Source: a virus | Direction: 5' to 3' (one strand) | Virus genome (UHGV): UHGV-0179801 | Length of the DNA: 43,982 nucleotides | Shown: in pieces, positions 1 through 43,982 of the stretch | How positions within the stretch are numbered: the first letter of the stretch is position 1 | Layout: each line of letters begins with the position of its first letter | Made by a program: the position numbers and the translations under genes | Notes under the pieces: generated by a model | Seen by the model: the letters and a program-made list of their open reading frames with translations, nothing else | The model's database searches: none | What the model was told of the DNA's origin: nothing

Positions 1-35
1 TCCACGAACTTAGAGACATCAAGCGCGAAACTCAT
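1..35 (-). CDS. 5' end of neck (HK97 gp10-like) gene that wraps the window ends; continues 43982->43619
   Basis: ATG 35..33 in ATGA overlap with stop of 32..391; 35+364=399 nt stays in frame: MSFALDVSKFVE/KAKKNPEKVMRQVSIKLF. Confidence 0.7.
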   Translation of the reverse strand, partial: MSFALDVSKFV

Positions 36-391
36 TTTCTCACCTGAATAAAGTAGGCTACGACATCATCGTTAACCATCTTCTTCTCAATGGCTTCGAT
101 GGACCATTGCTCGCCGCCGAATTGCACCTTGTCTTCCATCTTCGGAACGACGCTGCAATCGGCTTTAACAATCATGTCGCCCGCCTGAATCGTCGTACCG
201 TTTACCAGTCCCGCGTTTACCGGAACCGGAACAGCCTTCAACGGCAGCACTTCATCGTCAGACCAGACGTACTCGCCGAGAACTTCATCCCACACTTTCG
301 AGCCAGCGCGAATCAGCGACACCGTGCTGCCGAATTTGGTCAGCAGGCGTGTACCAACACCTTGCATACGTTTACTGAAAGCTGTACCCAT
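32..391 (-). CDS. head-closure / head-tail joining protein (by position)
   Basis: ORF 32..445 trimmed to ATG 391 (TAATG overlap with upstream stop); 119 aa; lies between adaptor-like gene and gp10-like neck gene. Confidence 0.5.
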   Translation of the reverse strand: MGTAFSKRMQGVGTRLLTKFGSTVSLIRAGSKVWDEVLGEYVWSDDEVLPLKAVPVPVNAGLVNGTTIQAGDMIVKADCSVVPKMEDKVQFGGEQWSIEAIEKKMVNDDVVAYFIQVRK

Positions 392-1005
392 TACGCGGCC
401 TCCAGTCTCGAAATAACCAGTAGCGCGGAAGGCGCGGCGCCCCATGCGGTTACGGTAGCGGCTTGCGGGTATACACCACCGAAGTTGCTTCCGGCGCTAT
501 CTCGCATAATCTGAACGGCAAACGTCTGGCCTGCGGTTGGGTTAATAACGACGCGAGACTCAATCGGGATTGTAATATCCGCGCTCACCAGTTTCGTGGC
601 GGCGGGCGAGCCGTACTGAGTACCGTTTACTAAAATACGTGATAGCAAGATTGATGTGCCACTTGCCCCTGTGCGACCCGCTTGTAACTTGATGCGAACG
701 GCGTAGTTACCCGCAGTGTTGAACGTAACCATACCCGCTGCATTAATCATTACCGGGTCAGATGCACTCCCCTGAGCGGAGCCGAAAGTTAACTGCAATG
801 CTGTGTCCGTCGCGGTTGGCGCTTGTATTACAGTGGACGCGGCGCGAAGAACTTCAACCTCTTTTACCCCAGGAGTGGCGTAAATAGGCGAGTCGGCCAT
901 CTGCGTCATTACCTCGCGTAACTTCGCGGGTGTGATAAGCCCGGTCGTGTTATCAGGGAGGTTCGCACCGATAAGGGTAAACATCTCTGTTTTAGTCTTC
1001 GCCAT
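391..1005 (-). CDS. virion-module protein of unknown function
   Basis: 204-aa ORF, ATG 1005, 2-nt gap to upstream gene; beta-rich C-terminal half; no motif I can name. Confidence 0.6.
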   Translation of the reverse strand: MAKTKTEMFTLIGANLPDNTTGLITPAKLREVMTQMADSPIYATPGVKEVEVLRAASTVIQAPTATDTALQLTFGSAQGSASDPVMINAAGMVTFNTAGNYAVRIKLQAGRTGASGTSILLSRILVNGTQYGSPAATKLVSADITIPIESRVVINPTAGQTFAVQIMRDSAGSNFGGVYPQAATVTAWGAAPSALLVISRLEAA

Positions 1006-1007
1006 TT

Positions 1008-1520
1008 TTAACCCCGGTACACGTTAAACGAGAAACCATTGTTAAGACCGCCGCACAGTAACGGGCGTAAGGCGTCGTCTGCGGCTGTAATAGCAGTTGT
1101 TGCTCCACTGCTGCCGTTGTTGAAGTAGGTAACGGTCACTGCACCCTCGACACGCTCGGTCTGCACGGAACGCCCATCAGTGTTAGCGCGAACATCAGTT
1201 CCAGCACCATATGTAGCGGCGGCGATTACCTGCGCAAGAATCACCTGTTTCGGGATGACATTGTTCGATACTGGGAAGCCATTCAACGTTACGCCGGCGC
1301 GTGGGTAAGCGAGAGACTGTTCAGCGGATACGCGACGACCGCACATCTGCGGTTCTGCAAGCCCGACATAAGTAGCACCGTTGCGCAGAGCTACTTCCGC
1401 GGCGGTATCGTCTTCTGGCAACTCCAGGCCATAATTAGCCGCTAACGCGCGGGCGTCAGCCAGACTAATGTAACTGTCGGCATTCGGTACGATTTCCCCT
1501 GTCTCCACGATTAGCGGCAT
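1008..1520 (-). CDS. head-tail adaptor/connector (gp6-like)
   Basis: 170 aa; N-terminus MPLIVETGEIVPNADSYISLADARALAANYG resembles gp6/DnaT_2-type adaptor N-termini; position after capsid genes. Confidence 0.55.
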   Translation of the reverse strand: MPLIVETGEIVPNADSYISLADARALAANYGLELPEDDTAAEVALRNGATYVGLAEPQMCGRRVSAEQSLAYPRAGVTLNGFPVSNNVIPKQVILAQVIAAATYGAGTDVRANTDGRSVQTERVEGAVTVTYFNNGSSGATTAITAADDALRPLLCGGLNNGFSFNVYRG

Positions 1521-1523
1521 AAA

Positions 1524-1703
1524 TTATTCCTCTGACTTACGGCGACGACGCTTAGTACCGCCACCGTTGTTGTGCGCTTCTTCGTTGTCCGGTTGTGTTG
1601 CAACCAGTTCTTCCGCTTCTACCGCACCGCGAACAGGCATCACCTGACCGTCAACAACATCAACGTGGGTGTACTTTTCGCGGATTACATAATTATCTGC
1701 CAT
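1524..1703 (-). CDS. small basic-tailed protein (59 aa)
   Basis: Hand-found ORF below track cutoff: ATG 1703 with AAGGAAAGG SD; MADNYVIREKY...GGGTKRRRRKSEE; TAA 1524. Confidence 0.5.
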   Translation of the reverse strand: MADNYVIREKYTHVDVVDGQVMPVRGAVEAEELVATQPDNEEAHNNGGGTKRRRRKSEE

Positions 1704-1739
1704 GACCTTTCCTTATTACGGCCCCGAAGGGCCGTTGTA

Positions 1740-2081
1740 TTAAGATACAGTTGCTACGGTGCTGCTGGAGATAATATTACCATACACATCGTGAACAACC
1801 ACTTTATACGTGCCTGAATCGGCGGTAGTGGTAGACGCTTTAGCATAGGTAGCTGCGGTAGCTCCGTCGATGGCGTTGTTGTTCTTATACCACTGGTAAG
1901 AATATGGCTCCAGACCGCCAGTTGCGACCACGGTCAGCGTCATAGTTTCACCTGCGGTTACCGAGGTAGTAGCGTTAAGCGGGGTAGAAAAAGACGCAGG
2001 TGAAATAGTCGCCATGTCAATCTTAGCACCTACGGTGTCCGCAGAGACGCCAGTGATGCGTCGTTTCAATACGTCTGCCAT
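1740..2081 (-). CDS. Ig-like domain protein (putative capsid decoration)
   Basis: 113 aa; I-set Ig pattern GETMTLTVVATGGLEPYSYQWYKNNNAI...DSGTYKVVVHD; directly downstream of major capsid gene. Confidence 0.6.
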   Translation of the reverse strand: MADVLKRRITGVSADTVGAKIDMATISPASFSTPLNATTSVTAGETMTLTVVATGGLEPYSYQWYKNNNAIDGATAATYAKASTTTADSGTYKVVVHDVYGNIISSSTVATVS

Positions 2082-2100
2082 TGGGGAATCCTCTTAGTAA

Positions 2101-2125
2101 ATGAAAAGAGGGACCGAAGTCCCTC
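2101..2125 (-). terminator. intrinsic terminator after major capsid gene
   Basis: Minus strand GAGGGAC-TTCG-GTCCCTC followed by TTTTCATTT, 18 nt after capsid stop. Confidence 0.55.
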
Positions 2126-2142
2126 TCGATTATAGCTTAACC

Positions 2143-3192
2143 TTAAGACCCGACACCAGTTACCAGGAAGGCAATCGGTACATGCTTACGTTCAACAACA
2201 CGGTTCCAGTTAGAGGCGTTCGCCAGGTCCTGCCAGGAAGCGGAGCGCGGGGTAGTCTCGGTGCCGTTGCCAGTGATTACTGCGCTGGTGAAGCTGTAGC
2301 CAAACGGATGCAGCAACCAGGTCTTACGGGTCCACAGGGTTTCAACGCCGCCGCCATTGCCGCGGGACTCTTCACGCTCATAGGCCAGCGGATTGGTTGG
2401 GTTGCCTTCACCATAACCGATAGCGCCGTTGCCGAAGATGATGGAGATGAACTTACGGCTAGGGCCAGTACCGACTACGGTCATGCTGTCGTCAACAATC
2501 ACGCGGTAGCCCTGGTAGGTGGCGAACAGGGTGTCGTTGTCAGCGTTTTTGATGAAGTCGATAAGCTGCTGCTTACGGGCCTGCGCGTATACGAAGCTGT
2601 GCATAGCGATAGTGCCCAGCACTTCACCACCGTTGCCCATCAGCGCGTCACCCATAGTCTGGGTAGCGTCGATGAACGCGCCTGCGTCGAAGCCCAGAGT
2701 AGAGGACACGTCGATTACCATGTCGTTCTGCTCGTGATATGCGTCGGTGGCGGCTACGTTGTCATTGTACAGACCGAGCGCGGTGGCGATCAGACGGCGT
2801 TGTGCCTGGCGCTGCCAGAAGTTATCCAGGCGGGATGCTACGGATTGCAGCGGGTTCTGGCTGGTCAGTTCTACCGTCAAATCCGCCTGACCAAAGCCTT
2901 CGTTCAGGTACGCAACGCGGGCCATCATCTCACCGGTCTGCACATTACGCGGGGTAGCGATGTCCTGGTATACGTCGTTCGAGTAGTTCGGCTCGATAGA
3001 GGTATCAATCGCTTTCCAGAAAGGAATATTAGCGATGTTGGACGGGCCGCGGGCAATCTCGGCAGCGTACGGAGTCGGAGTCAGAATACCGGACTGGAAG
3101 AACGCGGTTTTTTCTACCGGGTCCTCGGTCATATAAGATGCCAGGACCGGGATGTTGCCAGTTACGATATCGCCGATAGTGGTAATTGCCAT
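2143..3192 (-). CDS. major capsid protein
   Basis: 349 aa, follows scaffold gene with 2-nt gap, strong codon regularity (long in-phase antisense ORF), typical size/position for HK97-fold capsid protein. Confidence 0.8.
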   Translation of the reverse strand: MAITTIGDIVTGNIPVLASYMTEDPVEKTAFFQSGILTPTPYAAEIARGPSNIANIPFWKAIDTSIEPNYSNDVYQDIATPRNVQTGEMMARVAYLNEGFGQADLTVELTSQNPLQSVASRLDNFWQRQAQRRLIATALGLYNDNVAATDAYHEQNDMVIDVSSTLGFDAGAFIDATQTMGDALMGNGGEVLGTIAMHSFVYAQARKQQLIDFIKNADNDTLFATYQGYRVIVDDSMTVVGTGPSRKFISIIFGNGAIGYGEGNPTNPLAYEREESRGNGGGVETLWTRKTWLLHPFGYSFTSAVITGNGTETTPRSASWQDLANASNWNRVVERKHVPIAFLVTGVGS

Positions 3193-3194
3193 TA

Positions 3195-3896
3195 TTATTT
3201 CCTCAGGGCTTTAAGTTGCCGTTCAAATTCGGCAGGGTTCGATTTATACAGAGCTAAACGCTCCGCTTCACTCATGTCTTTAAACGCTGGTGCGGCCCCG
3301 CCGCCTTTGCTACCGGAAGCCCCGCCGCCGGAAGCTGCATTTGCTTTAATCAAATGCGAAAACGCTTTGTGTTCACGCAGATATTTGCGGAACTGTTCCG
3401 GGTCAGTCGTGATTACGTTACCGTCTGCGCTGACAAACTTAGTAACCACATCATCGCCTTCGAACTCAGTCTTAACGAACGGTGCAAGGATGTCCACTGC
3501 TTCCGGGGTGATAAAGTCACCTGCGAAAGAGCCTAACACCGCTTTACGTTCGCTACCGAGAATGCGCTCTGCCATTCTGGAGATGCGGCCATCTTTCTCG
3601 GCTAACACCGGGTCATACTGGCTACGAATCGTCTTTTCGAACTCGTCCATCTTACCAGCGGCTTTTAACGCCTCCTGGTGGGCACGCTGCCGTTCTTCTT
3701 CGGCCTCTTTTGCTTTACGAGCGGCTTCTTTCTTCTCCGCAAGTAATGCTTCCTGATTAGCCTTAAGCCCGGCAACTTCTTTCTCAATCAGCGCCTGAAC
3801 TTCTTCAGCGGTGAACATTTTCGGTGCGTCACCGCCGCCAGATTTATCTTCTGCTCCAGCTTCTTCCTGGAACGGATAACGTAAAAAACGATTCAT
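3195..3896 (-). CDS. scaffolding protein
   Basis: ORF 3195..3950 trimmed to ATG 3896; 233 aa, Ala/Glu/Lys-rich coiled coil (EALLAEKKEAARKAKEAEEERQRAHQEALKAAGK); immediately upstream of capsid gene. Confidence 0.7.
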   Translation of the reverse strand: MNRFLRYPFQEEAGAEDKSGGGDAPKMFTAEEVQALIEKEVAGLKANQEALLAEKKEAARKAKEAEEERQRAHQEALKAAGKMDEFEKTIRSQYDPVLAEKDGRISRMAERILGSERKAVLGSFAGDFITPEAVDILAPFVKTEFEGDDVVTKFVSADGNVITTDPEQFRKYLREHKAFSHLIKANAASGGGASGSKGGGAAPAFKDMSEAERLALYKSNPAEFERQLKALRK

Positions 3897-3978
3897 AGTC
3901 AGTATGTCCCCTGGACGTTGGAATCCGGGCCACCCGGATTTACATGTCAAGAATAAATTATTCCAACATGCAAGGCAA

Positions 3979-4242
3979 CTATTCCAGAATATTCCTCACA
4001 TAATCCTGCAACATGAACACTTTCAGTCTCAGTTGCCGTGCACATTCGGCATTCTGAACGTCGATAGCTAAATCCTCGTCCGCGTCGCTACTTGGCGGCG
4101 CCAGTTTGCACGGCGGCTGCATCATCGTCATATCCGGGGATGGAATTAGCGTTTGCGACGGCGCGGGACTTGAGCAGGACGCGAGCATCGTCGAAAGTGC
4201 ACACGCTGCGGCCAGGCGTTTTAATGTACTTAACGACTTCAC
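3979..4242 (-). CDS. o-spanin (Rz1-like outer-membrane lipoprotein)
   Basis: GTG 4242 with GAGGTG SD; signal + lipobox MLAS|C; Pro-rich; starts inside the i-spanin gene in another frame. Confidence 0.7.
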   Translation of the reverse strand: MKSLSTLKRLAAACALSTMLASCSSPAPSQTLIPSPDMTMMQPPCKLAPPSSDADEDLAIDVQNAECARQLRLKVFMLQDYVRNILE

Positions 4243-4474
4243 GGGTAATCACCTCTGATTTCGTCTTGCCTTCGTTGTCAGCGGCTGCGGCCTTTGATTC
4301 ATCCTGCTGCTGCCGTTGTGTTTTCTTTGCTAACTCGGTCTGTGCTTTCTGCTGTTGCTGCGAAACGAGATTCGCCCGGCCTTCGTTCCAGCCGCTGCGA
4401 TATTGGTAGATGCCGTGGGCGTAAGACAGGATGATGAAACATGCTCCTGCTACGACAGTTGCTTTAAGATTCAT
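4088..4474 (-). CDS. i-spanin (Rz-like)
   Basis: 128 aa; N-terminal TM (VVAGACFIILSYAHGIY), Gln/Lys-rich coiled coil; overlaps lipoprotein gene. Confidence 0.7.
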   Translation of the reverse strand: MNLKATVVAGACFIILSYAHGIYQYRSGWNEGRANLVSQQQQKAQTELAKKTQRQQQDESKAAAADNEGKTKSEVITREVVKYIKTPGRSVCTFDDARVLLKSRAVANANSIPGYDDDAAAVQTGAAK

Positions 4475-4498
4475 GTTTCTCCTTTCTCGATAAGTAAA

Positions 4499-4518
4499 GC
4501 CCCGCCATAAAGCGGGGC
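4499..4518 (-). terminator. hairpin (attenuator/terminator) 25 nt upstream of spanin start
   Basis: Minus strand GCCCCGC-TTTATG-GCGGGGC then CTTTACTTAT; imperfect U-tract. Confidence 0.4.
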
Positions 4519-4698
4519 GCTAGTCCTTATCATTTAAACATAGAAACGGCGTAATCTCAGTAAACCAGTTACTTTTTACACAAGCAATAGATTATGGCCC
4601 TTCCGAACGCGTCAGCGTAACTACACTCAGGACTTACGTCCCGCTCCGTTACCTGCCCGCGCCGCGGTCGCTTGTTCATACTTCACAAGCTCAGGTGG

Positions 4699-4727
4699 AG
4701 CTTAGCACATTTTTAGTGAAAAGTCAA
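4699..4727 (-). promoter_or_regulatory. candidate leftward promoter TTGACT-N17-TAAGCT
   Basis: -35 at 4727..4722, -10 at 4704..4699 (minus strand); abuts 16-bp palindrome; about 175-195 nt upstream of hairpin 4499..4518. Confidence 0.3.
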
Positions 4728-4741
4728 CTATTCGAATAGTT
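4726..4741. repeat. perfect 16-bp palindrome AACTATTCGAATAGTT
   Basis: Read directly; half-sites CTATT/AATAG are those of the promoter dyad but in swapped order; centre about -41.5 relative to the TSS predicted from 4699..4727. Confidence 0.8.
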
Positions 4742-4793
4742 TATTCCAAGATTTACAATTCGGTGGAATAACTGGGATACCTAACCAAATAGT

Positions 4794-4822
4794 TTGCACA
4801 CACCAATATAATAGGGTACTAT
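4794..4822 (+). promoter_or_regulatory. type-A promoter/operator cassette (TTGCAC-N17-TACTAT)
   Basis: TTGCACACACCAATATAATAGGGTACTAT; near-identical copies at 6601, 40223 and 18086(-); contains dyad AATAG-N4-CTATT. Confidence 0.6.
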
Positions 4823-4850
4823 TCATTACATCGAAACGAGGAGATGAAAA

Positions 4851-5024
4851 ATGTTCAAAGAAAAAGACATAATGCACGAAAACGGCAAATACTGGGTTCT
4901 AAATGATAAAGGAGTGTACTGCGTAATGATTTCCGGGTTTACCCACGCTAAAGCTGATAGTGCATACGCTAGTTTAGATTTAGCGATAGCCCGCTGTGAT
5001 TATCTGGCGAGTAGAGACGCATAA
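4851..5024 (+). CDS. small protein (57 aa), rightward island 1
   Basis: Hand-found ORF: AGGAGA SD, ATG 4851, MFKEKDIMHENGKYWVLNDKGVYCVMISGFTHAKADSAYASLDLAIARCDYLASRDA, TAA 5024; own promoter and terminator; AT-rich. Confidence 0.55.
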   Translation: MFKEKDIMHENGKYWVLNDKGVYCVMISGFTHAKADSAYASLDLAIARCDYLASRDA

Positions 5025-5027
5025 ACT

Positions 5028-5050
5028 AAGGCCCCGTAATGGGGCCTTTT
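5028..5050. terminator. bidirectional GC-hairpin terminator
   Basis: AAGGCCCC-GTAAT-GGGGCCTT + TTTT; between convergent genes 4851..5024(+) and 5052..5510(-). Confidence 0.7.
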
Positions 5051-5051
5051 A

Positions 5052-5510
5052 TCAATCTGGCTTAGTGACCTTCGCCGCCTTGCTTACCACCTCAACTCCA
5101 TCGGTATCAGTAACTTTAACGAAGTATTCGCCAGCTGCGTTAACCGACAGAGACAAAGCCTGTTCTGGTGCGTTAACCACTTCCTTACCGTCCTTGTACC
5201 AGGTCAGAGTATACGGCGCTTTACCCGCTTTAACTTCGACAGTGATAGTTGCGCTGCCGTCTGCCAGTTCGGCGTCCTGCGGTTGCACAGAGAAATACAC
5301 ATCGCCAGCATCAGCCAGATACGGAATCTCATAAAGCATACCCGCCGCCGGCAGCGCAATACCGGTTTTATCTGCAAACGGCATATCGTCTACGGGCGTA
5401 CCGAGTACACTTTCATCTTCAATAAATACCACGTTCTCGCCGGAGCCAGACACGCGGGCGTACTGGACTACGCGACGCGCGGGTACATCAGTTACTTTGA
5501 AAAAGCCCAT
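5052..5510 (-). CDS. Ig-like domain-containing virion protein
   Basis: 152 aa; C-terminal I-set Ig pattern ATITVEVKAGKAPYTLTWYKDGKEV...AGEYFVKVTD. Confidence 0.55.
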   Translation of the reverse strand: MGFFKVTDVPARRVVQYARVSGSGENVVFIEDESVLGTPVDDMPFADKTGIALPAAGMLYEIPYLADAGDVYFSVQPQDAELADGSATITVEVKAGKAPYTLTWYKDGKEVVNAPEQALSLSVNAAGEYFVKVTDTDGVEVVSKAAKVTKPD

Positions 5511-5512
5511 CG

Positions 5513-6556
5513 TTATTCCCCTTTCAGATAATCAGCAACACGTTTATCGAGTTCCGCCATCTGCTTAAGCGTCAGCGGATTCCCGAAACCATCTACAGAT
5601 ATTACGCGAAACTCTTCCGGTGATATACCGCTGTTACGGAAAATCTTACCGCGTGTCGGCCCGAGTGCTTCATCCTGAAACCATGCCGGTTGTTGTTTCA
5701 GGAACTCGTAATAGGTTGTGTCCGCGCTTACCTGAGTTCCTCCGTCTGCACCCTTAGCCGCACGTTTTGCGCCTTTATCGAGGAAGTCGAACTCCGAGCT
5801 AATTACCGGAGCCGTGCACGACCGGCAGTTCGGATGGGCGGGGGGCATCGGCCCTTTACCAATTTCCCACGTCATCCCGTCTCTGGCTCTGCAAATCGTA
5901 CTTGTACGGCTGTCGAGGGTGGATACCCACTCGTACTTCTCGATGATGTCGTCGTTCTGACGGTACGTCTCGTTACGTGCTTCGTTGGACACGTGGGACA
6001 GCGCGGTGCGTATTACAGTAGCCGCATTGCGCTCAGAGACATCGGCCAGGCCACCCGCGCCAACAACATTCTTAACAATCTGCCGTGTGGTTTGGCCTTG
6101 TACAAATCCCATCTTAACGCCCGTTACCAGGCGCGCGACCTCCGCTTCGCCCCAGCCATCCATCAGCTTGGTGAAATCGACAGGCTTGTCACTTAGTGAC
6201 AGAGGTTGAAACTCGGCAGCGGCCCACACCTGCTCAGCGGTAGGAGTAATAAATTCTGCGTTAACATTGGTCGTCAGTGTTTTTACGTTCCACTCAGCCT
6301 CATATGCCGCCAGTTCCTTAAGGTCTTCTGTCAGCTTTGTTTGCCAGTCACCTGTAAGGCCTGCCAGTGCTTCTTCGAGGTCGCGTAACAGTTTATTCAG
6401 TCTGGCGGTGCTGCGACCGTCGTCGCCGAATAACAGCACCTGCCGTTTTATTTCGTCACGCATCTCCTGAATGAACGGTGTGAGGTCTTTCACCTCGCCG
6501 GATGCGGTGCGTTGCAGCCATATCTGGTGGCTGATTAAGGATGTAAGTAAGCTCAT
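5513..6556 (-). CDS. head morphogenesis protein (SPP1 gp7 / Mu F-like)
   Basis: ORF 5513..6613 trimmed to ATG 6556 (AGGAGG SD); 347 aa; HPNCRSC motif typical of MuF family; downstream of portal. Confidence 0.75.
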   Translation of the reverse strand: MSLLTSLISHQIWLQRTASGEVKDLTPFIQEMRDEIKRQVLLFGDDGRSTARLNKLLRDLEEALAGLTGDWQTKLTEDLKELAAYEAEWNVKTLTTNVNAEFITPTAEQVWAAAEFQPLSLSDKPVDFTKLMDGWGEAEVARLVTGVKMGFVQGQTTRQIVKNVVGAGGLADVSERNAATVIRTALSHVSNEARNETYRQNDDIIEKYEWVSTLDSRTSTICRARDGMTWEIGKGPMPPAHPNCRSCTAPVISSEFDFLDKGAKRAAKGADGGTQVSADTTYYEFLKQQPAWFQDEALGPTRGKIFRNSGISPEEFRVISVDGFGNPLTLKQMAELDKRVADYLKGE

Positions 6557-6600
6557 ATGCCCTCCTGTAGTATCGACAGTGTAACGCATAAAAATAATAT

Positions 6601-6629
6601 TTGCAGACACCAATATAATAGGGTACTAT
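6601..6629 (+). promoter_or_regulatory. type-A promoter/operator cassette (TTGCAG-N17-TACTAT)
   Basis: TTGCAGACACCAATATAATAGGGTACTAT followed by the same leader ...CGAAACGAGGAGATGA.AAATG as copy 4794. Confidence 0.6.
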
Positions 6630-6656
6630 TCAGTTATCGAAACGAGGAGATGAGAA

Positions 6657-7178
6657 ATGGTTACTACAGTAATTACTTTCCCTGCGTATGTAGGGGCGAA
6701 AATCTGCAGGGCGAAAAATGATGTGCGCTATTATTTGAACGCTTTTTACATAGACCCTGAAGGATTGATAGTTTCTACGGATGGTCACAGATTGTTCTGC
6801 GACAACGTGAAGACAAACGTCGAAACTGGAGTTCTAATAGACATCAAAGGGAGGGAGCCTTCTAAATTTAACTACGCGGAGGTAGACCACGACAACGGTA
6901 GTGTTTCTTTCTATGACGATAGTAGTGCGCTTGTATGTACACTTCCTATTGAAGTTGTAGACGGGAGATTTCCTTACTGGAGACGTGTGGCCGGCATTAC
7001 GCCGGGTTCAGTCGATAGCATAGGGTTCTCTCTGCGCTATTTGGCGGACGCGTACAAGATTTCTAAGGCATACAAAAATGAAATTGCCCGTTTCGATTTC
7101 CAGGACCAAACAAACGGATGCAAAATATCATTTTCAAACACTGCATTTATGGTGCTAATGCCAGCGCGATTTAAATAA
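6657..7178 (+). CDS. truncated DnaN (beta sliding clamp)-like protein, rightward island 2
   Basis: 173 aa; blocks DVRYYLN, TDGHRL, VDGRFPYWRRV, IGFSLRY, LMPARF match E. coli DnaN domain II and C-terminal half of domain III (from memory of DnaN). Confidence 0.8.
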   Translation: MVTTVITFPAYVGAKICRAKNDVRYYLNAFYIDPEGLIVSTDGHRLFCDNVKTNVETGVLIDIKGREPSKFNYAEVDHDNGSVSFYDDSSALVCTLPIEVVDGRFPYWRRVAGITPGSVDSIGFSLRYLADAYKISKAYKNEIARFDFQDQTNGCKISFSNTAFMVLMPARFK

Positions 7179-7182
7179 AACT

Positions 7183-7206
7183 AAGGCCCCGAAAGGGGCC
7201 TTTTCT
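7183..7206. terminator. bidirectional GC-hairpin terminator
   Basis: AAGGCCCC-GAAA-GGGGCCTT + TTTC; between 6657..7178(+) and portal stop 7207(-). Confidence 0.7.
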
Positions 7207-8679
7207 TTACTCCTGTTGCTGCTGCGCCGACTGCGGAATCTCTCCTGCTACCTGAGTAACAGCACCCAATGGCAACGGTGCATCTTCGATAGCGTTCTGA
7301 ATATCCTCGTCGGTCCAGTCGGTCACACCTGCCTTACGCAACGCCGCATAGTAAGCGGTAGCCGGTAGCAGGCCCGCGTTAATGTCCGCCATCCACTGAG
7401 CGCGGTCCTGGGCGGTCATCGGTTGCAGGAAGAACTCCATATTCAGTTTGAACTCAATCTCTGTGCCTTCACGCAGCCCAAGCATCGCCGCTACCCAGCG
7501 CAACGCATCTGTATACGCCATGCTTACATTACGTGCGATTGTCGCCATGACGGACGTATCCGCACCACGTTGCAGGCGGGCTGATTCGGCGGTGATTTGC
7601 TGCGTCGGGGTGATAAGCTGTGCGCCAATCTGAATTGCCTGATTCTCTTTATCCAGCATGTTCTGTTTGGCGAGGTTGTTCTCTCCCGCCTGAACCAGAA
7701 ACGCATTGCCGCCGTAGCCGATGTTATGGCCTGAACGAGACCCCATGCGCACGCCGTGTGGGTTAGCTTCTTTCCACTGTTCCATGCTCATGTTCTCACC
7801 TGGCGCAATGAACAGAGTGGGCTGGCCTACAACGAAGCTGGACTCCTCATTGTCCGCGCTGTTGCGGAAATGTCCGATATTAAGCTCAGCCAACGGCAGC
7901 AAAGGTGCATCATCAATGGTTGCGTCGTTGTTGCTCGCCCCAATGAACGTGAACGGTATTTTACCGCGCAGCTGTTCTCCGAGTTCCGGGAAGATTTCGA
8001 TTACGTCACCCTGAGCACCACCTTCGGCGTCGAAGCGGTAAATGCGCTGGCGGTAGCGCCCGTCAATCAAATCGAGAACGCGGTATTGTTCGCCGAATTT
8101 TGTTTCGAACTCCGCGCCCGGTTCTGAGTATTCCCACACCTCACGCAGCACGACCGTTGTCACACGGTTAACAGAACCGATGCGTGTCAGTCGCCAGTTG
8201 ATGATGTTCTCTGCGGTATAGAATGCGATTACCGGGTTTAATAACCCCGCGTTCTGCTCTGCCGCCGTTGCCGCGGCTGTCTCTGGGGCGTCCACCAGCA
8301 ACCCGCCGCGGCCAACCGAGTCAATCTCCATCAGCGTGTCCTGCGCGTGCTGCCACAACCCGACACCAGAACCGTCGGCATTACGTAACAGGTACTCCAG
8401 TTCAGGCGGGATAATTTGCTCGGGGTCTTTACGCATCACTGACCCCACCATCCCGGCCAGAGTACGTTTGGTGAAGTTGTAGCAGATAGCGCCGTTCTCG
8501 TATTCTTCCTGGCGCTGCGCAGCGTAGGTAGGCTCCGGCTCGTTCTTCCCGACGTTGCGAAGATAGCGGATAAGGTCGCCTTCCAGCGCGTGGCGTACCT
8601 TCTGCCATTTATCGAAGTGATGCAGCCATTCCCGGTGTTTTGTTTTAACACCCTGATTCTGACCGTTCATAGTTAACAT
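7207..8679 (-). CDS. portal protein
   Basis: 490 aa, AAGAGGA SD before ATG 8679; immediately downstream of terminase large subunit; size typical. Confidence 0.8.
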   Translation of the reverse strand: MLTMNGQNQGVKTKHREWLHHFDKWQKVRHALEGDLIRYLRNVGKNEPEPTYAAQRQEEYENGAICYNFTKRTLAGMVGSVMRKDPEQIIPPELEYLLRNADGSGVGLWQHAQDTLMEIDSVGRGGLLVDAPETAAATAAEQNAGLLNPVIAFYTAENIINWRLTRIGSVNRVTTVVLREVWEYSEPGAEFETKFGEQYRVLDLIDGRYRQRIYRFDAEGGAQGDVIEIFPELGEQLRGKIPFTFIGASNNDATIDDAPLLPLAELNIGHFRNSADNEESSFVVGQPTLFIAPGENMSMEQWKEANPHGVRMGSRSGHNIGYGGNAFLVQAGENNLAKQNMLDKENQAIQIGAQLITPTQQITAESARLQRGADTSVMATIARNVSMAYTDALRWVAAMLGLREGTEIEFKLNMEFFLQPMTAQDRAQWMADINAGLLPATAYYAALRKAGVTDWTDEDIQNAIEDAPLPLGAVTQVAGEIPQSAQQQQE

Positions 8680-8691
8680 TGAATAATCCTC

Positions 8692-9963
8692 TTAAAGTGC
8701 GAAAGTCACCGGGACGTTAATAACTGGTTTGCGAATCGGCATTTCATACGCAATTGGGTATGTGGTTCCGTCATTCTGATGGTCCACGCCGCCAGATTTA
8801 TCCGGTTCGCCGTTCTTGTCGTAAGCCTGTTGCTCAAGGCATCGCGCCGTAACCGGACAAGCCTGCTCGTTAATCATGACCATACCAGATTCAAGCGCCT
8901 TATTCATCGCCGATACTCGGTCTTTAACCGGTGGGTTTGCCGATTTTGCACGCACTTCGAAACCGGCCTGCTGTAACTGGGCGATGTCTGATGTACTGGC
9001 GTTGTTGCTTTTACGGTTTTTGCCGCTGGCGTCAGGATACATAACAATATAGTGGCCTTTACTTTTCCATCGCTCTGTTATCGCCCGCACCACATCTGGC
9101 GTGTCGAACATATCAACCAACTCGGCAACAGCGTGCCAGACTTTACCACGTTGCACGTAAACTGTGCTCGCCATGTGACCTACGTTAAAATCCTGCCCAA
9201 TATACAGAGTCTCGCCAGGCTTGATTGTTTCGCGACTGCTGTTTTTCCTGCGGTCGTAAGCGTAATAGACCGTTCCGGCTGTGAGGTTTACGAACTCGCC
9301 GTTGATGTAGGCATCAATCAACTGCCCCGGGTAGGTGTCGCGCAATGACTGCACATAATCTTCTGGCAGGAACGGGTTAGACAGGGTGGATGCCTGAATC
9401 ATCTCGTAACCGGGATTCTTTTTGACCACCCAGCGGTCATGTACGAAACGGAATCCCTCCGGCGTAGTGAACACGGAAACGGTATTAGCCGGTTTAGGTG
9501 TAATAGGTTTATATGTCCGCGGCAACTGGCGGTTACGGGCGATGACTTTGTTCCACGCGTGCTCGGCGTGCTCCATGTTAAGGGTGTCCAACTCGTCGAT
9601 TTTTGCGCGAAACGATTCGTAGCCAACGATTCGTGCTGGATTATCGAGAGTACGCAGGACAAAATCCCCGAATTGTCCGGATGATGTATAGATTATGTTG
9701 TCGGACTTATTGTATTTGTACCTCACGCCCCAGTCGGTGAGTTTTTCTTCCATACGAGGCGCAAGGATGAGGCGCACCAGGTCGTATGTCGGCTCGTACA
9801 TGGCGATGATAGAATCGCTACCACCTTCCATGCTGTCGAGTAGTGCAGAGTTGCACATAACTTCGGATTTGCCAGTGCCAAATCCCGCCACGAATGCCGG
9901 AAACTTGCAGTGCATTCCGAGAAACGCGCCTTGCGGTTCTGTCGCCGTGATATTAACGTTCAC
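8692..9963 (-). CDS. terL: terminase large subunit
   Basis: 423 aa; GTG 9963 with AAGGTGG SD; Walker A-like GFGTGKS; overlaps terS stop. Confidence 0.85.
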   Translation of the reverse strand: MNVNITATEPQGAFLGMHCKFPAFVAGFGTGKSEVMCNSALLDSMEGGSDSIIAMYEPTYDLVRLILAPRMEEKLTDWGVRYKYNKSDNIIYTSSGQFGDFVLRTLDNPARIVGYESFRAKIDELDTLNMEHAEHAWNKVIARNRQLPRTYKPITPKPANTVSVFTTPEGFRFVHDRWVVKKNPGYEMIQASTLSNPFLPEDYVQSLRDTYPGQLIDAYINGEFVNLTAGTVYYAYDRRKNSSRETIKPGETLYIGQDFNVGHMASTVYVQRGKVWHAVAELVDMFDTPDVVRAITERWKSKGHYIVMYPDASGKNRKSNNASTSDIAQLQQAGFEVRAKSANPPVKDRVSAMNKALESGMVMINEQACPVTARCLEQQAYDKNGEPDKSGGVDHQNDGTTYPIAYEMPIRKPVINVPVTFAL

Positions 9964-10462
9964 CGGACACCACCTTAATTGTTACTTCACTGATTGGCTC
10001 GTCGCGTACTTCTTCGGGGGCAACAGTTTTATTCAGCCCCAGTTTCGCGGCAGCAAACGTAGCGGAGATACCGGCTGCGCCCGTCTCAGTGAAGTAGGCC
10101 TCTTCCAGCGCCTGTGCGGTTTCATAGGCTTCTGCAAATGCGGGAATCTCGCGCAGCCACAGTTTAATAATCGGGATAGTGACGCCGATGTGTAAGGCAA
10201 AGCGAGCCAGTGATGGGGGTTTATCCTGAATCAGCGGGCGCTCGTCACCCTTGGACGTAGGCACAAGTTCCCACGACGTGCGGTCGAAGAACTCGATTAA
10301 TTCGTCGCAATAGTCCGGGTCCCACAACGCGGCGGAATTACGGGATGATTGATAAAGGCTCTGTTTACCGTGCGGCCGCCTGCGGCGACGGTTTGCGCTA
10401 ACAGCTTCTTCATGTGCAGCTTGCACCACCTCTGGCGATGGCTGCTTGAGTTTCAGCTTCAT
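9953..10462 (-). CDS. terS: terminase small subunit (putative)
   Basis: ORF 9953..10501 trimmed to ATG 10462 (AAGGGGA SD); 169 aa; immediately upstream of and overlapping terL. Confidence 0.6.
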   Translation of the reverse strand: MKLKLKQPSPEVVQAAHEEAVSANRRRRRPHGKQSLYQSSRNSAALWDPDYCDELIEFFDRTSWELVPTSKGDERPLIQDKPPSLARFALHIGVTIPIIKLWLREIPAFAEAYETAQALEEAYFTETGAAGISATFAAAKLGLNKTVAPEEVRDEPISEVTIKVVSGER

Positions 10463-10527
10463 AGAATCCCCTTGCATATGCGTCTGACCATCAGAGCGCA
10501 CCAGACGCGCCCTACGCGTCTAAAGGG

Positions 10528-10557
10528 ATTATATAAGGGGATTGGGCGGGATGTACA
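10528..10557 (-). promoter_or_regulatory. candidate promoter TGTACA-N18-TATAAT upstream of terS
   Basis: Consensus TATAAT on minus strand (10533..10528); 7-bp hairpin AGACGCG/CGCGTCT (10503..10521) at predicted 5' end. Confidence 0.3.
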
Positions 10558-10585
10558 GAAAAGCACTCCGTAGAGTGCTTGTTGG

Positions 10586-10726
10586 TCAGGAGATGGCCTT
10601 AAATACGAAGGCTACTGTAACACACGCGGCAAAGAACGTAACGCAGTTCAACAACCATTGCACGACCCAATATCGGTGTGGTTTAGCTGCAATCCAGTCA
10701 CTTATTTTATCCAGAATATCTTTCAT
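10586..10726 (-). CDS. small membrane protein (46 aa)
   Basis: Hand-found: ATG 10726, MKDILDKISDWIAAKPHRYWVVQWLLNCVTFFAACVTVAFVFKAIS, TGA 10586; TATAAT 14 nt upstream of SD. Confidence 0.45.
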   Translation of the reverse strand: MKDILDKISDWIAAKPHRYWVVQWLLNCVTFFAACVTVAFVFKAIS

Positions 10727-10769
10727 CTCTCGCTCTCCAATCAATTATACAGGCCGTATCATGGTTATT

Positions 10770-11000
10770 TTACAGCTCTACAGACGCTAGACGACTGGCT
10801 GCGGCTTTAACCGTATCTTTAAGGTTATCATACGCGGAAGTAAAAGACGTATGCGCTCCTTTTGAGGCAACTGTAGCGCCGCCGTTAAAGTACGCTTTTG
10901 CTCTCCAGCTACCATTTACCTTATCAATAAGGATGTAGTGGCTACCTTCTTCCGTTACCGTAACTGTGTTTTCATCGATTACTTCAAATTTAGTATCCAT
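10770..11000 (-). CDS. hypothetical protein (76 aa)
   Basis: ORF track; ATG 11000; preceded by type-B promoter 11046..11074. Confidence 0.6.
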   Translation of the reverse strand: MDTKFEVIDENTVTVTEEGSHYILIDKVNGSWRAKAYFNGGATVASKGAHTSFTSAYDNLKDTVKAAASRLASVEL

Positions 11001-11045
11001 ATTTGCTCTCTCTCTGTTCGTTAAATTAGTGTATGAAGCGTTTTA

Positions 11046-11074
11046 ACTATACTAGCAGGCTATTCACGCGTCAA
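11046..11074 (-). promoter_or_regulatory. type-B promoter/operator (TTGACG-N17-TATAGT)
   Basis: Minus strand TTGACGCGTGAATAGCCTGCTAGTATAGT. Confidence 0.55.
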
Positions 11075-11089
11075 CAACTTCTGTCTGTA

Positions 11090-11191
11090 TCAGTTATATA
11101 GGCCGTGGCGTGGTGCTCTTTTACCGTCGCCACCGTAATGGTCGTTAGCTACGGCTATAACCCAGGCGTTTTGGATGATTAGCATTCTCAT
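11090..11191 (-). CDS. possible 33-aa peptide
   Basis: ATGA-coupled to upstream gene; MRMLIIQNAWVIAVANDHYGGDGKRAPRHGLYN; no other support. Confidence 0.3.
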   Translation of the reverse strand: MRMLIIQNAWVIAVANDHYGGDGKRAPRHGLYN

Positions 11192-11367
11192 TTCAAGAAT
11201 CTCAACAGGGCATCGGCAATACCTGATGTTACCAGTCCGAAAAACATAGGCCACCAGATATATCCGGGCAGATTGGTAAATGTTTCTGGCTTAGTACAGA
11301 AAGCCAGTAAAAACGCGAACCAAAACACTATATAACTAATGCTGCTGAGTAATTCTAAAATGCTCAT
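11188..11367 (-). CDS. small membrane protein (59 aa)
   Basis: Hand-found, ATGA-coupled to 11364..11600; MSILELLSSISYIVFWFAFLLAFC...FFGLVTSGIADALLRFLK (2 TM). Confidence 0.5.
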   Translation of the reverse strand: MSILELLSSISYIVFWFAFLLAFCTKPETFTNLPGYIWWPMFFGLVTSGIADALLRFLK

Positions 11368-11600
11368 TCCCCACCCTCCCCTTTAGCAATACGTTGCTCT
11401 GTTTTAGTGATACCGCGGCGCGTGAATAACACCGGGCTTGTCTTAACGTGCGTCATCAGACGGTTGTTATAAATTACGTGGCGCTCGCAATCAACGTCTT
11501 TGCTGTACTTTGCAATCGTCATTTCGTTGATGCCGGTTTGTCGACATGTCTCCGCCATTGTGCCGAATTCTTTGATCAGGTTCGGAATGCTGGTAATCAA
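11364..11600 (-). CDS. HTH DNA-binding protein (78 aa)
   Basis: TTG 11600 with AAGGAGAG SD, TTGA coupling; HTH-like GTMAETCRQTGINEMTIAKY. Confidence 0.55.
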   Translation of the reverse strand: MITSIPNLIKEFGTMAETCRQTGINEMTIAKYSKDVDCERHVIYNNRLMTHVKTSPVLFTRRGITKTEQRIAKGEGGE

Positions 11601-11878
11601 TTTGTCTCTCCTTTAGTGACAGTAATGTCTTTCTTATCCAGGTCTACAAAAATCGTATGTGCACCGCTTGTGTAAATGTGGCACCGCGGGATGAGGCTTT
11701 CTGTGGTCCATAAAAACTCGTGCGGACGACCGGCGCGCACTCTCCTGATTTCAAACTTGCCGTATTTAATAATAACCCCGTAGTTATGTGTCGCAGATGG
11801 GTTACAGAATTTGCTATAAACAGCTTCTTCTATCGCGGATTCAATATCAGTGAATCTCGATGCAACAGTGCGCGCCAT
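11597..11878 (-). CDS. hypothetical protein (93 aa)
   Basis: ORF track, ATG 11878. Confidence 0.6.
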   Translation of the reverse strand: MARTVASRFTDIESAIEEAVYSKFCNPSATHNYGVIIKYGKFEIRRVRAGRPHEFLWTTESLIPRCHIYTSGAHTIFVDLDKKDITVTKGETN

Positions 11879-11881
11879 TAT

Positions 11882-12145
11882 TTACAACTCCACATACCCA
11901 ATACCCCACATAACTAACATCCCAACCGCCACACCAATCAGAATCGATACAGTGGTATTAGTCCACGCCCGCTGGCTACGCAAAGTTTCTGCGTTCTCCA
12001 GAATGTCACGAACACGCGTTAAGTGTGCAATCTCCAGTTTCGCAGCGGTCAGCTCCTGAGTTGATTTTGAATACTTACCGTTAATCTTGTCCAATGCCTT
12101 CTTAAGGTCTTTGTTGTTCTTCTTGAGTTGCTCAATCTGTTCCAT
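11882..12145 (-). CDS. coiled-coil protein with C-terminal TM anchor (87 aa)
   Basis: ORF track; heptad-rich N-terminus, C-terminal VSILIGVAVGMLVMWGIGYV. Confidence 0.6.
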   Translation of the reverse strand: MEQIEQLKKNNKDLKKALDKINGKYSKSTQELTAAKLEIAHLTRVRDILENAETLRSQRAWTNTTVSILIGVAVGMLVMWGIGYVEL

Positions 12146-12160
12146 AACTACCCCACTATC

Positions 12161-12325
12161 TCATCGCCTAGCCGTTTCTCGTATATCGTCTACCACACAA
12201 GCGGCGTGCTCACGGCTAATTGCAAAAATGTAGAAGCTGAACTTCTTCCCGTCGGCGTCGATGTGGCTAACAGAGTATGGTTTCCACAGGACGCCATCGA
12301 TAACTACTGGCTCAGGCGTCCCCAT
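12161..12325 (-). CDS. hypothetical protein (54 aa)
   Basis: Hand-found: ATG 12325, MGTPEPVVIDGVLWKPYSVSHIDADGKKFSFYIFAISREHAACVVDDIRETARR, TGA 12161. Confidence 0.45.
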   Translation of the reverse strand: MGTPEPVVIDGVLWKPYSVSHIDADGKKFSFYIFAISREHAACVVDDIRETARR

Positions 12326-12548
12326 ACGCTTTACCACATTTAACGCATGTCACTCGATGTACCCCATCAAAATGTATGTAGTAGTCGTGCTCGCAAGGCT
12401 TTTCGTCCGCTTTCAACTTATCAAGCAACAACTTAAACGCCTCCAGTTGAAACTCTCCGTTAATCGACAGTTGTCCGCCTAACGTCTGTTTCTCCGACTC
12501 AAGCACCAGAATACGGCGCTCTAGTGATGCGATTGTGATTTTAGGCAT
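12312..12548 (-). CDS. coiled-coil + zinc-ribbon protein
   Basis: ORF 12312..12557 (GTG) or ATG 12548 with GGTGG SD; C-terminal CEHDYYIHFDGVHRVTCVKCG. Confidence 0.6.
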   Translation of the reverse strand: MPKITIASLERRILVLESEKQTLGGQLSINGEFQLEAFKLLLDKLKADEKPCEHDYYIHFDGVHRVTCVKCGKAYGDA

Positions 12549-12726
12549 TGGCGCCACCTTTGTTCAGGTTAAAGCGGTTAATCAGTTCACGGCGTGTCTC
12601 GTAAAGCGACTCAACCATTTGCTCGGCTACAGCGATTTTAGTATTCAGGACGTGCATAACATGGCTTATGTCTACGCCGCTGGCAACAGCCTCAACCATC
12701 ATCTTTTCGTATTCGCGGTCAGTCAT
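12541..12726 (-). CDS. hypothetical protein (61 aa)
   Basis: ORF track; ATGA coupling at 12726. Confidence 0.55.
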   Translation of the reverse strand: MTDREYEKMMVEAVASGVDISHVMHVLNTKIAVAEQMVESLYETRRELINRFNLNKGGANA

Positions 12727-12881
12727 TCTTTACGCTCTCCCCACATGCGATTGAGATACTTGTTCTTGTCCGGCCCCGGGAAACTGTTACGTTTCATCAG
12801 TTCCTCGCGTGACGGGAACGGGGTGTTACTGACCTTACGGCCTACTCGTAACGGCTGGCTCACTGGACCTTGTTCGCTCAT
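12723..12881 (-). CDS. hypothetical protein (52 aa)
   Basis: ORF 12723..12998 trimmed to ATG 12881 (AGGAGAGAAGAA SD region); MSEQGPVSQPLRVGRKV... Confidence 0.5.
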   Translation of the reverse strand: MSEQGPVSQPLRVGRKVSNTPFPSREELMKRNSFPGPDKNKYLNRMWGERKE

Positions 12882-13069
12882 TTCTTCTCTCCTGCGAGTT
12901 CCATATTGAATACAATACGAACGTTTTCCAGGGGCGTAGTACCTACTAGCTTTGCCGCGTAAGCCCCCGCATCTCCAGATTGGTGAAACTGGCCGCAATC
13001 AACATACTCATCCCCGTTGAAAAAAAGAAACAACGAAACAACCTTTACCAACTTCCGTAACTATATTTT

Positions 13070-13225
13070 TCATTTCTTCTCTCCTACATAAGCTGCTTTC
13101 AGTGTCTGCATCGCGGCGAACCAGAACGCGTCCGCGGGGATGCTGTTGCTCAGGTTACTGACGGCGATGCGTGCCATTAGTTGTGCGTCTTTGAATGCTT
13201 CGATGTCTGTGATTTTCATATTCAT
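13070..13225 (-). CDS. hypothetical protein (51 aa)
   Basis: Hand-found: ATG 13225 (TAATG overlap), MNMKITDIEAFKDAQLMARIAVSNLSNSIPADAFWFAAMQTLKAAYVGEKK. Confidence 0.45.
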   Translation of the reverse strand: MNMKITDIEAFKDAQLMARIAVSNLSNSIPADAFWFAAMQTLKAAYVGEKK

Positions 13226-13437
13226 TATCCTGCGTTGAATGAACCTAGTACGATGCCACTTTCTTTTGGTTTCTTGATTTCGGTAACTTTTACGTTATCG
13301 TTGAAGTTATTCATGGTTGTCGGGTCATCCTTAGCGCGTACCAGGCTCAATGCTTCATCCGGGTACTTAGCCCACACCACAAAAGAATCGTATTGGTCAT
13401 AGTCGCACCAGTCAGCTTCTACTAAATATAATTTCAT
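13225..13437 (-). CDS. hypothetical protein (70 aa)
   Basis: ORF 13225..13500 trimmed to ATG 13437 (GGAG SD); the longer form would include promoter 13472..13500. Confidence 0.55.
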   Translation of the reverse strand: MKLYLVEADWCDYDQYDSFVVWAKYPDEALSLVRAKDDPTTMNNFNDNVKVTEIKKPKESGIVLGSFNAG

Positions 13438-13471
13438 CTTCTCTACTCCGTTCTCGTTGTCGATGAAAGTA

Positions 13472-13500
13472 AATATAGTAGGGTCGAGGATAATAGTCAA
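13472..13500 (-). promoter_or_regulatory. promoter TTGACT-N17-TATATT
   Basis: Minus strand TTGACTATTATCCTCGACCCTACTATATT, just after the endolysin terminator; leader contains CAACGAGAACGGAG. Confidence 0.5.
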
Positions 13501-13521
13501 CTAGTCATTACAGAAAATAGA

Positions 13522-13554
13522 TAAAAAAAATCCCGGCTGGGTCAGGGCCGGGAT
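13522..13554 (-). terminator. intrinsic terminator after endolysin
   Basis: Minus strand TCCCGGC-loop-GCCGGGA followed by T8. Confidence 0.75.
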
Positions 13555-13618
13555 AAAACCGGAGAGCAGAGGAATGGAACAGGAGGTGATTTAAGTATCG
13601 TCGGATTAGTCTCAGGTG

Positions 13619-14125
13619 TCAACCTTTCACCGCGCGCCCAATAGCCTCAGCCTCTTGCCACGATTTACCGTCGAACAGCGCCAGACGTCCGGCAACACGT
13701 CGGCGTAGGCCAAGCACAGGCTCAAGTTTACCGGTTTTCGGGTTACGCTGGTTGATGAACTGACTCATCTTGTGCCGTAAGGTAGGGATGTCTCCCTGCC
13801 GTAGTGCCTTACCGGTACCGGTCGTCGCCGCGATAACACCAGTTCCGGCGTTAAACACCAGGTCGACAACGGCATCAAACTGAGCCTGGGTCAGTGAGGG
13901 ATGTGCGACTTCATCAACTGCTTTCACCGCCCACTGCATATCGCGGTTCAGTAACAGCAGCCCCTGGCCCTCGGTAATCTTCTGCCCTTCATACACATCC
14001 GGCCCGGTATGACCCCAGCCTATAGTCCAGTATTTCTCGTTCTTTGTGGCTTTGTATGCAGTTCCGCGAAACTTCTCCCACGCTTTCTTGAACTGCAACC
14101 CATTATCTGAAATGTTTCGAGACAC
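13619..14125 (-). CDS. endolysin, GH24 (T4/lambda-type lysozyme)
   Basis: ORF 13619..14176; likely GTG 14125 with GGAGGA SD 7 nt upstream; WEKFRGTAYKATKNEKYWTIGWGHTG matches E..x..TIGxGH lysozyme signature. Confidence 0.8.
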   Translation of the reverse strand: MSRNISDNGLQFKKAWEKFRGTAYKATKNEKYWTIGWGHTGPDVYEGQKITEGQGLLLLNRDMQWAVKAVDEVAHPSLTQAQFDAVVDLVFNAGTGVIAATTGTGKALRQGDIPTLRHKMSQFINQRNPKTGKLEPVLGLRRRVAGRLALFDGKSWQEAEAIGRAVKG

Positions 14126-14375
14126 GCTTATGTCCTCCGTATGACAGCCACGCCTGGCGAATTTGACGCAGCGCAACTAATGTGATTAACGTCTCGGGCA
14201 ACGTCGGCGACATGCTGCCCTGTAACAGGTGGATGCATCCGGCGGCGCAGACGATAGCGGTCAGGATATAGAGCACCCGGCCAAATATCCCGTCGTCCAC
14301 ACTCGGATGATACACATTAAACAGCGATGTGCCTCCGATTGCCAGCATACCGCCGAACCAGAATAACTCATTCAT
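14103..14375 (-). CDS. second lysis-cassette membrane protein (holin/antiholin-like, 2 TM)
   Basis: ORF 14103..14555 trimmed to ATG 14375 (GAGGAGG SD); MNELFWFGGMLAIGGTSLF...ILTAIVCAAGCIHLL; overlaps both neighbours. Confidence 0.55.
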   Translation of the reverse strand: MNELFWFGGMLAIGGTSLFNVYHPSVDDGIFGRVLYILTAIVCAAGCIHLLQGSMSPTLPETLITLVALRQIRQAWLSYGGHKRVSKHFR

Positions 14376-14676
14376 CCGGGCCTCCTCGACGTGCAATGTA
14401 TTCTCCGGCGACGATGCCAGAAAGGCGGGAATAAATAGGCATCCAGAGAACGGCAATGATAAAGCCCAGGCCCGCGATTTCACGGTCGCCCGTGATGCCG
14501 AACCATTGAGCCGCGAGAGGTGCGCCAAATACGGCGCAGGTGAAGCCGGTTGCAATAAAGCAGAATCCGTCGATAGGGCCAGAAATAACGGACTTATGTT
14601 GCCTTAGTCCGATGACCCCACCGGCGAGTGCGGCAGCGAGAAGCCAGCCTGTCACTGTTTCAGTAAATTTATCCAA
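14368..14676 (-). CDS. holin (3 predicted TM)
   Basis: 102 aa; TTG 14676 with GGAGGA SD; three hydrophobic segments, charged C-terminus; upstream of endolysin. Confidence 0.65.
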   Translation of the reverse strand: MDKFTETVTGWLLAAALAGGVIGLRQHKSVISGPIDGFCFIATGFTCAVFGAPLAAQWFGITGDREIAGLGFIIAVLWMPIYSRLSGIVAGEYIARRGGPDE

Positions 14677-14735
14677 GATGAATCCTCCAGGTGCGTATTA
14701 AGTATGCAGTAACTGGAGGATACCACGGGTAGGAA

Positions 14736-15173
14736 TTATCCTAATAGTTGTTTGGTAATAATCTTGCCACCTGTGTTAGCGTCAAACTTCGATGCAACGG
14801 CTACACCGCCATGTGCTGAATACCCACATTCCATAGCCGCGAGTGCATAAGGAGAACCGGAACCAACGGCAGCAAAGCTATCAGCAATCGGAATAACCGA
14901 ACTAAGAGCACAATCCCATGATTTACAGAACTCCACCTTACACAACGTTTCGATGTCTCTAACCCACACCAAAGCAGAGAAATCAAAATCGTAGTGTTTA
15001 GGCACTAAAATACTATCGTCCTTCACTAAAAGGATACCAACTCCAGCGTCACCCGCTACACCGATAACAACAAACTCGTTCTCGTATATCTTAGTGTCAG
15101 TGTTGTATATATGACTTCCCGATACACGCGTGTCACACGCCATTGTCTTTCCGTCAAACGCGATAGTAGTCAT
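14736..15173 (-). CDS. HslV / proteasome beta-like Ntn hydrolase
   Basis: 145 aa; MTTIAFDGK... (Thr2 nucleophile position), VIGVAGDAG, AVGSGSPYALAA cf. HslV MTTIVSV / AGFAGGTAD / AIGSGGPYAQAAA; AT-rich. Confidence 0.65.
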   Translation of the reverse strand: MTTIAFDGKTMACDTRVSGSHIYNTDTKIYENEFVVIGVAGDAGVGILLVKDDSILVPKHYDFDFSALVWVRDIETLCKVEFCKSWDCALSSVIPIADSFAAVGSGSPYALAAMECGYSAHGGVAVASKFDANTGGKIITKQLLG

Positions 15174-15463
15174 TTGTGTCTCCAGATGTATTGTCGTCTC
15201 TGCGGTTTCGTCGGAATACCCTCGTATCCCAGAGATTTCCAGTAGTTAAATAGCCGATTAGCGATTGCTGCGCGTTCCTTTGTCTTGAACTCACCGAGAT
15301 TCACGGCCTTACCGTTCTGGAATCCACAGGCGCGGACAGCTTTGCGTCGGGCCTGAATCTCTGGGTACAGCGCATTACGGCGGCGCTTGTATATCCGTGT
15401 TTTAGCTCTCGGTGCCAGCGGCGCAAGGCCGCTTCGTTTCAGGATGTCAGTTGCAAGAGACAT
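15170..15463 (-). CDS. AP2-like DNA-binding protein (97 aa)
   Basis: ORF 15170..15508 trimmed to ATG 15463; GKAVNLGEFKTKERAAIANRLFNYW resembles AP2 domain of phage HNH/AP2 proteins; no nuclease motif. Confidence 0.45.
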   Translation of the reverse strand: MSLATDILKRSGLAPLAPRAKTRIYKRRRNALYPEIQARRKAVRACGFQNGKAVNLGEFKTKERAAIANRLFNYWKSLGYEGIPTKPQRRQYIWRHK

Positions 15464-15738
15464 CACTCCACCCCTCCCACATATGTAACTAACCCACAGT
15501 TCGCGCACTCGACGTAATCAGGGAACTGGTCTTTGTATTTCTGTAACTCGGCGTTTACTTCTGCCAGTCTAGACACAAGCCTCTCTATCTCCTCTTCGGC
15601 GTCGGCGAGGCGTTCCTGGTAATAGTCATCCAGTTCCTTGTAGCTGTCGTACTCTACATAATCGCCATATGCGTACTCAGCCATCTCAGGCTCTGGAAGG
15701 CCCCACGCGTTTACCTCATATCTCTGTACCATAATCAC
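15463..15738 (-). CDS. acidic coiled-coil protein (91 aa)
   Basis: ORF track; C-terminal CANCG. Confidence 0.55.
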   Translation of the reverse strand: MIMVQRYEVNAWGLPEPEMAEYAYGDYVEYDSYKELDDYYQERLADAEEEIERLVSRLAEVNAELQKYKDQFPDYVECANCGLVTYVGGVE

Positions 15739-15938
15739 TTCTCCTGTTTACCAAGTCGCTTAGGTGAGCAGATAGCGCGTACCTCTGAATCGTTGGGCTT
15801 GTCACCCTGAAACAAGAAATGCGCGTTCTCTGCGGCGCGTGCCGCTGACTGGCACGCCTCCATCGAGTAAAACGTTTCTGATGCCGCCAGGTGCATCTGG
15901 CCTGCGGACAGTACCCAGATAAAGAGGATGCTGGTCAT
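15735..15938 (-). CDS. small secreted/membrane protein (67 aa)
   Basis: ORF 15735..15995 trimmed to ATG 15938 (ATGA coupling); signal-like MTSILFIWVLSAGQMHLAA. Confidence 0.5.
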   Translation of the reverse strand: MTSILFIWVLSAGQMHLAASETFYSMEACQSAARAAENAHFLFQGDKPNDSEVRAICSPKRLGKQEK

Positions 15939-16417
15939 TTCTTTAACCCGCATTTCTTGCACATCATCGATGTGCCTATATCGTAAAAGTACCAATCGTG
16001 TTCACACTCGCTGGATTTAGTCACGCCGCAATTAATACATACGGCGTGAGCCTTGCCGTTAACAAATCGCCAGTTATGGTGACATTCCTGCGTATCCTCT
16101 TTACGGCAACCAGATTGCTCCGGCAGTACCGGCGTCGGGATACACCGACAATTTACCGTTGCCCCGGGCACGTGTTCGCCCACCACGTAGCGCTGACCCG
16201 CGGGAATGTATCCACCCTTGCGGATAAATTTATATGCCTCAACGTCCCCGTTCATTAACGTTATTGTCCCCATCAACTCGTCCACCAGCTCCGACATATC
16301 ACGTAGCTGATTCTTAAGTGACTGCACCTCCTGCGCCAGGTCTTCGCACTGGTTGTTATTTACCTGCTGCCGTAGCTGGTCAATCAGGTACTCGAATACT
16401 TCGTTTTTGTTACTCAT
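15935..16417 (-). CDS. coiled-coil + double zinc-ribbon protein (160 aa)
   Basis: ORF 15935..16450 trimmed to ATG 16417 (GAGAGGAGAG SD); NCRC motif; CHHNW..CINCG and CEHDW..CKKCG. Confidence 0.6.
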   Translation of the reverse strand: MSNKNEVFEYLIDQLRQQVNNNQCEDLAQEVQSLKNQLRDMSELVDELMGTITLMNGDVEAYKFIRKGGYIPAGQRYVVGEHVPGATVNCRCIPTPVLPEQSGCRKEDTQECHHNWRFVNGKAHAVCINCGVTKSSECEHDWYFYDIGTSMMCKKCGLKK

Positions 16418-16436
16418 CTTCTGTCTCTCCTCTCGT

Positions 16437-16709
16437 TTACTCAACAGCACCTGTTATTGCTATAAGCCCAGTTTTACCCCGGCGGCGGTACTTACGAATC
16501 ACCGTTTTAAGTTCGTCATTACTACTCTGATGCCCAAAAGTGATCGGCAACTCTTCCCCACCTGTCATACCAAACTCGGTGTCTGTCGGTTTGTTCCGCC
16601 ACCCCTGAATAAAACCGAAACGGTCGCGAGTTATATACCGGTAGTTGTTAGGGAGGGGCAATTCCAGCCCCTCAAAATCAACGGTAACGGTGTAGCTGCT
16701 AAAATTCAT
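16437..16709 (-). CDS. hypothetical protein (90 aa)
   Basis: ORF 16437..16715 (TTG) trimmed to ATG 16709. Confidence 0.55.
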   Translation of the reverse strand: MNFSSYTVTVDFEGLELPLPNNYRYITRDRFGFIQGWRNKPTDTEFGMTGGEELPITFGHQSSNDELKTVIRKYRRRGKTGLIAITGAVE

Positions 16710-16848
16710 AGTCAATTACCCCGAACTCGTTGATGATTTGCGCCTTGTAGAAGTTGCCGTTTGAGGCCAGGTGATACGCCTGCGCCATAGTCATCTCGCG
16801 ATAAGTTGCGGTGCTATTTTCAAACTCCATAACCATCAAAGTAACCAT
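16699..16848 (-). CDS. hypothetical protein (49 aa)
   Basis: Hand-found: ATG 16848 behind 24-nt leader identical to that of 16417; MVTLMVMEFENSTATYREMTMAQAYHLASNGNFYKAQIINEFGVIDYEF. Confidence 0.5.
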   Translation of the reverse strand: MVTLMVMEFENSTATYREMTMAQAYHLASNGNFYKAQIINEFGVIDYEF

Positions 16849-16879
16849 CTTCTGTCTCTCCTCTCGTTTGTGCAAATGA

Positions 16880-16908
16880 ATAGTAACCTATTCTATCCCA
16901 GTGAGCAA
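16880..16908 (-). promoter_or_regulatory. type-A promoter variant (TTGCTC-N17-TACTAT)
   Basis: Minus strand TTGCTCACTGGGATAGAATAGGTTACTATTCA. Confidence 0.5.
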
Positions 16909-16979
16909 GTAAATTTTATTGGTGTTTTAAAGATAATCGTTCGCTACTAATCCAGTAGTACCTCGGGCGTCGCGCCCAC

Positions 16980-17216
16980 TTACGCACCAACCACCCCACA
17001 AAAAGAAACGCCTGGTTTAAGTTTCAGGTTACGTACAACCACCATCTCTACTGAATGGATTGATTCATACCTCGAGTGTCCTCTTCCGTGGCCAAGTTTA
17101 ACCATGCCGCCAGCGACTTCGGTTACTAGCCTCTTCCTCCCGTTGACCAGGACGACATCACTCGGGCGCACATCAGGATGTTTAAGTCTAGCCAGTCTCT
17201 CTTCATATCTGCTCAT
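16980..17216 (-). CDS. hypothetical protein (78 aa)
   Basis: ORF 16980..17240 trimmed to ATG 17216 (AGGAGA SD). Confidence 0.55.
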   Translation of the reverse strand: MSRYEERLARLKHPDVRPSDVVLVNGRKRLVTEVAGGMVKLGHGRGHSRYESIHSVEMVVVRNLKLKPGVSFCGVVGA

Positions 17217-17271
17217 TGCTGCATCTCCTGCAATAGTCACTTCGATTGTTGCGTTTGGTGAAATAGAACAA

Positions 17272-17306
17272 AAATGAGAAAAATGGTACGCTGCTGTGTA
17301 GCAGCG
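17272..17306 (-). terminator. possible terminator hairpin
   Basis: Minus strand CGCTGCT-ACAC-AGCAGCG then TACCATTTTTCTCATTTTT. Confidence 0.4.
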
Positions 17307-17330
17307 TAAGTCACAAAGCCAAATAGTAAC

Positions 17331-17492
17331 CTATTGACCTATTACACCACCTGTTACACCAGCGCGAAATTGCACACCAGCTTTCCACGCCCGCCACGCG
17401 AGACGCGTCTTAACGTTCAGGTACTCTTTCTTCGAACCTTTGTTAACCGGCAGACCCTCTACGACGGCCCACCGTTCAAATGCTTCTCTCAT
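17331..17492 (-). CDS. hypothetical protein (53 aa)
   Basis: Hand-found, ATGA-coupled at 17492; MREAFERWAVVEGLPVNKGSKKEYLNVKTRLAWRAWKAGVQFRAGVTGGVIGQ. Confidence 0.45.
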   Translation of the reverse strand: MREAFERWAVVEGLPVNKGSKKEYLNVKTRLAWRAWKAGVQFRAGVTGGVIGQ

Positions 17493-17683
17493 AACTTAAC
17501 CCCATGGTGTTTAAGGAAACTGGTTAACTTGTACTCCCGGTACTGCGCTACCGCCTTAGCGTGAGCCAAATGCCACGACTTCCAGGGTGTGTATTTCGCC
17601 TTTTCCCAGCATTCAACACCAAACTCAGCGGCCCGCAGACCACCAACAAGACGGCGTAAGCGGAATTCGTTATACGGACTCAC
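17489..17683 (-). CDS. hypothetical protein (64 aa)
   Basis: ORF track 17489..17713 starts at TTG; GTG 17683 is GTGA-coupled to the upstream peptide gene, which I prefer. Confidence 0.5.
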   Translation of the reverse strand: MSPYNEFRLRRLVGGLRAAEFGVECWEKAKYTPWKSWHLAHAKAVAQYREYKLTSFLKHHGVKL

Positions 17684-17751
17684 ACCAACCCCCACAACGC
17701 GTGCATCACACAAACGGCGATGACAATTAAAATAAACAGGTAATTATTCAC
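17680..17751 (-). CDS. 23-aa hydrophobic peptide
   Basis: GTG 17751 with GAGGGAGG SD 5 nt upstream; (M)NNYLFILIVIAVCVMHALWGLV. Confidence 0.4.
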   Translation of the reverse strand: MNNYLFILIVIAVCVMHALWGLV

Positions 17752-17804
17752 GGCAACCTCCCTCAGAGTCGTCGGCACTGGCATCATGATTCGACGCCGT
17801 GGTT

Positions 17805-18023
17805 TTATTTAAAGTAGATAGCGAATTTCTTGTAACCCGCAGGCTCGTTACGAAGCCCTTTACCATTAGCGAAACGTTGTACGTTGTTAAAATCATTTTC
17901 ATCCATTCCGTCGGTGTCGAACGTAAAGAAGTTGCGTTTGTTCCTGATAATTACGCGCTCTGAAATATCGATACCGTAAACTTCTTTGATTGCTGAAACT
18001 ACGCTTGCAGTCGCTTTGTTCAT
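17805..18023 (-). CDS. first leftward early gene, hypothetical (72 aa)
   Basis: ORF track; AAGGA SD; 35 nt downstream of type-A promoter 18058..18086. Confidence 0.65.
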   Translation of the reverse strand: MNKATASVVSAIKEVYGIDISERVIIRNKRNFFTFDTDGMDENDFNNVQRFANGKGLRNEPAGYKKFAIYFK

Positions 18024-18057
18024 CTTTAAATTCCTTATGTCTCGTTGCTATAAGTGA

Positions 18058-18086
18058 ATAGTATCCTATTATATTGGTGTGTGCAA
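18058..18086 (-). promoter_or_regulatory. type-A promoter/operator cassette, leftward early
   Basis: Minus strand TTGCACACACCAATATAATAGGATACTAT; plus strand also reads TTGCTA-N16-TATTAT (18045..18072). Confidence 0.6.
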
Positions 18087-18158
18087 GAGAGTAGTTACGC
18101 TGCCGTTGTGATTCTTCAGGTAGGGTTGTGCCTTTATTCTTATTACTTGGTAACTAAA

Positions 18159-18179
18159 GGGCAGGCCTTAAGCCTGCCC
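18159..18179. other. 8-bp GC hairpin in control region
   Basis: GGGCAGGC-CTTAA-GCCTGCCC; only weak T-tracts on either strand. Confidence 0.5.
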
Positions 18180-18267
18180 GGTAAGGGTTACATTTTTACG
18201 GTTGCGAATCTACGGCACTTTAATAAAATCAGATACTTAAGAGATATGCCGCCGATGAAAATAGAGC

Positions 18268-18280
18268 TTGCCCAGGGCAA
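18268..18280. repeat. 13-bp palindrome TTGCCCAGGGCAA
   Basis: Read directly in non-coding control region. Confidence 0.7.
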
Positions 18281-18334
18281 CCGGAGATACTTAGAAAGGA
18301 AAGTTACGATAATTCTTGTGTTCAGTAAACTTTC

Positions 18335-18367
18335 GCTTAACCCTTTGCTTAACGCACGGTTTAAGCG
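18335..18367. repeat. GCTTAAC x2 direct plus inverted TTAAGCG
   Basis: 18335..18341, 18347..18353, 18361..18367; could form alternative hairpins or act as iterons. Confidence 0.5.
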
Positions 18368-18456
18368 GTTTTACAAGGTGAACAAGAATCAAAGTAACTA
18401 AGATATAGAAGCACCTTAAACGAAGATTTTCATAATGTCAATAGGTGTGATTATGT

Positions 18457-18485
18457 TTGATTTCCCATTATTCGCAATGTATACT
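18457..18485 (+). promoter_or_regulatory. rightward early promoter TTGATT-N17-TATACT
   Basis: Good sigma70 match about 30 nt upstream of the first rightward gene. Confidence 0.55.
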
Positions 18486-18517
18486 CGATTTTGTTAACTG
18501 ATAATGAGGGTTTGAGA

Positions 18518-18688
18518 ATGACACAGAATGAAGTAGCCGAGCGTATCGGTGTTACTCGTCGCACGCTGAATAACTGGTTAAAGAGTGGGAAGTTCCCTGA
18601 TTGTTGTATTCGCATTATGGGCCGCCGTCAGCCAGGTACGTTTGACCGGGAGAAAGTGGAAGCGTGGATTAAGGAGAACGTGAAATGA
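18518..18688 (+). CDS. small HTH DNA-binding protein (56 aa, AlpA/excisionase-like fold)
   Basis: ORF 18491..18688 trimmed to ATG 18518 (GAGGG SD); MTQNEVAERIGVTRRTLNNWLKSGKFP. Confidence 0.65.
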   Translation: MTQNEVAERIGVTRRTLNNWLKSGKFPDCCIRIMGRRQPGTFDREKVEAWIKENVK

Positions 18689-18918
18689 CCGAGTTTCAGT
18701 CACGGGTATTTACGGCGGTCGTTTCGTTAACGCATAAAAAAGGGTCGTGCAGCGTTATGGACTTGCGCCGTAGTTATTTTAGGTACTATAGTTCCGCCAT
18801 TATTGAAGGGTCGTTACGTGTACTGGTTAAATCTGGTGTCGTGAAAAACGTTGGCGGGAAATATAGTGCCGTTGCCGAAGTTCGCGGAATGACATCTACT
18901 TTAGAAGACCTGGAATAA
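18685..18918 (+). CDS. hypothetical protein (77 aa) ending ...STLEDLE
   Basis: ORF track, ATGA coupling; shares C-terminal EDLE with two replication proteins. Confidence 0.6.
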   Translation: MTEFQSRVFTAVVSLTHKKGSCSVMDLRRSYFRYYSSAIIEGSLRVLVKSGVVKNVGGKYSAVAEVRGMTSTLEDLE

Positions 18919-18976
18919 AAGAAAGCCCCGACGCGGTGAACGCCGAGGCCAAATTACTTGCTGAAGGAATTATAAT

Positions 18977-21244
18977 ATGTCCGATGTAATTTTATCCTAC
19001 TCGTGGTCCCGCCGCAACGCGCGGGCGGAGAAAAAGGATATAAACGTCAGAACCACACACATGGCAACACTGGACGACCTGAAAGAGTTAATCCAGCCGC
19101 TTGATGCCGTGCGTGACGGGATTAACCCGAAGACAGCGCCCGGCTATATCACTGCCGCGTGCGACTCAACGCACAGCACCGTAAAAGACCCGGAAACAGG
19201 TGACTTTAAGCAGGCGCGTAAAGGTTTCTTTTATCGCTGTGACGCGTCTGTAAGCAAATCGTCGCTGGCGTATCTGGACTTCGACAGTGCAACACCGGAA
19301 GAGTATCAGGAAGCGGTGCGCCTGGTTAAGCGCAGCCGCCAGGCTATGTGCCTCTATACCACGGCATCTCATACCGATGAGTCTCCGCGCTTTCGTGTCG
19401 TCATGCCGCTGGCGCGCCCGGTTGAAGGCGGAGACATCATCCGAGTTCGCCACGGATTGCTGGAGCACTTCTTCAAAGGCATGGGCGCGGACCGCAGCGG
19501 GTTTACCTTGTCGCAGCCGATGTACCTGCCGCCGGTTGGTGCTACTGTTATCTGGTCGCGCCGCAACGACCTGATTGACCCGGACGAGTTACTGGAAGGC
19601 ATCCCGGATTACGAGGTGAGCAGCGCATCGGATTACCAGATACCAGAGGAACTGCGCACCGCGTTTACTGACGCGTTCGAGGCACTGGCGTTTGAGTACG
19701 GCGGCATCATGACACCACGCGGCCTTAAGATGCCAGCTACACCGAAACACGCAGAGAACTACAGCGACCCGACGCCGAGGCCAGATGACTTCCTGCTGTG
19801 CTTCCCGCGCGAAGGGTACGAAGCGCCGAACGTAACAATGATTCACGACACCGACATTACAGCAACCGAAGGCATGTTGCCGAAAGAGGTGTGGAAATAC
19901 GCGTGCGATGCGACCGGGCTGCCGTTCAGTGAAGTCGCAGAGGCCATCGGCTGGGGTGCACGAGAATCTGTCTCATGCAGCCTGGACGACCTGGAAGACG
20001 AGGATGACTCAGAGGAGGACGAGCTACCGGAACCGGTAAAGGCTGATTTCGTCGTAGAAGGGTACATGCCGTCGGATTGCATATGGGATATCGTCGGGGA
20101 ATCTGGCACGTACAAATCGTTCTATACTCTGGGGATGATGTACCTTAGCGCCGCCGGATACCGGTTCGCAGGGGCTGATACCCAGCGTTGCCACCATTTC
20201 TATATTGATGGTGAAGGTGGTGCGGCTACACGTACACGTATTGACGCACTCGCCGCTAAATATGGTGAGGAAGGTAAAGATTATGTACACGTCATCGACA
20301 TGGGTGAAGTCGGAAAACTGAAAAGCCTGATTAAGCTGATGCGAGAAACTGCGGGTGACGAGCCAATTGGGATGGTCGCGTTTGATACCCTCAACCAGAC
20401 GCTGGCCCTGACGATTGATAAGTTCGACGAGAACAGTTCGTCAACGGCAATCGGCATGGGTAAAGTTATCGCCATCCTGAAAGAAGTACGCGATGCAACT
20501 AAAGCCGCGGTAGGCGTCGTACACCATACGCCGAAGGGTGGAAAGAAAGCCCGCGGCAGCGGGGCATTGTATGCAGGTGTTGATGTGGAACTGACAATCG
20601 AACGTGCTACCGACCGCCAGATAAACGTATACCACTCGAAATTTAAGCACGGGCCACAACAGAAAACGGTTGGGATGGTGCTCGAGTCGGTACAGTTCCG
20701 TGAAGCGCCGCCGCCGAAAGAGTACCGCGCGGTTGAGTTCATCGGTAACACAGAGGAATATGGAACAATCGTAAACCTAGACTTGCCCGAGCCGCACAAA
20801 GCGCTTGTTCTGATGCCGTGGGGCTTCGAGCCGTTCAAAACTGACGAGGAGAAAGAGCGGGAAGAAGGGCTGACGAAGGAAGGTAAAGAAAACGTACGTA
20901 AAACCGTAGAGAACGTCGTCAACAGTTCGGAGGCCACGATACTGGCAGCGTTTGAACTGGCGGAAGGAACCTACAACGGCAACGAAGGTATCACGGTAGC
21001 CGCAGCTAATAAGCTCGCACAGTCCGACCCCAACGCAAAGGCGTTTAACTCCAAAGAAGCTATAGAACGTGGGAAGATTAAGAAAATGGTTGAGGCTGGA
21101 TATCTTGTTCCGGGGACTGACGAAAACAATCAGATAATCCCAGGCCGTTACAGGCTGAACACCCGAATAACCGATAACAAGATTCCGAAGACAATATACG
21201 AACCGAATGAAATGTTAACAGTGACAGAGGAGGATTTGGAATGA
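18977..21244 (+). CDS. primase/helicase (primase-polymerase-like N-domain + RecA/RepA-type ATPase)
   Basis: 755 aa; YLDFDS and RFRVVMPLARP in N-half; Walker A GESGTYKS, Walker B VAFDTLNQ, VHHTPKGG; acidic linker; ends EEDLE. Confidence 0.8.
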   Translation: MSDVILSYSWSRRNARAEKKDINVRTTHMATLDDLKELIQPLDAVRDGINPKTAPGYITAACDSTHSTVKDPETGDFKQARKGFFYRCDASVSKSSLAYLDFDSATPEEYQEAVRLVKRSRQAMCLYTTASHTDESPRFRVVMPLARPVEGGDIIRVRHGLLEHFFKGMGADRSGFTLSQPMYLPPVGATVIWSRRNDLIDPDELLEGIPDYEVSSASDYQIPEELRTAFTDAFEALAFEYGGIMTPRGLKMPATPKHAENYSDPTPRPDDFLLCFPREGYEAPNVTMIHDTDITATEGMLPKEVWKYACDATGLPFSEVAEAIGWGARESVSCSLDDLEDEDDSEEDELPEPVKADFVVEGYMPSDCIWDIVGESGTYKSFYTLGMMYLSAAGYRFAGADTQRCHHFYIDGEGGAATRTRIDALAAKYGEEGKDYVHVIDMGEVGKLKSLIKLMRETAGDEPIGMVAFDTLNQTLALTIDKFDENSSSTAIGMGKVIAILKEVRDATKAAVGVVHHTPKGGKKARGSGALYAGVDVELTIERATDRQINVYHSKFKHGPQQKTVGMVLESVQFREAPPPKEYRAVEFIGNTEEYGTIVNLDLPEPHKALVLMPWGFEPFKTDEEKEREEGLTKEGKENVRKTVENVVNSSEATILAAFELAEGTYNGNEGITVAAANKLAQSDPNAKAFNSKEAIERGKIKKMVEAGYLVPGTDENNQIIPGRYRLNTRITDNKIPKTIYEPNEMLTVTEEDLE

Positions 21245-21555
21245 ATATTTACGATTTTATAGATAATCCGTTTAGAGCAGTGAAGGCAGGATACCGCCCA
21301 TCGTACCTGACTTGTGTTTCTTGTGTAGCTCACCAATGGGGTGCTGTTTGCAAGCTGGCGCTAGAGGAAGTTACAGAATTGCGTCATGTTATGGATATGA
21401 CGTTAAAGGAAATTGTAGCGTGTACCGTCCACATTGTTTTCAGAACTGCAGCTGTGGTTAGTTTTCCGTTAAGCGTATGGCTTTTTGCGTGGATTCAGTA
21501 CCTGAACGTGCAACACACGATTAAGAATATGGAAGAGCTCGATAAGTTGCTATAA
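21241..21555 (+). CDS. membrane-associated hypothetical protein (104 aa)
   Basis: ORF track, ATGA coupling; hydrophobic VHIVFRTAAVVSFPLSVWLFAWI. Confidence 0.55.
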   Translation: MNIYDFIDNPFRAVKAGYRPSYLTCVSCVAHQWGAVCKLALEEVTELRHVMDMTLKEIVACTVHIVFRTAAVVSFPLSVWLFAWIQYLNVQHTIKNMEELDKLL

Positions 21556-21584
21556 AAAAAAAATAAAGGGGCGTTAAGCCCCTT
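21553..21584 (-). terminator. intrinsic terminator of the Cro-like gene
   Basis: Minus strand AAGGGGC-TTAAC-GCCCCTT followed by TTTATTTTTTTTTT; 5' arm overlaps the last codons. Confidence 0.75.
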
Positions 21585-21789
21585 CACCAAACGCCAGCCA
21601 CTTTGCGTCTACTTGCAGCACTTCCGCCAGCTTGAACAGCGTCGCTGGACGTACGTCCTGAGTTACCCCAAGTGCCAGCTGGTTAATCGCGCCCTGGGAA
21701 ACACCGGCCAGGACAGCCAGACGGCGCTGGGAGATGCCGAGTTCTTTGCGGCGTTGTTCTACACGGATGCCTAGTTCAGATGGTTGCAT
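21574..21789 (-). CDS. XRE/Cro-CI-type HTH transcriptional regulator (71 aa)
   Basis: RRKELGISQRRLAVLAGVSQGAINQLALG is a classic HTH_3 pattern; only minus-strand gene within the rightward arm. Confidence 0.8.
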   Translation of the reverse strand: MQPSELGIRVEQRRKELGISQRRLAVLAGVSQGAINQLALGVTQDVRPATLFKLAEVLQVDAKWLAFGEGA

Positions 21790-21820
21790 GTCAATTACTC
21801 CTTAGTTAGTTGATATGTGA

Positions 21821-21849
21821 ATAGTACCATATTAATTATTTTAGAAAAG
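21821..21849 (-). promoter_or_regulatory. degenerate type-A promoter of the Cro-like gene
   Basis: -10 TACTAT with ...AATATGGTACTATTCAC; -35 poor (TTTTCT/CTTTTC); half-degenerate dyad AATAGtaccATATT 21820..21833. Confidence 0.35.
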
Positions 21850-21853
21850 CCCA

Positions 21854-21883
21854 TTGACATCATGAATAGTTCGCTATTATAGT
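21854..21883 (+). promoter_or_regulatory. type-B promoter/operator (TTGACA-N18-TATAGT)
   Basis: TTGACATCATGAATAGTTCGCTATTATAGT; dyad AATAG-N4-CTATT at 21865..21878. Confidence 0.6.
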
Positions 21884-21913
21884 TAGCCCATACCAAACGA
21901 GAGGAGAGACAAA

Positions 21914-22063
21914 ATGATTAACAACCGCAAAGCAAAGATTCTGTTAGGCCTTGATATTGCATTTGGGGCTAAAGAAACCGCACGCTATCGCGTAAGCAAC
22001 AATCGTGTGGGCTTCTTCGACAAAGCAACAGGCCAGTTAGTTAAAACCGTTAAGTATAAATAA
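21914..22063 (+). CDS. hypothetical protein (49 aa)
   Basis: Hand-found: GAGAGGAGAG SD, ATG 21914, MINNRKAKILLGLDIAFGAKETARYRVSNNRVGFFDKATGQLVKTVKYK. Confidence 0.5.
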   Translation: MINNRKAKILLGLDIAFGAKETARYRVSNNRVGFFDKATGQLVKTVKYK

Positions 22064-22078
22064 ACAGGAGAGAAACAA

Positions 22079-22531
22079 ATGTTAGAACAATTTCTTAAAT
22101 TACTGGAACGTTTCGTAGTTGCACATGAACTGATTGCCGCGAACAGTGTGAAACAAGTTGTCGTTGCTGAAACTGCAACAATCGCGCCTACTGTTGCAAC
22201 AAAAGAAATCCCGGTCGAAGGTGAAGACGTAGTTGACACTAAACCGGCAGAAGAAGAGAAGCCGAAACGCAAGCCGCGTAAAGCTAAAGTAGAGGAACCT
22301 ACGCCAGAGCCAGAAGAAGAAGTCGACTACCAGTCTCTGCGCGACCAGATTCAGGCTATCGATGATGCCATTAACGAAGGTCCGAGCGATGCCGCGTGCG
22401 ACGATTCTGATGAACTGCTGGAAGAGTTCACGGGTAAGAAGATGAAGATTGCTGCGATTAAAGACGAAGACCTGGCCGAGTACCTGGAGCGCCTGACGGC
22501 AATCAAGAACAAGTATTTCGAAGAAGAATAA
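22079..22531 (+). CDS. strongly acidic protein (150 aa)
   Basis: ORF track; AGGAGA SD; Glu/Asp-rich, ends KYFEEE. Confidence 0.65.
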   Translation: MLEQFLKLLERFVVAHELIAANSVKQVVVAETATIAPTVATKEIPVEGEDVVDTKPAEEEKPKRKPRKAKVEEPTPEPEEEVDYQSLRDQIQAIDDAINEGPSDAACDDSDELLEEFTGKKMKIAAIKDEDLAEYLERLTAIKNKYFEEE

Positions 22532-22535
22532 CTAT

Positions 22536-22557
22536 CCCGCGGCCTTCGGGCCGCTTT
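22536..22557 (+). terminator. hairpin terminator
   Basis: GCGGCC-TTCG-GGCCGC then TTTAAA. Confidence 0.45.
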
Positions 22558-22574
22558 AAATGAGGGTCGGAATT

Positions 22575-22910
22575 ATGAACTACGAAAATTTAACAGACAT
22601 AGAAATTAATGCACGCGTCAGCCGCGAGCTATACGGCAATGTTTCGCGAGGGCATCAGATGGAATTAGCTTCTGGTGATGTTGATTATTGCAACCGCGTT
22701 GAAGACGCATGGCCTGTTATCACCGGTAACAACATCTCGATTGTAGCTACCGATTCAGAATGGATTGCTTTACCGGATAATGCGGTTATTGACGGTATTA
22801 CCGGAGACGCCACCAGTATGATTTACGTTGGTGACGAATGCGTTATCGGCGAAAACCCTCTACGCGCCGCCATGATTGTATTTCTGAAAATGCGGGAGAA
22901 GGCGCAATGA
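22575..22910 (+). CDS. DUF2591 / NinX-like protein (111 aa)
   Basis: ORF 22560..22910 trimmed to ATG 22575; N-terminus MNYENLTDIEINARVSRELYG resembles NinX-family starts (memory). Confidence 0.5.
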   Translation: MNYENLTDIEINARVSRELYGNVSRGHQMELASGDVDYCNRVEDAWPVITGNNISIVATDSEWIALPDNAVIDGITGDATSMIYVGDECVIGENPLRAAMIVFLKMREKAQ

Positions 22911-23179
22911 TTTACCAACTCTACCGCGCCGTAGACAGGCGGGATAACACAGAGGCGCTATGGCTGTTACGTGCGCCGTCAGGGGCGCACCTGATGGAAG
23001 AGATGGCGTACTTAGGCAAAGTACCTCGGCCTAAAGATATAGGCCGTCACGTGTCGCAGATTAAGCGCACGACTTTCGCAAAACCTGACTTCTATGTCTT
23101 CGAGTCGATGTACAGCTGGGCCTTGCATTGCGACCATAAGACACAGCATTTAATCGACCAGTGGGAGAACAGGGTATGA
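22907..23179 (+). CDS. hypothetical protein (90 aa)
   Basis: ORF 22838..23179 trimmed to ATG 22907 (ATGA coupling). Confidence 0.55.
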   Translation: MIYQLYRAVDRRDNTEALWLLRAPSGAHLMEEMAYLGKVPRPKDIGRHVSQIKRTTFAKPDFYVFESMYSWALHCDHKTQHLIDQWENRV

Positions 23180-24417
23180 TTCTAAAAGAACGCGGCGGCA
23201 ATAACGATGTGCACGCCTTATTGTCACCATCAGGCGCTAAAAAGTGGTTAAGTTGCGCCGCATCACTGGCCTGTGAAAAAGATATTCCTAACACGTCCGG
23301 TAAAGCAGCCGTTACAGGAACCGCGTGTCACACTATAGCTGAGGTCCATCTAAACCAGTACATCAAAGGCACTGCGCTGCCGTTAGAGCGTGAAGTCGGT
23401 GCCTACGTGCTGGATGAGGGTAAAGGCCAGATTAAGGCGCTAATCAGCCCGATGAAAGGCGCTGTACTGATTACGGCGGACATGATTGAGCAAGTGCGCA
23501 AGTACACCGACTACTGCAAACCGATTATTGACGTCGCGACTTATGCCAAGCTGGAAATGCGCGTCAATCTTACTGAGGTATTGCATCCTGGTTATGAAGA
23601 CGTCGAGACGTTCGGGACAGCCGACCTTGTTGCCGTTCAGGAGCTGGCTAACTCCGACGAGCACATGCTTATCGTCGGCGACCTTAAAACCGGACGGCAT
23701 CGTGTCGAAGCGAAAGAAAACAAACAGCTTATGCTATACGCTCTCGGTGTTTATCGCCGACTCAAGAGACGTTATAACATCACCGTGGTTCGTCTGGTCA
23801 TCTTCCAGCCCTACGCTGGTGGTGCGTCGGAGTGGGACATCTCGGTTGAAGGCCTTGAACTGTTCGCTAAGTTTGCGCAGAAACGCGCACTGTTAGCTCT
23901 TGATGCGTATTTCCGTGGTAAGAAGAACCTGAAAGCATCGGATTTCAAGCCGTCTGTCGATGGTTGTCAGTGGTGTCGGTTCTCTGAACAATGCGCCGCG
24001 CGTACAAAGACGGTTAATTCTGTACTGGCAGAAGAACTGGAAGACGACTTTGCGCTGGAACTTACACCAGAGCAACTCGTAGCTGAGTATGAGAAGTTGC
24101 CGTTGTTGCGCCAGCACATCGACAAGGTTGAGAAAGCTATGGCCGCCGCGTTGCATTCCGGTAAGAAAGTGCCAGGGTACAAGCTGGTTGAAGGTAAGAT
24201 GGGCAACCGTGCGTGGAAAGACGCGGAGAAAGTGGCAGAACTGTACGGCGACAAGCTGACTAAAGAAGTGCTCATGACACCGACCGAAGCGGTTAAAGTA
24301 ATACCGGAAGAAGAACTGAAAGACTTCATTACCCGTAAGCCTGGCGCGCCATGCGTCGCAACGGCAGACGACAAACGGCCTGAATGGAATCAGGTTAGTG
24401 AAGAAGATTTGGAATAA
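23176..24417 (+). CDS. DUF2800 PD-(D/E)XK, Cas4-like nuclease
   Basis: ATG 23176 (ATGA coupling); LSPSGAKKWLSCAASL N-terminus, DLKTGRH..EAKENKQL core, CQWCRFSEQC Cys cluster; ends SEEDLE. Confidence 0.75.
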   Translation: MILKERGGNNDVHALLSPSGAKKWLSCAASLACEKDIPNTSGKAAVTGTACHTIAEVHLNQYIKGTALPLEREVGAYVLDEGKGQIKALISPMKGAVLITADMIEQVRKYTDYCKPIIDVATYAKLEMRVNLTEVLHPGYEDVETFGTADLVAVQELANSDEHMLIVGDLKTGRHRVEAKENKQLMLYALGVYRRLKRRYNITVVRLVIFQPYAGGASEWDISVEGLELFAKFAQKRALLALDAYFRGKKNLKASDFKPSVDGCQWCRFSEQCAARTKTVNSVLAEELEDDFALELTPEQLVAEYEKLPLLRQHIDKVEKAMAAALHSGKKVPGYKLVEGKMGNRAWKDAEKVAELYGDKLTKEVLMTPTEAVKVIPEEELKDFITRKPGAPCVATADDKRPEWNQVSEEDLE

Positions 24418-24421
24418 AGTG

Positions 24422-24450
24422 TTGACACCTGAATAGTTAGCTATTATATT
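24422..24450 (+). promoter_or_regulatory. type-B promoter/operator (TTGACA-N17-TATATT)
   Basis: TTGACACCTGAATAGTTAGCTATTATATT. Confidence 0.6.
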
Positions 24451-24516
24451 CTAATCACTGGCCGGGCAGCTCCCGGAGTAAACTTTGAAATATAAACTGA
24501 AAAGCGAGAAATCAAG

Positions 24517-25146
24517 ATGGGCATTAAACTGAATCTGCGTAAAGTAAACACTGCATGGGTTAACGTATTCGAACGCGCTGCCGACTCTGAGGACAAGAAA
24601 ACCGGTAAACTGATTAAGGGTAAATACCAGGTTACGGTTCTTATGCAGCCTGACCACCCTCAAATCGACGCGCTTTACGACACCGCGCTGGAAGTTGTAA
24701 CAGAGGCAATCGGGACCGCTGCTGCTGAAAAATGGATGAAGGCCAACTACGGTGTAGACCACCACGCAGATAAATGCTGCGTCCGTGACCTGGCAATGCG
24801 GGATAATCCGATTGAGGATTTTGAAGAAGGTCTGTATTTCCGCGCCACTAACAACCGTCAACCGGTGATTATGACATCGGCTAAAGGTGAAAAACAAACC
24901 GAGCCTGATTTCAACATCGATGGGCAGGAAGTAGAAGGCGAGCAGGTGTACAGCGGGTGTGTAGCAAACGTATCTGTAGAGTTATGGTGGCACAAAGAAT
25001 GGAAAAACCTGTGCGCTACCATCCTCGGCATCAAGTATGCTGGTGAAGGTAAACGCTTCGGCGGCTCCAGTGTAGTAGCGAGCACCGACGACCTGGAAGA
25101 CGACGAAGAAGATGGAGCACCACGCCGCGAACGTCGCCGTCGTTAA
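24517..25146 (+). CDS. DUF2815 ssDNA-binding-like protein
   Basis: 209 aa; position between DUF2800 nuclease and PolA as in the known module; tail STDDLEDDEEDGAPRRERRRR. Confidence 0.65.
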   Translation: MGIKLNLRKVNTAWVNVFERAADSEDKKTGKLIKGKYQVTVLMQPDHPQIDALYDTALEVVTEAIGTAAAEKWMKANYGVDHHADKCCVRDLAMRDNPIEDFEEGLYFRATNNRQPVIMTSAKGEKQTEPDFNIDGQEVEGEQVYSGCVANVSVELWWHKEWKNLCATILGIKYAGEGKRFGGSSVVASTDDLEDDEEDGAPRRERRRR

Positions 25147-25165
25147 TATCTGAATCAATTTTACT

Positions 25166-25188
25166 AAGGCCCTTCATTGGGCCTTTTT
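25166..25188 (+). terminator. intrinsic terminator
   Basis: AAGGCCC-TTCATT-GGGCCTT + TTTT. Confidence 0.65.
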
Positions 25189-25202
25189 ACTAAGGGTCGA
25201 AA

Positions 25203-25361
25203 ATGATGTTTTTCTGTAAGCACGTTTATCGCTATATGAAACCGCTTCCGTGGTACGCGGATGAGTACCGGGCCGGGTACGGGCATGTGTGGATTTGCCG
25301 TGATTGTATGAAAATAAGACTCAGCGAAACGAAGGCACTGGATTTAAGGAAAAAGAAATGA
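25203..25361 (+). CDS. small Cys-rich (zinc-ribbon-like) protein (52 aa)
   Basis: Hand-found: ATG 25203, MMFFCKHVYRYMKPLPWYADEYRAGYGHVWICRDCMKIRLSETKALDLRKKK; ATGA-coupled to polymerase start. Confidence 0.45.
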   Translation: MMFFCKHVYRYMKPLPWYADEYRAGYGHVWICRDCMKIRLSETKALDLRKKK

Positions 25362-27559
25362 GCTATTTATACCTGGACTTTGAAACATTCTCCGAGGCCG
25401 ATTTGAAGAAAGTCGGTTCCTACGCTTACGCCGAACACCCAACCACAGAAGTGCTTATCTGTACCTATGCTTTTGACGACGAGCCTGTGCAGGTATGGGA
25501 TTGCACCGACGGCAGCGACATGCCAGGTGATTTACACCGCGCGTTACGCCGTCTGGTGAAGCTGAACAGCCACATTAAGATGGTGTGGCATAACGGCTCA
25601 ATGTTCGATCGCCTCATCATGAAACACTGCTGGGGTTTTGATATTCCGGTAAGCAACACCATTGATACGATGATTTGGGCGTTTCGTCACGCGCTGCCGG
25701 GTTCTCTTGATGCGTTGTGCGAAGTGCTTGGCGTATCTGCTGACAACGCGAAAGACAAACGAGGCAAGGCGCTGATTCAGCGTTTTTCTAAACCGACACC
25801 GAAGAACTACAAAATCCGCCGTTACACCGCAGAAACACACCCGGACGAGTGGGCGTTGTTCATCAAGTACGCTGTGAGTGACATCACCGCGATGCGCGAA
25901 GTATTCCATAAGCTGCCGCGTTGGGGTAACTCAGAGTTTGAAGACCGTGTACTGGAACTGGACCAGCTAATCAACGACCGCGGGTTTAAGGTTGACGTCG
26001 CACTGGCAGAAGCCGCGATTGAAGCCGTGGAGAAACACAAGGCACAGTTACAGGAAGAAGCCCAACGTAAATACGGCGGCTCGCTTACCGGAAATGACTT
26101 CCTTCCGATTCTGCGTGAACTCGCACCGGCGCACCGTATTCACAACGCGCAGAAGTCTACACTTAACGACCTGCTGGCGGACGATGATTTACCTGACGAC
26201 GCCCGGACGATTATCGAAATGCGCCTCGGGGCGGCGTCTACTGCGTCAACGAAATATAACCCGCTGCTGTTGGGTCGCTCGTCTGACGACCGTCGTCGCG
26301 GTTGCTTGCAGTACGGTGGGGCGAAACGTACTCTGCGATGGGCAGGTAAAGGCTTCCAGCCGCAGAACCTGGCACGCGGTTACTATCACGATGATGAGCT
26401 GGATAAAGGCATTTCGGCGTTACTTAAGGGCCGCGCCCATCGCCGTTTCGATGTAGCCAAGCTAACGGCATCGACGGTTCGTAGTTGCATCATACCGGAA
26501 GCCGGGCACAAGTTTGTCGTAGCTGATTACTCTAACGTCGAAGGTCGGGGGCTTGCGTGGTTGGCTGGTGAAGAAACCGCGCTCGATACCTTCCGCGCCG
26601 GGTTGGATATTTACTGCGTAACCGCGGGCAAGATGTTCGGCATGGACCCTGATGACATTAAGAAAAACTTCAAGGAAATCAGACAGATAGGCAAGGCATG
26701 CGAACTTGGCCTCGGCTACGAGGGGGGCGTAGGTGCTTTCGTTACGTTTGCTAAAAACTTAGGTCTTGACCTTATTGAGATGGCAAAAACAATGGACGGG
26801 ACTTTCCCCGACCACATCTGGGCTGCTACCGCACGTGGGTATGAGTGGGCGCGTATACAAGAAGCAAAGCGCCCTCCACATCCAGGTGAAAAGGATGACA
26901 GACCATCGTATATTCTGGACAAGAAAGTGTGGCGCACATGCGATGCGATCAAGCGTATGTGGCGCGAGTCACACCCGGAAACAGTAGCGTTCTGGCGCGA
27001 CCTTAAAGACGGAATCTTAGCCGCTGTTCGTAATCCTGGACGTGAATTTTGGGCGGGGGCACACTTGCGCAGGAATGGGGAAAGGGCGATCCGCATATGG
27101 CGTAATGTAGAATTTGATTCGTCCGGTAGGAAGGTTCCGGGTTGGTGGTTGTGTGTGGAGTTGCCGTCAGGCCGTATCCTCTCGTATCCGGGAATTGGGG
27201 TTAGTGTGACAAAGGAAACAGACGAGGACGGACGGGTGAACACGAATGTGCGAATCAAGTATCAAGGCGAAAACCAGTTAACCCGCCAATGGACCACCCT
27301 GTACACACACGGCGGCAAAGCCTGTGAAAACATTGTCCAGGCGCTGTGCCGTGATTTACTCGCATATGCGATGATTAATGTTGAGGGCGGCGGGTACCCC
27401 ATCGTGCTTTCGGTACACGATGAACTGGTATGTGAAACTCCAGATACAGCGGATTACACGGTACATGATCTGGAAAAATTAATGTGCGCGTTGCCTAAGT
27501 GGGCAGAAGGCTTCCCTCTTGTAGCGGAAGGTCAGGAGTTAAAACGCTATGCTAAGTAA
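25358..27559 (+). CDS. family-A DNA polymerase with 3'-5' exonuclease domain
   Basis: ORF 25304 (TTG) trimmed to ATG 25358 (AAGGA SD); 733 aa; Exo I YLDFETFS; SVHDELV motif C-like. Confidence 0.9.
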   Translation: MSYLYLDFETFSEADLKKVGSYAYAEHPTTEVLICTYAFDDEPVQVWDCTDGSDMPGDLHRALRRLVKLNSHIKMVWHNGSMFDRLIMKHCWGFDIPVSNTIDTMIWAFRHALPGSLDALCEVLGVSADNAKDKRGKALIQRFSKPTPKNYKIRRYTAETHPDEWALFIKYAVSDITAMREVFHKLPRWGNSEFEDRVLELDQLINDRGFKVDVALAEAAIEAVEKHKAQLQEEAQRKYGGSLTGNDFLPILRELAPAHRIHNAQKSTLNDLLADDDLPDDARTIIEMRLGAASTASTKYNPLLLGRSSDDRRRGCLQYGGAKRTLRWAGKGFQPQNLARGYYHDDELDKGISALLKGRAHRRFDVAKLTASTVRSCIIPEAGHKFVVADYSNVEGRGLAWLAGEETALDTFRAGLDIYCVTAGKMFGMDPDDIKKNFKEIRQIGKACELGLGYEGGVGAFVTFAKNLGLDLIEMAKTMDGTFPDHIWAATARGYEWARIQEAKRPPHPGEKDDRPSYILDKKVWRTCDAIKRMWRESHPETVAFWRDLKDGILAAVRNPGREFWAGAHLRRNGERAIRIWRNVEFDSSGRKVPGWWLCVELPSGRILSYPGIGVSVTKETDEDGRVNTNVRIKYQGENQLTRQWTTLYTHGGKACENIVQALCRDLLAYAMINVEGGGYPIVLSVHDELVCETPDTADYTVHDLEKLMCALPKWAEGFPLVAEGQELKRYAK

Positions 27560-27680
27560 ACTGATTATCGCGATACTGGCGGGATTCGCCGCTGGTGTCT
27601 ACTGTCACGAGGGTCAATACGGCATGATTGTCGCCGTGTTAGGTATGTTCATCGCAATTTATCTGTGGGTGCTGGAATGA
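27549..27680 (+). CDS. small membrane protein (43 aa)
   Basis: Hand-found: MLSKLIIAILAGFAAGVYCHEGQYGMIVAVLGMFIAIYLWVLE; overlaps polymerase stop. Confidence 0.4.
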   Translation: MLSKLIIAILAGFAAGVYCHEGQYGMIVAVLGMFIAIYLWVLE

Positions 27681-27775
27681 AAATTTACTTGTTCTACGAA
27701 GAAGACTGCCGAATCTGTCCGCGCTGCGGGATTGAACATACAAAACGGGAGGGGTGCGTAGATGAGCACGCCTGA
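27677..27775 (+). CDS. possible 32-aa zinc-ribbon peptide
   Basis: ATGA-coupled; MKIYLFYEEDCRICPRCGIEHTKREGCVDEHA. Confidence 0.35.
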   Translation: MKIYLFYEEDCRICPRCGIEHTKREGCVDEHA

Positions 27776-28067
27776 GGGCCGCGTACAGAAATACGCAAAG
27801 GAGCGATTCGAGGCCATTGGTGGCCTCGTTAGAAAGCTGTCTTATGAGGGTAGAAACGGAGCGCCTGACCTGCTGGTAGTCCTTCCGGGAGGGGTGATAT
27901 GGTTCGTCGAGGTGAAGAAAGACGAAAACACGGAACCGGAGGCCCATCAGTTGCGGGAACACAAACGGCTTCGTAAACGTGACGCAAATGTTTTTGTAGT
28001 AGGAACAAAAGAAGAGGTTGACACCCTAATAGCGAACTATTATAGTAGCCATACACCAACAATATAA
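27762..28067 (+). CDS. VRR-NUC domain nuclease
   Basis: 101 aa; GAPDLLVVLPGGVIWFVEVKKDE...QLREHKRL = PD..(D/E)xK VRR-NUC pattern. Confidence 0.8.
   Translation: MSTPEGRVQKYAKERFEAIGGLVRKLSYEGRNGAPDLLVVLPGGVIWFVEVKKDENTEPEAHQLREHKRLRKRDANVFVVGTKEEVDTLIANYYSSHTPTI
28018..28046 (+). promoter_or_regulatory. type-B promoter/operator (TTGACA-N17-TATAGT) inside 3' end of VRR-NUC gene
   Basis: TTGACACCCTAATAGCGAACTATTATAGT; leader ACACCAACAAT shared with copy 40223. Confidence 0.55.
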
Positions 28068-28078
28068 GGAATTGAGAA

Positions 28079-28270
28079 ATGAAATACGAATATGACCGTA
28101 AACCAGCACGTGACATCGTACCTGGCGACATGATTTTCAATGTTAAGACCCGCCGTCCTGTTGCCGTTGATACGGTGTACGTAGAGTCGAACGGTAAACT
28201 GGTTATCGAAGATGTAACCGGTAATATTACGGCGTTTGGGCGTAAAGAGTTAGTTCTGGTGGCGAAATGA
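28079..28270 (+). CDS. hypothetical protein (63 aa)
   Basis: ORF track; AAGGA SD. Confidence 0.6.
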   Translation: MKYEYDRKPARDIVPGDMIFNVKTRRPVAVDTVYVESNGKLVIEDVTGNITAFGRKELVLVAK

Positions 28271-29211
28271 ACTATTACAATGAATGGGATAAAGGCGCTG
28301 CCGCGTGGCTGCGTGAATTAATAAAACAGGGGCACATACCTTTTGGAGTTGTAGATGAAAGAAGTATTACCGAAGTTAAGCCAGAAGACCTCGACGGATT
28401 CACCCAGTGTCATTTTTTCGCTGGTATCGGCGGCTGGCCTCTCGCGCTCAGACTTGCGGGAGTTCCGGAAGATGCGCCTCTCTGGACGGGAAGCCCGCCT
28501 TGCCAACCGTTTAGCGCGGCGGGAAAGCAACTTGGACAGTTCGACCCGAGACACCTCGCGCCAGTCTTCCTCGACCTCATCAGCGAGTGCCGCCCTCCAG
28601 TCCTCTTTGGGGAACAGGTTGCGCCAGCAATTGCAAAATCGTGGATGTGCGATTTACAAACTCATCTGGAAGGAGAAGACTACGCCGTCGGGTTTGCTGT
28701 ACTCCCAGCTTGTAGCGTCGGCGCACCGCACAAAAGAGAACGACTCTTCTTTGGTGCGCACGAATTGGCCTACACCGACAGCGAACGACTACAAGGGGAG
28801 TGGAGAGACAGTGATTCGCAAGGACGGGAAGGACAGAACATTCGACAGGCTGGACTACTCAACGGAGCAGGGGCTGAAACTGACGAGTTGGCCTACTCCT
28901 CGCAGTGCGGACGGAGAAAAGAACGTGAGAACATTAGAGGGGTCGCTATCAGAGATTCGGAGGAAGGGTGGGCCTCAGGACGTAGCGCAAGCTGCTGCAA
29001 TAACACAGCCAATCCGCATCACGGCTTCTGGTCAGACGCTGACTGGCTTGGATGCAGGGACGGAAAGTTCAGGCCAGTTGAATCCGGCACATTCCCGCTG
29101 GCTAATGGGATACCCGCCAGAGTGGGACGATTGCGCGGTTACGGCAATGCCATCGTCCCGCAAGTAGCCGCTGAATTTATAAAGGCGTTCATGGGGGCTG
29201 TAAATGAGTAA
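28267..29211 (+). CDS. DNA (cytosine-5) methyltransferase, frame A
   Basis: 314 aa; motifs I FAGIGG (28417), IV SPPCQPFS (28492), VI FGEQV (28606), VIII GAPHKRERLFF (28720), X GYGNAIVPQ (29137). Confidence 0.85.
   Translation: MNYYNEWDKGAAAWLRELIKQGHIPFGVVDERSITEVKPEDLDGFTQCHFFAGIGGWPLALRLAGVPEDAPLWTGSPPCQPFSAAGKQLGQFDPRHLAPVFLDLISECRPPVLFGEQVAPAIAKSWMCDLQTHLEGEDYAVGFAVLPACSVGAPHKRERLFFGAHELAYTDSERLQGEWRDSDSQGREGQNIRQAGLLNGAGAETDELAYSSQCGRRKERENIRGVAIRDSEEGWASGRSASCCNNTANPHHGFWSDADWLGCRDGKFRPVESGTFPLANGIPARVGRLRGYGNAIVPQVAAEFIKAFMGAVNE
28355..29167 (+). CDS. overlapping +1-frame ORF with MTase TRD/C-terminal-type motifs (frame B)
   Basis: 270 aa, ATG 28355 with GGAG 6 nt upstream; YKLIWKEKTTPSG, NWPTPTANDYKG, SWPTPRSADGEKN, QLNPAHSRWLMGYPPEWDDC; expression unproven. 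Confidence 0.45.
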   Translation: MKEVLPKLSQKTSTDSPSVIFSLVSAAGLSRSDLREFRKMRLSGREARLANRLARRESNLDSSTRDTSRQSSSTSSASAALQSSLGNRLRQQLQNRGCAIYKLIWKEKTTPSGLLYSQLVASAHRTKENDSSLVRTNWPTPTANDYKGSGETVIRKDGKDRTFDRLDYSTEQGLKLTSWPTPRSADGEKNVRTLEGSLSEIRRKGGPQDVAQAAAITQPIRITASGQTLTGLDAGTESSGQLNPAHSRWLMGYPPEWDDCAVTAMPSSRK

Positions 29212-30628
29212 GTTTCAAAGGCGCGAGTACCAAAAGCTCATGACCTCGTTCATGTTGCGGCATCATCGATGCAACATATGGGCAAGCATGGGCGCCGGGA
29301 AGACTGGCAGCGTACTGTGGGCTTTAAACCGACTGTTCCGCAACGGCCAACTTAATGACGACGACCGCGTGTTAATCCTTGCCCCGCTGCGCGTTGCATC
29401 AGGTACATGGCCGGCAGAACAAGAGAAATGGCAATTCCCATGTCTGAGCGTCGTAGATGCGACAGGTTCAGAGAAGCGCCGCATCGCGGCGCTGGAGTCT
29501 GACGCTAACGTGGTATGCACGAACCACGAAGTTATCGAGTGGCTGATTGACTACTACGGCAAGGATGACTGGCCCTTCACGGTTATCGTCGCAGACGAGA
29601 GCACGAAGCTGAAATCATTTCGTAGCCGTTCGGGTGGCAGCAAGCGGGCGAAAGCGCTCAGCAAAGTGGCGTTCGGAAAGGTTAAGCGCTTCATCAACCT
29701 GACTGGTACACCGTCGCCGAACGGCCTCAAAGATTTGTGGGGCCAAAACTGGTTTATAGACGCGGGCGAGCGTCTTGGTTCTTCATACACGGCATTCACC
29801 GACCGATGGTTTAACTCGGTACAGAAAGGTAAGTCAGCGATGGACCGTGAGTATCACGCACGCCCAGGCGCAGATAACGAGATTCATCAGAAGATGAAGG
29901 ACATTAGTCTCACGATTGACGCTGCCGAGTGGTTCGGTTGCGAAGCGCCGATTATTGTACCGGTTGAAATCGACCTGCCGAAGAAAGCGCGCCAGGCGTA
30001 CGTCGATATGGAGGAGAAGTTATTTGCGGAACTCGAGAGCGGAGAAGTTGAAGCCGCTAATGCGGCAGCGAAGACATCGAAGTGTCTCCAGATTGCATCA
30101 GGTGCCGTGTATGTATCAGGGCCCGACGGTGAAGCAACGAAAGACTGGGAGAAAGTGCACGACACGAAACTGGATGCGCTGGAGTCCATTGTCGAGGAGT
30201 TGCAGGGTGCGCCGTTGCTGGTGGCCTATCAGTTTAAGCACGAACTGGAGCGTATCCTTAAGCGATTCCCGCAGGCGCAGGCGTTTGCAAAAGGCGCTAA
30301 GGGTAATAAGCAGATGGAAGCGTGGAACCGCGGGGAAATCGAAATCTTATGCGTACACCCTGCGTCAGCCGGGCACGGCCTCAATTTACAGGACGGTGGG
30401 CACCACCTGGCGTTCATATCGCAAGGCTGGAACCTTGAGCACTATTTGCAGGTTGTTGAGCGCATAGGCCCGGTACGCCAGAAACAGGCAGGCCACGAGC
30501 GCCCGGTGTTCCTGTATCACATCGTCGCTAAAGATACGCTGGACGAGGTTGTTGCTGCGCGTACGGACGAGAAGAAATCGGTACAGGAAGAGTTGCTTAA
30601 TTACATGAAGAGACGAGGTAAGAAATGA
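29204..30628 (+). CDS. SNF2-family helicase
   Basis: 474 aa; Walker A GAGKTGS, DESTKLK (DExx), HPASAGHGLNLQ motif VI-like. Confidence 0.85.
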   Translation: MSKFQRREYQKLMTSFMLRHHRCNIWASMGAGKTGSVLWALNRLFRNGQLNDDDRVLILAPLRVASGTWPAEQEKWQFPCLSVVDATGSEKRRIAALESDANVVCTNHEVIEWLIDYYGKDDWPFTVIVADESTKLKSFRSRSGGSKRAKALSKVAFGKVKRFINLTGTPSPNGLKDLWGQNWFIDAGERLGSSYTAFTDRWFNSVQKGKSAMDREYHARPGADNEIHQKMKDISLTIDAAEWFGCEAPIIVPVEIDLPKKARQAYVDMEEKLFAELESGEVEAANAAAKTSKCLQIASGAVYVSGPDGEATKDWEKVHDTKLDALESIVEELQGAPLLVAYQFKHELERILKRFPQAQAFAKGAKGNKQMEAWNRGEIEILCVHPASAGHGLNLQDGGHHLAFISQGWNLEHYLQVVERIGPVRQKQAGHERPVFLYHIVAKDTLDEVVAARTDEKKSVQEELLNYMKRRGKK

Positions 30629-30762
30629 ACATCATAGCCCCGATTCCGGCATTGCAAAAACGTATCAAGGAACTTGAAGAGGAGGTTCTACGACTACGAC
30701 AGCAGAGAGATGCCGCTAATGCGCAACTGGCGTTTGTACTGGAGAAGTTATCCGAAGAGTAG
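30625..30762 (+). CDS. small coiled-coil protein (45 aa)
   Basis: Hand-found, ATGA-coupled; MNIIAPIPALQKRIKELEEEVLRLRQQRDAANAQLAFVLEKLSEE. Confidence 0.45.
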   Translation: MNIIAPIPALQKRIKELEEEVLRLRQQRDAANAQLAFVLEKLSEE

Positions 30763-30766
30763 AGAA

Positions 30767-30792
30767 AAGGCCCCAAACGGGGCCTTAGTTTT
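30767..30792. terminator. bidirectional terminator where the two arms converge
   Basis: AAGGCCCC-AAAC-GGGGCCTT + AGTTTT; A-run on the other side. Confidence 0.75.
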
Positions 30793-30795
30793 ATG

Positions 30796-32985
30796 CTAAT
30801 TATTATCCTCCACCACCTCAAGAACGCCATTGTTAGAGCGAAGTCTTTTATATGCATTATCACCTACATCACGAACAATAACACCACCAGATGCATACAC
30901 AGTATTGAATCTACCATCCACACCACCGAGGTTCTGAACATTATCGGCAACAGGCGTCAATACACCAGCAACACGATTAGCTTTACGGGCATACCAGACA
31001 TTCTTGCCAACATCTTTATCCATCGGGGTATCAAAGTTAAAACTGGTGCTGTTAGTGGAGAGTCCTGATTCAGATGCAGATGAAGTATCAACAATTAACT
31101 TGAGTGTTCCGCCAGTAAGCCCATCAGACGCAACATACAATTCTGCATTCTTAAAGTTACTTAACCCACCTAACCCATTAGCAAACGTAACCTTGCTGGC
31201 ATCCCCATAAACAATCAGTCTGTTCTCTTTAAACCTTTCAGCATATAACCCGAACGCCACCCCGTCCTGATCATGGATGTCGATGGTTGCATGAGTAATA
31301 TTAATAGTGGGTGGGATACCAAATGTAATGGTGTTCCCTCTAAACTCTTTAACTTTGAAGTTCAAACGATACTCATTGGCATAGTCATTTGCATACCTGT
31401 TCTGAAATTCACAGTCAATGAAGCTATAGCATTCAAGACCCATAGGAGCTGGTGAGCCGGTATCAATAACGCTGCCTATAATGGTTGTACCTACAAACTT
31501 AATATTGCGCGCATTACCTGCGTTAAATACAGCACCGTCAGAGTGCATACTATGTAGCACACCACCAACAACCGTAATATCGTTAACAGTACCTGGTACG
31601 GATACAGTCTGTAATGCACCCTTACCTGTGTTAACAATTTTAGGGTTAATGATTCTAATGTTGTAAGGGTTGCCTCCTTCAGCCTCAATATCAATACCTG
31701 CTTCTGGACCAGAGAAGTGCGTACCAATGCCTGTTGCCAGACGACCAGATCTGGTAATGATTGGATTGATAATGTCAATGTTTGCACCGCCGGTTAATGA
31801 ATAGCAATTACGCCCACAATCCTGAAACACGCAGGTGTCCACTACTGTATTAGGGATGATGTCAAGAAAACTTCTTTCACCAGTGGCTTGCATATGAAGA
31901 CCATCAACAGCGGAGTTTTTAAAGGTGTGTCGCGCTATCTGAAATCCTTCTGACTGATTCACCCACATGTTATATGCTGGCACTTGATACCCTGTATTGC
32001 CGTACTTCCCACCCCACTGAAGGTTAACAAGGTTTCCATCTGTAGCACCGTTTTTTATTTCCACATTAGGCGCAAGATAAATTTTTATCAGATAACCAGT
32101 TGATGCGAGGTAATTTGCATCAGGAGTCTCAGAAACAACATCGGATGCAGGATTTCCGGTTACAGGGTCGTAAGCGCCTACCCTAAGCCCACTATTTAAT
32201 TTCAAGGTCCATCCCGACATATCCAAAATTATTTTTTGATTTGTTTGCGCGACGGAAAACCACCCCATAGCAGAAGGATCTGACCATGAACGAGATTGAT
32301 AAGATGGCCGGTATGAATACCCCAATCCATATGCACCAGCTAATTGCTGAGAGCCTACGAGACTGACACCTGAAGGAAATACTACGTATAGAGGCTCTGT
32401 GGATGAGGATAAATATTGACCTAGCGCCCAAAGAGCGTCTGCATTGTCGGAAGAATCAGTTTTTACACCAAAATCCTCTGCATAGATGACTCGGATATTT
32501 ATTTTATCCAATGCGGCAGTGACTGTTTCTGCAATTAACGATTTGGGGTTTTTGTACCCTATCAACGACCCGCCGTCAGGGGCCTCCGTAGACGATAATT
32601 GTGATCGTAAATCAGGGTCTGTCTGCGGTTTCCAGTCCGCATTACCAACAGGGTTAAAACCAGCCGGAACCGTAACTGGAAGCGTACCTGCATACGAATA
32701 CCACGTTTTACTTACAGGGTCGTAGACAACTTTGCCTCGGTCGTTAGCCGTGAGAGTGCCTCCGGCGGAAAAGTCCCACGACACAGGCGAAAAGCCAGCG
32801 TCGCGCAACACGGCAGGGAGTGTCTTCTGTGTCTGCCCCGTAACGGCGTTTGTCGCGTAGTCGATATCTGCGCCACCAGCAACACCCCCGGATTTACCTG
32901 TAATAACCTCGGCTTCGAAAATCTGGTGTTTCTTGGCGGTCTGTAAATCCGCCAGGCTTAAAACGTCACCACATCCGCTTGACAT
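30796..32985 (-). CDS. tailspike / receptor-binding depolymerase (beta-helix type)
   Basis: 729 aa, last gene of tail module; conserved-looking N-terminal ~130 aa, then Gly/Asn/Val/Ile-rich repeats typical of right-handed beta-helix; lower GC. Confidence 0.7.
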   Translation of the reverse strand: MSSGCGDVLSLADLQTAKKHQIFEAEVITGKSGGVAGGADIDYATNAVTGQTQKTLPAVLRDAGFSPVSWDFSAGGTLTANDRGKVVYDPVSKTWYSYAGTLPVTVPAGFNPVGNADWKPQTDPDLRSQLSSTEAPDGGSLIGYKNPKSLIAETVTAALDKINIRVIYAEDFGVKTDSSDNADALWALGQYLSSSTEPLYVVFPSGVSLVGSQQLAGAYGLGYSYRPSYQSRSWSDPSAMGWFSVAQTNQKIILDMSGWTLKLNSGLRVGAYDPVTGNPASDVVSETPDANYLASTGYLIKIYLAPNVEIKNGATDGNLVNLQWGGKYGNTGYQVPAYNMWVNQSEGFQIARHTFKNSAVDGLHMQATGERSFLDIIPNTVVDTCVFQDCGRNCYSLTGGANIDIINPIITRSGRLATGIGTHFSGPEAGIDIEAEGGNPYNIRIINPKIVNTGKGALQTVSVPGTVNDITVVGGVLHSMHSDGAVFNAGNARNIKFVGTTIIGSVIDTGSPAPMGLECYSFIDCEFQNRYANDYANEYRLNFKVKEFRGNTITFGIPPTINITHATIDIHDQDGVAFGLYAERFKENRLIVYGDASKVTFANGLGGLSNFKNAELYVASDGLTGGTLKLIVDTSSASESGLSTNSTSFNFDTPMDKDVGKNVWYARKANRVAGVLTPVADNVQNLGGVDGRFNTVYASGGVIVRDVGDNAYKRLRSNNGVLEVVEDNN

Positions 32986-32997
32986 ATAGAGTCCTCT

Positions 32998-35553
32998 TTA
33001 ATAAAAACCGTTGCTGAATCCGTCGGAGAAACCGCGACCTAAAGGCGCGACGCCGTCGTATTTGTAGAATCCGTCGTCATAGTTGTAACCAGTAATCTTG
33101 ACCGTGCGGTCGTCGCCCGGGTCGATTGAAGAAACAACTATCTTCTGAGCATTATGCCTTGCTTCGTTGCCGAATGAAAACTCAGTTTTTAGTGCGCTAT
33201 TCCCCGTGTAGATTGCTTCCTCCGGCGCGGAGAGCATAATCACCTCGCGGTCATGGCTTCCTTTGATAACAGAGATACTCTGCACCGAGCCGTCGCGCTT
33301 CTTGAGGATGATGGAGTGGTCGTCTCCAGGGGTAAACGTAACAGGCTGAGACAACGTCAGGGTAAGCCCATTAACAGCAACGACATAGCCGTCCTGGGGC
33401 GCAATACGCGAACCTTTAACCACGCTGATTACACCACCTGGGGTAGCAAGAGCGCCTTCTTCCGTAGCTTCGAATTCTACGACAACTTTACTTAACGCGT
33501 TGCGCTGATAGCGACGCCACGCCAGCCAATATGCCTGTTGGTAGTTACGCACGCCCTTTGATTCGTATTCCTCCGTATTTGCGCCCAGTTCTTCCGGGAT
33601 ATAAATCGTTTCCTGTACGTTAGTATCCGGGTCGATGTATGAGAATGACAAGCTATCGTAGGTTGTCGAATCGTTGAACGTGCGCGTCCATTTCTCGGTA
33701 CCGGTAGTTTTGCTGCGGTGGGTGAACACCATTTCAGGCCCCGCGACAGGACGGTCGAATCGCAGCATAATATCTGCGCCTTTACGGTACGCAGTACAGA
33801 ACACGGCTTCCGCTATGGTCTGGACTATGTCCTGCATCGTGGTATCGTAGTCGTCGAACGTATAGCAGAATTGTCCGGCTAATTCGCTGCCAAAATAGGA
33901 CTCAATTTCTTCCTGCACAGCGAGTAACTTATCCATATTTGCCGTTGTCAGTTCCAGATTACCCACCGCCGGGTCTCGAGCCAGTCTGATTAGTGACTGC
34001 ACCGCCTGTGTATTAGGCGTCATTACCGTATCAAATACCCCATTGCCTAAGTATTTGTAGCACATCTCGGTCGCAATCATGCGCAGTTCCGGGTTGTCGA
34101 TACTGGCGGCACGCGGTGTCTGTTTACGGGCACAATGTACGGTAGTTCGGTTTCCGTAATGCGGGGTAGTGTCCAGTGACTGACCGTACAGGTTGATGAA
34201 CGTTATTTCGTCGCTTACCGTTCCGTCGTAGTCCTTGTCGAAATTAGTTATACGGCGCATACGGGCGCGGAAACGAGATGCGGTCGGAAACTGCCCGTAG
34301 ATAGACGTACCGACGTAATCCGTATTATTGCCTGTAATTGTGGCCTGTACCGTGTAAATGTCGCTCAAAGGGTTGCGTTGAGAGTCAATCATCTGGTACT
34401 GGAGTTCTACGGTTACGCTGGTGCGGTTATAGCCGCCGTCGTATTTGTAGAGGCCATTCTGCCCCGCGACGTTAGCAAGCACACGGTCAACCTCTCCGCG
34501 CACCATGTAGTACCAGTCTGTCAGGGATACATCATAGGTGTTGCTCGGGCCGATAAACGTATCTGAACGCTCTGTTAGGGTGTACGTCTGTCCGCTGGTC
34601 AACGCCGCCCAGTTAGACGCACCGTTTACAGCTAATCTTACTTCGAAGTCGTCAACGTATAAAACCTCAAACGAGCCGTTCAGGTTAGTGACGTCCTTAA
34701 CGTCAAAGTTGCTCAGCACCGCGATATCGCCAACGCTAAGAAACTCAGAAAAAGCAGAGTCGCCCGACGGGTCATAGATGTAGCCGGTGGTTGAAATACG
34801 TTTGGCGGTGCCACCGGCGCTTGGGTTAGCCCCAATGTCGTTGGGTGCTTTCAGTACAATACCGTCAACGTCGTCGTTGGAGTATGTTACATAAAGTTTC
34901 TGGTCAATTACGTCGCCGATTTGTAGTTGCGGTGAAGTGGTGTTGTTAGGTGATGTATACGGCGCATACACGGCAACAGAGGAGCCTGTGATGTCGCTTA
35001 TCAGGGTGTCACCCTCGGTTACACCATCCGCCTCAATATGCAGATGCCCGCGCCCTGCGTCGTAGTACGAATACTCCAGCAAAGCACCAGTGGAGTTGAA
35101 CGCCTTATACGTCTGCATAAGGTCGTTGGGGATTGTCTGCACAGTCCCGCAGATGTCATAAGAGCGCTCGTAAGGACGCGGCTTGTTGGAGCGGTCTGTT
35201 AGGCTGTTATTCGGTGACGTTGTCTGGTTGTTAGTCGCCGTGTAGTTGGCGTTGGCGGCCGTGTTCAGGCCAAACAACTTGGCGATTGGCTTAAGGATAA
35301 AACCAAACACCTTACTAACCGCACCGAGCGCCCCGCTACCCGCGCCCTCAATAATGTGGTACACGGCATCTTCGTCTTTAAGCGCATCGAAGTCGTCCGT
35401 TACGTCTGTATCATCGCCAATCTCGCCGAGGTAGACGCGCACCGGCACGCCGTCCGGGATACGGTTAACGACAAACTCCATCGGCATCCCGACGTGTTTT
35501 GTACGGTCGAAAACGCCATCAGCGTTCCGCGTGTAGTGCAGGATTATCGCCAA
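32998..35553 (-). CDS. central tail fibre / host-specificity protein (J-like)
   Basis: 851 aa; TTG 35553 with GGAG SD; follows K-like NlpC/P60 gene as in lambda-type tip modules. Confidence 0.6.
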   Translation of the reverse strand: MAIILHYTRNADGVFDRTKHVGMPMEFVVNRIPDGVPVRVYLGEIGDDTDVTDDFDALKDEDAVYHIIEGAGSGALGAVSKVFGFILKPIAKLFGLNTAANANYTATNNQTTSPNNSLTDRSNKPRPYERSYDICGTVQTIPNDLMQTYKAFNSTGALLEYSYYDAGRGHLHIEADGVTEGDTLISDITGSSVAVYAPYTSPNNTTSPQLQIGDVIDQKLYVTYSNDDVDGIVLKAPNDIGANPSAGGTAKRISTTGYIYDPSGDSAFSEFLSVGDIAVLSNFDVKDVTNLNGSFEVLYVDDFEVRLAVNGASNWAALTSGQTYTLTERSDTFIGPSNTYDVSLTDWYYMVRGEVDRVLANVAGQNGLYKYDGGYNRTSVTVELQYQMIDSQRNPLSDIYTVQATITGNNTDYVGTSIYGQFPTASRFRARMRRITNFDKDYDGTVSDEITFINLYGQSLDTTPHYGNRTTVHCARKQTPRAASIDNPELRMIATEMCYKYLGNGVFDTVMTPNTQAVQSLIRLARDPAVGNLELTTANMDKLLAVQEEIESYFGSELAGQFCYTFDDYDTTMQDIVQTIAEAVFCTAYRKGADIMLRFDRPVAGPEMVFTHRSKTTGTEKWTRTFNDSTTYDSLSFSYIDPDTNVQETIYIPEELGANTEEYESKGVRNYQQAYWLAWRRYQRNALSKVVVEFEATEEGALATPGGVISVVKGSRIAPQDGYVVAVNGLTLTLSQPVTFTPGDDHSIILKKRDGSVQSISVIKGSHDREVIMLSAPEEAIYTGNSALKTEFSFGNEARHNAQKIVVSSIDPGDDRTVKITGYNYDDGFYKYDGVAPLGRGFSDGFSNGFY

Positions 35554-35909
35554 AATTCAATCTCCGTGTACGTGTCTCTGAGGTCTGCCAGCCTGTCAAG
35601 CCGTACCTGACGTGACGCAAGTTCACAATGACTCACCATCCCGTCGAAGTAAACTCCTGCGTGCCACACGATACGGCCCCCGCGGCGATACCCCATAAGC
35701 ACCGCACAAAAGTTTTCAGGCTTATCAATTTTTGTAAGCCCCTTCGTGTCACGGTGGCCTTCGTCAAACGCTTCGTTAATTGCCGTTGGGCTTGTAACGT
35801 CGAACGCCGGGGTTTCTAACCCGGCATCCGCGCGGACAATGCGCACATGGTGCCAGCAATTACGTTTGCGAAAGTCGTAAGGTATTCCCGTGTAGTCGTT
35901 AATATTCAT
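35544..35909 (-). CDS. tail tip assembly protein, NlpC/P60 (lambda K-like)
   Basis: 121 aa; Cys in RKRNCWHH and His in VWHAGVY. Confidence 0.6.
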   Translation of the reverse strand: MNINDYTGIPYDFRKRNCWHHVRIVRADAGLETPAFDVTSPTAINEAFDEGHRDTKGLTKIDKPENFCAVLMGYRRGGRIVWHAGVYFDGMVSHCELASRQVRLDRLADLRDTYTEIEFWR

Positions 35910-36421
35910 GTGGTCAACAGGCCGCGCAATAACGGTATCTCTTTAGGTGTCATCAGTATACCAGTGCTCCGTTGGTTCAGCATAGGTGTACCGACATCCG
36001 CAGAGAACTCGCCTTTCTCCTGGTTGATAGCCTGTAACTCGTACACGACCGGGCCGTCAGCCGGATAAGACAGGTCGGTGCTGACATACCGGCGGAATAC
36101 GAACTTCGGCAACTCAGTGTTACTCATCGGGATTTTATCCATCTCATCATCAAGTTGATTGAGAATATCCGGTAAAGTAAATGTTGTCGTCTGGTCCATA
36201 TCACTGTTGTTAGCAGCCCCTGACGCCTCCATCGGGGTTGGCTCGAATGTTATTGTTTCGCCCGTCTCCAGTGTTGCCGTAAGTTCCTGTAGCCCGCGCA
36301 CAAGATAGTACGTCTTCGACAGCAACGGGTGGCTGATTTGCAACGTGATGTAGTCCATCTCGCCGTCGGGGTTTGAGGCCAGCTTACGGCGATAGGCGGC
36401 TTCTACTGATTCCTGGCTCAT
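35906..36421 (-). CDS. minor tail protein (L position)
   Basis: ORF 35906..36436 trimmed to ATG 36421 (ATGA coupling); call by position. Confidence 0.5.
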   Translation of the reverse strand: MSQESVEAAYRRKLASNPDGEMDYITLQISHPLLSKTYYLVRGLQELTATLETGETITFEPTPMEASGAANNSDMDQTTTFTLPDILNQLDDEMDKIPMSNTELPKFVFRRYVSTDLSYPADGPVVYELQAINQEKGEFSADVGTPMLNQRSTGILMTPKEIPLLRGLLTT

Positions 36422-36918
36422 TGCATCGGGTCCCAAATTCGAGGAAACGTTGATTGCGCAGTTCCGTAGGCTTTAAGGAGGCACCCCAGCACATCACCAT
36501 AGCAACCATACAAATCTGGCAGATTGTTAACAAGGCACTGATTATCTTCGTCCTGAAACGGCGATTTCTCGGCGGTTGCCGTGAAAGTAATCGTCCAGTT
36601 AATACCGTCTTCGGTGGCCTCGGCGATGGTGGATGTGATCGTTACCTGATAGTCCTCAATACCCATGCCGAAGTCGTGCGCCATCCAGAAACTTGACGCA
36701 CCGCCATCGACTTTCTCAAGGAACGACAGGAACGCCTGCCGCCCTAGTGCAGATGTAATCAGGGTTACGCTTATCGGAAACACGTCGTAATATGTGTCAC
36801 GGCCCTGACGCACCCCGCCACCGGCTAAATCGACACTCCAGACGTTGTTACGTCTGGTCATTGAGTAGCCTTTTGACACCACCGGCTTAAGGCTACGTGG
36901 AAAGTATAAGTCAGTCAT
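36418..36918 (-). CDS. minor/distal tail protein (M position)
   Basis: 166 aa, TAATG overlap with tape-measure stop; call by position. Confidence 0.5.
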   Translation of the reverse strand: MTDLYFPRSLKPVVSKGYSMTRRNNVWSVDLAGGGVRQGRDTYYDVFPISVTLITSALGRQAFLSFLEKVDGGASSFWMAHDFGMGIEDYQVTITSTIAEATEDGINWTITFTATAEKSPFQDEDNQCLVNNLPDLYGCYGDVLGCLLKAYGTAQSTFPRIWDPMQ

Positions 36919-39341
36919 TATTTAAACCCCGGCGCGTTTCTTGTGGCCTTGCGGGCCTTGCTAATCTTACTGTTGCTGTTCTGCAAAGACGCAGCCACTT
37001 GCTCTTCGATGATGATACGCAGACGTCCTTCGTCATCTTGTTCAGTAGACACATTGCCAATCTGACTCGATGTGTTATTTACGATGGTAACATTAGATGG
37101 GCCACTATTTCCGCTATTATTGCCGTTTAACTGCTGCCGTGTTTGGCTTGCGTTTACCGCGCGCCCCGCCCCCGCCATCTTGATAATCTCTGGGCCGCGC
37201 TCACCGACAAGATAGCTGCCGCCAGCGTTCATTTGCCCGCCCTGTTCGCGGAATCCGGTTAAGGCTAACGCTTGGGTACTCGCAACCGTTGATGTGATGC
37301 CCGCCATCGCCGGTGCGCTGTTTGTCCCTAGGGTAGCCAGGGACGCCATAGCTGCAGCGGGGGCATACGCTGCAGCAATCGCCGCTCCGGTAGCCGATGC
37401 TGTCGCGATGGACGCCGCGGATGCCGTTTGGCCTGTAATCATGTTTTTCAGGTACTCCACCCCCATCTGTGTTAGCCCTGAAACGACCGATGACAGGATT
37501 GCGTTGCCGAGGTTTGCCATTGCTTCGCTAGCGGTCTGAGTACCATTAATAAGTCCGACTATGGAGCTGGACGCGGAAGCACCCACAGCGTCCAGGGAGT
37601 CCATAAGCATATTGTTCCACTCGGATTGGTTGCGGAAACGCTCCTCGGCAGCGGCAGCCAGCCCATCGTTATATTGCTTGTCCAGTTCCGCCCGTGCCTG
37701 CAACGCGACTTCATGCACGGAGTTTTCTTGTGCCTCGTACTCCTCTATAACCGCAAGCCTTTTCTGCCGCTCGAGCTGTAAGTTAGCGATAGGGTCTATT
37801 GACGCCAGAACCGCCACACCTTGTTGCAGTTTTTTCTGTTCCTCGGCTAACTCTTTATCAATAGCGTCTTGTCGTTTTTGCCCGTATTGAAGAACTATTG
37901 CTGTTTTCGCCTTTTCGTATTCTTCAGCAGTTAGCGCCCCTTCTTTTCGGTATTTAGCGGCCTCCTTAAGTTTCTGCTGTTCCTGCGCGTTAATAGCCTT
38001 TAACTCATCGTTGTTCTGACGAGCCAAAGTGTCGAGATAATCTTGCGCCTGTTTACGCAATTGCTCCGCTTTCTTAGCGGCGGCTTTCGCGTCTTTGTCG
38101 TTGGTGTTTCCTGTCCCACCAGTCCCGCCCTTTTTATTAACAAGGCTGGCCAAGTCAATTTCTTGCTTCCTGCGCTCGTCGTACTGCTTGCGCTGCTCCT
38201 CAATTTCTTTCTTGCGCTGCTTAGACCTGTTGGTAATGGCCTGTGATTCGGCCTCTGCACGTTTTATGCTAGCGTCATACGCGGCGTCAGCCTCTGCGGT
38301 CAGGTTTTTAAATGTGAGCGCTGCCGTTTTGCTCGGGTCAAACACGTCGGCAAGGGTCTGGCCAAGCGCTACGGCGTAATCGTCAATGCGCTGGAACCAC
38401 GCAATAACCTCGTGGAATGTCTGCTGAATGTCAGGCAACCATTCACGGATAGCATCTGGAATAGTCCCCAGCGAGTCTGACATATCCGCGGATTTGTCCT
38501 CGGTATCGAATGCCAGGTCATTCAGGGCATCAGAAATAAACTTGAACGACTCATTGAACAGCGTCACCCAATCCTGGAGCGTGGCTGCTATCTCATTAGA
38601 CACTATAGCGTCGGTGAGCGCCGTTACTGCGTCTTCTGCCAACGCAGCTTGTTCGCCTACGGCGTCGCCAAAACCAGACTGCGCTACCGCAAGAACAAGG
38701 CCGTCGAAGGAGTCGGCGAGGCTCGACAACTGACCATCTAATGTCTTCGAGCGCGTCTCCATCGCCCCGGCGAAATCGGTGTTGCCGATGTTTAACAGAT
38801 ATTTCTGAATCTCTTCGGAGTTCTTTTTAACCGTGGTGGTAACGCCGCGGAACGTGAACGACACTGTATCCGCCTGTTGCGACGACTTGATGCCAAACTC
38901 TTTTAGTCGCTCAAACTCAAAGGTACTGGCGTCGGCAACTGCCTCAATCATCTGATTAAGGTCTTTACCCATAGCCGCCGCGGTGTTGCCGTAGGAGATT
39001 AATGCCTCTTTGCTGGGGTTCAGGCCCAGAGCCACCAGCTTAGTAAAGCCTTCCACCGCCTGATTAAGCCCGTATGGTGTTTCTTTTGCGAACTGTTGCA
39101 GGACGCTGAAAGCCTTAGCGGCATTCTCAGCGCTCCCGGTCATCGTGATGAGGCCAGAGTTCAGCTTATCGAAGTTTCGCTGGGATGCCACCAGCGCACT
39201 GAACACCTGCTTGGCGGTTTCCAGGCTGACAACGGCAGCGGCGGCCGCCCCCGCCGCCTTAGTAAGCCCGTTCAGTTGGGATGTGGTTTTATCGACGCCG
39301 GTCGATGATACTCGTACTATCAAGCTAGCGGTATCAGCCAT
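36918..39341 (-). CDS. tail tape measure protein
   Basis: ORF 36918..39356 (TTG) trimmed to ATG 39341; 807 aa, long Ala/Gln/Lys/Glu coiled-coil centre, follows G/GT chaperones. Confidence 0.85.
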   Translation of the reverse strand: MADTASLIVRVSSTGVDKTTSQLNGLTKAAGAAAAAVVSLETAKQVFSALVASQRNFDKLNSGLITMTGSAENAAKAFSVLQQFAKETPYGLNQAVEGFTKLVALGLNPSKEALISYGNTAAAMGKDLNQMIEAVADASTFEFERLKEFGIKSSQQADTVSFTFRGVTTTVKKNSEEIQKYLLNIGNTDFAGAMETRSKTLDGQLSSLADSFDGLVLAVAQSGFGDAVGEQAALAEDAVTALTDAIVSNEIAATLQDWVTLFNESFKFISDALNDLAFDTEDKSADMSDSLGTIPDAIREWLPDIQQTFHEVIAWFQRIDDYAVALGQTLADVFDPSKTAALTFKNLTAEADAAYDASIKRAEAESQAITNRSKQRKKEIEEQRKQYDERRKQEIDLASLVNKKGGTGGTGNTNDKDAKAAAKKAEQLRKQAQDYLDTLARQNNDELKAINAQEQQKLKEAAKYRKEGALTAEEYEKAKTAIVLQYGQKRQDAIDKELAEEQKKLQQGVAVLASIDPIANLQLERQKRLAVIEEYEAQENSVHEVALQARAELDKQYNDGLAAAAEERFRNQSEWNNMLMDSLDAVGASASSSIVGLINGTQTASEAMANLGNAILSSVVSGLTQMGVEYLKNMITGQTASAASIATASATGAAIAAAYAPAAAMASLATLGTNSAPAMAGITSTVASTQALALTGFREQGGQMNAGGSYLVGERGPEIIKMAGAGRAVNASQTRQQLNGNNSGNSGPSNVTIVNNTSSQIGNVSTEQDDEGRLRIIIEEQVAASLQNSNSKISKARKATRNAPGFK

Positions 39342-39666
39342 GATTTCTACCTTCAAAGATTGCTTCTAAGCCCATGATAATGTCTATCTCGAACAGGCTA
39401 AGCTGTTTTTGCGTAACATCGAGATAGGCTTTCAGGTCTTGCCACGTAACGGATTCTCTTGCAAACAATACTACAGCGTCCTCGCGCACGTGTCGCGTAA
39501 ACTTAATGTCACAGTACGTCTCAAAGGTGGATATAAAAAGGGGCGGGCATTCTAGCCCACCCCGTCGCGCTGCACGTTTTTTCTTATCGATTACACCCAT
39601 CGCGATAAGCGCCTGTTCGTGTCCGTCAGCTATAGAATCAAACTCTCTGATTTTATGCTTGTCCAC
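39334..39666 (-). CDS. T-part of tail assembly chaperone (probably made as G-T fusion by -1 frameshift)
   Basis: -1 frame relative to 39699..40115 is open from the G stop through 39334; candidate slip at G GAA AAG|TAG (39702..39708). Confidence 0.5.
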   Translation of the reverse strand: MDKHKIREFDSIADGHEQALIAMGVIDKKKRAARRGGLECPPLFISTFETYCDIKFTRHVREDAVVLFARESVTWQDLKAYLDVTQKQLSLFEIDIIMGLEAIFEGRNHG

Positions 39667-39698
39667 AAACTCATAGGTGGCGAACCTGTACAGCGCGT

Positions 39699-40115
39699 CT
39701 ACTTTTCCTGTAATGCTTTGCGCTCAGCGTTATGGAACGCAGCTACCTGGGTTCCAAGCCCTTTGAACTGGTCCAGCAATTTGTTAAATGCTTCTTTAGA
39801 GAAAGGCTCATCAAAACTCCAGCCGTTTACTACTTCTGCCGCGAGTTGTCGGTTGAGATCTTCCGCCAGTTCGTTAACCGCCAGGTTATATTCAGTATAG
39901 TCGCCGGATTTTTTGGCGGCTTTTTCCAGTTCTTCGAAACGCGCCAGCCCGCGGCGGTACGCGATAATGAAAGCACGCCCGGCTTTAACGGCGGCATCCG
40001 CATCCGGATTTACAACGTTAAGCCACTCCCCTGAGTCTTCACCATTTGGTAGGAGAATGGGCATCTTCTTGCCTACCAGTGCTTTCTCTTCGAAATAAAA
40101 ATCAGAAAGTTTCAT
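39699..40115 (-). CDS. tail assembly chaperone (G-like)
   Basis: 138 aa, AAAGGA SD; position immediately upstream of tape measure. Confidence 0.65.
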   Translation of the reverse strand: MKLSDFYFEEKALVGKKMPILLPNGEDSGEWLNVVNPDADAAVKAGRAFIIAYRRGLARFEELEKAAKKSGDYTEYNLAVNELAEDLNRQLAAEVVNGWSFDEPFSKEAFNKLLDQFKGLGTQVAAFHNAERKALQEK

Positions 40116-40222
40116 TCTTTGATCCTTTGGTTAAGAGGTTACAGGTTAAGGGAAATGCGCCAGACGGGAACCACCCGCTTTTCGTGTGCGACACTAGGCG
40201 CAAACTTATTCTAGCACACTAC

Positions 40223-40251
40223 TTGCACACCCCAATATAATAGGGTACTAT
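40223..40251 (+). promoter_or_regulatory. type-A promoter/operator cassette (TTGCAC-N17-TACTAT)
   Basis: TTGCACACCCCAATATAATAGGGTACTAT; opposite strand offers TTGGTG-N16-TATTAT towards chaperone gene. Confidence 0.6.
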
Positions 40252-40281
40252 TCACTTACACCAACAATGGAGGAGTTTAAA

Positions 40282-40473
40282 ATGTCAAGTTTACCAGTTT
40301 CCTTAATTCTGTTTGCACTACTCGCTTATTTTGCGCCTTTCCTGGTTGCATATTTCCGCAACCATAAAGCGAAGTTAGCGATATTCATGGCTAACCTGTT
40401 TCTTGGCTGGATTCTGCTGCCGTGGGTATTTATTTTAATCTGGGCTTGCAACTCGAATGTCAAAGAGAAGTGA
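40282..40473 (+). CDS. superinfection-immunity-like membrane protein (Imm_superinfect type)
   Basis: ORF 40267 trimmed to ATG 40282 (GGAGG SD); 2 TM; YFAPFLVAYFRNHKAKLAIFMANLFLGWILLPW resembles the Imm family motif (memory). Confidence 0.6.
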   Translation: MSSLPVSLILFALLAYFAPFLVAYFRNHKAKLAIFMANLFLGWILLPWVFILIWACNSNVKEK

Positions 40474-40510
40474 GCTAGTATAGGACAAATCCTAAGCACG
40501 AGGAATAAGC

Positions 40511-41641
40511 ATGGCCAGGAAGAAAATAACCGACGAACAGTTGCAGGAAGAATTGAACGCCGGTATGAAGAATATCGACATCGCTCGTAAATACGGCATC
40601 TCAGACCGCGTTATTCGCATCCGTAAAGCGAAGCTGGCAAAGAAAGGCGTAGGTCATGGGCGCGACGTTAGCCACCTTGTGCCAGATGGCTACAAGATTA
40701 AAGGAACGTCGTCACTTGTCGATGAGTTCGGCAACACTAAATTGCAATGGGTTAAGACCGACACCGATGCTGAACGTCAGGTTGAACTGATGAAAGCCGT
40801 GGTTGAAGGTATGAAGTCAGAGATTACCCCGGTTGCGCCTGTTAAAGCGACTCGAGCCAAACGTGACGATAAACTGCTCAATCTTTACACTGTGTCTGAT
40901 TTCCATCTCGGTATGCTTGCATGGGCCGACGAGAGTGGCGACGACTGGGACATGAAGATTGCAGAAGACCTGTTCTCTCGCTGGTTCGACGCAGCGTTTC
41001 AGAAAGCGCCGGACGCAGGAACGGGCGTTATTAACCTGCTTGGTGACCTTGCGCACTTCGATAGTCTGGATGCCGTTACGCCGGCAAGCGGTCATGTTCT
41101 TGACGCAGACACGCGCTATCAGAAACTGGTCCGCTACATGATTCGTATGGTCCGCCGTGTCGTTGATATGGCCCTTGTTAAGCATAAAAATGTTCGCTTG
41201 CTTATTGTGCAAGGGAACCACGACGAGAGTGGCATGATTTGGCTGGCTGAGATGTTCAGTACGCTATACGACAACGAGCCGCGTGTGTTCGTCGATACGT
41301 CACCGGATGTTTACAAGATGGCGCGACACGGCAAAACAACGTTGTTCTTTCACCATGGACATAAAGCACGCTTCGACGCTATCGAGCCGGTTATGATTGC
41401 CAAGTTCCGCAAAGCGTTCGGCGAGAGTGTTTACAGCTACGCTCACGTAGGGCACCTGCACCATCAGAAGATTGTAGAAAGCCGTAACATGATTGTTGAG
41501 CAGCACCGCACTTTAGCGGCTAAAGATGCCTACGCCTCCCGCGGCGGATGGATGTCAGGCCGTAGTGCAAACGTAATTACTTATAGCGCCGAATATGGCG
41601 AGGTCGCGCGTTTAACTATTTCACCGGAGATGCTGGGATGA
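40511..41641 (+). CDS. HTH + calcineurin-like metallophosphoesterase
   Basis: 376 aa; N-terminal HTH NIDIARKYGISDRVIRIR; DFHLG, GDLAHFD, GNHD, HHGH, GHLHH metallophosphatase motifs. Confidence 0.75.
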   Translation: MARKKITDEQLQEELNAGMKNIDIARKYGISDRVIRIRKAKLAKKGVGHGRDVSHLVPDGYKIKGTSSLVDEFGNTKLQWVKTDTDAERQVELMKAVVEGMKSEITPVAPVKATRAKRDDKLLNLYTVSDFHLGMLAWADESGDDWDMKIAEDLFSRWFDAAFQKAPDAGTGVINLLGDLAHFDSLDAVTPASGHVLDADTRYQKLVRYMIRMVRRVVDMALVKHKNVRLLIVQGNHDESGMIWLAEMFSTLYDNEPRVFVDTSPDVYKMARHGKTTLFFHHGHKARFDAIEPVMIAKFRKAFGESVYSYAHVGHLHHQKIVESRNMIVEQHRTLAAKDAYASRGGWMSGRSANVITYSAEYGEVARLTISPEMLG

Positions 41642-41868
41642 CTTCAAAATACAACCGCACAATGACAAACACTCACGGTAGCACTATGACAGTAGATGTT
41701 TACGATGTGCTACGTGCCTTCGACATCCGCGACCCGGCGTTGCAACACGCATTGAAGAAACTATTGTGCATGGGCTTGCGGGGGCACAAGGACACCGGAA
41801 CAGACTTAGCGGAAGCAATTGAAAGTCTGGAGAAGTTACGGGAATATCGAAGCAATATTGACGAATAA
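41638..41868 (+). CDS. DUF3310-like small protein (76 aa)
   Basis: ATGA-coupled; VDVYDVLRAF...HALKKLLCMGLRGHKDTGTDLAEAIESLEKL resembles DUF3310 core (memory). Confidence 0.45.
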   Translation: MTSKYNRTMTNTHGSTMTVDVYDVLRAFDIRDPALQHALKKLLCMGLRGHKDTGTDLAEAIESLEKLREYRSNIDE

Positions 41869-41882
41869 CTACTAGGTATTTT

Positions 41883-42005
41883 ATGAAACTAATTATTAAC
41901 TTCTTTAAAGCCTTAACAGGTAACGATTTTGAGATCGACGGAGGTTGGCTAGTGTATGACCCTACTTTTGATACTTGGTTGTGGCATAAAGAGAAACCTC
42001 GATGA
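41883..42005 (+). CDS. possible 40-aa protein
   Basis: Hand-found ORF MKLIINFFKALTGNDFEIDGGWLVYDPTFDTWLWHKEKPR; no clear SD. Confidence 0.3.
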   Translation: MKLIINFFKALTGNDFEIDGGWLVYDPTFDTWLWHKEKPR

Positions 42006-42009
42006 GAAA

Positions 42010-42035
42010 AAGGCCCCTTTCGGGGCCTTAGTTTT
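42010..42035. terminator. bidirectional GC-hairpin terminator
   Basis: AAGGCCCC-TTTC-GGGGCCTT + AGTTTT; on minus strand followed by TTTTT right after tail-tube stop. Confidence 0.75.
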
Positions 42036-43203
42036 ATGCGTAGGTGATGCGCTGGATAACAATAGACGACTGATATTGGTTGCCGGTAGCCTGGCCTTCG
42101 ATGGACTGAGTGATTGACTCTGGTCCGCCAATCTCAGGCGTAACCGCCGTAAGCTCTGCGCGTTTCAAACTGAAAGACATAACCCCGTTTACCCCCGCCA
42201 GAATAGAGTTAATCTCTACCTGCTGTTCATTGATAAACTTCTGAATCATCGCCATGTCGTACAGCTTGCCGGAGATGGAGAAGGTGTTAGCCGCGCGACC
42301 ACGTTCCACGAACGCAACGCTACTGTTCCCTAGTTCAAACTGAGCGGATGCGCCGTTGTCGTTGGTGATGGTCAGAGTATCGCAACGCAACGGCGTAGAA
42401 CCGTCGAACACGGACACATCTACAGAAGAGAACGGCTCGTCAGTGAACGTCACCTGGGAGAAATCAGAGCCAGACGGCGGCGCGGTAAGAATCTCCTGAC
42501 TCAGACCGATGAATGGGAAGCTCCCCGTTACCATCGCGTTAACAGCCTGCTCGATAGTAAAACCGGAGATTTCCACGCCTTTGGTCAACATGTACGCGTC
42601 CGGGTTCCCGCACTGACCTTTGAACCATGTCAGGATGGAGAAAGTCTTACATGCATTACCGGTTTCCAGTTTGTCACCGGTTTTTCCATCGGTCTCAATA
42701 GGGCCTTCGGCGGTAAGGGTGTGCTGAATGCCGGCGCCAGTAACCACAGTAGCTGTTACGGCAGTAACGATGAACGGCTTAGAGTTATCGCCAGTTAAAG
42801 CGTCAAAATACAGAAGGTCCCCGACCTCTACACCGTCAGTAATGAAACTGCCAGTGTTGCGGGTGAAAGTTTTTGCTACCGGGTCTACCGTAATACCAAC
42901 AGCGGATAAGGTTACCCCATCCTGCCACGTAGATGTCATCGCACCAGCAAGGAAATCATCCTGACTACGGGAGCTAAGCTCAATGGCATACTCCCCGCTA
43001 ACCTGTTTGTTACCGGTGCGGATAGATGTAGTTTCACGGCTGCCGTCCAGTTCGTTGGAAGTCAGCGCATCGCGGGTTACAGCGGGAACACCGCCGGTGT
43101 TACGCAACGGCGACCATACCGGGTTACTTGGTGTTACGCCAGGGGTCACTTCCGCCACATAGAATTGCGCGGTATTCGCGCCCTTAAAAGGAGTTGTAGC
43201 CAT
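42034..43203 (-). CDS. major tail (tube) protein
   Basis: ORF 42034..43209 (GTG) trimmed to ATG 43203 (AAGAGG SD); 389 aa; after tail-terminator-like gene; own terminator. Confidence 0.75.
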   Translation of the reverse strand: MATTPFKGANTAQFYVAEVTPGVTPSNPVWSPLRNTGGVPAVTRDALTSNELDGSRETTSIRTGNKQVSGEYAIELSSRSQDDFLAGAMTSTWQDGVTLSAVGITVDPVAKTFTRNTGSFITDGVEVGDLLYFDALTGDNSKPFIVTAVTATVVTGAGIQHTLTAEGPIETDGKTGDKLETGNACKTFSILTWFKGQCGNPDAYMLTKGVEISGFTIEQAVNAMVTGSFPFIGLSQEILTAPPSGSDFSQVTFTDEPFSSVDVSVFDGSTPLRCDTLTITNDNGASAQFELGNSSVAFVERGRAANTFSISGKLYDMAMIQKFINEQQVEINSILAGVNGVMSFSLKRAELTAVTPEIGGPESITQSIEGQATGNQYQSSIVIQRITYA

Positions 43204-43205
43204 AT

Positions 43206-43622
43206 TCACAGCCTCTTGGTGAATGCAATAAAGTTAATTGACAATGGTCGTTTGGCCCATCCGTTTTCTACAATCAGCGGCCCCAGGCTAACCGATTGAA
43301 CCTCGGCGCAGATGTCGTTACGTGAAAATGACTTACCTGCTTTAAACGCCGTGTTAAGTAAGTCTGCCATTTTATTGATTGGCGCGCTACCTTTCACCGA
43401 TGCATAGTTAATGTCGACCTGATAAATACCGGAGCGTTGTTCCGTGAAGAACAAATCCGCCTGTTCCGTATCCGCAAGTAGCATGTAACTAGCCAGATAC
43501 GGCGTATCGGTTGACGTCGGCGCGTCGATGTTTTCAAGTGCTACCTTGATGCCGTTGGCGGTTCCGAAGGCTACCAGCGGCACATCAAACGCTTTTGTTA
43601 AGTCCTCAAAGTAGCCCATCAT
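43206..43622 (-). CDS. tail terminator / tail completion protein
   Basis: 138 aa, ATGA coupling; position between gp10-like gene and tube gene. Confidence 0.55.
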   Translation of the reverse strand: MMGYFEDLTKAFDVPLVAFGTANGIKVALENIDAPTSTDTPYLASYMLLADTEQADLFFTEQRSGIYQVDINYASVKGSAPINKMADLLNTAFKAGKSFSRNDICAEVQSVSLGPLIVENGWAKRPLSINFIAFTKRL

Positions 43623-43982
43623 TTCACCTTGTTGGCTTCTTCGTTAATGAGTTGCTGGAAGCGGGACACATTTATCCTGACCATGCCTTGTGGGGCCTGT
43701 TTCGACCAATGGCCGTACTCCAACCGTTGCGCATACGGCAGGTTGTTTGTCAGCGTGAACTCGTGCCAGTCTGCTGCTTTCAGTACGAAACTCGTAGCGT
43801 TTCCGATAGCTATGTTTCCTGATTTATCCGTAGCGTCCGTAATCCCGGGGGCAGGAATGCCACCAGACGCCATCCAGTTCATACGAAAGCGGCCCGTATC
43901 TACCGGACTCGCCTTTATGATAGCGGAAAACAGCTTGATAGACACCTGACGCATAACCTTCTCAGGGTTCTTCTTCGCCTTT
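43619..43982 (-). CDS. HK97 gp10-like neck protein (3' part; 5' end at 35..1)
   Basis: PVDTGRFRMNW motif; frame open to window end (..KAKKNPEKVMRQV) and continues in frame from 35..1. Confidence 0.7.
   Translation of the reverse strand, partial: KAKKNPEKVMRQVSIKLFSAIIKASPVDTGRFRMNWMASGGIPAPGITDATDKSGNIAIGNATSFVLKAADWHEFTLTNNLPYAQRLEYGHWSKQAPQGMVRINVSRFQQLINEEANKVK

Follow-up and report, generated by a model that had tools for sequence, protein, structure and literature searches.

The region upstream of the spanin genes in the 43,982-nt genome analysed here (referred to as the window), which belongs to a Kagunavirus (Guernseyvirinae) phage of E. coli, contains a predicted leftward promoter, an operator-like dyad and a conserved leader with RNA structure. 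On balance, we incline to regard positions 4475..4790 as the promoter-operator and 5' leader of a separate unit in which the spanin genes come first, followed by scaffold and capsid. The preliminary description of this DNA had compared the arrangement to lambda PR'-tR', which needs antitermination; our analyses point to a regulated promoter that acts on its own and is followed by a structured 5' leader, and the lambda analogy is at most partly supported. The genes and the neighbouring insert are as follows.

4088..4474, minus strand: i-spanin gene, 128 aa, Rz-like, Jersey spanin family (phrog_2536, E 5e-55).
3979..4242, minus strand: o-spanin gene, 87 aa (phrog_5672 and phrog_1267).
4794..5050, plus strand: divergent reverse-strand insert (repeat families D2, D5, D20).
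4794..4822, plus strand: early-type promoter of the insert, TTGCAC-N17-TACTAT.
4851..5024, plus strand: 57-aa gene of the insert (phrog_20712, function unknown).
5031..5050: bidirectional terminator of the insert.

Both spanins, the holin, the endolysin and the scaffold protein were confirmed with PHROG profiles. The i-spanin translation carries a transmembrane segment at its N-terminal end and the o-spanin translation contains the lipobox LASC, while their genes overlap by 155 bp (architecture 'overlapped'), which is the make-up of a two-component spanin; coordinates, profile matches, transmembrane segment and lipobox all agree with the Rz/Rz1-type pair previously placed upstream of scaffold and capsid. 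The Jersey spanin family is classed as 'overlapped', and its list includes K1G, K1H and K1ind1-3 (Kongari et al. 2018, PMC6139136). The pair in the window belongs to the same protein family with the same 155-bp overlap, and is identical in kind to it at the protein level, with no difference. Homologues of its i-spanin occur in several hundred genomes. The upstream control region of these spanins is not treated in that work (PMC6139136). Placement of the spanin genes between those for head morphogenesis and scaffold is shared by the whole family and has already been annotated and published, so that the headline of the preliminary description, spanins remote from holin and endolysin, is correct in position (the endolysin gene lies ~9.1 kb from the spanin start) and documents nothing new.

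Upstream of the spanins extends a 376-bp non-coding gap (4475..4850), in which all the elements listed in the preliminary description were found again at the same positions. The slot taken by the insert is variable or empty in relatives. In relatives without the insert, a Hoc-like upstream gene is closed by a GC hairpin and T run directly before the conserved block, and a new transcription start is thus needed downstream of this terminator. In the window, the upstream neighbour is oppositely transcribed and closed by the bidirectional terminator, which is weak on the minus strand (d ~ -31). The control elements in the gap are as follows.

4699..4727, minus strand: sigma-70-type promoter, conserved across Kagunavirus, Jerseyvirus and GRNsp27 types.
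4726..4741: perfect 16-bp palindrome AACTATTCGAATAGTT, Kagunavirus type only.
4734..4747, minus strand: conserved dyad GGAATAA-A-CTATTC, centre 4740 (~ -48), 12 nt before the -35.
4765..4780, minus strand: distal half-site TTATTCC (4771..4765) and a degenerate second copy (GTATCCC; TATTCC in relatives).

Read on the minus strand, the predicted spanin promoter consists of the -35 hexamer TTGACT (4727..4722), a 17-nt spacer and the -10 hexamer TAAGCT (4704..4699). The -35 is near consensus with 5/6 matches. The -10, rightly called weak before, agrees with the consensus at three of six positions, and for this reason a simple promoter scan leaves the promoter unlisted. At the end of the spacer lies an extended -10 TGn (TGC, 4707..4705), which had been overlooked; TTGACT-N14-TGC-TAAGCT thereby combines TGn and TAnnnT with a -35 at 17 ± 1 bp, as in sigma-70 extended -10 promoters. 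The pattern TnGAyT-N14-TGnTAnnCT is invariant, with a drifting spacer, in the three clades represented by the Kagunavirus, Jerseyvirus and GRNsp27 types, the i-spanins of which are only 56-66% identical, and ~60 nt upstream of the -35 are also conserved. This comparison with relatives lends good support to the proposed leftward promoter and suggests that the stretch is, as had been supposed, a genuine regulatory region, real through its conservation and not through any single consensus match. Transcription from the predicted start G4692 would yield a leader of 175 nt to the start and 194 nt to the end of the hairpin preceding the spanins, in line with the long leader (~175-195 nt) and hairpin proposed earlier.

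The palindrome AACTATTCGAATAGTT is the sole palindrome of at least 14 bp in the window; a perfect 16-bp palindrome was present in 53% of first-order Markov simulations, and on its own it is therefore not beyond chance. It does share the GAATAG/CTATTC half-sites of the early-promoter dyad in swapped order, as already remarked. Its centre would fall at -41.5 if transcription starts at G4692, which had led to its being proposed as the key operator in a class-II activator position. Class II activator-dependent promoters carry a dyad at -41.5 overlapping a weak -35. Here, in contrast, the -35 is near consensus and the palindrome is absent from Jerseyvirus-type and GRNsp27-type relatives, which keep an overlapping dyad near -48; neither role can be upheld for the palindrome. 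The conserved operator-like element is instead this dyad, GGAATAA-N-yTATTC, found at the same distance as GGAATAC-T-TTATTC in Jerseyvirus and GGAATAA-A-TTATTCC in GRNsp27; in the three clades it always precedes the -35 by 12 nt at the spanin promoter. Each of these clades also has TATTCC-AG-TTATTCC, placed 16-17 nt farther upstream than the dyad. The pattern GAATA-N3-TATTC is limited in Kagunavirus and Jerseyvirus genomes to the sites in front of the spanin and scaffold genes, and GRNsp27 carries both of these with one more copy within the o-spanin coding start. An extra near-match at 1516..1530 coincides with a stop/start gene junction (AGGAATAATTTATG) and is probably due to chance.

The second site of the dyad belongs to another conserved region.

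3897..3995, minus strand: R2, second conserved promoter region ahead of the scaffold gene.

R2 has the upstream part GGAATATTCT-GGAATAG and a core composed of the -35 TTGCCT (3978..3973), a 17-nt spacer and the -10 TATTCT (3955..3950); the dyad GGAATAATTTATTC (3964..3951) covers spacer and -10, and a 5' hairpin (3940..3922), which covaries, follows the predicted start at ~3943. Its identity (98-100% within Kagunavirus, ~89% in Jerseyvirus) exceeds that of the flanking genes. The hexamers are kept while the first part of the spacer varies among Kagunavirus, Jerseyvirus, GRNsp27 and Shemara types, and in Shemara R2 stays with the scaffold gene even though a terminator and an oppositely oriented gene lie between it and the o-spanin gene. 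Scaffold and capsid thus appear to have a conserved promoter of their own and no dependence on read-through.

The half-sites are arranged differently at each promoter class. The two pentamers are separated by 6 nt at the early promoters, 3 nt in the spanin/scaffold dyad and 0 nt in the Kagunavirus palindrome, so that two or more proteins or modes of binding may be at work. Besides, they overlap the -10 or spacer at the early promoters and R2 and, at the spanin promoter, precede the -35. The dyad position is thus activator-like at the spanin promoter and repressor-like at the scaffold promoter, and one simple regulatory logic does not cover both. Phage regulators with dual function, such as phi29 p4 and the proteins of the lambda CI/Cro operator arrays, switch promoters. 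The likeness to them lies in GAATA/TATTC half-sites present at several promoters in varied positions relative to the core; in contrast to those systems, the binding protein here is only putative and the half-site spacing varies by promoter class. In a Klebsiella relative, another palindrome, CTCGCAAAATTTTGCGAG, takes the corresponding position and is repeated in one further control region, which, judged from the sequences, is the pattern expected of co-evolving regulator-operator pairs. The distribution of the dyad is not cleanly tracked by either of two helix-turn-helix proteins considered as binders: for the HTH_17 protein (65 aa, 18491..18688, plus strand) no homologue could be detected in GRNsp27, although the dyad is present there, and the Xre-type protein (71 aa, 21574..21789, minus strand) occurs in all four genomes (39-52% identity), including the dyad-less Klebsiella phage. 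Likeness of the dyad to an ArgR or TyrR box was ruled out on spacing, by eye comparison with the consensus sequences.

The leader downstream of the predicted start comprises these elements.

4670..4690, minus strand: 5'-proximal hairpin P1 (GCUUGU ... ACAAGC), predicted by folding, ~3 nt after the predicted start.
4603..4667, minus strand: long irregular 65-nt hairpin, helices P2-P4 (covariance model).
4596..4607, minus strand: invariant motif UUCGGAAGGGCC across the 3' end of the long hairpin.
4489..4531, minus strand: two-tier stem-loop abutting the spanin Shine-Dalgarno (minimum free energy folds, compensatory changes).

Judged by alignment, this leader of ~190 nt appears to be non-coding and at least as conserved as the neighbouring genes: the region is 93-98% identical among most Kagunavirus-type loci (89% for L029), compared with 85-91% for the upstream gene and 86-93% for the capsid gene. 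A small protein had been annotated in the leader as a 36-aa ORF in Bas76 and a 63-aa ORF in AG11. This was ruled out by the substitution pattern, with 12 non-synonymous versus 3 synonymous distinct substitutions and codon-position counts of 8:4:3, the third position being the least variable, and by frameshifts in 6 of the 29 distinct Kagunavirus-type leaders; in Jerseyvirus types the start codon is lost. The annotated ORF is probably spurious.

The long hairpin was modelled from Kagunavirus-type variants, and the covariance model also found its Jerseyvirus-type copies (E ~1e-5). Pairing holds in 92.5% of the alignment cells, and 9/22 pairs change on both sides, compared with 26-38% paired cells and 0-2 such pairs in slid controls, in an alignment that is fitted to the structure and hence leans towards it. 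The model detects no copy of this 5' domain in GRNsp27 or Shemara types, so that the hairpin is documented for the two clades Kagunavirus and Jerseyvirus. Within UUCGGAAGGGCC, UUCGG closes helix P2 and AAGGGCC is predicted to be unpaired. The motif is identical in most Kagunavirus- and Jerseyvirus-type leaders (single-base variants in L006, L029, L037, L042 and L050), and CGGAAGGG is present in the GRNsp27 type too. Its complementary partner, antisense or intramolecular, was found nowhere in the phage genome. In the place of P1, a different hairpin can be drawn by eye in Jerseyvirus (ACGCU/AGCGU) and GRNsp27 (UUCGU/ACGAA), though whole-leader minimum free energy folds pair those bases otherwise. 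The helix UAAUCU/AGAUUA (4593..4588 with 4556..4551), suggested by a single-sequence fold, was discarded, as its third position takes all four bases with no compensating change. Folding z-scores against shuffles are -2.25 for the whole leader and -3.9 for the 3' stem-loop.

No match to Rfam 15 was obtained for the whole window at gathering thresholds, and a permissive search of 3880..4860 returned chance-level hits only (at most 17.5 bits, E at least 1.2); tRNA or tmRNA genes were not found either. A scan for the leader motif in one genome for each of 185,579 species retrieved a 738-bp contaminant Jerseyvirus contig and two chance matches, which suggests that the motif is confined to this phage subfamily, the Guernseyvirinae.

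The last element of the leader is the one previously read as a terminator, described as a GC hairpin with a weak U-tract at 4518..4499 before the spanins. The hairpin, GCCCCGCTTTATGGCGGGGC followed by TTTACTTATC, does lie there, 24 nt from the spanin ATG (4474), is picked up by a terminator scan, and in the window fits the intrinsic-terminator pattern by simple scan and by d score. However, it forms the upper tier of a longer stem-loop, in the lower helix of which GAUAAG (4531..4526) pairs with CUUAUC (4494..4489), and its U-rich tail is predicted to be paired within this covarying lower helix. A long stem-loop takes the same position in the minimum free energy folds of Kagunavirus, Jerseyvirus, GRNsp27 and Shemara types, with compensatory variants in the upper helix (GCCCCGC, GCCCTGC, GCCCGGC, GCCCGAC) and a compensatory change in the lower one (GAUAAG/CUUAUC versus UAUACG/CGUAUA). 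The U tract, in contrast, is not conserved, since the sister clades keep the stem-loop without it, and the classical terminator score d drops from +17 in Kagunavirus (equal to the genome's best) to between -3 and -17 in Jerseyvirus and to -66 in GRNsp27 and Shemara. The proposal of a lambda tR'-like terminator is therefore not supported, and a subfamily-wide annotation of the hairpin as a terminator is not warranted.

In the reading that we favour, host sigma-70 RNA polymerase would start near G4692 from the extended -10 promoter, with access modulated by a putative DNA-binding protein that recognises GAATA/TATTC pentamers in the dyad near -48 and in further half-sites up to ~ -88; this dyad recurs at R2, directly in front of the scaffold gene, where it covers spacer and -10. 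The transcript would then present, in order, the small 5' hairpin, the 65-nt covarying hairpin with the invariant motif, and the two-tier stem-loop, which is predicted to stop 3-4 nt before the spanin ribosome-binding site. We speculate that the leader acts in cis as a 5' untranslated region that sets the stability or processing of the spanin mRNA and its translation level. This role is suggested by analogy with phage and bacterial mRNAs in which a 5' stem-loop confers stability or the leader is processed by RNase III, examples being the ompA 5' hairpin and the T7 intercistronic sites. The likeness consists in hairpins lying only a few bases from the predicted 5' end at each of the two promoters, and in long imperfect stem-loops directly upstream of ribosome-binding sites, whereas the leader here is much longer and more conserved than such a stabiliser needs to be, and carries the invariant motif in addition. 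For Kagunavirus alone, it is probable that the upper part of this final stem-loop, together with UUUACUUAU, also terminates a fraction of the transcripts; spanin output would then stay low compared with that of scaffold and capsid, which have their own downstream promoter.

Other explanations merit weighing against this one. Lambda late control comprises PR', a qut site, the 194-nt 6S leader, the tR' terminator and the Q antiterminator. A comparable module would have a constitutive promoter, a ~190-nt leader RNA stopping at the hairpin and a phage antiterminator (Q-like or other) for read-through into spanin, scaffold and capsid genes. In Kagunavirus the geometry fits, with a good -35, an extended -10, a leader of suitable length and a GC hairpin with UUUACUUAU that makes a plausible intrinsic terminator by its d score, all before an operon opening with lysis genes. 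Moreover, a -10-like hexamer follows the -10 in two clades (TAAGCT-ccacc-TGAGCT in Kagunavirus, where TGAGCT occupies -1..+5; TACGCT-nnn-TACGCT in Jerseyvirus), which recalls the sigma-dependent pause for Q loading, and more terminator-like hairpins lie downstream, e.g. after the capsid gene at 2127..2106. However, the GRNsp27 type lacks this hexamer, which in addition overlaps P1 at its 5' arm, while the paired tail and the sister-clade stem-loops devoid of a U tract speak against a terminator. A Pfam scan of 20 early ORFs, among them all the unassigned ones of at least 100 aa in the ORF scan, detected neither Q nor any other antiterminator family, and none is found in the PHROG-based annotation of the 95%-identical Bas76. 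Recruitment of RfaH was ruled out as well, since the ops element GGCGGTAGnnTG has no match with up to two mismatches on the leader minus strand and its genome-wide count equals chance. Unlike in lambda, the operon opens with spanins only, holin and endolysin being 9 kb away, and the main structural genes appear to have a separate promoter just downstream. The need for antitermination suggested in the preliminary description is thus not borne out, and we consider a lambda-type module improbable. Even less probable in our estimation is that there is no promoter at all, the spanins being co-transcribed with the upstream head genes and the conserved structures serving as RNase III/RNase E processing sites in a long late transcript. 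In Dhillonvirus there is no gap, the spanin homologue being encoded in overlap with the end of the head-morphogenesis gene, so that co-transcription would be the ancestral or an alternative state; the long imperfect hairpins resemble RNase III substrates, and the weakness of the insert terminator on the minus strand is in keeping with it. Nevertheless, -35, TGn and -10 are kept at fixed spacing around a variable spacer, a terminator stands directly upstream in relatives, read-through in the window would cross an oppositely transcribed gene, and an RNA processing site does not require the conserved ~60 nt upstream of the -35.

It is likewise unlikely, if less so than the two foregoing readings, that the leader itself is the functional product, either a trans-acting small RNA or a cis-acting RNA resembling HK022 put that makes polymerase terminator-resistant without a protein factor. 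The put RNA, two adjacent stem-loops downstream of a promoter, renders polymerase terminator-resistant in cis; the leader here holds stacked stem-loops according to folds and covariation. Conservation beyond that of the neighbouring genes, covarying helices with a partly single-stranded invariant motif, the Kagunavirus layout of promoter, RNA and terminator-like end, and the restriction of the motif to one subfamily with no Rfam family matched would all suit a functional RNA, as would the fact that no antiterminator protein was found though several hairpins interrupt the late strand. On the other hand, the RNA has no defined 3' end outside Kagunavirus and no complementary target within the phage genome, its 5' domain is undetectable in GRNsp27 and Shemara types, and a conserved structured 5' untranslated region accounts for the same data more simply. 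Somewhat less doubtful, yet still unlikely, is the wider idea that the leader (4499..4692), with its 65-nt hairpin and UUCGGAAGGGCC, represents a phage regulatory RNA of a new class, restricted to the Guernseyvirinae, acting in cis on polymerase for protein-independent read-through of late-strand hairpins or as a discrete small RNA, and in either case tying spanin and head-gene timing to a bound host or phage factor.

Few phages are isolated as frequently for therapeutic and food-safety use against E. coli and Salmonella as the Guernseyvirinae (Kagunavirus, Jerseyvirus, Cornellvirus), and in the searchable literature their regulation is covered only by motif predictions and one RNA-seq study of a Kagunavirus, phage K1B4, which reports timing at the level of genes. 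What is gained here is a testable anatomy with two conserved predicted promoters, one for the spanins and the other for scaffold and capsid, a shared dyad that points to a putative regulator, and a structured leader RNA that appears to be under stronger constraint than the surrounding genes. Annotations are also corrected in that the small ORF of the leader should be doubted and the label 'terminator' is not valid subfamily-wide. If the leader is indeed a regulatory RNA, it would constitute a compact, portable control element present in hundreds of sequenced phages.

The layout of the genome was derived by comparing the window with the annotated, 95%-identical relative Bas76, which placed the structural genes on the minus strand and the replication genes on the plus strand, with short plus-strand inserts breaking the minus-strand structural run at three places. 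A minus-strand early/lysis block includes two holins and the endolysin (13619..14676), and the two spanin genes, which overlap by 155 bp, were assigned as follows.

4088..4474, minus strand: i-spanin (PHROG profiles, transmembrane segment)
3979..4242, minus strand: o-spanin (PHROG profiles, lipobox LASC)

All elements listed in the preliminary description were found at their coordinates, and the observation as such is confirmed. The 1.2 kb around the spanin region matched 189 phage records (best about 94-96% identity), mainly from siphoviruses that infect Escherichia and Salmonella, about 41-45 kb in size and in many cases named Kagunavirus. The gene order head morphogenesis, optional Hoc-like gene, spanins, scaffold and capsid is annotated in Kagunavirus, Jerseyvirus, Cornellvirus and an unclassified Klebsiella guernseyvirine, and the same spanin gene order is annotated without any gap in Dhillonvirus. 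The displaced spanins are already known and not new; their wide separation from the holin-endolysin genes was explicitly stated in a genome paper (PMC9825357), and the window's spanins belong to the 'Jersey' overlapped spanin family, whose list includes K1G, K1H and K1ind1-3 (PMC6139136).

To compare the control region, 48 loci were gathered via the i-spanin from IMG/VR, and more Jerseyvirus- (J), GRNsp27- (G) and Shemara-type (S) loci were added afterwards to the Kagunavirus-type (K) sequences. The alignment revealed a pattern of TnGAyT, a 17-nt spacer ending in TGn, and TAnnCT that is kept in the K, J and G clades, even though the i-spanins of the other clades share only 56-66% identity with that of the window.

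Spanin promoter, K type (minus strand, alignment): TTGACT ... TGC-TAAGCT
Spanin promoter, J type (alignment): TAGACT ... TGy-TACGCT
Spanin promoter, G type (alignment): TGGACT ... TGA-TAACCT

Outside TGn, the spacer shows no relatedness between the three clades, and conserved hexamers around an unrelated spacer are the pattern expected of a working promoter. The TGn extended -10 (TGC, 4707..4705) had been overlooked in the preliminary description, whose promoter, leader and hairpin are otherwise real. In many relatives without the plus-strand insert, the Hoc-like gene upstream ends in a GC hairpin and a T run, and the conserved block starts a few bases past them; because this hairpin and T run close the Hoc-like gene just upstream, a fresh transcription start is needed there.

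In the stem-loop ahead of the spanin ribosome-binding site, the upper hairpin (4518..4499) had been taken for a terminator. This hairpin is kept via compensatory changes (GCCCCGC/GCGGGGC, GCCCTGC/GCAGGGC, GCCCGGC/GCCGGGC and GCCCGAC/GTCGGGC), and folds of the final 67-70 nt before the AUG gave a two-tier stem-loop in every clade. In the K-type predicted fold, the tail UUUACUUAUC pairs with an upstream GAUAAG..UAG, and the J-type lower helix, UAUACG/CGUAUA, differs from that of K by two compensatory double changes. In G and S the counterpart is a stem-loop of roughly 17 bp with GAGGGGUUGGGAG after it and no U tract. Classical terminator scores were +17 for K, -3 and -17 for J, and -66 for G/S. 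Since the fold is present in all clades but neither the terminator score nor the U tract is, the comparison argues that what is conserved is a stable stem-loop whose end lies 3-4 nt short of the ribosome-binding site, and not termination, although partial termination at the hairpin is plausible in Kagunavirus.

Conservation in relatives extends to the promoter-plus-leader block as a whole, which is 93-98% identical in most K-type loci (89% in locus L029), compared with 85-91% for the upstream gene, 91-96% for the i-spanin (most loci) and 86-93% for the capsid. A K-type leader is fused to a J-like spanin in three loci (L036, L037, L050), and judging from these junctions the spanin control region is also a mosaic boundary. 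Mosaic breakpoints coincide exactly with two control regions, the spanin leader and the scaffold promoter; loci L007, L016, L021, L023, L028 and L033 change to a 73%-identical scaffold directly past the latter. A 36-aa ORF annotated in the leader by some records was rejected as a gene for lack of coding constraint. Small leader ORFs (window 4558..4668, minus strand; Bas76_0007; AG11_07 of the Jerseyvirus AG11) likewise lack any signature of coding, and several close relatives have frameshifts in them; these annotations are probably mistaken.

The leader RNA, about 190 nt from the predicted start at G4692, contains four elements in its predicted fold.

Minus strand: 5'-proximal hairpin (predicted fold)
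4667..4603, minus strand: 65-nt irregular hairpin (predicted fold)
Minus strand: motif UUCGGAAGGGCC
Minus strand: 3' stem-loop (predicted fold)

A covariance model of the 65-nt hairpin, trained on nine K-type variants, detected the J-type hairpins at E about 1e-5. In a 15-sequence covariance-model alignment, 92.5% of cells were paired and 9 of the 22 pairs had changes on both sides, whereas slid-partner controls gave 26-38% paired cells and no more than two pairs of this kind; as the alignment was fitted to the model, this covariation is good evidence, short of proof. The model detected nothing in the G and S types, which have other GC-rich hairpins, with CGGAAGGG retained in G. No Rfam family matched the leader, and a motif scan of one genome per species across 185,579 bacterial and archaeal species returned only a contaminant Jerseyvirus contig. 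This 738-bp stand-alone contig (L080) in a Taishania pollutisoli assembly carries the end of a Jerseyvirus Hoc-like gene, the leader and the spanin start, and is most likely contamination.

Regarding the operator, the 16-bp palindrome is the sole one of at least 14 bp in the window, and a perfect 16-bp palindrome was present in 53% of first-order Markov simulations, so that alone it is unremarkable. Palindromes are scarcer than expected in the whole window, with one of at least 14 bp against about 3.2 expected under this model. The proposal of the palindrome as a conserved operator was not borne out: it is restricted to the K type, and it is the overlapping dyad GGAATAA-N-yTATTC that is conserved instead, its centre lying 12 nt upstream of the -35 in the K, J and G types (about -48, centre 4740), with one or two copies of TTATTCC 16-17 nt further upstream. 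Across whole K and J genomes, GAATA-N3-TATTC is confined to two places, one upstream of the spanins and the other upstream of the scaffold gene; the G genome has one extra copy inside the o-spanin coding start, and the whole genome of the Klebsiella relative has none. This Klebsiella phage, VLCpiS11a (L075), has CTCGCAAAATTTTGCGAG repeats instead, both at the corresponding position and in a second large control region. Its TTGCGAG/CTCGCAA repeats, among them the 18-bp palindrome CTCGCAAAATTTTGCGAG, cluster upstream of the spanins and in another, 550-bp intergenic region (35684..35905 and 5036..5290); 12 of the 14 copies fall in the two clusters, with about 10 expected genome-wide for two strand-specific 7-mers.

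The early promoters of the window carry a different dyad of the same pentamers, AATAG-N4-CTATT, at nine sites.

AATAG-N4-CTATT dyad: 4810, 6617, 16879, 17322, 18057, 21865, 24432, 28028, 40239

In the strong sigma-70-like promoters at 4794, 6601, 16875, 18055, 21863, 24430 and 40222, it overlaps either the -10 or the spacer. The promoter at 21818, which belongs to the same repeat family and serves a 71-aa Xre-type gene, has a degenerate copy that departs from the exact pattern. The earlier remark on swapped half-sites was thus correct; the spacing of the pentamers nevertheless differs by promoter class. Five AATAG-N4-CTATT sites were found in Jerseyvirus AG11 and none in the GRNsp27 or Klebsiella relative genomes. 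The motif, already reported by PHIRE in a relative, probably serves an early repressor as its operator. The window encodes the 71-aa Xre-type protein and a 65-aa HTH_17 protein, neither of which cleanly tracks the GAATA-N3-TATTC dyad of the spanin and scaffold promoters across the compared genomes.

No segment of the neighbourhood is better conserved than the 82 nt that separate o-spanin and scaffold, with 98-100% identity in nearly all K-type loci (96% in L023) and 85-89% in J-type loci; a second promoter region lies here.

3897..3995, minus strand: R2, ahead of the scaffold gene, GGAATATTCT-GGAATAG-TTGCCT-N17-TATTCT

The R2 hexamers are conserved and the initial part of the spacer varies in the K, J, G and S types; a GGAATAA-N-TTATTC dyad, as at the spanin promoter, covers the spacer and -10, and a covarying hairpin follows 9 nt downstream of the -10 (AAUCCGGG / ACACCGGG / AGCCGGG). 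In Shemara, a terminator and a reverse-strand gene follow the o-spanin, and the R2 block remains with the scaffold gene; from this arrangement, the block must contain the scaffold/capsid promoter.

The plus-strand inserts have a near-identical promoter-plus-5'-UTR cassette in common (4791..4853, 6598..6659 and 40220..40258), the first two sharing the 24-nt stretch ATCGAAACGAGGAGATGArAAATG, and each ends in the same bidirectional terminator, AAACTAAGGCCCC-N4-GGGGCCTTTT; the unit looks like a portable expression cassette. A variable slot separates the Hoc-like gene from the spanin promoter (window 4851..5024; also L001, L002, L007 and others). Many relatives have nothing in it; phage Ivi has a 173-aa 'beta clamp domain' protein there, Bas76 a 67-aa protein, and the window a 57-aa protein of unknown function. 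A 173-aa protein of the window in a different slot (6657..7178) matches the PHROG family named RusA-like resolvase, with a weaker match to a polymerase processivity factor family. Where the insert 6613..7212 separates the portal gene from that for head morphogenesis, just 43 nt remain ahead of the start of the latter and hence no room for a separate minus-strand promoter, so that late transcription must traverse the insert antisense, past the bidirectional terminator 7183..7202. Just past the third insert lies an extended -10-like site, TGTGCTAGAAT (40208..40218, minus strand), from which a GC-rich leader of some 90 nt leads up to the tail assembly chaperone gene; transcription of the tail genes may restart at this site.

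The likeness to lambda PR'-tR' implied a need for antitermination. Among 20 early ORFs scanned with Pfam, including all unassigned early ORFs of at least 100 aa from an ORF scan, none matched a Q, N-like or other antiterminator family; Bas76 has only two regulators in its PHROG-based annotation, and no ops element was found. The K and J types, but not G, have a hexamer resembling a -10 just after the -10 itself; we gave it little weight, because it overlaps the first hairpin. With a promoter of their own, scaffold and capsid would be independent of read-through from the spanin leader, which takes away much of the reason to propose a lambda-like switch. The earlier interpretation was thus partly right and partly wrong, and the spanin region is most likely an autonomous, regulated extended -10 promoter with a long structured 5' untranslated region. 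This untranslated region would tune the stability, processing or translation of the spanin mRNA, and in Kagunavirus the leader may contribute some attenuation as well; the point of interest is what the leader RNA does.

What the first reader, a model, noticed from the sequence alone, without database searches (positions are those of the whole stretch)
4794..40251. One dyad (AATAG-N4-CTATT) embedded in at least 11 sigma70-like promoters, used in both orientations
**Type A** (gene orientation TTGCAC-N17-TACTAT; consensus TTGCACACACCAATATAATAGGGTACTATTCA):
- 4794..4822(+)
- 6601..6629(+)
- 40223..40251(+)
- 18058..18086(-)
- 16880..16908(-)
- degenerate copy 21821..21849(-)

**Type B** (TTGACA-N17/18-TATAnT with gAATAGnnnnCTATTATA in the spacer):
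- 21854..21883(+)
- 24422..24450(+)
- 28018..28046(+)
- 11046..11074(-)
- weaker copy 13472..13500(-)
- partial copy at 17321..17345

**Orientation.** The same core GAATAGTnnnCTATTATAtT points away from the gene in type A and towards it in type B. Because it is AT-rich and palindromic, type A also reads TTGnnn-N16/17-TATTAT on the other strand, so back-to-back divergent promoters are possible.

**Interpretation.** A dyad over or next to the -10 of essentially every early promoter is what an operator for one dimeric repressor looks like. That suggests genome-wide early shut-off by a single phage protein. Candidates are the 71-aa Cro-like protein (21574..21789) and the HTH proteins at 18518..18688 and 11364..11600.
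Basis: partly seen in the sequence, partly recalled or inferred. Interest (0 to 1): 0.6.

Follow-up and report, generated by a model that had tools for sequence, protein, structure and literature searches.

The report
Cro-type operator inside a phage's promoters
A virulent coliphage carries the same 14-bp palindrome inside about a dozen of its host-type promoters, and comparison with related phages suggests it is the binding site of the phage's own small 434-Cro-like repressor; this is a classical kind of switch used genome-wide in a phage with no lysogeny genes.

Summary
AATAG-N4-CTATT occurs 9 times exactly (0.03 expected) and 14 times with at most one mismatch (1.2 expected). It is the most over-represented of all 5-Nk-5 palindromes in the window. 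All 9 exact copies lie in the roughly 6% of the window that is intergenic.

Twelve copies sit inside sigma70-like promoters, in three registers: over the -10, in the spacer, and over the -35. They occur in both orientations.

The window is a Kagunavirus (Guernseyvirinae). The dyad is kept at orthologous promoters across Kagunavirus and Jerseyvirus, with conserved arms and a free centre.

Sister lineages have different dyads in the same places: Cornellvirus ...CTAAT, phiEap-2 AATA-N6-TATT, an uncultured lineage TTAG-N4-CTAA, and Edwardsiella eiAU GTTAA-N6-TTAAC. Of the three candidates, only the 71-aa protein is present in all of these lineages. Its sequence and predicted fold match phage 434 Cro best.

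The HTH_17 candidate is absent from three of these lineages. Jerseyvirus and Cornellvirus share a host but differ in dyad, which argues against a host factor.

Kagunavirus papers have already reported the motif, but misread it as a "phage RNA polymerase promoter". Binding and repression remain untested. "Every early promoter" overstates the case.

The parts
4794..4823 (+). Type A promoter: -35 TTGCAC 4794-4799, -10 TACTAT 4817-4822, dyad 4810-4823 centred near -12.5. It drives the 57-aa opposite-strand island gene (ATG 4851).
6601..6630 (+). Type A promoter: TTGCAG-N17-TACTAT, dyad 6617-6630. It drives the 173-aa island gene 6657-7178, annotated RusA-like in a relative.
40223..40252 (+). Type A promoter: TTGCAC-N17-TACTAT, dyad 40239-40252. 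It drives the superinfection-immunity gene (40267-40473) and the phosphoesterase island.
18057..18086 (-). Type A promoter on the minus strand (TTGCAC at 18086-18081), dyad 18057-18070. It heads the leftward small-gene operon (ATG 18023) at the genome's main divergence point.
   Evidence: exact in 13/13 Kagunavirus loci
16879..16908 (-). Type A promoter on the minus strand (TTGCTC-N17-TACTAT), dyad 16879-16892. It drives the DUF7170 gene 16699-16875.
21820..21849 (-). Weak type-A-like promoter of the Cro-like gene. Its dyad is imperfect (in gene orientation AATATGGTACTATT, 21820-21833).
   Evidence: the imperfection is conserved in 13/13 Kagunavirus loci and the site is further degenerate in Jerseyvirus
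21854..21883 (+). Type B promoter: TTGACA-N18-TATAGT, dyad 21865-21878 in the spacer. It is divergent from the Cro-like gene and drives the rightward replication and recombination genes (ATG 21914).
24422..24450 (+). Type B promoter: TTGACA-N17-TATATT, dyad 24432-24445 centred near -18.5. It drives the ssDNA-binding protein and DNA polymerase genes.
28018..28046 (+). Type B promoter: TTGACA-N17-TATAGT, dyad 28028-28041. It drives a 63-aa gene, the C5 methylase and the helicase.
11046..11074 (-). Type B promoter: TTGACG-N17-TATAGT, with a one-mismatch dyad at 11051-11064. It lies upstream of a 76-aa gene and the terminase and portal genes.
13472..13505 (-). Type C promoter: TTGACT-N17-TATATT. 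The one-mismatch dyad (13492-13505) overlaps the -35, and a lone CTATT half-site abuts the -10.
   Evidence: never an exact dyad in 13 Kagunavirus loci
4699..4732 (-). Type C promoter-like site: TTGACT-N17-TAAGCT, with a one-mismatch dyad (4719-4732) over the -35. It faces the spanin, scaffold and capsid genes. Its assignment as an operator is tentative.
17322..17335 (.). Orphan exact dyad between the stop codon of 17331..17492(-) and the terminator 17287-17308. No credible promoter surrounds it.
21574..21789 (-). 71-aa HTH_3 / 434-Cro-like protein, the proposed dyad-binding repressor. The gene is monocistronic and opposite in strand to its neighbours.
21562..21588 (-). Intrinsic terminator of the Cro-like gene.
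18518..18688 (+). HTH_17 (excisionase/MerR-like) protein, a rival candidate that I demote.
11364..11600 (-). NinH-like protein, a rival candidate that is not excluded.

Best explanation
The 14-bp dyad AATAG-N4-CTATT (extended form TnAATAG-N4-CTATTnA) is the operator of a phage-encoded dimeric helix-turn-helix repressor. The most likely repressor is the 71-aa 434-Cro-like protein encoded at 21574..21789(-).

The operator lies inside the core of host sigma70 promoters. It covers the -10 in type A (centre about -12.5), fills the spacer in type B (centre about -18.5), and possibly covers the -35 in type C. A bound dimer would therefore exclude RNA polymerase.

**Proposed course of events (inferred).** On infection there is no repressor, so these near-consensus promoters fire. 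They drive replication and recombination genes, small leftward genes, and the opposite-strand islands embedded in the late region. The repressor gene has a weak promoter and an imperfect operator, so the protein accumulates slowly. It then turns down the promoters that carry perfect dyads.

**Shown:** the motif, its placement, its conservation and lineage-specific divergence, and the identity and fold of the protein.

**Inferred:** binding, the sign of regulation, and timing.
For: **1. The dyad is real and sits at promoters.** Its enrichment is far beyond chance and it is confined to promoter regions.

**2. The arms are conserved and the centre is free.**
- Type B sites carry 25 different N4 sequences.
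- In type A, the last two N4 bases are TA in 103 of 108 unique sites. That is exactly where they form the start of the TACTAT -10.
- So one palindrome is superimposed on promoters in different registers and orientations. Cassette duplication alone does not produce this.

**3. It is conserved in two genera.** It is the top dyad at orthologous promoters in Kagunavirus and Jerseyvirus, in 48 of the 52 loci examined (tied or second in the other four).

**4. It diverges by lineage while the design is kept.**
- Cornellvirus: A[AT]TAn-N4-CTAAT, 7 sites against 1.7 expected.
- phiEap-2 and L112: AATA-N6-TATT.
- L116 and L128: TTAG-N4-CTAA.
- eiAU-183: GTTAA-N6-TTAAC, 5 sites against 0.08 expected, each abutting a TATAGT -10.
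- Each lineage has its own recognition helix in the orthologous Cro-like gene, which sits next to the helicase-primase gene.
- Jerseyvirus and Cornellvirus both infect Salmonella yet differ in dyad.

**5. The protein is Cro-like.**
- It matches HTH_3 (E = 1e-12).
- Its best PDB match is 434 Cro, also 71 aa, aligned end to end.
- Its predicted five-helix fold matches 2cro and 3cro best.
- From established knowledge, 434 Cro binds 14-bp operators with conserved outer bases and an uncontacted centre. That is the geometry seen here.

**6. The method has a positive control.** Lambdoid homologues with a QQ-type helix sit next to 434-type TACAA-N6-TTGTA dyads.

**7. The gene looks autoregulated.** It lies between two dyads. 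The one on its own promoter is imperfect in 13/13 loci.

**8. The HTH_17 candidate is absent** from Cornellvirus, phiEap-2 and eiAU.

**9. Transcriptome data are compatible.** In the Kagunavirus K1B4 RNA-seq study the Cro-like gene (gene 004) is classed as middle, not earliest (PMC12645636).
Against: - No binding or expression data exist for this protein or this motif.
- The distant lineages were found by searching for Cro homologues, so the protein's presence in them is partly by construction.
- Helix residues do not track half-sites simply. Kagunavirus (SQGAINQ) and Jerseyvirus (SQSLITH) share the dyad. Jerseyvirus and Cornellvirus (TQSAISH) have similar helices but different dyads.
- HTH_17 is 89% identical between the two genera that share the exact dyad, so it cannot be fully excluded within them.
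- One-mismatch dyads lie on promoters facing late genes, and the putative earliest promoter lacks a dyad. The circuit is therefore not a simple shut-off of all early promoters.
- The only transcriptome has coarse timing. It places some dyad-driven genes (polymerase, methylase, immunity) in its latest class.
Confidence: 0.6

Rival explanations
1. The dyad is an operator, but a different phage protein binds it. Candidates are the early HTH_17 protein (18518..18688), the NinH-like protein (11364..11600), or an unrecognised small protein.
For: - HTH_17 is 89% identical between Kagunavirus and Jerseyvirus, which share the exact dyad. It is absent where the dyad differs.
- Its orthologue is among the four earliest-peaking genes in K1B4.
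- The NinH-like protein is present in all Guernseyvirinae examined.
Against: - phiEap-2 and Cornellvirus lack HTH_17 but keep closely related dyads (AATA-N6-TATT...CTAAT) in the same promoter registers.
- eiAU lacks both proteins yet has the same design.
- From general knowledge, HTH_17/excisionase-type proteins usually bind direct or asymmetric repeats rather than 14-bp palindromes.
- The NinH-like match is below the Pfam threshold.
- Neither gene is flanked by dyads.
Confidence: 0.15
2. No dedicated regulator exists. The dyad is intrinsic promoter architecture made of AT-rich, -10-like hexamers on both strands (bidirectional promoters). It spread and was homogenised as promoter-leader cassettes by recombination.
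For: - Each arm plus its flank reads as a -10-like hexamer (TATAAT, TACTAT, TATATT).
- Four of the five type A sites lie in divergent intergenic regions.
- The late genes left of 6617 and 40239 have no other obvious promoter.
- Leader modules are shared among promoters.
Against: - In type B the left arm lies in the spacer, where sigma70 needs no specific sequence. It is nevertheless invariant across genera while its neighbours and the N4 change.
- The reverse -35 at type A sites is weak and not conserved (and direct reading of the sequence).
- Predicted opposing transcription starts are about 31 bp apart, not the 18 bp of symmetry-driven bidirectional promoters.
- Phages using the same host RNA polymerase (Jerseyvirus and Cornellvirus) have different dyads.
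Confidence: 0.12
3. A host transcription factor or nucleoid protein binds the dyad.
For: The dyad is shared by phages of E. coli, Salmonella and Raoultella, whose regulators are largely conserved.
Against: - Jerseyvirus and Cornellvirus both infect Salmonella enterica but carry CTATT and CTAAT arms respectively.
- I know of no enterobacterial regulator with this consensus. That rests on memory and was not tested.
- The host genome was not scanned.
Confidence: 0.04
4. The motif is the promoter of a phage-encoded RNA polymerase. This is how the fBC-Eco01 paper labelled the same consensus after a PHIRE search.
For: PMC9825357 reports seven copies of tgAATAGTa-ccTATTat-T as "phage RNA polymerase" promoters.
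Against: - No RNA polymerase gene appears in the annotations of two relatives.
- The largest ORFs of the window correspond in position and size to the helicase-primase, DNA polymerase and tail genes annotated in those relatives; the window's own large ORFs were not family-scanned.
- The sites carry canonical sigma70 -35 and -10 hexamers at 17-bp spacing.
Confidence: 0.01

Closest known systems
Phage 434 Cro and its 14-bp operators (also P22 C2/Cro)
   Same: - A single-domain HTH_3 protein of about 71 aa, and the best sequence and fold match.
- A 14-bp dyad with conserved outer 5 bp and a variable central 4 bp.
- Operators that overlap core promoter elements.
- An operator at the regulator's own divergent promoter region.
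   Different: - There is no CI partner, no integrase and no tripartite OR/OL.
- Single operators are spread over about 12 promoters of a virulent phage.
- The half-site is AATAG, not ACAAG, and Gln29 of the 434 helix is replaced by Gly.
- Binding is not demonstrated.
Dispersed-operator networks of temperate phages: P1 C1 operators and mycobacteriophage L5 (cluster A) stoperators (recalled from knowledge)
   Same: One repressor with a dozen or more sites scattered over the genome, controlling many transcription units.
   Different: - Those sites are asymmetric and, for stoperators, orientation-dependent and often inside transcription units.
- They serve prophage immunity.
- Here the site is palindromic, sits in promoter cores, occurs in both orientations, and the phage is virulent.
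Restriction-modification controller (C) proteins and their C-boxes
   Same: Small XRE-fold dimers (fold hits C.AhdI and C.BclI) that bind dyads overlapping promoters and act as a delay timer through graded-affinity sites.
   Different: - C-boxes are paired dyads at a single promoter, and they activate before they repress.
- No sequence similarity of the sites.
- No restriction enzyme is present here.
The PHIRE-derived "phage promoter" consensus published for Kagunavirus fBC-Eco01 (PMC9825357) and Golestan (PMC7203180)
   Same: It is the same sequence motif (tgAATAGTa-ccTATTat-T), with about seven copies per genome.
   Different: - Those papers assign it to a phage RNA polymerase that these phages do not encode.
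- They note neither the dyad nature, nor the sigma70 context, nor a link to the Cro-like gene.

Membership tests
434-Cro-type repressor/operator system | Small single-domain HTH_3 (XRE) protein with the five-helix 434 Cro fold | tested here: met
   - Pfam HTH_3, E = 1.2e-12.
- 434 Cro is the best PDB sequence hit (E = 4.9e-7), aligning residues 6-68 with 4-64.
- The AF2 model (pLDDT 84) matches 2cro and 3cro best, with TM 0.72-0.79.
434-Cro-type repressor/operator system | Operator of about 14 bp with two-fold symmetry, conserved outer bases and a variable centre | tested here: met
   - 9 exact copies of AATAG-N4-CTATT.
- 25 distinct N4 sequences in type B sites across relatives.
- Logos.
434-Cro-type repressor/operator system | Operators overlap the -35/-10 region, so binding occludes RNA polymerase | tested here: met
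   The dyad centre lies at about -12.5 in type A, -18.5 in type B and -33.5 in type C, relative to the predicted hexamers. Transcription starts are not mapped.
434-Cro-type repressor/operator system | The protein physically binds the operator as a dimer | not testable with these tools
   The only support is comparative co-variation across lineages.
434-Cro-type repressor/operator system | Part of a CI/Cro bistable switch with tripartite OR/OL and lysogeny genes | tested here: not met
   - No CI or integrase is annotated in relatives.
- The fBC-Eco01 paper found no lysogeny genes.
- Operators are single and dispersed. The only pair is at the cro locus, 43-45 bp apart.
Phage-RNA-polymerase promoters (the literature label for this motif) | The phage encodes its own RNA polymerase | tested here: not met
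   No such gene is annotated in two close relatives. The window's largest ORFs correspond in position and size to the helicase-primase, DNA polymerase and tail genes annotated there.
Phage-RNA-polymerase promoters (the literature label for this motif) | The promoter lacks sigma70 -35/-10 architecture | tested here: not met
   TTGACA-N17-TATAnT at 11/12 matches for three sites.
Symmetry-driven bidirectional sigma70 promoters (Warman et al. 2021, recalled) | Opposing -10 hexamers overlap, so divergent starts lie about 18 bp apart | tested here: not met
   At 4810 the forward -10 is 4817-4822 and the reverse -10-like hexamer is 4805-4810. Predicted starts are about 31 bp apart, and the reverse -35 is not conserved.
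Stoperator / P1 C1-type dispersed operators | Asymmetric site of the immunity repressor of a temperate phage, with orientation bias | tested here: not met
   The site is palindromic and used in both orientations. The phage has no lysogeny module. Only the many-dispersed-copies feature is shared.

The most novel reading that the evidence does not exclude
A single Cro-like protein, acting through operators of graded quality, could be the main transcriptional timer of a whole group of virulent siphoviruses (Guernseyvirinae, Eiauvirus and uncultured relatives). Operators are perfect at early, replication and antisense-island promoters. They are persistently imperfect at the protein's own promoter and at late-facing promoters. 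The lineage-specific operator/helix pairs could then act as a specificity code that prevents, or allows, cross-repression between related phages co-infecting one cell, giving a lysogeny-independent form of heteroimmunity.
Probability: 0.2. Interest if true: 0.65.

Novelty: new variant of a known kind. Interest (0 to 1): 0.42.

Why it matters
- It would correct a published misannotation. The motif is labelled a "phage RNA polymerase promoter" in Kagunavirus papers.
- It would give a concrete, testable regulatory model for Guernseyvirinae. This is a common group used in phage therapy and proposed as a synthetic-biology chassis.
- It would show how a Cro-type repressor can run a virulent programme without CI.
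- The lineage-specific dyads offer a ready-made set of candidate orthogonal repressor/operator pairs, and a natural series for studying how HTH specificity evolves.

Tried and rejected
- **Phage-RNA-polymerase promoter reading (PMC9825357).** Rejected. There is no polymerase gene and the sigma70 hexamers are clear.
- **Host-factor reading.** Disfavoured by the difference between Jerseyvirus and Cornellvirus. I could not scan the host genome, because the pattern has too few specified bases for the collection scan.
- **HTH_17 as the binder.** Demoted, because it is absent from Cornellvirus, phiEap-2 and eiAU.
- **A residue-to-base recognition code for the helix.** Attempted, but no simple mapping emerged.
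- **Literature.** Searches for MB78 promoters and for Guernseyvirinae transcription starts found nothing. A free-text search for AATAGT was uninformative. The K1B4 transcriptome has timing too coarse to decide shut-off.
- **RNA searches.** Rfam and tRNA scans of the window found nothing.
- **Type C sites.** Their CT comes from the -35 hexamer and they are never perfect dyads, so I list them only as tentative operators.
- **Cooperative binding at the cro locus.** Unlikely, because the spacing varies from 43 to 45 bp between genomes.

Full report
**What the window is**

A 12-kb stretch matches Kagunavirus coliphages (Guernseyvirinae) at about 90% identity, and Jerseyvirus Salmonella phages more distantly. 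Annotated relatives show small siphovirus genomes with late structural genes, replication genes and many small genes. They carry no integrase, no CI and no RNA polymerase. The fBC-Eco01 paper likewise found no lysogeny genes.

Yes.
- AATAG-N4-CTATT occurs 9 times exactly against 0.03 expected. With at most one mismatch it occurs 14 times against 1.2 expected.
- I counted every 5-Nk-5 palindrome (k = 0-12) without prior assumptions. This dyad ranks first, and the next ones are terminator hairpins.
- All 9 exact copies and 4 of 5 one-mismatch copies lie in the 5.9% of the window that I scored as intergenic.
- An independent consensus scan returns 21854+, 24422+ and 28018+ as the best sigma70-like sites (11/12 matches), followed by 11074- and 13500- (10/12).

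**Anatomy**

There are three registers.
- **Type A** (4794, 6601, 40223 on the plus strand; 18086, 16908 and, in degenerate form, 21849 on the minus strand). The layout is TTGCAC-N17-TACTAT, and the right arm of the dyad forms most of the -10. The centre is near -12.5.
- **Type B** (21854, 24422, 28018 on plus; 11074 on minus). The layout is TTGACA-N17/18-TATAnT. The dyad fills the spacer and its last T starts the -10. The centre is near -18.5.
- **Type C** (13500 and about 4727, both minus strand). A one-mismatch dyad is wrapped round a TTGACT -35. I treat these as tentative.

The central four bases give a telling detail. Across 108 unique type A sites from this window and relatives, the last two N4 bases are TA in 103, which is exactly what the TACTAT -10 needs. 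The 129 type B sites show 25 different N4 sequences with no such constraint. A free-centred palindrome is therefore superimposed on real promoters in different registers.

**What the promoters drive**
- Type B promoters head the replication and recombination operons: ssDNA-binding protein, DNA polymerase, C5 methylase and helicase.
- Type A promoters head the leftward small-gene operon and three opposite-strand islands inside the late region. These are a 57-aa gene, a RusA-like gene, and superinfection immunity plus a phosphoesterase.
- The cargo behind the island promoter varies between relatives. It is a sliding clamp in Schulenburg and an adenine methylase in S100.

**Conservation**
- The same dyad is the top palindrome in two annotated Kagunaviruses and in Jerseyvirus S100, and top, tied or second in all 48 IMG/VR Kagunavirus- or Jerseyvirus-type loci.
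- It lies at orthologous promoters with conserved arms. The N4 differs, as do the bases between the -35 and the arm.
- In the 13 Kagunavirus loci with a full ±10 kb, the sites orthologous to 18057, 21865, 24432 and 28028 are almost always exact.
- The site on the Cro-like gene's own promoter is imperfect in 13/13 loci, and the type C site is never exact.

**Who binds it?**

The 71-aa ORF at 21574..21789(-) has the following properties.
- It matches HTH_3.
- Its best solved relative is 434 Cro, which is also 71 aa, followed by the 434 repressor and P22 C2 N-terminal domains.
- Its AF2 model (pLDDT 84) matches 2cro and 3cro best.
- GenBank records call the orthologue "Cro" or "transcriptional repressor".
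- The gene is monocistronic with its own terminator, on the opposite strand to its neighbours, and sits between two dyads.

From established knowledge, 434 Cro binds 14-bp operators through the outer 4-5 bp of each half and leaves the centre uncontacted. That matches the pattern here.

**The comparative test**

| Lineage | Recognition helix | Dyad |
|---|---|---|
| Kagunavirus | VSQGAINQ | AATAG-N4-CTATT |
| Jerseyvirus | VSQSLITH | AATAG-N4-CTATT |
| Cornellvirus FSL SP-031 | VTQSAISH | No exact AATAG-N4-CTATT. Seven A[AT]TAn-N4-CTAAT sites (1.7 expected), six of them intergenic, in the same promoter registers |
| phiEap-2 | FSQGRVSH | AATA-N6-TATT, 8 copies (0.9 expected) |
| L112 | LSQARISH | AATA-N6-TATT |
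| L116 / L128 | ASQGYISH | TTAG-N4-CTAA, in TTGACc-N17-TAAAGT promoters |
| Edwardsiella phage eiAU-183 | LSRPFISQ | GTTAA-N6-TTAAC, 5 copies (0.08 expected), each abutting the TATAGT -10 of a TTGCAa-N17 promoter |

- eiAU-183 lies outside the subfamily but shares the cro / helicase-primase synteny.
- As a positive control, lambdoid prophage-type homologues with a QQ helix sit beside 434-type TACAA-N6-TTGTA dyads.
- The HTH_17 candidate is absent from Cornellvirus, phiEap-2 and eiAU. The NinH-like candidate is absent from eiAU.
- Jerseyvirus and Cornellvirus infect the same host species but differ in dyad. This argues against a host factor and against a purely polymerase-determined motif.

**Caveats**
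- The distant lineages were found through Cro homology, so the protein's presence there is partly by construction.
- Helix residues do not map simply onto half-site changes.
- HTH_17 is 89% identical in the two genera that share the exact dyad.
- No binding or promoter-activity data exist.
- The only Kagunavirus transcriptome classes the HTH_17 orthologue as early and the Cro-like gene as middle, which fits delayed repressor accumulation. Its time resolution is poor, and it puts polymerase, methylase and immunity genes in its latest class.
- The putative promoter of the HTH_17/helicase-primase operon (18457-18485) lacks the dyad, as does a conserved promoter-like site before terS (10528-10557). 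The dyad therefore does not mark every early promoter.

**Prior knowledge**

The repeat itself has been published. PHIRE found seven copies of tgAATAGTa-ccTATTat-T in fBC-Eco01, where they were called phage-RNA-polymerase promoters. Seven PHIRE motifs were also reported for Golestan. These phages encode no such polymerase. In the literature I could search, no paper describes the dyad nature, the sigma70 context or a link to the Cro-like gene.

**Verdict**

This is a classical Cro-type repressor/operator arrangement used in an unusual way. It has no CI, its single operators are dispersed over about a dozen promoters in three registers, and it sits in a virulent phage, with lineage-specific variants across a wider phage group. 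I rate the operator-of-a-phage-protein reading at about 0.8. The full statement (the Cro-like protein binds and represses) I rate at about 0.6.

Noticed in passing
window 18090-18500: A stretch of about 400 bp with no credible ORF lies just right of the main divergent promoter, at the cumulative GC-skew minimum. It contains the hairpin GGGCAGGCCTTAAGCCTGCCC (18159-18179). It could be a replication origin or a long leader. Rfam finds nothing.
   Followed up: partly
window 7183-7202, 30767-30786, 42010-42029: Three near-identical bidirectional terminators (AAGGCCCC-N4-GGGGCCTT) close the opposite-strand islands and the replication operon. Together with type A promoters they frame cassettes whose cargo differs between relatives: a 57-aa gene here, a sliding clamp in Schulenburg, and an adenine methylase in S100.
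   Followed up: partly
window 10528-10557 (-) and downstream; L083 19456-19530: A promoter-like site without the dyad (TGTACA-N18-TATAAT) lies right after a terminator hairpin and just before terS. A hairpin AGACGCG...CGCGTCT follows it. The block TATATAATCCC...GGGCGCGTCT is conserved in Cornellvirus. It is a candidate late promoter or antitermination site.
   Followed up: no
window 4499-4727 (-): The order here is a TTGACT-N17-TAAGCT promoter, a conserved hairpin AAGCTCCACCTGAGCTT, an intrinsic terminator (4499-4518), and then the spanin, scaffold and capsid genes. The layout is conserved in Kagunavirus and Jerseyvirus and recalls lambda PR'-tR'.
   Followed up: no
window: leaders after 4823, 6630, 16879, 21883, 28046, 40252: Promoters of both types share leader and ribosome-binding-site modules (aAACGAGaGGAG, and ACACCAACAAT at 28046 and 40252). 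This suggests promoter-leader cassettes are shuffled by recombination.
   Followed up: no
window 17322-17335: An exact dyad with no promoter around it lies between a stop codon and a terminator. It was absent from the two annotated Kagunavirus relatives checked. It may be a decayed promoter or a roadblock site.
   Followed up: partly
L001 (OR594180.1) record header: This close relative is filed in GenBank under Autographiviridae/Kayfunavirus and named vB_EcoM. Its sequence and gene content are those of a Kagunavirus siphovirus, so this looks like a taxonomy error in the record.
   Followed up: no
cro-upstream regions of L003, L083, L084, L090, L112, L116: The block TGCAAGCACTTT, between the leftward promoter and the Cro-like gene, is conserved across lineages whose dyads differ. 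It is not seen in the window itself. Its function is unknown.
   Followed up: no

Follow-up and report, generated by a model that had tools for sequence, protein, structure and literature searches.

The window analyzed here, a stretch of 43,982 nt (UHGV-0179801), is the genome of a Kagunavirus (Guernseyvirinae), a phage of E. coli, in which the structural genes are interrupted by three small antisense islands, all framed by one promoter type and one two-way hairpin. The comparison with related sequences supports the view that these islands are docking slots for accessory genes, each of them complete in itself, with a promoter, its cargo and a hairpin. The reading that we favor as probable is that of a virulent Kagunavirus with antisense accessory-gene slots, which would combine an early promoter, a shared hairpin and exchangeable cargo and would be set in a leaky chain of late transcription units. 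Members of the genus have been described as lytic (PMC7203180, PMC9825357), and no integrase or lysogeny module is annotated in the relatives Shashou and Jersey.

The islands are located at the Ig-like/spanin (island 1), portal/MuF (island 2; the portal is a DUF4055 protein) and tube/tail assembly chaperone (island 3) junctions, as proposed in an earlier note on this DNA, and in each of them the matches to a 33-mer cassette and to the hairpin bracket the cargo in the order cassette, cargo, hairpin. The names given there to the neighboring genes were borne out, that of the spanin solely through the annotation of Shashou and Jersey; a Pfam scan of the spanin gene of the window gave no match. The cargo, described as a 57-aa protein, a DnaN fragment and four genes, was confirmed as follows.

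4851-5024, plus strand: island 1 cargo, a 57-aa protein (phrog_20712), found in relatives in the Ig/spanin or the portal/MuF slot
6657-7178, plus strand: island 2 cargo, a 173-aa truncated beta-clamp-like protein
40267-42005, plus strand: island 3 cargo, four ORFs
40267-40473, plus strand: Imm-type superinfection immunity protein of island 3
40511-41641, plus strand: 376-aa protein of island 3 with HTH and metallophosphatase domains
41638-41868, plus strand: 76-aa protein of island 3
41883-42005, plus strand: 40-aa protein of island 3

The similarity of the 173-aa protein is to residues about 144-366 of the beta clamp, and is weak but specific. The windowed GC content agrees with the earlier impression of AT-rich islands for islands 1 and 2 (0.41 and 0.43, compared with 0.53 in the flanking head genes), which fall within the lowest 3-4% of equal-sized windows, but not for island 3, which at 0.48 (17th percentile; 0.51 in its 376-aa gene) is only marginally off. 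The small early genes elsewhere in the genome are comparably AT-rich (GC 0.40-0.45).

All three islands begin with a type-A cassette, and further copies of this element were identified in the leftward block of small early genes.

4793-4825, plus strand: type-A cassette 1, 0 mismatches to the 33-mer TTTGCASACACCAATATAATAGGGTACTATTCA
4794-4799 and 4817-4822, plus strand: cassette 1 promoter, TTGCAC and TACTAT separated by a 17-nt spacer
4810-4823: cassette 1 palindrome AATAGGGTACTATT, overlapping the -10
6600-6632, plus strand: type-A cassette 2, 0 mismatches, followed by the conserved 5' UTR cgaaacgaGGAGa
40222-40254, plus strand: type-A cassette 3, 2 mismatches
18055-18087, minus strand: type-A cassette 4, 2 mismatches, absent from the earlier note
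16880-16908, minus strand: diverged type-A promoter TTGCTC-N17-TACTAT with the palindrome, within the leftward early block

The cassette, for which 0 matches to the 33-mer are expected by chance (100 shuffles), has the layout of a sigma-70-type promoter, TTGCAC-N17-TACTAT, with the -10 placed inside a 14-bp palindrome AATAG-N4-CTATT. Its agreement with the consensus (3/6 in the -35 and 4/6 in the -10) is that of a mediocre promoter. All five type-A copies are followed, about 20 nt downstream on the same strand, by a ribosome-binding site and an ATG, and cassette 4 is predicted to drive the first gene (17805-18023) of the leftward early block. The palindrome itself is found at 14 sites with at most 1 mismatch, against 1.3 expected; about 10 of these copies are at promoter-like sites, and two flank a Cro-like gene. 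The promoters around it are canonical sigma-70 -35/-10 pairs spaced by 17-18 nt, and its copies face either way with respect to transcription. In the near-consensus promoters that serve the replication genes it lies in the spacer, and the type-B promoters have CTATTATAKT as their -10, as in the cassette. In Salmonella phage Jersey the palindrome is kept at four promoters, one of which has the type-A layout and a perfect TTGACA -35. The promoter and terminator signals of the islands are present and conserved in sequence.

The distribution of the palindrome is that of an operator, since it covers core promoter elements, is repeated, and occurs beside the gene of a putative regulator.

21574-21789, minus strand: 71-aa Cro/XRE-type HTH protein (HTH_3), candidate palindrome binder
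21820-21833 and 21865-21878: palindrome copies in the divergent control region of this gene

The GenBank record of Shashou names this HTH gene cro; a second HTH protein (HTH_17, 18491-18688) is an alternative candidate for binding of the palindrome. Each island would start at a host sigma-70 early-type promoter of the class that is predicted to drive the first small early genes. Because the palindrome is common to the cassettes, the replication promoters and the control region of the Cro-like gene, expression of the islands most likely begins early and is then lowered by the Cro-like regulator, along with that from other early promoters. The single RNA-seq study of a Kagunavirus, with sampling at 5-120 min, at most 8.9% phage reads and a design without transcript ends, puts the Imm gene in its 'late' class.

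At their other end the islands are closed by a hairpin AAGGCCCC-N{3,6}-GGGGCCTT (N4/5 in the island-closing form), which occurs at four positions (5028, 7183, 42010, and 30767), with 0 expected by chance.

5028-5048, both strands: hairpin T1, separating the Ig-like gene from island 1, about -15 kcal/mol on either strand, with T-runs TTTTATC rightward and TTAGTTTAT leftward
7183-7202, both strands: hairpin T2 between the portal gene and island 2, with T-runs in two directions
42010-42029, both strands: hairpin T3 directly 3' of the tail tube gene, with the stronger T-run TTTTTCTC facing the late direction
30767-30786: fourth copy, outside the islands of the earlier note, where the rightward replication genes and the tailspike gene converge

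The hairpin module has a polarity (ATAAAACT-stem-TTTTCT): at islands 1 and 2 the stronger of the two T-runs is directed toward the cargo, and at island 3 and the 30767 copy toward the late genes. The T-runs that had been reported on both strands of each hairpin were found and are conserved: across relatives, 5-6 T are present in the 9 nt after the stem in both directions. Whichever strand is read, the hairpins fold with -15 to -20 kcal/mol. The position of T3 is unchanged in nearly all relatives, and in the GenBank record of Shashou the tube and tailspike genes are followed by annotated terminators on both strands. Transcription of an island would end at this GC-rich hairpin, which the island shares with the upstream late gene; in the rightward direction it would prevent antisense read-through from an island into the portal, Ig or tube genes, and in the leftward direction it would attenuate late transcription.

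The variation of the slots was surveyed in 39 loci with MuF at least 90% identical. The portal/MuF slot was empty in 25/38 (69 nt) and occupied in 13, by 12 cargo families, and the Ig/spanin slot was empty in 9/34 (about 342 nt) and occupied in 25, by 10 cargo families; these counts are not independent samples, since many of the IMG/VR contigs come from one metagenome. Four cargo families are common to both slots, and the 173-aa gene was found in IMG/VR loci nine times in the Ig/spanin slot and twice in the portal/MuF slot. This comparison with relatives lacking the islands indicates that the islands are not universal and that their cargo is accessory. The suggestion of acquired, moron-like cargo is supported by slots that are empty or hold unrelated genes in relatives, but island 3 is not recent, its 376-aa gene being present in 35/36 Kagunavirus loci examined, where the first gene and the 3' genes of the island vary. 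In more distant relatives island 3 is reduced to one small gene, and the portal and MuF genes overlap by 4 nt; in one distant relative the 376-aa gene is located in the Ig/spanin slot. HNH or homing endonucleases occupy the same slots in some relatives.

In each of four comparisons the homology between cargoes in different slots begins at the hairpin, 2-5 nt past the stop codon of the late gene; for the two cargoes that were aligned end to end it extends up to the outer boundary of the cassette. Every occupied slot of the Kagunavirus type contains exactly one cassette and one hairpin, and at the cargo-free portal/MuF junction the hairpin and a degenerate palindrome stand side by side within 69 nt. 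The pattern of movement is itself observed; from the breakpoints we infer that the cassette and the hairpin may serve as portable homology arms, at which recombination would delete, replace, and move cargo between slots and phages.

Several elements in the late direction lie next to the islands or elsewhere in the late cluster.

40208-40235, minus strand: late promoter TTGGGG-N16-TGcTAGAAT upstream of the tail chaperone genes, with its -35 inside cassette 3
4699-4727, minus strand: late promoter TTGACT-N17-TGcTAAGCT, with its -35 overlapped by the palindrome AACTATTCGAATAGTT (4726-4741)
4487-4698, minus strand: GC-rich leader RNA of about 200 nt, ending at the hairpin 4518-4499 and a T-run
10579-10562 and 10557-10528, minus strand: terminator-like hairpin and then promoter TGTACA-N18-TATAAT, upstream of terS
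2106-2127, minus strand: terminator-like hairpin in the late direction, within the 61-nt intergenic stretch that follows the major capsid gene

The promoter at 40235-40208 has TG and TAGAAT invariant in 36/36 Kagunavirus loci, with n variable, and Jersey reads TGtTATTCT at the matching position. The promoter at 4727-4699 is found in every Kagunavirus-type sequence examined, again with TG and the hexamer invariant and n variable, and Jersey-type sequences have a -35 that is mostly TAGACT or TAGATT, followed by TGnTACGCT. These data partly support restart of transcription by conserved extended -10 promoters after islands 1 and 3. Of the late promoters expected after the junctions, two of three were found, but with sequences different from the one proposed, and there is no credible restart promoter before MuF in this genome, where MuF and Ig most likely rely on read-through of the 7183 hairpin.

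At empty portal/MuF sites the late-direction T-run is kept (6/9 T) and the opposite one has decayed (3.5/9), and because of this difference late-direction termination or attenuation at portal/MuF looks selected. The terminator of the leader (4518-4499) is directly before the spanin ribosome-binding site, and between that of the capsid gene (2127-2106) and the following gene, the first of a further dozen late genes, there is too little space for a promoter. As neither has a downstream promoter, read-through must be substantial, and judging from this arrangement the late terminators must leak or be overridden. The proposal that the hairpins stop leftward late transcription is consistent with the T-run persisting at the cargo-free junction. 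The late cluster would be a chain of units split by leaky terminators, with conserved sigma-70 promoters at three places: ahead of terS, ahead of the structured leader that precedes the spanins (about 200 nt), and ahead of the tail chaperones.

An alternative, which we consider unlikely, is that one or two long transcripts resistant to terminators cover the late genes, made for instance by a polymerase modified at the pre-spanin leader, and that the hairpins matter only for the antisense islands, the late-direction T-runs being by-products. The promoter, structured leader of about 200 nt and strong terminator before the first gene resemble lambda PR'-6S-tR', several late-direction hairpins have no promoter downstream, and the late-direction tails at portal/MuF are poor in some relatives (down to 2/9 T). 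If the leader does make the late RNA polymerase terminator-resistant, the late-direction T-runs might have little effect. However, a scan of about 20 early/middle ORFs (Pfam, PHROGs) revealed neither a Q-family antiterminator nor a sigma factor, and no Q-family antiterminator is annotated in Shashou or Jersey; the leader is downstream of terS through Ig and cannot protect transcription of those genes; cargo-free portal/MuF junctions keep the late T-run and lose the antisense one; and the conserved pre-chaperone promoter would be redundant.

The central proposal of the earlier note, in which the bidirectional hairpins of the islands cut the late operon into four insulated units and the cassette fires leftward through TTGnnn-N16/17-TATTAT or TATATT, setting stoichiometry or timing, now appears quite improbable. 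It is consistent with the flanking T-runs kept in relatives at every hairpin, with TATTAT and TATATT being invariant within the cassette, and with the use of the same CTATTATAKT as the -10 of type-B promoters. Two of the predicted leftward pairs, TCGATA-17-TATATT (6640-6612, minus strand) and TTGCTA-16-TATTAT (18045-18072, plus strand), score 9/12, but such scores are found at chance frequency (22 versus 18.8 expected). The proposed TTGnnn hexamer fits cassette 3 and the 18055 copy, whereas cassettes 1 and 2 read TTCGAT or TCGATA, and the palindromic core fails as a restart promoter inasmuch as its leftward -35 is not conserved, lying in the 5' UTR of the cargo and changing with it. Moreover, the conserved restart promoters are other sequences, empty slots still hold terminators and restart promoters, the portal and MuF genes overlap in distant relatives, and the capsid and leader terminators without a downstream promoter imply that insulation cannot be complete. 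Since terminators and restart promoters exist without the islands, the islands are not the cause of the segmentation, and the late subdivision would belong to the backbone.

A bolder extension of the slot model, which we regard as doubtful, takes the type-A cassette for both a two-way switch and a recombination dock, and the adjacent leader (4698-4487) for a new cis-element for read-through into the capsid and tail genes. The Cro-like protein on AATAG-N4-CTATT would shut the antisense cargo promoter, whose -10 the site overlaps, and, bound at about -45 of the divergent late promoter (TTGGGG-N16-TGnTAGAAT at island 3), could activate or unmask it. A model for such a switch is provided by lambda CI, which activates PRM from OR2. 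If this were true, any gene placed between cassette and hairpin would gain early, self-limiting expression with no collision with late transcription.

An origin of the islands as selfish elements that insert autonomously by their own enzymes, in the manner of free-standing homing-endonuclease genes or MITE-like repeats, is very unlikely. The endonucleases in the same slots of some relatives would fit this origin, but the island cargo of the window includes no nuclease, transposase or integrase, target-site duplications are absent, and unrelated cargoes have identical flanks, with one cassette and one hairpin per occupied slot. Finally, the reading of the repeated motif (PHIRE consensus tgAATAGTa-ccTATTat-T) as a promoter for a phage-encoded RNA polymerase, made for fBC-Eco01 and its seven reverse-complement copies (PMC9825357), is effectively refuted by the sigma-70 pairs (17-18 nt spacing) around the palindrome in both orientations to transcription and by the annotations of Shashou and Jersey, neither of which lists an RNA polymerase gene.

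The slot model that we prefer would amount to a design rule, by which a small virulent siphovirus maintains three plug-in sites within the best conserved of its gene clusters, and common signals both regulate and exchange the cargo. The slots collect candidates for host takeover and anti-defence functions (the beta-clamp fragment, superinfection immunity proteins, methyltransferases, and kinases). As Kagunavirus phages are candidates for therapy and synthetic biology, the slots may be seen as natural tolerated insertion points with built-in expression signals.

In lambda, the late region is arranged as PR', the short terminated 6S leader RNA and tR', followed by the lysis and structural genes under Q antitermination. 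The element at 4727-4487 beside island 1 is similarly a promoter followed by a short terminated leader before late genes, but it is in the middle of the late cluster and no Q homologue was found. Bacterial bidirectional intrinsic terminators consist of a GC-rich hairpin between an A-tract and a T-tract, which gives a stem and then a U-run on each strand, and serve convergent units. The hairpins described here are likewise predicted to form a stable GC-rich stem with a U-run 3' of it on both strands; unlike those terminators, one and the same hairpin sequence serves four junctions and is carried along with mobile cargo.

The closest analogues appear to be morons and the PeSL cassettes of T4-type phages. 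The morons of lambdoid phages are reportedly extra genes between late genes with their own promoter and factor-independent terminator, expressed from the repressed prophage (Juhala, Hendrix and colleagues). Like morons, the islands lie between late genes that are adjacent in relatives and, in islands 1 and 2, differ in GC content from their flanks; they also carry predicted promoter and terminator signals. In contrast to morons, they belong to a virulent phage, in which prophage-state expression would not be expected, run opposite to the late genes, all use one near-identical promoter with a putative operator and one hairpin, and have cargo that moves between slots. In T4-type phages, small genes of mostly unknown function in hypervariable regions are flanked by near-identical PeSL composites, each made of an early promoter of sigma-70-like type and a terminator hairpin, and it is in these motifs that insertions, deletions and replacements between close relatives have their endpoints (PMC2839356, PMC4122927). 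Similarly, the present genome has a repeated sigma-70-like promoter and stem-loop (four to five promoters of type A and four copies of the hairpin, with 0 expected by chance), and the endpoints of cross-slot homology fall at the hairpin and the cassette. The analogy is one of mechanism and not of membership, as the phage is a siphovirus of an unrelated lineage (Guernseyvirinae) and the motif sequence is unrelated. Here the promoter and the hairpin bracket cargo that is antisense in a structural module, whereas the T4-type motif is a head-to-tail unit among co-oriented early genes; in addition, the hairpin would double as the bidirectional terminator of a late gene, and the promoter bears a putative palindromic operator. 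Modular shuffling of the PeSL type would thereby reach an unrelated phage lineage and an antisense, structural-module setting.

The sequence is a Kagunavirus genome (subfamily Guernseyvirinae) of an E. coli siphovirus, complete or nearly complete, and its region 4500-7500 shares ~89-90% identity with such phages as vB_EcoS_fFiEco03 and SHAK7693. Genes are directed leftward in 32-18023 and 30796-43954, and the rightward replication genes occupy 18491-30628. Read as a circle, the leftward arm leads from small early genes through the lysis genes to terS, terL and portal, then to MuF and an Ig-like gene, the spanins, scaffold, capsid, neck and tube, and finally the chaperones, tape measure, tip and tailspike. 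No tRNAs were found in the window. A 551-aa ATG-initiated ORF antisense to the capsid and scaffold genes (2101-3756, plus strand) is probably a codon-bias by-product rather than a gene.

Three islands of plus-strand cargo interrupt the late genes, between the Ig-like and spanin genes (island 1), portal and MuF (island 2), and tube and chaperones (island 3). These neighbors are as given in the earlier note, with portal, MuF and Ig-like identified by Pfam, tube and chaperone by PHROGs, and the spanin named from relatives' annotation only. Each island opens with a 33-nt promoter cassette (0 chance matches expected) and closes with a hairpin, AAGGCCCC-N4/5-GGGGCCTT (none expected by chance):

Island 1, plus strand: cassette at 4793, 57-aa protein, hairpin at 5028.
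Island 2, plus strand: cassette at 6600, 173-aa protein (6657-7178), hairpin at 7183.
Island 3, plus strand: cassette at 40222, four genes encoding an Imm-type immunity protein, a 376-aa protein (40511-41641), a 76-aa and a 40-aa protein, hairpin at 42010.

The island 2 protein has weak but specific matches to beta-clamp residues ~144-366. Only pieces of the clamp are kept, corresponding in E. coli DnaN to the surroundings of residues 144-179, 235-260 and 312-365; the protein may be a clamp mimic or poison. The PHROGs label of its family, 'RusA-like', looks like a misannotation. The 376-aa protein combines an N-terminal HTH-like segment (weak GerE/LuxR match) with a calcineurin-type metallophosphatase. 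Islands 1 and 2 are indeed AT-rich as had been suggested by eye (GC 0.41 and 0.43, the lowest 3-4% of equal-sized windows), but island 3, at 0.48 (17th percentile), is not exceptional; small early genes elsewhere are as AT-rich as islands 1 and 2.

A further copy of the cassette lies at 18055-18087 (minus strand). Its core is a 14-bp palindrome, AATAG-N4-CTATT, present in 14 copies with at most one mismatch (1.3 expected) and used in two promoter layouts. In type A, TTGCNC-N17-TACTAT, the palindrome overlaps the -10 element; in type B, near-consensus TTGACA-N17/18-TATAKT, it occupies the spacer, and the promoter has the opposite sense relative to the motif.

Type A: the three islands (plus strand), 18087 (minus strand) and 16908 (minus strand).
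Type B, preceding replication genes and the small genes located before terS: 11046-11074 (minus strand), 21854-21883, 24422-24450 and 28018-28046 (plus strand).

Every type A copy is followed, ~20 nt downstream, by a conserved stretch of 5' UTR and ribosome-binding site, cgaaacgaGGAGa, and by a same-strand ATG. Two early minus-strand genes share an identical 24-nt translation-initiation region, AAACGAGAGGAGAGACAGAAGATG (16415-16438 and 16846-16869; also 21894-21914, plus strand); its close resemblance to the island 5' UTRs points to a shared UTR and ribosome-binding-site module accompanying the promoters. Salmonella phage Jersey, which belongs to another genus, carries this palindrome at four promoters, including that of its island 3, and one of them combines the type A layout with a perfect TTGACA -35. 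This conservation fixes the reading direction of type A and shows that the site is an old regulatory element kept across genera rather than the product of recent duplication. In the fBC-Eco01 genome, PHIRE detected the motif as its reverse complement, and the sites were called phage RNA polymerase promoters (PMC9825357). We reject this reading, since no such polymerase is annotated in the group (Shashou and Jersey records) and the motif lies within ordinary sigma-70 elements. We infer instead that the islands belong to an early, regulator-controlled promoter class.

The likely global regulator of these early promoters, judging from gene context, is a 71-aa HTH_3 (Cro/XRE-type) protein (21574-21789, minus strand), which is flanked by two copies of the palindrome in its divergent control region. 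Its own promoter, TGgTACTAT, carries a palindrome over the -10, and its homolog is named 'cro' in the GenBank record of phage Shashou. A second small HTH protein, the 65-aa HTH_17 (excisionase-like) product of 18491-18688 (plus strand), is an alternative candidate for binding the palindrome. Two small HTH proteins are thus encoded by a virulent phage. No antiterminator or sigma factor was seen among the early and middle ORFs scanned.

To compare relatives, we sampled 75 IMG/VR loci around MuF and 41 around the tube gene; the states of the first two slots were counted in the 39 loci whose MuF shows 90% identity or more.

Portal-MuF slot (site of island 2): empty in 25 loci (69 nt), occupied in 13, 12 cargo families.
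Ig-spanin slot (site of island 1): empty in 9 loci (~342 nt), occupied in 25, 10 cargo families.

Each Kagunavirus-type occupied slot contains exactly one antisense type A cassette and one hairpin. The clamp fragment, the 57-aa protein, a methyltransferase and a 106-aa protein make up the four cargo families common to the two slots. The first of them, found between portal and MuF in the window, lies in the Ig-spanin slot in 9 of 11 other loci. Where the same cargo occurs in different slots, nucleotide homology starts at the hairpin, 2-5 nt past the point where the upstream late gene stops; in the two cargoes for which the comparison was complete, it extends as far as the cassette's outer edge. 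Hairpin, cargo and cassette therefore form one exchangeable unit.

Comparison with relatives thus separates the islands: slots 1 and 2 are often empty or filled with other cargo, but island 3 is present in all 36 Kagunavirus loci around the tube gene, with the 376-aa gene in 35 of them. Its first gene alternates among three families of small membrane proteins, and its 3' genes vary (e.g. the 76-aa protein, a kinase/phosphatase pair or an HNH endonuclease). Within Kagunavirus none of this variable cargo is shared with slots 1 and 2; only the 376-aa gene crosses, into the Ig-spanin slot of one distant relative (L046). In more distant relatives island 3 is reduced to one small gene and the hairpin, and the Jersey record shows the same island 3 design, with antisense genes in these positions. 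Jersey also has a fourth antisense slot, between terL and portal, with a homing endonuclease (locus L120, 1845-3224); this junction measures only 12 nt in the window (8680-8691).

The closing hairpin, also found at a fourth site, 30767, belongs to a longer, directional module, ATAAAACT-stem-TTTTCT. The stronger of the module's T-runs points toward the cargo in islands 1 and 2, but toward the late genes in island 3 and at 30767. Read in either orientation, the hairpins have folding energies of -15 to -20 kcal/mol, and in occupied slots the T-runs on both sides average 5-6 T of 9. Empty portal-MuF sites retain the hairpin AGCCCCGAAAGGGGCT with the late-direction T-run TTTCTTAT and have lost the antisense one (6 T of 9 vs 3.5 of 9); empty Ig-spanin sites retain a hairpin followed by TTTTTAG, and nearly all relatives have the hairpin that follows the tube gene. 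This retention is evidence of selected late-direction termination. In the Shashou record, terminators on both strands are already annotated after the tube and tailspike genes. Hairpins lacking downstream promoters speak against full insulation of the late segments, as proposed earlier. The capsid gene is followed by a gap of 61 nt that contains a terminator-like hairpin (2127-2106) and leaves no space for a promoter ahead of the next dozen late genes; a strong hairpin (4518-4499) directly precedes the spanin ribosome-binding site. Such terminators must leak or be overridden. A further argument against full insulation is that in more distant relatives portal and MuF overlap by 4 nt, without a hairpin. 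Within the reading frame of the second tail chaperone (39334-39666), beyond the region where a G/GT frameshift is expected, there is a very stable hairpin followed by TTTTTAT (GGGGTGGGC...GCCCGCCCC; 39540-39563, minus strand).

The leftward restart promoter suggested within the palindromic core is not upheld: its -35 would fall in the cargo 5' UTR and vary with the cargo, and its consensus score in the window, 9 of 12, is at chance level. Conserved candidate promoters in the late direction nevertheless precede three late units:

40235..40208, minus strand: late-direction promoter before the chaperones, TTGGGG-N16-TGcTAGAAT, with its -35 inside cassette 3.
4727..4699, minus strand: late-direction promoter after island 1, TTGACT-N17-TGcTAAGCT, kept in every Kagunavirus-type sequence.
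Before terS: terminator-like hairpin, then promoter TGTACA-N18-TATAAT.

At the chaperone promoter TG and TAGAAT are invariant in 36 of 36 Kagunavirus loci while the intervening base varies, the pattern that marks an extended -10; the corresponding site in Jersey reads TGtTATTCT. The -35 of the promoter after island 1 is overlapped by the palindrome AACTATTCGAATAGTT. In Jersey-type sequences its extended -10 takes the form TGnTACGCT, in more distant relatives TGATAACCT, and in both groups the -35 is less well kept. For MuF, the 45 nt that separate cassette 2 from the start codon contain no credible promoter in this genome: GATACT, TATGCG and TTTTAT either have no -35 or would place the transcription start within the ribosome-binding site. 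In some Jersey-type alleles, TGaTATGAT or TATAAT is present before MuF. The late cluster is thus plausibly a chain of units with leaky terminators between them, a layout of the backbone whose junctions the islands occupy rather than create. The one Kagunavirus RNA-seq study (PMC12645636) is too coarse for starts, ends or read-through.

Downstream of the promoter after island 1 comes a GC-rich leader, ~200 nt long, with the terminator 4518-4499 at its end (whole element 4487-4741). Its predicted folding energy is -72.1 kcal/mol (z-score -2.0), and compensatory double changes occur at five predicted pairs among 29 Kagunavirus sequences; the alignment is usable within the genus, the cross-genus MAFFT alignment being too poor for a consensus structure. 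The reading frame of a small ORF annotated here in Shashou is not conserved in Jersey-type sequences. Rfam gave no credible family for the cassette, hairpins or leader (whole window at gathering thresholds; 4440-4800 at E up to 10). The leader could act in attenuation or antitermination, or it could be a small RNA. The promoter, leader and terminator recall the lambda PR'-6S-tR' layout; the ORFs scanned included no Q-like gene. The ~90 nt between the chaperone promoter and start codon (GCGCCTAGTGTCGCACACGAAAAGCGGGTGGTTCCCGTCTGGCGC; 40116-40207, minus strand) are conserved in Jersey (L120, 16914-17089), with changes that appear compensatory, and may form a second structured late leader.

The island structure described in the earlier note is confirmed and its interpretation partly supported, our functional statements being drawn from sequence and comparison. 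As that note proposed, the cargo is moron-like: the islands are extra genes between otherwise adjacent late genes with their own promoter and terminator, both predicted from sequence, and islands 1 and 2 also match morons in distinct composition, although the phage here is virulent. The PeSL cassettes of T4-type phages (PMC2839356, PMC4122927) similarly have repeated promoter and terminator sequences as recombination endpoints, but differ from the islands in lineage and motif, and the islands add antisense placement in the structural module, a shared, predicted bidirectional terminator and a putative operator. We found no description of hypervariable-slot behavior or cross-slot cargo movement in the searchable literature, and these appear to be the new part of what, on present sequence comparisons, are best described as moron and PeSL-like accessory-gene slots.

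Follow-up and report, generated by a model that had tools for sequence, protein, structure and literature searches.

A beta-clamp fragment encoded in the head-gene block of a Kagunavirus and its putative clamp-binding-motif pocket

What might a phage gain from a sliding-clamp homologue that lacks the parts known to close the clamp into a ring? This question is raised by a Kagunavirus (Guernseyvirinae), a phage of E. coli, whose genome was analysed here as one stretch of 43,982 nucleotides (the window) and in which a gene for such a fragment lies between the head-morphogenesis and portal genes, antisense to both as well as to terL. The family to which it belongs already has an annotation, in most cases 'sliding clamp' or else the erroneous 'RusA-like resolvase', and literature searches for a functional study of the short family returned annotation-level mentions only. 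The shortness of such phage polIII-beta homologues was remarked by Kazlauskas and Venclovas in 2011 (PMC3201878), according to whom these forms cover the second and third domains and who did not discuss their function, and the record of phage Bcep781 notes a short subunit fragment. An earlier claim of novelty was therefore overstated, as the shortness has been on record since Bcep781 and 2011. In contrast to the 2011 description, however, only half of the third domain has been kept in the fragment described here, and the conserved core corresponds to the pocket that binds clamp-binding motifs (CBMs).

The gene and its transcription signals

The locus comprises the following features:

6657..7178, plus strand: fragment gene, ATG start, 173 aa, PHROG 3007 family, coding for the ring-less beta-clamp fragment
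6645..6649, plus strand: ribosome-binding site AGGAG, 7 nt 5' of the ATG, read straight from the sequence
6601..6629, plus strand: putative promoter element TTGCAGACACCAATATAATAGGGTACTAT, of which the window has four near-identical copies, this one included
7183..7210, both strands: intrinsic terminator for both directions, formed by hairpin AAGGCCCCGAAAGGGGCCTT and T-runs on both strands
5513..6613 (as listed), antisense to the fragment gene: head-morphogenesis gene
7207..8679, antisense to and convergent with the fragment gene: portal gene
8692..9963, antisense to the fragment gene: terL

The first-pass annotation had described an opposite-strand ORF inside the head-gene block that is visibly richer in A + T than its surroundings, and both observations hold, with a G + C content of 0.435 for the ORF as compared to 0.534 and 0.558 in the two flanking genes and 0.506 over the whole window. 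The dN/dS ratio between alleles of the fragment gene is 0.08-0.15, and ORF 6657..7178 is thus a real gene under purifying selection; the predicted pI of its product is 6.7. The true start of the neighbouring head-morphogenesis gene is likely the ATG at 6559, preceded by AGGAGG.

That the gene has its own promoter and terminator, as had been proposed from the sequence, is likewise supported, although the promoter is to be considered putative. TTGCAGACACCAATATAATAGGGTACTAT contains a putative -35 element (TTGCAG) and a putative -10 element (TACTAT), separated by a 17-nt spacer with a TATAAT inside. A generic sigma-70 scan made no call at 6601..6629, where TTGCAG-17-TACTAT scores 3/6 and 4/6, respectively. 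However, four copies of the 29-bp block with at most two mismatches are present in the window, at 4794, 6601 and 40223 on the plus strand and at 18058 on the minus strand, as compared to zero expected. Each copy precedes a gene or gene group, the start of which follows 25-45 nt downstream, and an alignment of the four copies reveals conservation limited to the block itself. The block is also invariant in three related Kagunaviruses, one of which carries a different gene downstream. The same promoter class also heads the putative early operon, and it is presumably active, and active early. At the other end of the gene, the hairpin at 7183..7202 comprises 8 bp, is GC-rich and gives rise to a terminator call on both strands, common to the convergent fragment and portal genes; it is kept in relatives, with a compensatory change from C-G to T-A in SHAK7693.

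Clamp homology, missing ring parts and retained pocket

With respect to homology, the profile and structure comparisons that had been suggested as a check place the fragment in the DnaN fold. A single-sequence phmmer search against the PDB matches DnaN with E = 1e-5, and the family profile does so with E = 2.6e-22, well beyond chance, whereby profile positions 8-127 correspond approximately to DnaN 138-263 and positions 118-172 to DnaN 315-366; in the single-sequence comparison, residues 117-171 align with DnaN 312-365. The AlphaFold2 model is confident and compact (pLDDT 93.8, pTM 0.90), Foldseek matches it to the E. coli clamp with E = 4e-8, with the beta-alpha-beta-beta-beta repeats of the clamp fold and a clamp-like interdomain geometry, and all its strong fold matches are clamps. 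Profile alignment and model also bear out the architecture originally deduced, namely domain II followed by only the C-terminal half of domain III:

6657..6995, plus strand: residues 1-113, equivalent to DnaN domain II and the interdomain connector (E. coli ~125-250)
7005..7175, plus strand: residues 117-173, counterpart of the C-terminal half of domain III in DnaN (E. coli ~312-366)

The first part carries KNDVRYYLN, TDGHRL and VDGRFPYWRRV and is modelled as E3-7, H8-17, E30-50 and E59-100, with no helix at 64-72, so that the second inner helix of domain II is a loop in the model. The second part (H126-138, E145-148, E155-158, E164-167) carries IGFSLRY and the C-terminal MPAR and supplies subsite II as well as part of subsite I of the pocket. 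The five sequence blocks by which the homology had first been recognised are located as follows:

DVRYYLN: fragment residues 22-28, E. coli DnaN 150-156
TDGHRL: fragment residues 41-46, E. coli DnaN 172-177
VDGRFPxxRRV: fragment residues 101-111, E. coli DnaN 237-247
IGFxxxY: fragment residues 122-128, E. coli DnaN 317-323
MPxR: fragment residues 168-171, E. coli DnaN 362-365

While the initial numbering was correct for TDGHRL, IGFxxxY and MPxR, it was off by one for DVRYYLN and by about three for VDGRFPxxRRV.

Full DnaN (PF00712/PF02767/PF02768; TIGR00663) is thus homologous to the fragment in sequence and fold and has the same pocket residues in the same order, including the C-terminal MPxR and the (K/H)(N/Q)DVRYYLN loop. 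However, with 173 aa and about 1.5 domains the fragment falls short of the three clamp-fold domains and ~366 aa of DnaN, and it is far below the family cut-offs: the only Pfam match is PF02767 with E = 0.02, under the gathering score, and TIGR00663 yields 16.4 bits as compared to a cut-off of 137.65. In further contrast to full DnaN, it is phage-borne and optional.

The fragment lacks the whole of domain I and, from domain III, some 60 residues (DnaN ~252-311). A truncated clamp is also known from E. coli itself, where beta*, a 26-kDa product that is UV-inducible, arises from an internal start in dnaN and comprises domains II-III, reportedly forms a ring and stimulates Pol III; it likewise lacks domain I and keeps the pocket, but unlike the fragment it retains the whole of domain III. 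The published residues of the DnaN dimer interface, I78, F106 and R103 in domain I and I272, L273, E298 and E304 in domain III (2024 review), all reside in segments without a counterpart in the fragment. Therefore, every known interface residue is missing, in agreement with the original proposal that the ring-forming parts are absent, and the fragment would be a soluble, non-ring and presumably monomeric protein.

In turn, the pocket appears to have been kept. Conservation was counted across 172 short-family members, with the residues of subsites I and II taken from the 2024 review: of the 13 residue-bearing columns with the highest conservation, 10 correspond to published residues of these subsites. 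The fragment itself agrees with E. coli at 15 of the 17 pocket positions listed, the exceptions being N320, replaced by S, and M364, replaced by A; V344 was left unmapped. Conservation of the individual pocket residues among the 172 members (E. coli numbering) is as follows:

P242: 99%
G174: 99%
R152: 98%
T172: 95%
H175: 94%
M362: 92%
P363: 91%
L155: 90%
Y323: 90%
R365: 88%
R246: 80%

The pocket blocks are hence conserved among homologues, as the first-pass annotation would have it, and retention of the hydrophobic CBM pocket is strongly supported by the alignment. However, as these residues are also the most conserved ones in DnaN generally, their retention shows that the pocket is constrained and says nothing on the ligand. 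Outside the pocket, lysines K20, K134 and K137 are conserved in the family, on a helix and a loop that face the DNA in the clamp, and the median pI of the family is 7.7 as compared to 5.25 for DnaN, both of which would also fit a contact with DNA; beyond these few lysines, the 172-member alignment revealed no second surface conserved across the family.

Distribution and genomic setting of the family

The fragment matches the PHROG 3007 profile over practically its full length (E = 1e-35, residues 13-172 on positions 12-186 of 190). The same architecture of 165-220 aa recurs in at least about 145 clusters at 50% identity, and almost all of the best 150 family representatives have a length in this range. 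One of the relatives, recovered by tblastn, is Bcep781 gp15, recorded as 'DNA Pol III b subunit fragment'. The matches found on plasmids, by contrast, are full-length dnaN paralogues of 422 aa and do not have the short architecture.

Within Kagunavirus, the gene is part of an accessory, moron-like cassette that extends from promoter to terminator. The sister phage 22664BS2 has no homologue of the fragment anywhere in its genome and harbours a different gene behind the same promoter in the same slot, and at 80% nucleotide identity or more there are 23 records for the fragment gene as compared to 115 for the portal gene. Other small cargo occupies the slot in relatives, the cassette thus being swappable. 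An antisense position in the head block is found in Kagunavirus, EP23 and Bcep781, but it is not a rule for the family, as the gene lies in a same-strand operon in 7 of 10 IMG/VR groups.

The picture is different in the Skatevirus clade, where at the same identity threshold 117 records contain the fragment as compared to 70 for the helicase; there it equals or exceeds the helicase in spread and conservation and is nearly core. In Serratia phage Eta the gene order is SSB, ParB-like, fragment, helicase, and in temperate IMG/VR groups it is either cI, cro, fragment, SF2 helicase and primase, or the fragment followed by a DnaB-like helicase. The gene also adjoins those of DUF5906/NrS-1-type primase-polymerases, and elsewhere its neighbours include anti-restriction, Lar-like and ParB-like genes. 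According to database annotation, Skatevirus VSt472, phage Eta and the temperate phages whose order begins with cI and cro carry the fragment and no DNA polymerase, and in such phages the gene is nearly core within the replication module. VSt472 and Eta presumably depend on Pol III and the clamp of the host. The gene is accordingly found regardless of the replication strategy of the phage, and natural phages with and without the cassette as well as clades with and without an annotated polymerase are available for comparison.

Possible functions

Since the pocket is kept and the ring-forming parts are lost, the fragment probably captures partners of the host clamp instead of acting as a clamp. 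In the phage studied here we consider it, with a probability of roughly 0.4, to be a decoy that sequesters host clamp clients. Domain II together with the abutting half of domain III would represent the minimal piece able to form the CBM pocket, and the fragment might bind the QLxLF-type motifs of clients such as Pol III alpha/epsilon, delta, Hda, Pol II/IV/V, MutS/L and ligase away from the DNA. The net effect would most likely be competitive sequestration, with clients being pulled off the host clamp, and the phage would benefit from a weakened replication control and repair of the host during infection. According to the 2024 review, binding of the delta subunit to monomeric beta is about 50 times tighter than to dimeric beta, and a monomeric pocket could therefore be an effective trap.

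In line with a decoy, the cassette is accessory and absent from the sister phage, and the Kagunavirus has its own T7-like replisome (polymerase, helicase-primase, SSB, exonuclease) in which no canonical CBM is apparent: the motif Q-phi-x-L-F was found in none of the phage helicase-primase, exonuclease, SSB, polymerase and helicase. It is this combination of an own replisome with an optional cassette behind a putatively early promoter that makes the decoy the most likely reading here. Two candidate ligands encoded by the phage itself were rejected. Relatives carrying the fragment do not conserve the perfect QLSLF of the tail-chaperone region (39334..39666, minus strand), which hence is a chance occurrence, and the TEEDLE C-terminal tails of the helicase-primase and the exonuclease persist in a Kagunavirus without the fragment gene and thus are not linked to it.

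A pocket that works would make the family a compact natural competitor for CBMs, directed at the same site that is being pursued for antibiotics (griselimycins, CBM peptides), and would open a new way of taking over the host or of capturing its polymerase. Other phages interfere with the same network by different means, and gp8 of N4 is said to act against the delta subunit. Twort Gp168 (PDB 7evp) is described in the review as a phage inhibitor of the host clamp system. Like the role proposed for the fragment, both target the host clamp network at takeover; however, these small proteins are unrelated to it and act by binding to the clamp channel or to the clamp loader, whereas the fragment would imitate the docking site.

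A strong general decoy would, however, hurt those carrier phages that lack a polymerase, and the nearly core status of the fragment in phages without an annotated polymerase argues against a blanket clamp poison and leaves room for a role as adaptor. For the family as a whole, which is large and has been mislabelled, we only tentatively suggest a sponge or hook for CBMs, a minimal imitation of the docking site on the bacterial replication hub, that might rewire the host clamp interactome in either of two ways: by stripping, in which selected clients such as Hda, translesion polymerases, mismatch repair and the delta wrench would be taken off the clamp, or by capture of Pol III for phages lacking a polymerase. 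This would be the first viral copy of only the pocket of a sliding clamp.

The adaptor itself would bind a host CBM enzyme in the pocket, for instance Pol III alpha/epsilon, the clamp loader, Pol I or ligase, and keep it at the replisome of the phage or on phage DNA by means of a second, lineage-specific surface or a direct contact with DNA, and hence would recruit instead of sequester. The position of the gene within the replication modules of polymerase-less phages and beside helicase and primase genes, its near-core status in Skatevirus, and the conserved lysines and raised family pI all point in this direction. In Kagunavirus, however, the gene lies outside the replication module and is dispensable, the replisome proteins have no canonical CBM, and the TEEDLE tails do not depend on its presence; moreover, the family shares no second surface apart from the few lysines, and 'no polymerase' is a statement of database annotation. 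An adaptor is somewhat less likely than the decoy.

A genuine processivity factor, be it a new self-assembled ring (perhaps by pairing of the half-domains), a form inserted into or associated with host beta, or a non-ring, DNA-binding clamp of the UL42/UL44 type that serves the phage polymerase or one of the host, appears improbable. Such a function is given in most database records, the fold is that of a clamp, and a surface covered in DnaN by the missing half is probably exposed on the half-domain, which would make oligomerisation plausible; in addition, the family pI is above that of ring clamps, the criterion that Kazlauskas and Venclovas used for non-ring clamps. However, the fragment lacks domain I together with the half of domain III that bears the interface, the model has one inner helix fewer, the genus includes phages without the gene, and no clamp-loader gene is annotated in the genome of the closest annotated relative. 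Herpesvirus UL42/UL44/BMRF1 consist of two full domains with a basic DNA-binding face and bind the C-terminus of their own polymerase, whereas the fragment has 1.5 domains, is not basic and coexists with a phage polymerase without evident CBM.

Equally improbable seems a decoy in the service of counter-defence, whose clamp-mimicking pocket would soak up some factor, encoded by the host or a prophage, by which the pocket of the clamp is attacked or read; examples would be a SocB-type clamp-targeting toxin or a defence effector with a CBM. Such a role would suit a variable, swappable cassette behind a shared promoter, in a slot that holds other small cargo, as well as the anti-restriction, Lar-like and ParB-like neighbours elsewhere and the occurrence of the gene irrespective of replication strategy. 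However, we know of no defence system acting through the clamp pocket in enterobacteria, a PADLOC search of the fragment gave no match (its library covers defence, not anti-defence), and a housekeeping role would better suit a gene that is nearly core in Skatevirus.

Finally, a decaying remnant of a captured dnaN, as the Bcep781 note might suggest, and a RusA-like Holliday junction resolvase, as PHROG 3007 is labelled, are both refuted, the former by the low dN/dS, the architecture shared by so many clusters and the confident compact model, the latter by a Pfam search in which no RusA family matched the fragment even at E = 10 and by a fold that is that of a clamp. Accordingly, neither 'DNA polymerase III sliding clamp/beta subunit' nor 'RusA-like resolvase', the labels given in hundreds of phage genomes, fits a protein of 1.5 domains without the known ring-forming parts.

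Homology, architecture and pocket

The single fragment sequence, when compared to the PDB, aligns to E. coli DnaN in three collinear pieces (E 1e-5), and the fragment-family profile, the search profile being built from 24 homologues, reaches E 2.6e-22 with the same protein. An AlphaFold2 model of the fragment (pLDDT 93.8, pTM 0.90) likewise retrieves E. coli clamps as the top Foldseek hits (E 4e-8), so that profile and structure searches both place it in the DnaN fold. Profile positions 8-127 correspond to DnaN 138-263 and positions 118-172 to DnaN 315-366. Since V111 (DnaN V247) and I122 (DnaN I317) are linked by only about 10 residues, DnaN ~252-311 as well as 1-124 are without counterpart, and the dimer-interface residues named in a 2024 beta-clamp review (I78, F106, I272, L273, R103, E298, E304) all lie within these missing segments, in line with the architecture proposed in the first-pass annotation. 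The DnaN blocks from which that proposal was drawn are indeed present, although the residue numbering of two of them was slightly off. The model has two long helices only, the second inner helix of domain II being a loop; this helix seems to be retained in longer family members.

According to the same review, the pocket for clamp-binding motifs comprises subsite I (R152, L155, T172, G174, H175, R176, L177, P242, R246, V247, V360, M362) and subsite II (H175, N320, Y323, V344, M362, P363, M364, R365). In 172 short-family proteins aligned to the family profile, mostly 50%-identity representatives plus closer homologues, ten of the 13 most conserved residue-bearing columns are pocket residues so defined.

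Most conserved columns in the 172 short-family proteins (DnaN residue, conservation, pocket residue)
P242, 99%, yes
G174, 99%, yes
R152, 98%, yes
Y154, 97%, no
T172, 95%, yes
H175, 94%, yes
M362, 92%, yes
P363, 91%, yes
D150, 91%, no
G239, 90%, no
L155, 90%, yes
Y323, 90%, yes
R365, 88%, yes

As judged from sequence, this shows the pocket to be under constraint; the same residues are the most conserved ones in DnaN generally, and conservation does not tell the ligand. The reading of the fragment as a clamp pocket without the ring-forming parts is well supported.

The fragment stays below the threshold of Pfam PF02767 and scores 16 bits with TIGR00663 against a cut-off of 138. It matches PHROG 3007 (E 1e-35), a family labelled 'RusA-like Holliday junction resolvase', but nothing in the Pfam or fold searches backs this label, and a widespread annotation of the family is hereby corrected.

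The fragment gene and its promoter-like block

The antisense gene in the head block is real, with pairwise dN/dS among its alleles of 0.08-0.15, and consists of the following elements:
6657..7178, +, fragment ORF, 173 aa
7 nt before the fragment ATG, +, ribosome-binding site AGGAG, from the sequence
7183..7202, both strands, terminator hairpin, from terminator prediction

It runs antisense to both flanking structural genes and is AT-richer than these (GC 0.435 vs 0.534 and 0.558), and the terminator is further borne out by a compensatory change in the equivalent hairpin of phage SHAK7693. Many relatives match in megablast only over ~6589..7204, that is, the promoter-to-terminator unit. Small accessory genes are exchanged at the site that separates the head-morphogenesis and portal genes, because the sister Kagunavirus vB_EcoS-22664BS2 carries an unrelated 94-aa gene without a Pfam match in the same slot behind the same promoter (L002 3255..3539, equivalent to window ~6657..7178), and no fragment homologue in any frame. 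With 23 records at >=80% identity for the fragment gene vs 115 for the adjacent portal gene, the fragment gene is optional in Kagunavirus.

The promoter proposed at 6601..6629 is missed by a generic sigma-70 scan but represents a conserved 29-bp block present in four copies, TTGCA[CG]AC[AC]CCAATATAATAGG[GA]TACTAT, of which none are expected in the window by chance:
4794..4822, +, upstream of a 57-aa ORF (4851..5024)
6601..6629, +, upstream of the fragment gene
18058..18086, -, upstream of a leftward small-gene operon starting at ~18023
40223..40251, +, upstream of the superinfection-immunity and Mre11-like pair (40267..41641)

Conservation among the copies ends at the block edges, and no change in the block is seen across three other Kagunaviruses, including vB_EcoS-22664BS2 with its different gene. 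It heads the leftward operon and every opposite-strand island in the structural gene block, the islands being AT-rich (GC ~0.40-0.43). As the spacer is fully conserved and includes TATAAT, the block suggests a regulator site in addition to a promoter.

The superinfection-immunity protein (40267..40473, +; PF14373, E 1.6e-12) and the Mre11-like exonuclease (40511..41641, +) form another opposite-strand island, within the tail gene block. The mechanically called ORF 5513..6613 (-) starts with TTG at 6613, within the promoter region; the true start of this head-morphogenesis gene is likely the ATG at 6559, which is preceded by AGGAGG. Since the bidirectional terminator 7183..7202 stands between it and the portal gene, the head-morphogenesis gene must have read-through or its own promoter.

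Family spread and gene neighbourhood

An exhaustive profile search gave 19,254 matches, the best 150 of which are almost all 165-220 aa long, full-length DnaN entering only at about E 3e-25. Homologues occur in 229 phage records, including Kagunavirus, Dhillonvirus, Skatevirus, Roufvirus, Naesvirus (Bcep781) and Serratia phage Eta as well as Klebsiella, Proteus, Vibrio and Shewanella phages, and similar short predicted structures in BFVD come from phages of Pantoea, Burkholderia, Rhodococcus, Gordonia and Bacillus. The fragment is not a new family: the Bcep781 record already annotates a 'DNA Pol III b subunit fragment', and the fBC-Eco01 paper names the homologue simply sliding clamp. A functional study of the short family was not found in the literature, and Twort Gp168 is the only phage strategy against the clamp mentioned in the 2024 review.

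Among 80 IMG/VR loci in 10 groups, the fragment lies within a same-strand operon in seven groups. The order in Eta is SSB, ParB-like, fragment, helicase; in Skatevirus, where the fragment equals or exceeds the helicase in spread and conservation, an anti-restriction and a ParB-HTH gene precede it. In temperate phages cI, a cro-like gene and the fragment are followed by SF2 helicase plus primase, a DnaB-like helicase or an NrS-1/DUF5906 primase-polymerase. ParB-HTH/KorB-type proteins recur as neighbours in three phages, and in EP23 the fragment adjoins an Nmad5 nucleotide-modification-associated protein (E 2e-58); no evident clamp-binding motif marks the termini of these neighbours, which lie in other fragment-bearing loci:
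L003 5601..6365
L004 3768..4577
L006 2241..3056
L007 4131..4952

A separate instance of a mobile-element clamp gene is the full-length (~422 aa) dnaN paralogue of 117 large plasmids, which lies among dam and rdgC genes in the two inspected, Citrobacter and Klebsiella plasmids (L017 8536..9804, L018 8482..9759); one of these has ssb nearby, the other dinG.

Possible sequestration or recruitment of host clamp clients

The fragment region is 86-89% identical in nucleotides to the Kagunavirus (Guernseyvirinae) E. coli siphophages SHAK7693, phage 26 and fBC-Eco01, annotated relatives having the order large terminase, portal, fragment (opposite strand), head-morphogenesis protein, then decoration, spanin, scaffold and capsid. 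SHAK7693, the closest annotated relative, is annotated with helicase-primase, exonuclease, gp2.5-like SSB, A-family DNA polymerase, resolvase, methyltransferase, second helicase and Mre11-like exonuclease, and no clamp loader; window replication ORFs were assigned from this annotation, most of the listed genes being located in the window.

The function is put forward as a hypothesis with two live versions. Common to the family might be the binding of clamp-binding motifs by a ring-free pocket. For this phage, sequestration of host clamp clients is the favoured reading because the gene is an optional cassette, shares its promoter class with a putative early operon (presumably also its timing), and accompanies a complete, clamp-independent replisome, none of whose replication proteins has a canonical clamp-binding motif. 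Such a monovalent competitor would presumably hit free clients harder than the DNA-bound holoenzyme; the binding of the delta wrench is ~50-fold tighter to monomeric than to dimeric beta (2024 review).

Nearly as good is an adaptor whose pocket would recruit host clamp clients rather than sequester them. It fits polymerase-less phages better than a decoy, VSt472 and Eta having no DNA polymerase annotated across their whole database records, and would agree with the conservation of lysines K20, K134 and K137 and the raised pI (family median 7.7 vs 5.25 for DnaN, the latter calculated on an E. coli sequence checked against the aligned stretches and key positions). Three further readings rank below both: a true clamp, a decoy in counter-defence and a dead remnant of dnaN. 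The main value of the fragment lies in a testable way, probably not recognised so far, in which a phage would interfere with the host clamp network or capture it.

A perfect consensus motif, QLSLF, in ORF 39334..39666 (-), just upstream of the tape-measure gene, is regarded as a coincidence, as fragment-bearing relatives have QNIGMF instead. The SHAK7693 record (OR594180.1, vB_EcoM_SHAK7693) is filed as Autographiviridae/Kayfunavirus under a name implying a myovirus, probably in error, since at 89% identity its genome runs collinear with the present region of Kagunavirus-type siphophage. Finally, helicase-primase and exonuclease share (T/S)EEDLE as their C-terminus, and the gp2.5-like SSB has STDDLEDDEED followed by a basic tail (ORFs among 18977..21244, 23161..24417 and 24517..25146, +), the corresponding EP23 termini being TDDDLKD and TDEDLSNE. 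By analogy with T7 gp4 and gp2.5 these acidic tails look like a common docking motif, which is kept in a Kagunavirus without the clamp fragment.

Follow-up and report, generated by a model that had tools for sequence, protein, structure and literature searches.

What would a tailed phage do with a single small protein resembling HslV when it encodes no HslU-like ATPase? The question is raised by a 145-residue open reading frame in virus genome UHGV-0179801 (43,982 nucleotides, all of which were analyzed and are called the window here). A sequence-only reading had taken the product for a stand-alone Ntn hydrolase of the HslV/proteasome-beta type. The coding sequence (145 codons plus a TAA stop) starts with ATG and occupies positions 14736..15173 of the minus strand, a strand that the earlier reading left unstated. 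A GGAG Shine-Dalgarno sequence (15180..15183, minus strand) lies 6 nt 5' of the ATG, and the start codon shares bases with the TGA that ends the upstream gene, in an ATGA sequence (15170..15173, minus strand). The upstream gene (phrog_9632) encodes 97 to 112 residues. The overlap implies cotranscription, and translation of the HslV-like protein is probably coupled to that of this small neighbor, which is a new element of the present analysis. All the motifs that had been singled out (MTTIAFDGK, TDTKIYE, VIGVAGDAG, and AVGSGSPYALAA) are found in the 145-residue protein, and the deficit of about 30 residues relative to HslV agrees with the 171 to 183 residues of solved HslV chains. The gene was also said to be AT-richer than its neighbors: its GC content of 0.445 (10.7th percentile) lies below the window mean of 0.506, and all neighbors have a higher GC3 (0.52 to 0.64, compared with 0.404 for this gene).

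Profile searches identified the protein as a proteasome-type hydrolase. PHROG 1040 ("peptidase HslV family") gave a full-length match to residues 1 to 142 (E = 4.8e-35). The Pfam Proteasome model (PF00227) scored 19.2 bits (E = 0.001) with the single sequence, versus a gathering threshold of 22.4 bits, and was matched by 82 of 136 relatives at an E of ≤0.01 (best, 3e-11). Among solved structures, the single sequence found BPH, proteasome beta, and HslV at E values of 0.3 to 0.8 through the GSGSPYALAA motif only, and the family profile found HslV (3.4e-13), beta5 (3.9e-12), and BPH (1.5e-10). An exhaustive profile search yielded 3,865 clusters (50% identity) at an E of ≤0.001 and 217 at an E of ≤1e-10. 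Nearly all of these clusters were 135 to 160 residues long (family median, 146), and a Met-Thr start was present in 140 of the 150 best representatives. PADLOC returned no match.

To examine the active site, we read canonical equivalences off the alignment of the family profile with human beta5 and HslV and counted conservation in an alignment of the window protein with 146 representatives that are about 30 to 40% identical to it (n = 147). Thr2 (ACT codon at 15168..15170, minus strand, as are all codons that follow) corresponds to proteasome Thr1, is Thr in 144 sequences, and is the predicted nucleophile after removal of Met1. Asp14 (15132..15134), equivalent to Asp17, aligns with the AADSR motif of beta5 (Asp in 145), and Lys28 (15090..15092) aligns with the catalytic Lys33 of both beta5 and HslV and is invariant (147/147). 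Gly38 (15060..15062) is the counterpart of the oxyanion-hole residue Gly47 (Gly45 in HslV) and is Gly in 122 sequences and Ala in 19. The support network is likewise present: Gly104-Ser105-Gly106 (14856..14864) matches proteasome Gly128-Ser129-Gly130, with each Gly in 147/147 and the central residue Ser in 132 and Thr in 10, while the D-A-N-T stretch from Asp131 to Thr134 (14772..14783) supplies the equivalents of Asp166 and Ser169 and aligns with RDAYSGG of beta5 (Asp in 143; Thr or Ser in 132). Compared with the ortholog of phage vB_VIPECOMC04, the gene had a dN/dS of 0.06 at a dS of 0.60; where present, it is under strong purifying selection.

An AlphaFold2 model based on a 136-sequence alignment had a pLDDT of 95.6 and a pTM of 0.90. 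BPH, HslV, and beta5 were its top Foldseek matches (probability, 1.00; TMq, 0.68 to 0.75; approximately 20% identity), and a search of a viral structure library indicated that the fold is common to 38 phage proteins at an E of ≤0.001. Another fold, or loss of the key residues in homologs, had been named as evidence against the Ntn-hydrolase reading; the model predicts that fold, and the proposed Thr nucleophile, the catalytic Lys, and the Gly-Ser-Gly motif are all retained in distant homologs. In the model, only one six-residue helix (residues 45 to 50) lies between strands 35 to 41 and 65 to 71, so that the second helix of the canonical fold (H2) is absent, and the profile alignment has a gap opposite H1/H2 of HslV. 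H3 (residues 107 to 115) and H4 (residues 120 to 130) are retained and highly conserved. The last strand comprises residues 138 to 142 of 145, after which there is neither S12/H5 nor an extra domain at the C terminus.

On the basis of sequence and model, the window protein is almost certainly an intact proteasome/HslV-type threonine hydrolase of the PPH family. PPHs were described in 2021 in a purely computational study, with WP_042125023.1 as the reference sequence (Fuchs, Alva and Lupas, PMC8665760). According to this description, they are single-domain proteins of about 140 residues, carried by tailed phages or prophages, that fall into group I with HslV and BPH and have neither a propeptide nor C-terminal S12/H5. 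H2 is missing from both PPH and RPC, and the two are set apart by a C-terminal extra domain; Pseudoalteromonas and Mesorhizobium were named as two exceptions in PPH (PMC8665760). The window protein matches the described features (the assignment was made from the published description): it has 145 residues and a single domain with the proteasome-type Ntn beta-sandwich core, keeps the equivalents of Thr1, Asp17, Lys33, and Gly47, lacks H2, begins with Met-Thr and hence without a propeptide, and is carried by a tailed phage with a Kagunavirus-like genome. We found no family-defining difference, the only peculiarities being short Guernseyvirinae-specific insertions at residues 56 to 63 and 81 to 89 relative to the family consensus. 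As the nearest solved structures are about 20% identical, a PPH structure is apparently not present in the PDB.

The identification is a rediscovery, since the family has been named since 2021 and orthologs in sister genomes are routinely annotated. Homologs occurred in 299 to 536 phage records from many lineages, including rV5-like and jumbo myophages, and Salmonella Jerseyvirus made up the majority of the 299-record set. Existing labels include "peptidase HslV family," "HslV family peptidase," "NTN-hydrolase superfamily protein," "nucleophile aminohydrolase," and "protease," and the orthologs in Kagunavirus and Jerseyvirus records are already labeled as HslV family. Our literature search for PPH recovered the 2021 computational paper only, with no biochemical, genetic, or later experimental work on any member. 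A 2025 mBio paper on anti-Dnd activity that combines "HslV" and phage proved irrelevant, as its JSS1_004 is a T7 gp0.7-like kinase and its hslV is a host gene.

How close, then, is the protein to HslV (ClpQ) itself? The parallel drawn by the sequence-only reading holds for the fold and the catalytic residues, and HslV is the best profile match among solved structures. In HslV, moreover, the N-terminal Thr is bared by Met removal alone, a route that the MTT N terminus of PPH would fit. The parallel does not extend to orthology, as PPH is a separate family: with the NCBI HslV equivalog model (TIGR03692, NF003964), the window protein scored 12.5 bits versus a cutoff of 157.75. It is also 26 to 38 residues shorter than HslV at about 20% identity. 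HslV assembles into a double hexameric ring, is stimulated in its proteolysis by HslU and ATP, and carries four flanking helices, two of which (H1 and H2) are apical and, as in proteasome subunits, long; in the PPH model, H2 is absent and H1 is reduced to about six residues. HslV has HslU encoded alongside it, whereas PPH has no adjacent gene for HslU or another unfoldase. The earlier statement that the phage encodes no HslU-like ATPase was borne out among the large open reading frames of the window, where the only ATPases are a primase-helicase (AAA_25), an SNF2 helicase, and the terminase.

The earlier reading had suggested that the protein might hijack host HslU. In such a scenario, PPH rings would dock on HslU, replace or compete with HslV, and redirect ATP-dependent proteolysis to substrates chosen by the phage. 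The closeness of the HslV profile, the shared membership in group I, and the lack of a phage unfoldase are consistent with this, as is host range: in the collection searched, the phages that confidently carry PPH and whose host could be seen all infect Proteobacteria, and Proteobacteria have HslUV. The host distribution is therefore compatible with use of HslU. (Matches in Microbacterium phages, which would have placed PPH in hosts that lack HslU, were seen at an E of ≤1e-3 but disappeared at an E of ≤1e-5.) PPH genes were, however, also present in metagenome-assembled genomes assigned to Bacillota, Planctomycetota, Acidobacteriota, and Bacteroidota, and the equivalog score is far below its cutoff. 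The geometry argues in the same direction. In the proteasome, it is the alpha ring that touches the H1/H2 face, and in HslUV it is HslU, whose C-terminal tails act on the HslV clefts and apical helices; with H2 missing and H1 cut to about six residues in the model, the surface on which HslU acts would be largely gone. Dependence on HslU is for these reasons unlikely.

A second suggestion was that the phage protein poisons host HslUV. As a catalytically irrelevant decoy, it would coassemble with or block host HslV or HslU and so stop host proteolysis, and it is homologous to HslV and small enough for interface mimicry. Nevertheless, relatives of only about 30 to 40% identity hardly vary at any of the seven catalytic and support positions, which together with the low dN/dS leads us to expect an enzyme rather than a decoy, and the ring-forming and HslU-facing helices are the parts that have been lost. 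We regard the decoy as highly improbable.

Other stand-alone relatives offer different models. BPH (5OVS/5OVT), the top structural match, is a stand-alone group I protein with no known unfoldase partner or function, but unlike PPH, it is cellular, has approximately 185 to 200 residues, four helices, and a long acidic pore loop, and forms double heptameric rings. Connectase, an archaeal monomeric protein ligase, has a proteasome fold that has lost its apical helices and acts alone on a specific target. PPH could by analogy be a specific transpeptidase or ligase of one target, or else a small-molecule amide hydrolase. The H1/H2 pair, fully lost in the monomeric and highly specific connectase, is partly lost in PPH, which is also very small and partnerless in every context examined. 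However, connectase lacks H1 as well as H2 and owes its specificity to a two-helix S3/S4 insertion, whereas PPH has a short H1 and no such insertion, its model being helix-free before residue 45. PPH further groups by sequence with HslV and BPH, unlike connectase, and keeps the highly conserved H3 and H4, which form the ring-ring contacts in barrel-forming homologs (PMC8665760). We consider a connectase-like activity unlikely.

We then turned to the genomic setting for indications of function. By nucleotide and protein searches, the window is a Guernseyvirinae genome, a Kagunavirus-like Escherichia coli siphophage, with the best nucleotide matches 86 to 93% identical over approximately 70 to 77% of a 4-kb probe. 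PPH shares its strand with the lysis and morphogenesis genes, and roughly a dozen small genes separate it from the divergent intergenic region. The sequence-only reading had placed it among early genes, a label that found no support. On its 5' side is a run of small open reading frames without assigned function (18023 down to 15170, minus strand), and directly 3' is a holin gene (phrog_2359; 14676-14368, minus strand). A second holin gene (phrog_2508, minus strand) separates the first from the endolysin gene (Phage_lysozyme; 14176-13619, minus strand), after which come more small open reading frames, the terminase small subunit (10501-9953, minus strand), the terminase large subunit, and a head module on the minus strand with portal, Mu-F-like, scaffold, and major head proteins. 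The small genes flanking PPH had no Pfam matches; a guess that the gene upstream of PPH encodes an AP2-like fold was dropped for this lack of support. Promoter and terminator scans gave signals no better than chance.

The PPH-holin-holin-endolysin order is also kept in Jerseyvirus, and 15 nt separate the stop codon of PPH from a hairpin on its 3' side in which the holin Shine-Dalgarno sequence is sequestered. A lysis-linked role, in which PPH processes or degrades a holin, an antiholin, or a host envelope factor that controls when lysis occurs, would explain this fixed place directly 5' of the lysis genes. In sister phages without PPH, the intergenic hairpin and the lysis cassette are nevertheless identical, and no holin or endolysin gene adjoins PPH in Xanthomonas, Pseudomonas, or Phapecoctavirus phages. 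Because the protein begins with its nucleophile, it would moreover have no signal peptide and be cytoplasmic. Altogether, a role in lysis seems quite improbable. The position of PPH 5' of the lysis cassette throughout Guernseyvirinae could reflect either such a role or mere synteny.

As no canonical prohead protease was found in the window, PPH might also be thought to be the virion maturation protease for head or scaffold proteins. The gene, however, lies away from the head genes and is missing in sister phages of the same genome organization, and PPH is likewise carried by rV5-like and jumbo myophages, which have head-maturation proteases of their own. We find this explanation hardly credible.

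Comparison with sister phages revealed a clean presence/absence polymorphism. Homology to the window (91 to 94%) ends at 14746 and resumes at 15172 in the Kagunavirus phages Bas71 and K1_SXAU_B4, in which 7 nt replace the intervening 425 bp (14747..15171, no strand; blastn breakpoints at 14746 and 15172) and 11 nt from the 3' end of PPH are left. PPH was not found by tblastn in either locus. Across region-matching Escherichia/Kagunavirus records, 33 of 119 carried PPH, compared with 259 of 326 Salmonella phage records. The gene is absent from OQ696342, which we take to be the record of Kagunavirus vB_Eco_K1B4, assuming that they correspond although the names differ. The only Kagunavirus transcriptome that we found, a time course of vB_Eco_K1B4 with coarse classes (4 early, 42 middle, and 11 late genes; PMC12645636), never mentions the PPH gene. 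Presence/absence, the GC3 shift, and the low dN/dS together form a pattern typical of horizontal acquisition, and the gene appears to be dispensable for basic lytic growth and useful where it is retained. The clean cassette polymorphism between sister phages and its compositional signature are new here.

In other phages, the surroundings of PPH are different. Small hypothetical genes lie around it in Xanthomonas phage L522, it is upstream of the terminase in Pseudomonas phage Medea1, and a 230-residue version is near PhoH and a lysozyme in Phapecoctavirus. Neither a conserved partner nor an unfoldase gene was found next to PPH in Jerseyvirus, Xanthomonas, Phapecoctavirus, or Pseudomonas phages.

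Taken as a whole, the evidence points to PPH as probably an unfoldase-independent peptidase that acts on one cytoplasmic target and confers a conditional advantage, for instance in host takeover or counterdefense, an estimate that includes the identification itself. E. coli methionine aminopeptidase tolerates Thr at position 2, so that Met removal alone should bare the nucleophile, as in HslV. The host enzyme would strip Met1 and leave Thr2 as a free N-terminal nucleophile, and PPH would need neither a propeptide nor autoprocessing. Thr2, Lys28, and Asp14 (the Thr1/Lys33/Asp17 triad) are then predicted to cleave an amide (peptide) bond of the substrate, assisted by the oxyanion hole at Gly38 and a support network of Ser105, Asp131, and Thr134. 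We infer that PPH acts without a dedicated unfoldase because there is no phage unfoldase and no conserved partner and because the apical-helix surface is largely gone. It may self-associate via the retained H3/H4. The cassette pattern and purifying selection suggest that PPH brings a conditional benefit and is not central to replication, assembly, or lysis; this benefit would most plausibly come from cleavage of a particular host protein. The earlier proposal of a peptidase directed against a host or defense target is in this sense possible. Even with its active site intact, PPH need not act as a protease, since the stand-alone homologs BPH and Anbu have, to our knowledge, no established activity or function.

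A more specific version, which we put forward as speculative and rather doubtful, is that PPH is a minimal unfoldase-independent proteasome-type protease of viruses, spread as a mobile cassette and aimed at one host target such as a defense component or a stress-response regulator. If this were true, PPH would become the first viral protein of the proteasome family with a defined function and would represent a new class of counterdefense enzymes; in the variant reading, a connectase-like sequence-specific ligase would have biotechnological value. The naturally occurring E. coli sister phages with and without PPH provide a convenient experimental handle, as isogenic comparisons on panels of hosts could reveal the role of this 145-residue "mini-proteasome."

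Finally, we looked at PPH in prokaryotic genomes, scanning one genome per species with a 30-sequence subset that shares MTTIA[WF]DG. The scan yielded 46 PPH loci, several of which resemble prophage packaging regions. A first neighborhood clustering of these loci suggested a 179-residue "partner," but it consisted of shadow open reading frames overlapping PPH in high-GC DNA. After exclusion of overlaps and a tblastx comparison, no conserved neighbor of PPH was found. The absence of a partner across the contexts examined is, like the cassette polymorphism, new here. About 20 of the 46 loci belong to Acetobacteraceae (Roseomonas, Falsiroseomonas, and Muricoccus), in which a PPH of approximately 137 residues is the sole element conserved between loci and the flanks are not conserved. 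In the Muricoccus chromosome, ordinary cellular genes flank PPH; judging from the sequence, we take one to be glycosyltransferase-like and another to encode a TctC/Bug-type binding protein. These loci form a new, solitary, and apparently chromosomal PPH clade, beyond the exceptions in Pseudoalteromonas and Mesorhizobium.

PPH, the proteasome/HslV-type threonine hydrolase, differs in Guernseyvirinae from the family consensus by short insertions at residues 56-63 and 81-89 (DNA about 14907-15008), which were found only in this group of PPH proteins and contain a conserved K-S-W-D-C-A-L-S-S stretch. Model confidence drops locally to a pLDDT of 84 at these insertions. Because helix H2 and the pore loop occupy the corresponding positions in HslV, the modeled insertions could shape substrate access.

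PPH-like domains also occur in longer proteins (230 to 279 aa), which carry roughly 90 to 130 additional residues. One is encoded by Escherichia phage Schickermooser (Phapecoctavirus; locus L004, 2495-3187), and others of 275 to 279 aa were matched in the viral structure library BFVD (A0A2I7R6C7, A0A5B9NBU4, and A0A6G5YGZ5). The top viral structural match was BFVD entry A0A1W6DWU9 (263 aa, 59% identity over 131 columns), an open reading frame (ORF) nearly twice as long as PPH with a close Guernseyvirinae-type PPH embedded within it. Either a miscalled start or fusion to the upstream gene that is translationally coupled to PPH could account for its extra length.

Among bacterial genomes, we found a PPH of approximately 137 aa in many species of one bacterial family, the Acetobacteraceae (about 20 genomes, loci L016 to L051, PPH at about 6001-6411). 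The carriers were Roseomonas, Falsiroseomonas, Muricoccus, and Pseudoroseomonas, and the genes lay on large chromosomal contigs. No conservation of flanks between genera was seen at these loci in the approximately 20 genomes. Judging from their sequences, the neighbors in Muricoccus appear to be ordinary cellular genes (glycosyltransferase-like and TctC/Bug-type). The only nonprophage contexts named in the 2021 description of the family are Pseudoalteromonas and Mesorhizobium (PMC8665760). The Acetobacteraceae proteins look like a solitary cellular clade that is absent from that paper.

The minus strand carries a 9-bp inverted repeat (14682-14721, AUCCUCCAG(N22)CUGGAGGAU) in the gap that separates the stop codon of PPH (14736-14738) from the TTG start of the holin (14674-14676), and the 3' arm of the repeat includes the holin Shine-Dalgarno sequence. 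An 86-nt RNA including the repeat folded at -23.8 kcal/mol (z = -3.73), and none of 200 shuffled sequences folded equally well. The repeat is a candidate hairpin that may sequester the ribosome-binding site and thereby control holin translation. Its sequence is almost unchanged in relatives without PPH. Farther downstream, the mechanical ORFs of the second holin (14103-14555, minus strand) and endolysin (13619-14176, minus strand) exceed their annotated orthologues (about 90 aa and 161 aa, respectively), and their matches to phage protein family (PHROG) profiles start at residue 61 for the holin and near residue 20 for the endolysin. Translation probably initiates inside these ORFs, and the holin-holin-endolysin cassette would then show its usual tight overlaps.

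The highest nucleotide identity to the 4-kb probe used in the search for relatives (92.6%) belonged to Escherichia phage vB_EcoS-K1_SXAU_B4 (OQ696342.1), a record that was deposited unannotated and lacks the PPH gene. We assumed that the published temporal transcriptome was obtained with this phage, though the names differ; if so, that data set could not report PPH expression. On the replication strand of the window, a C-5 cytosine DNA methylase (28267-29211, plus strand) adjoins an SNF2-family helicase (29204-30628, plus strand), and the methylase could provide an antirestriction function in the same genome as PPH.
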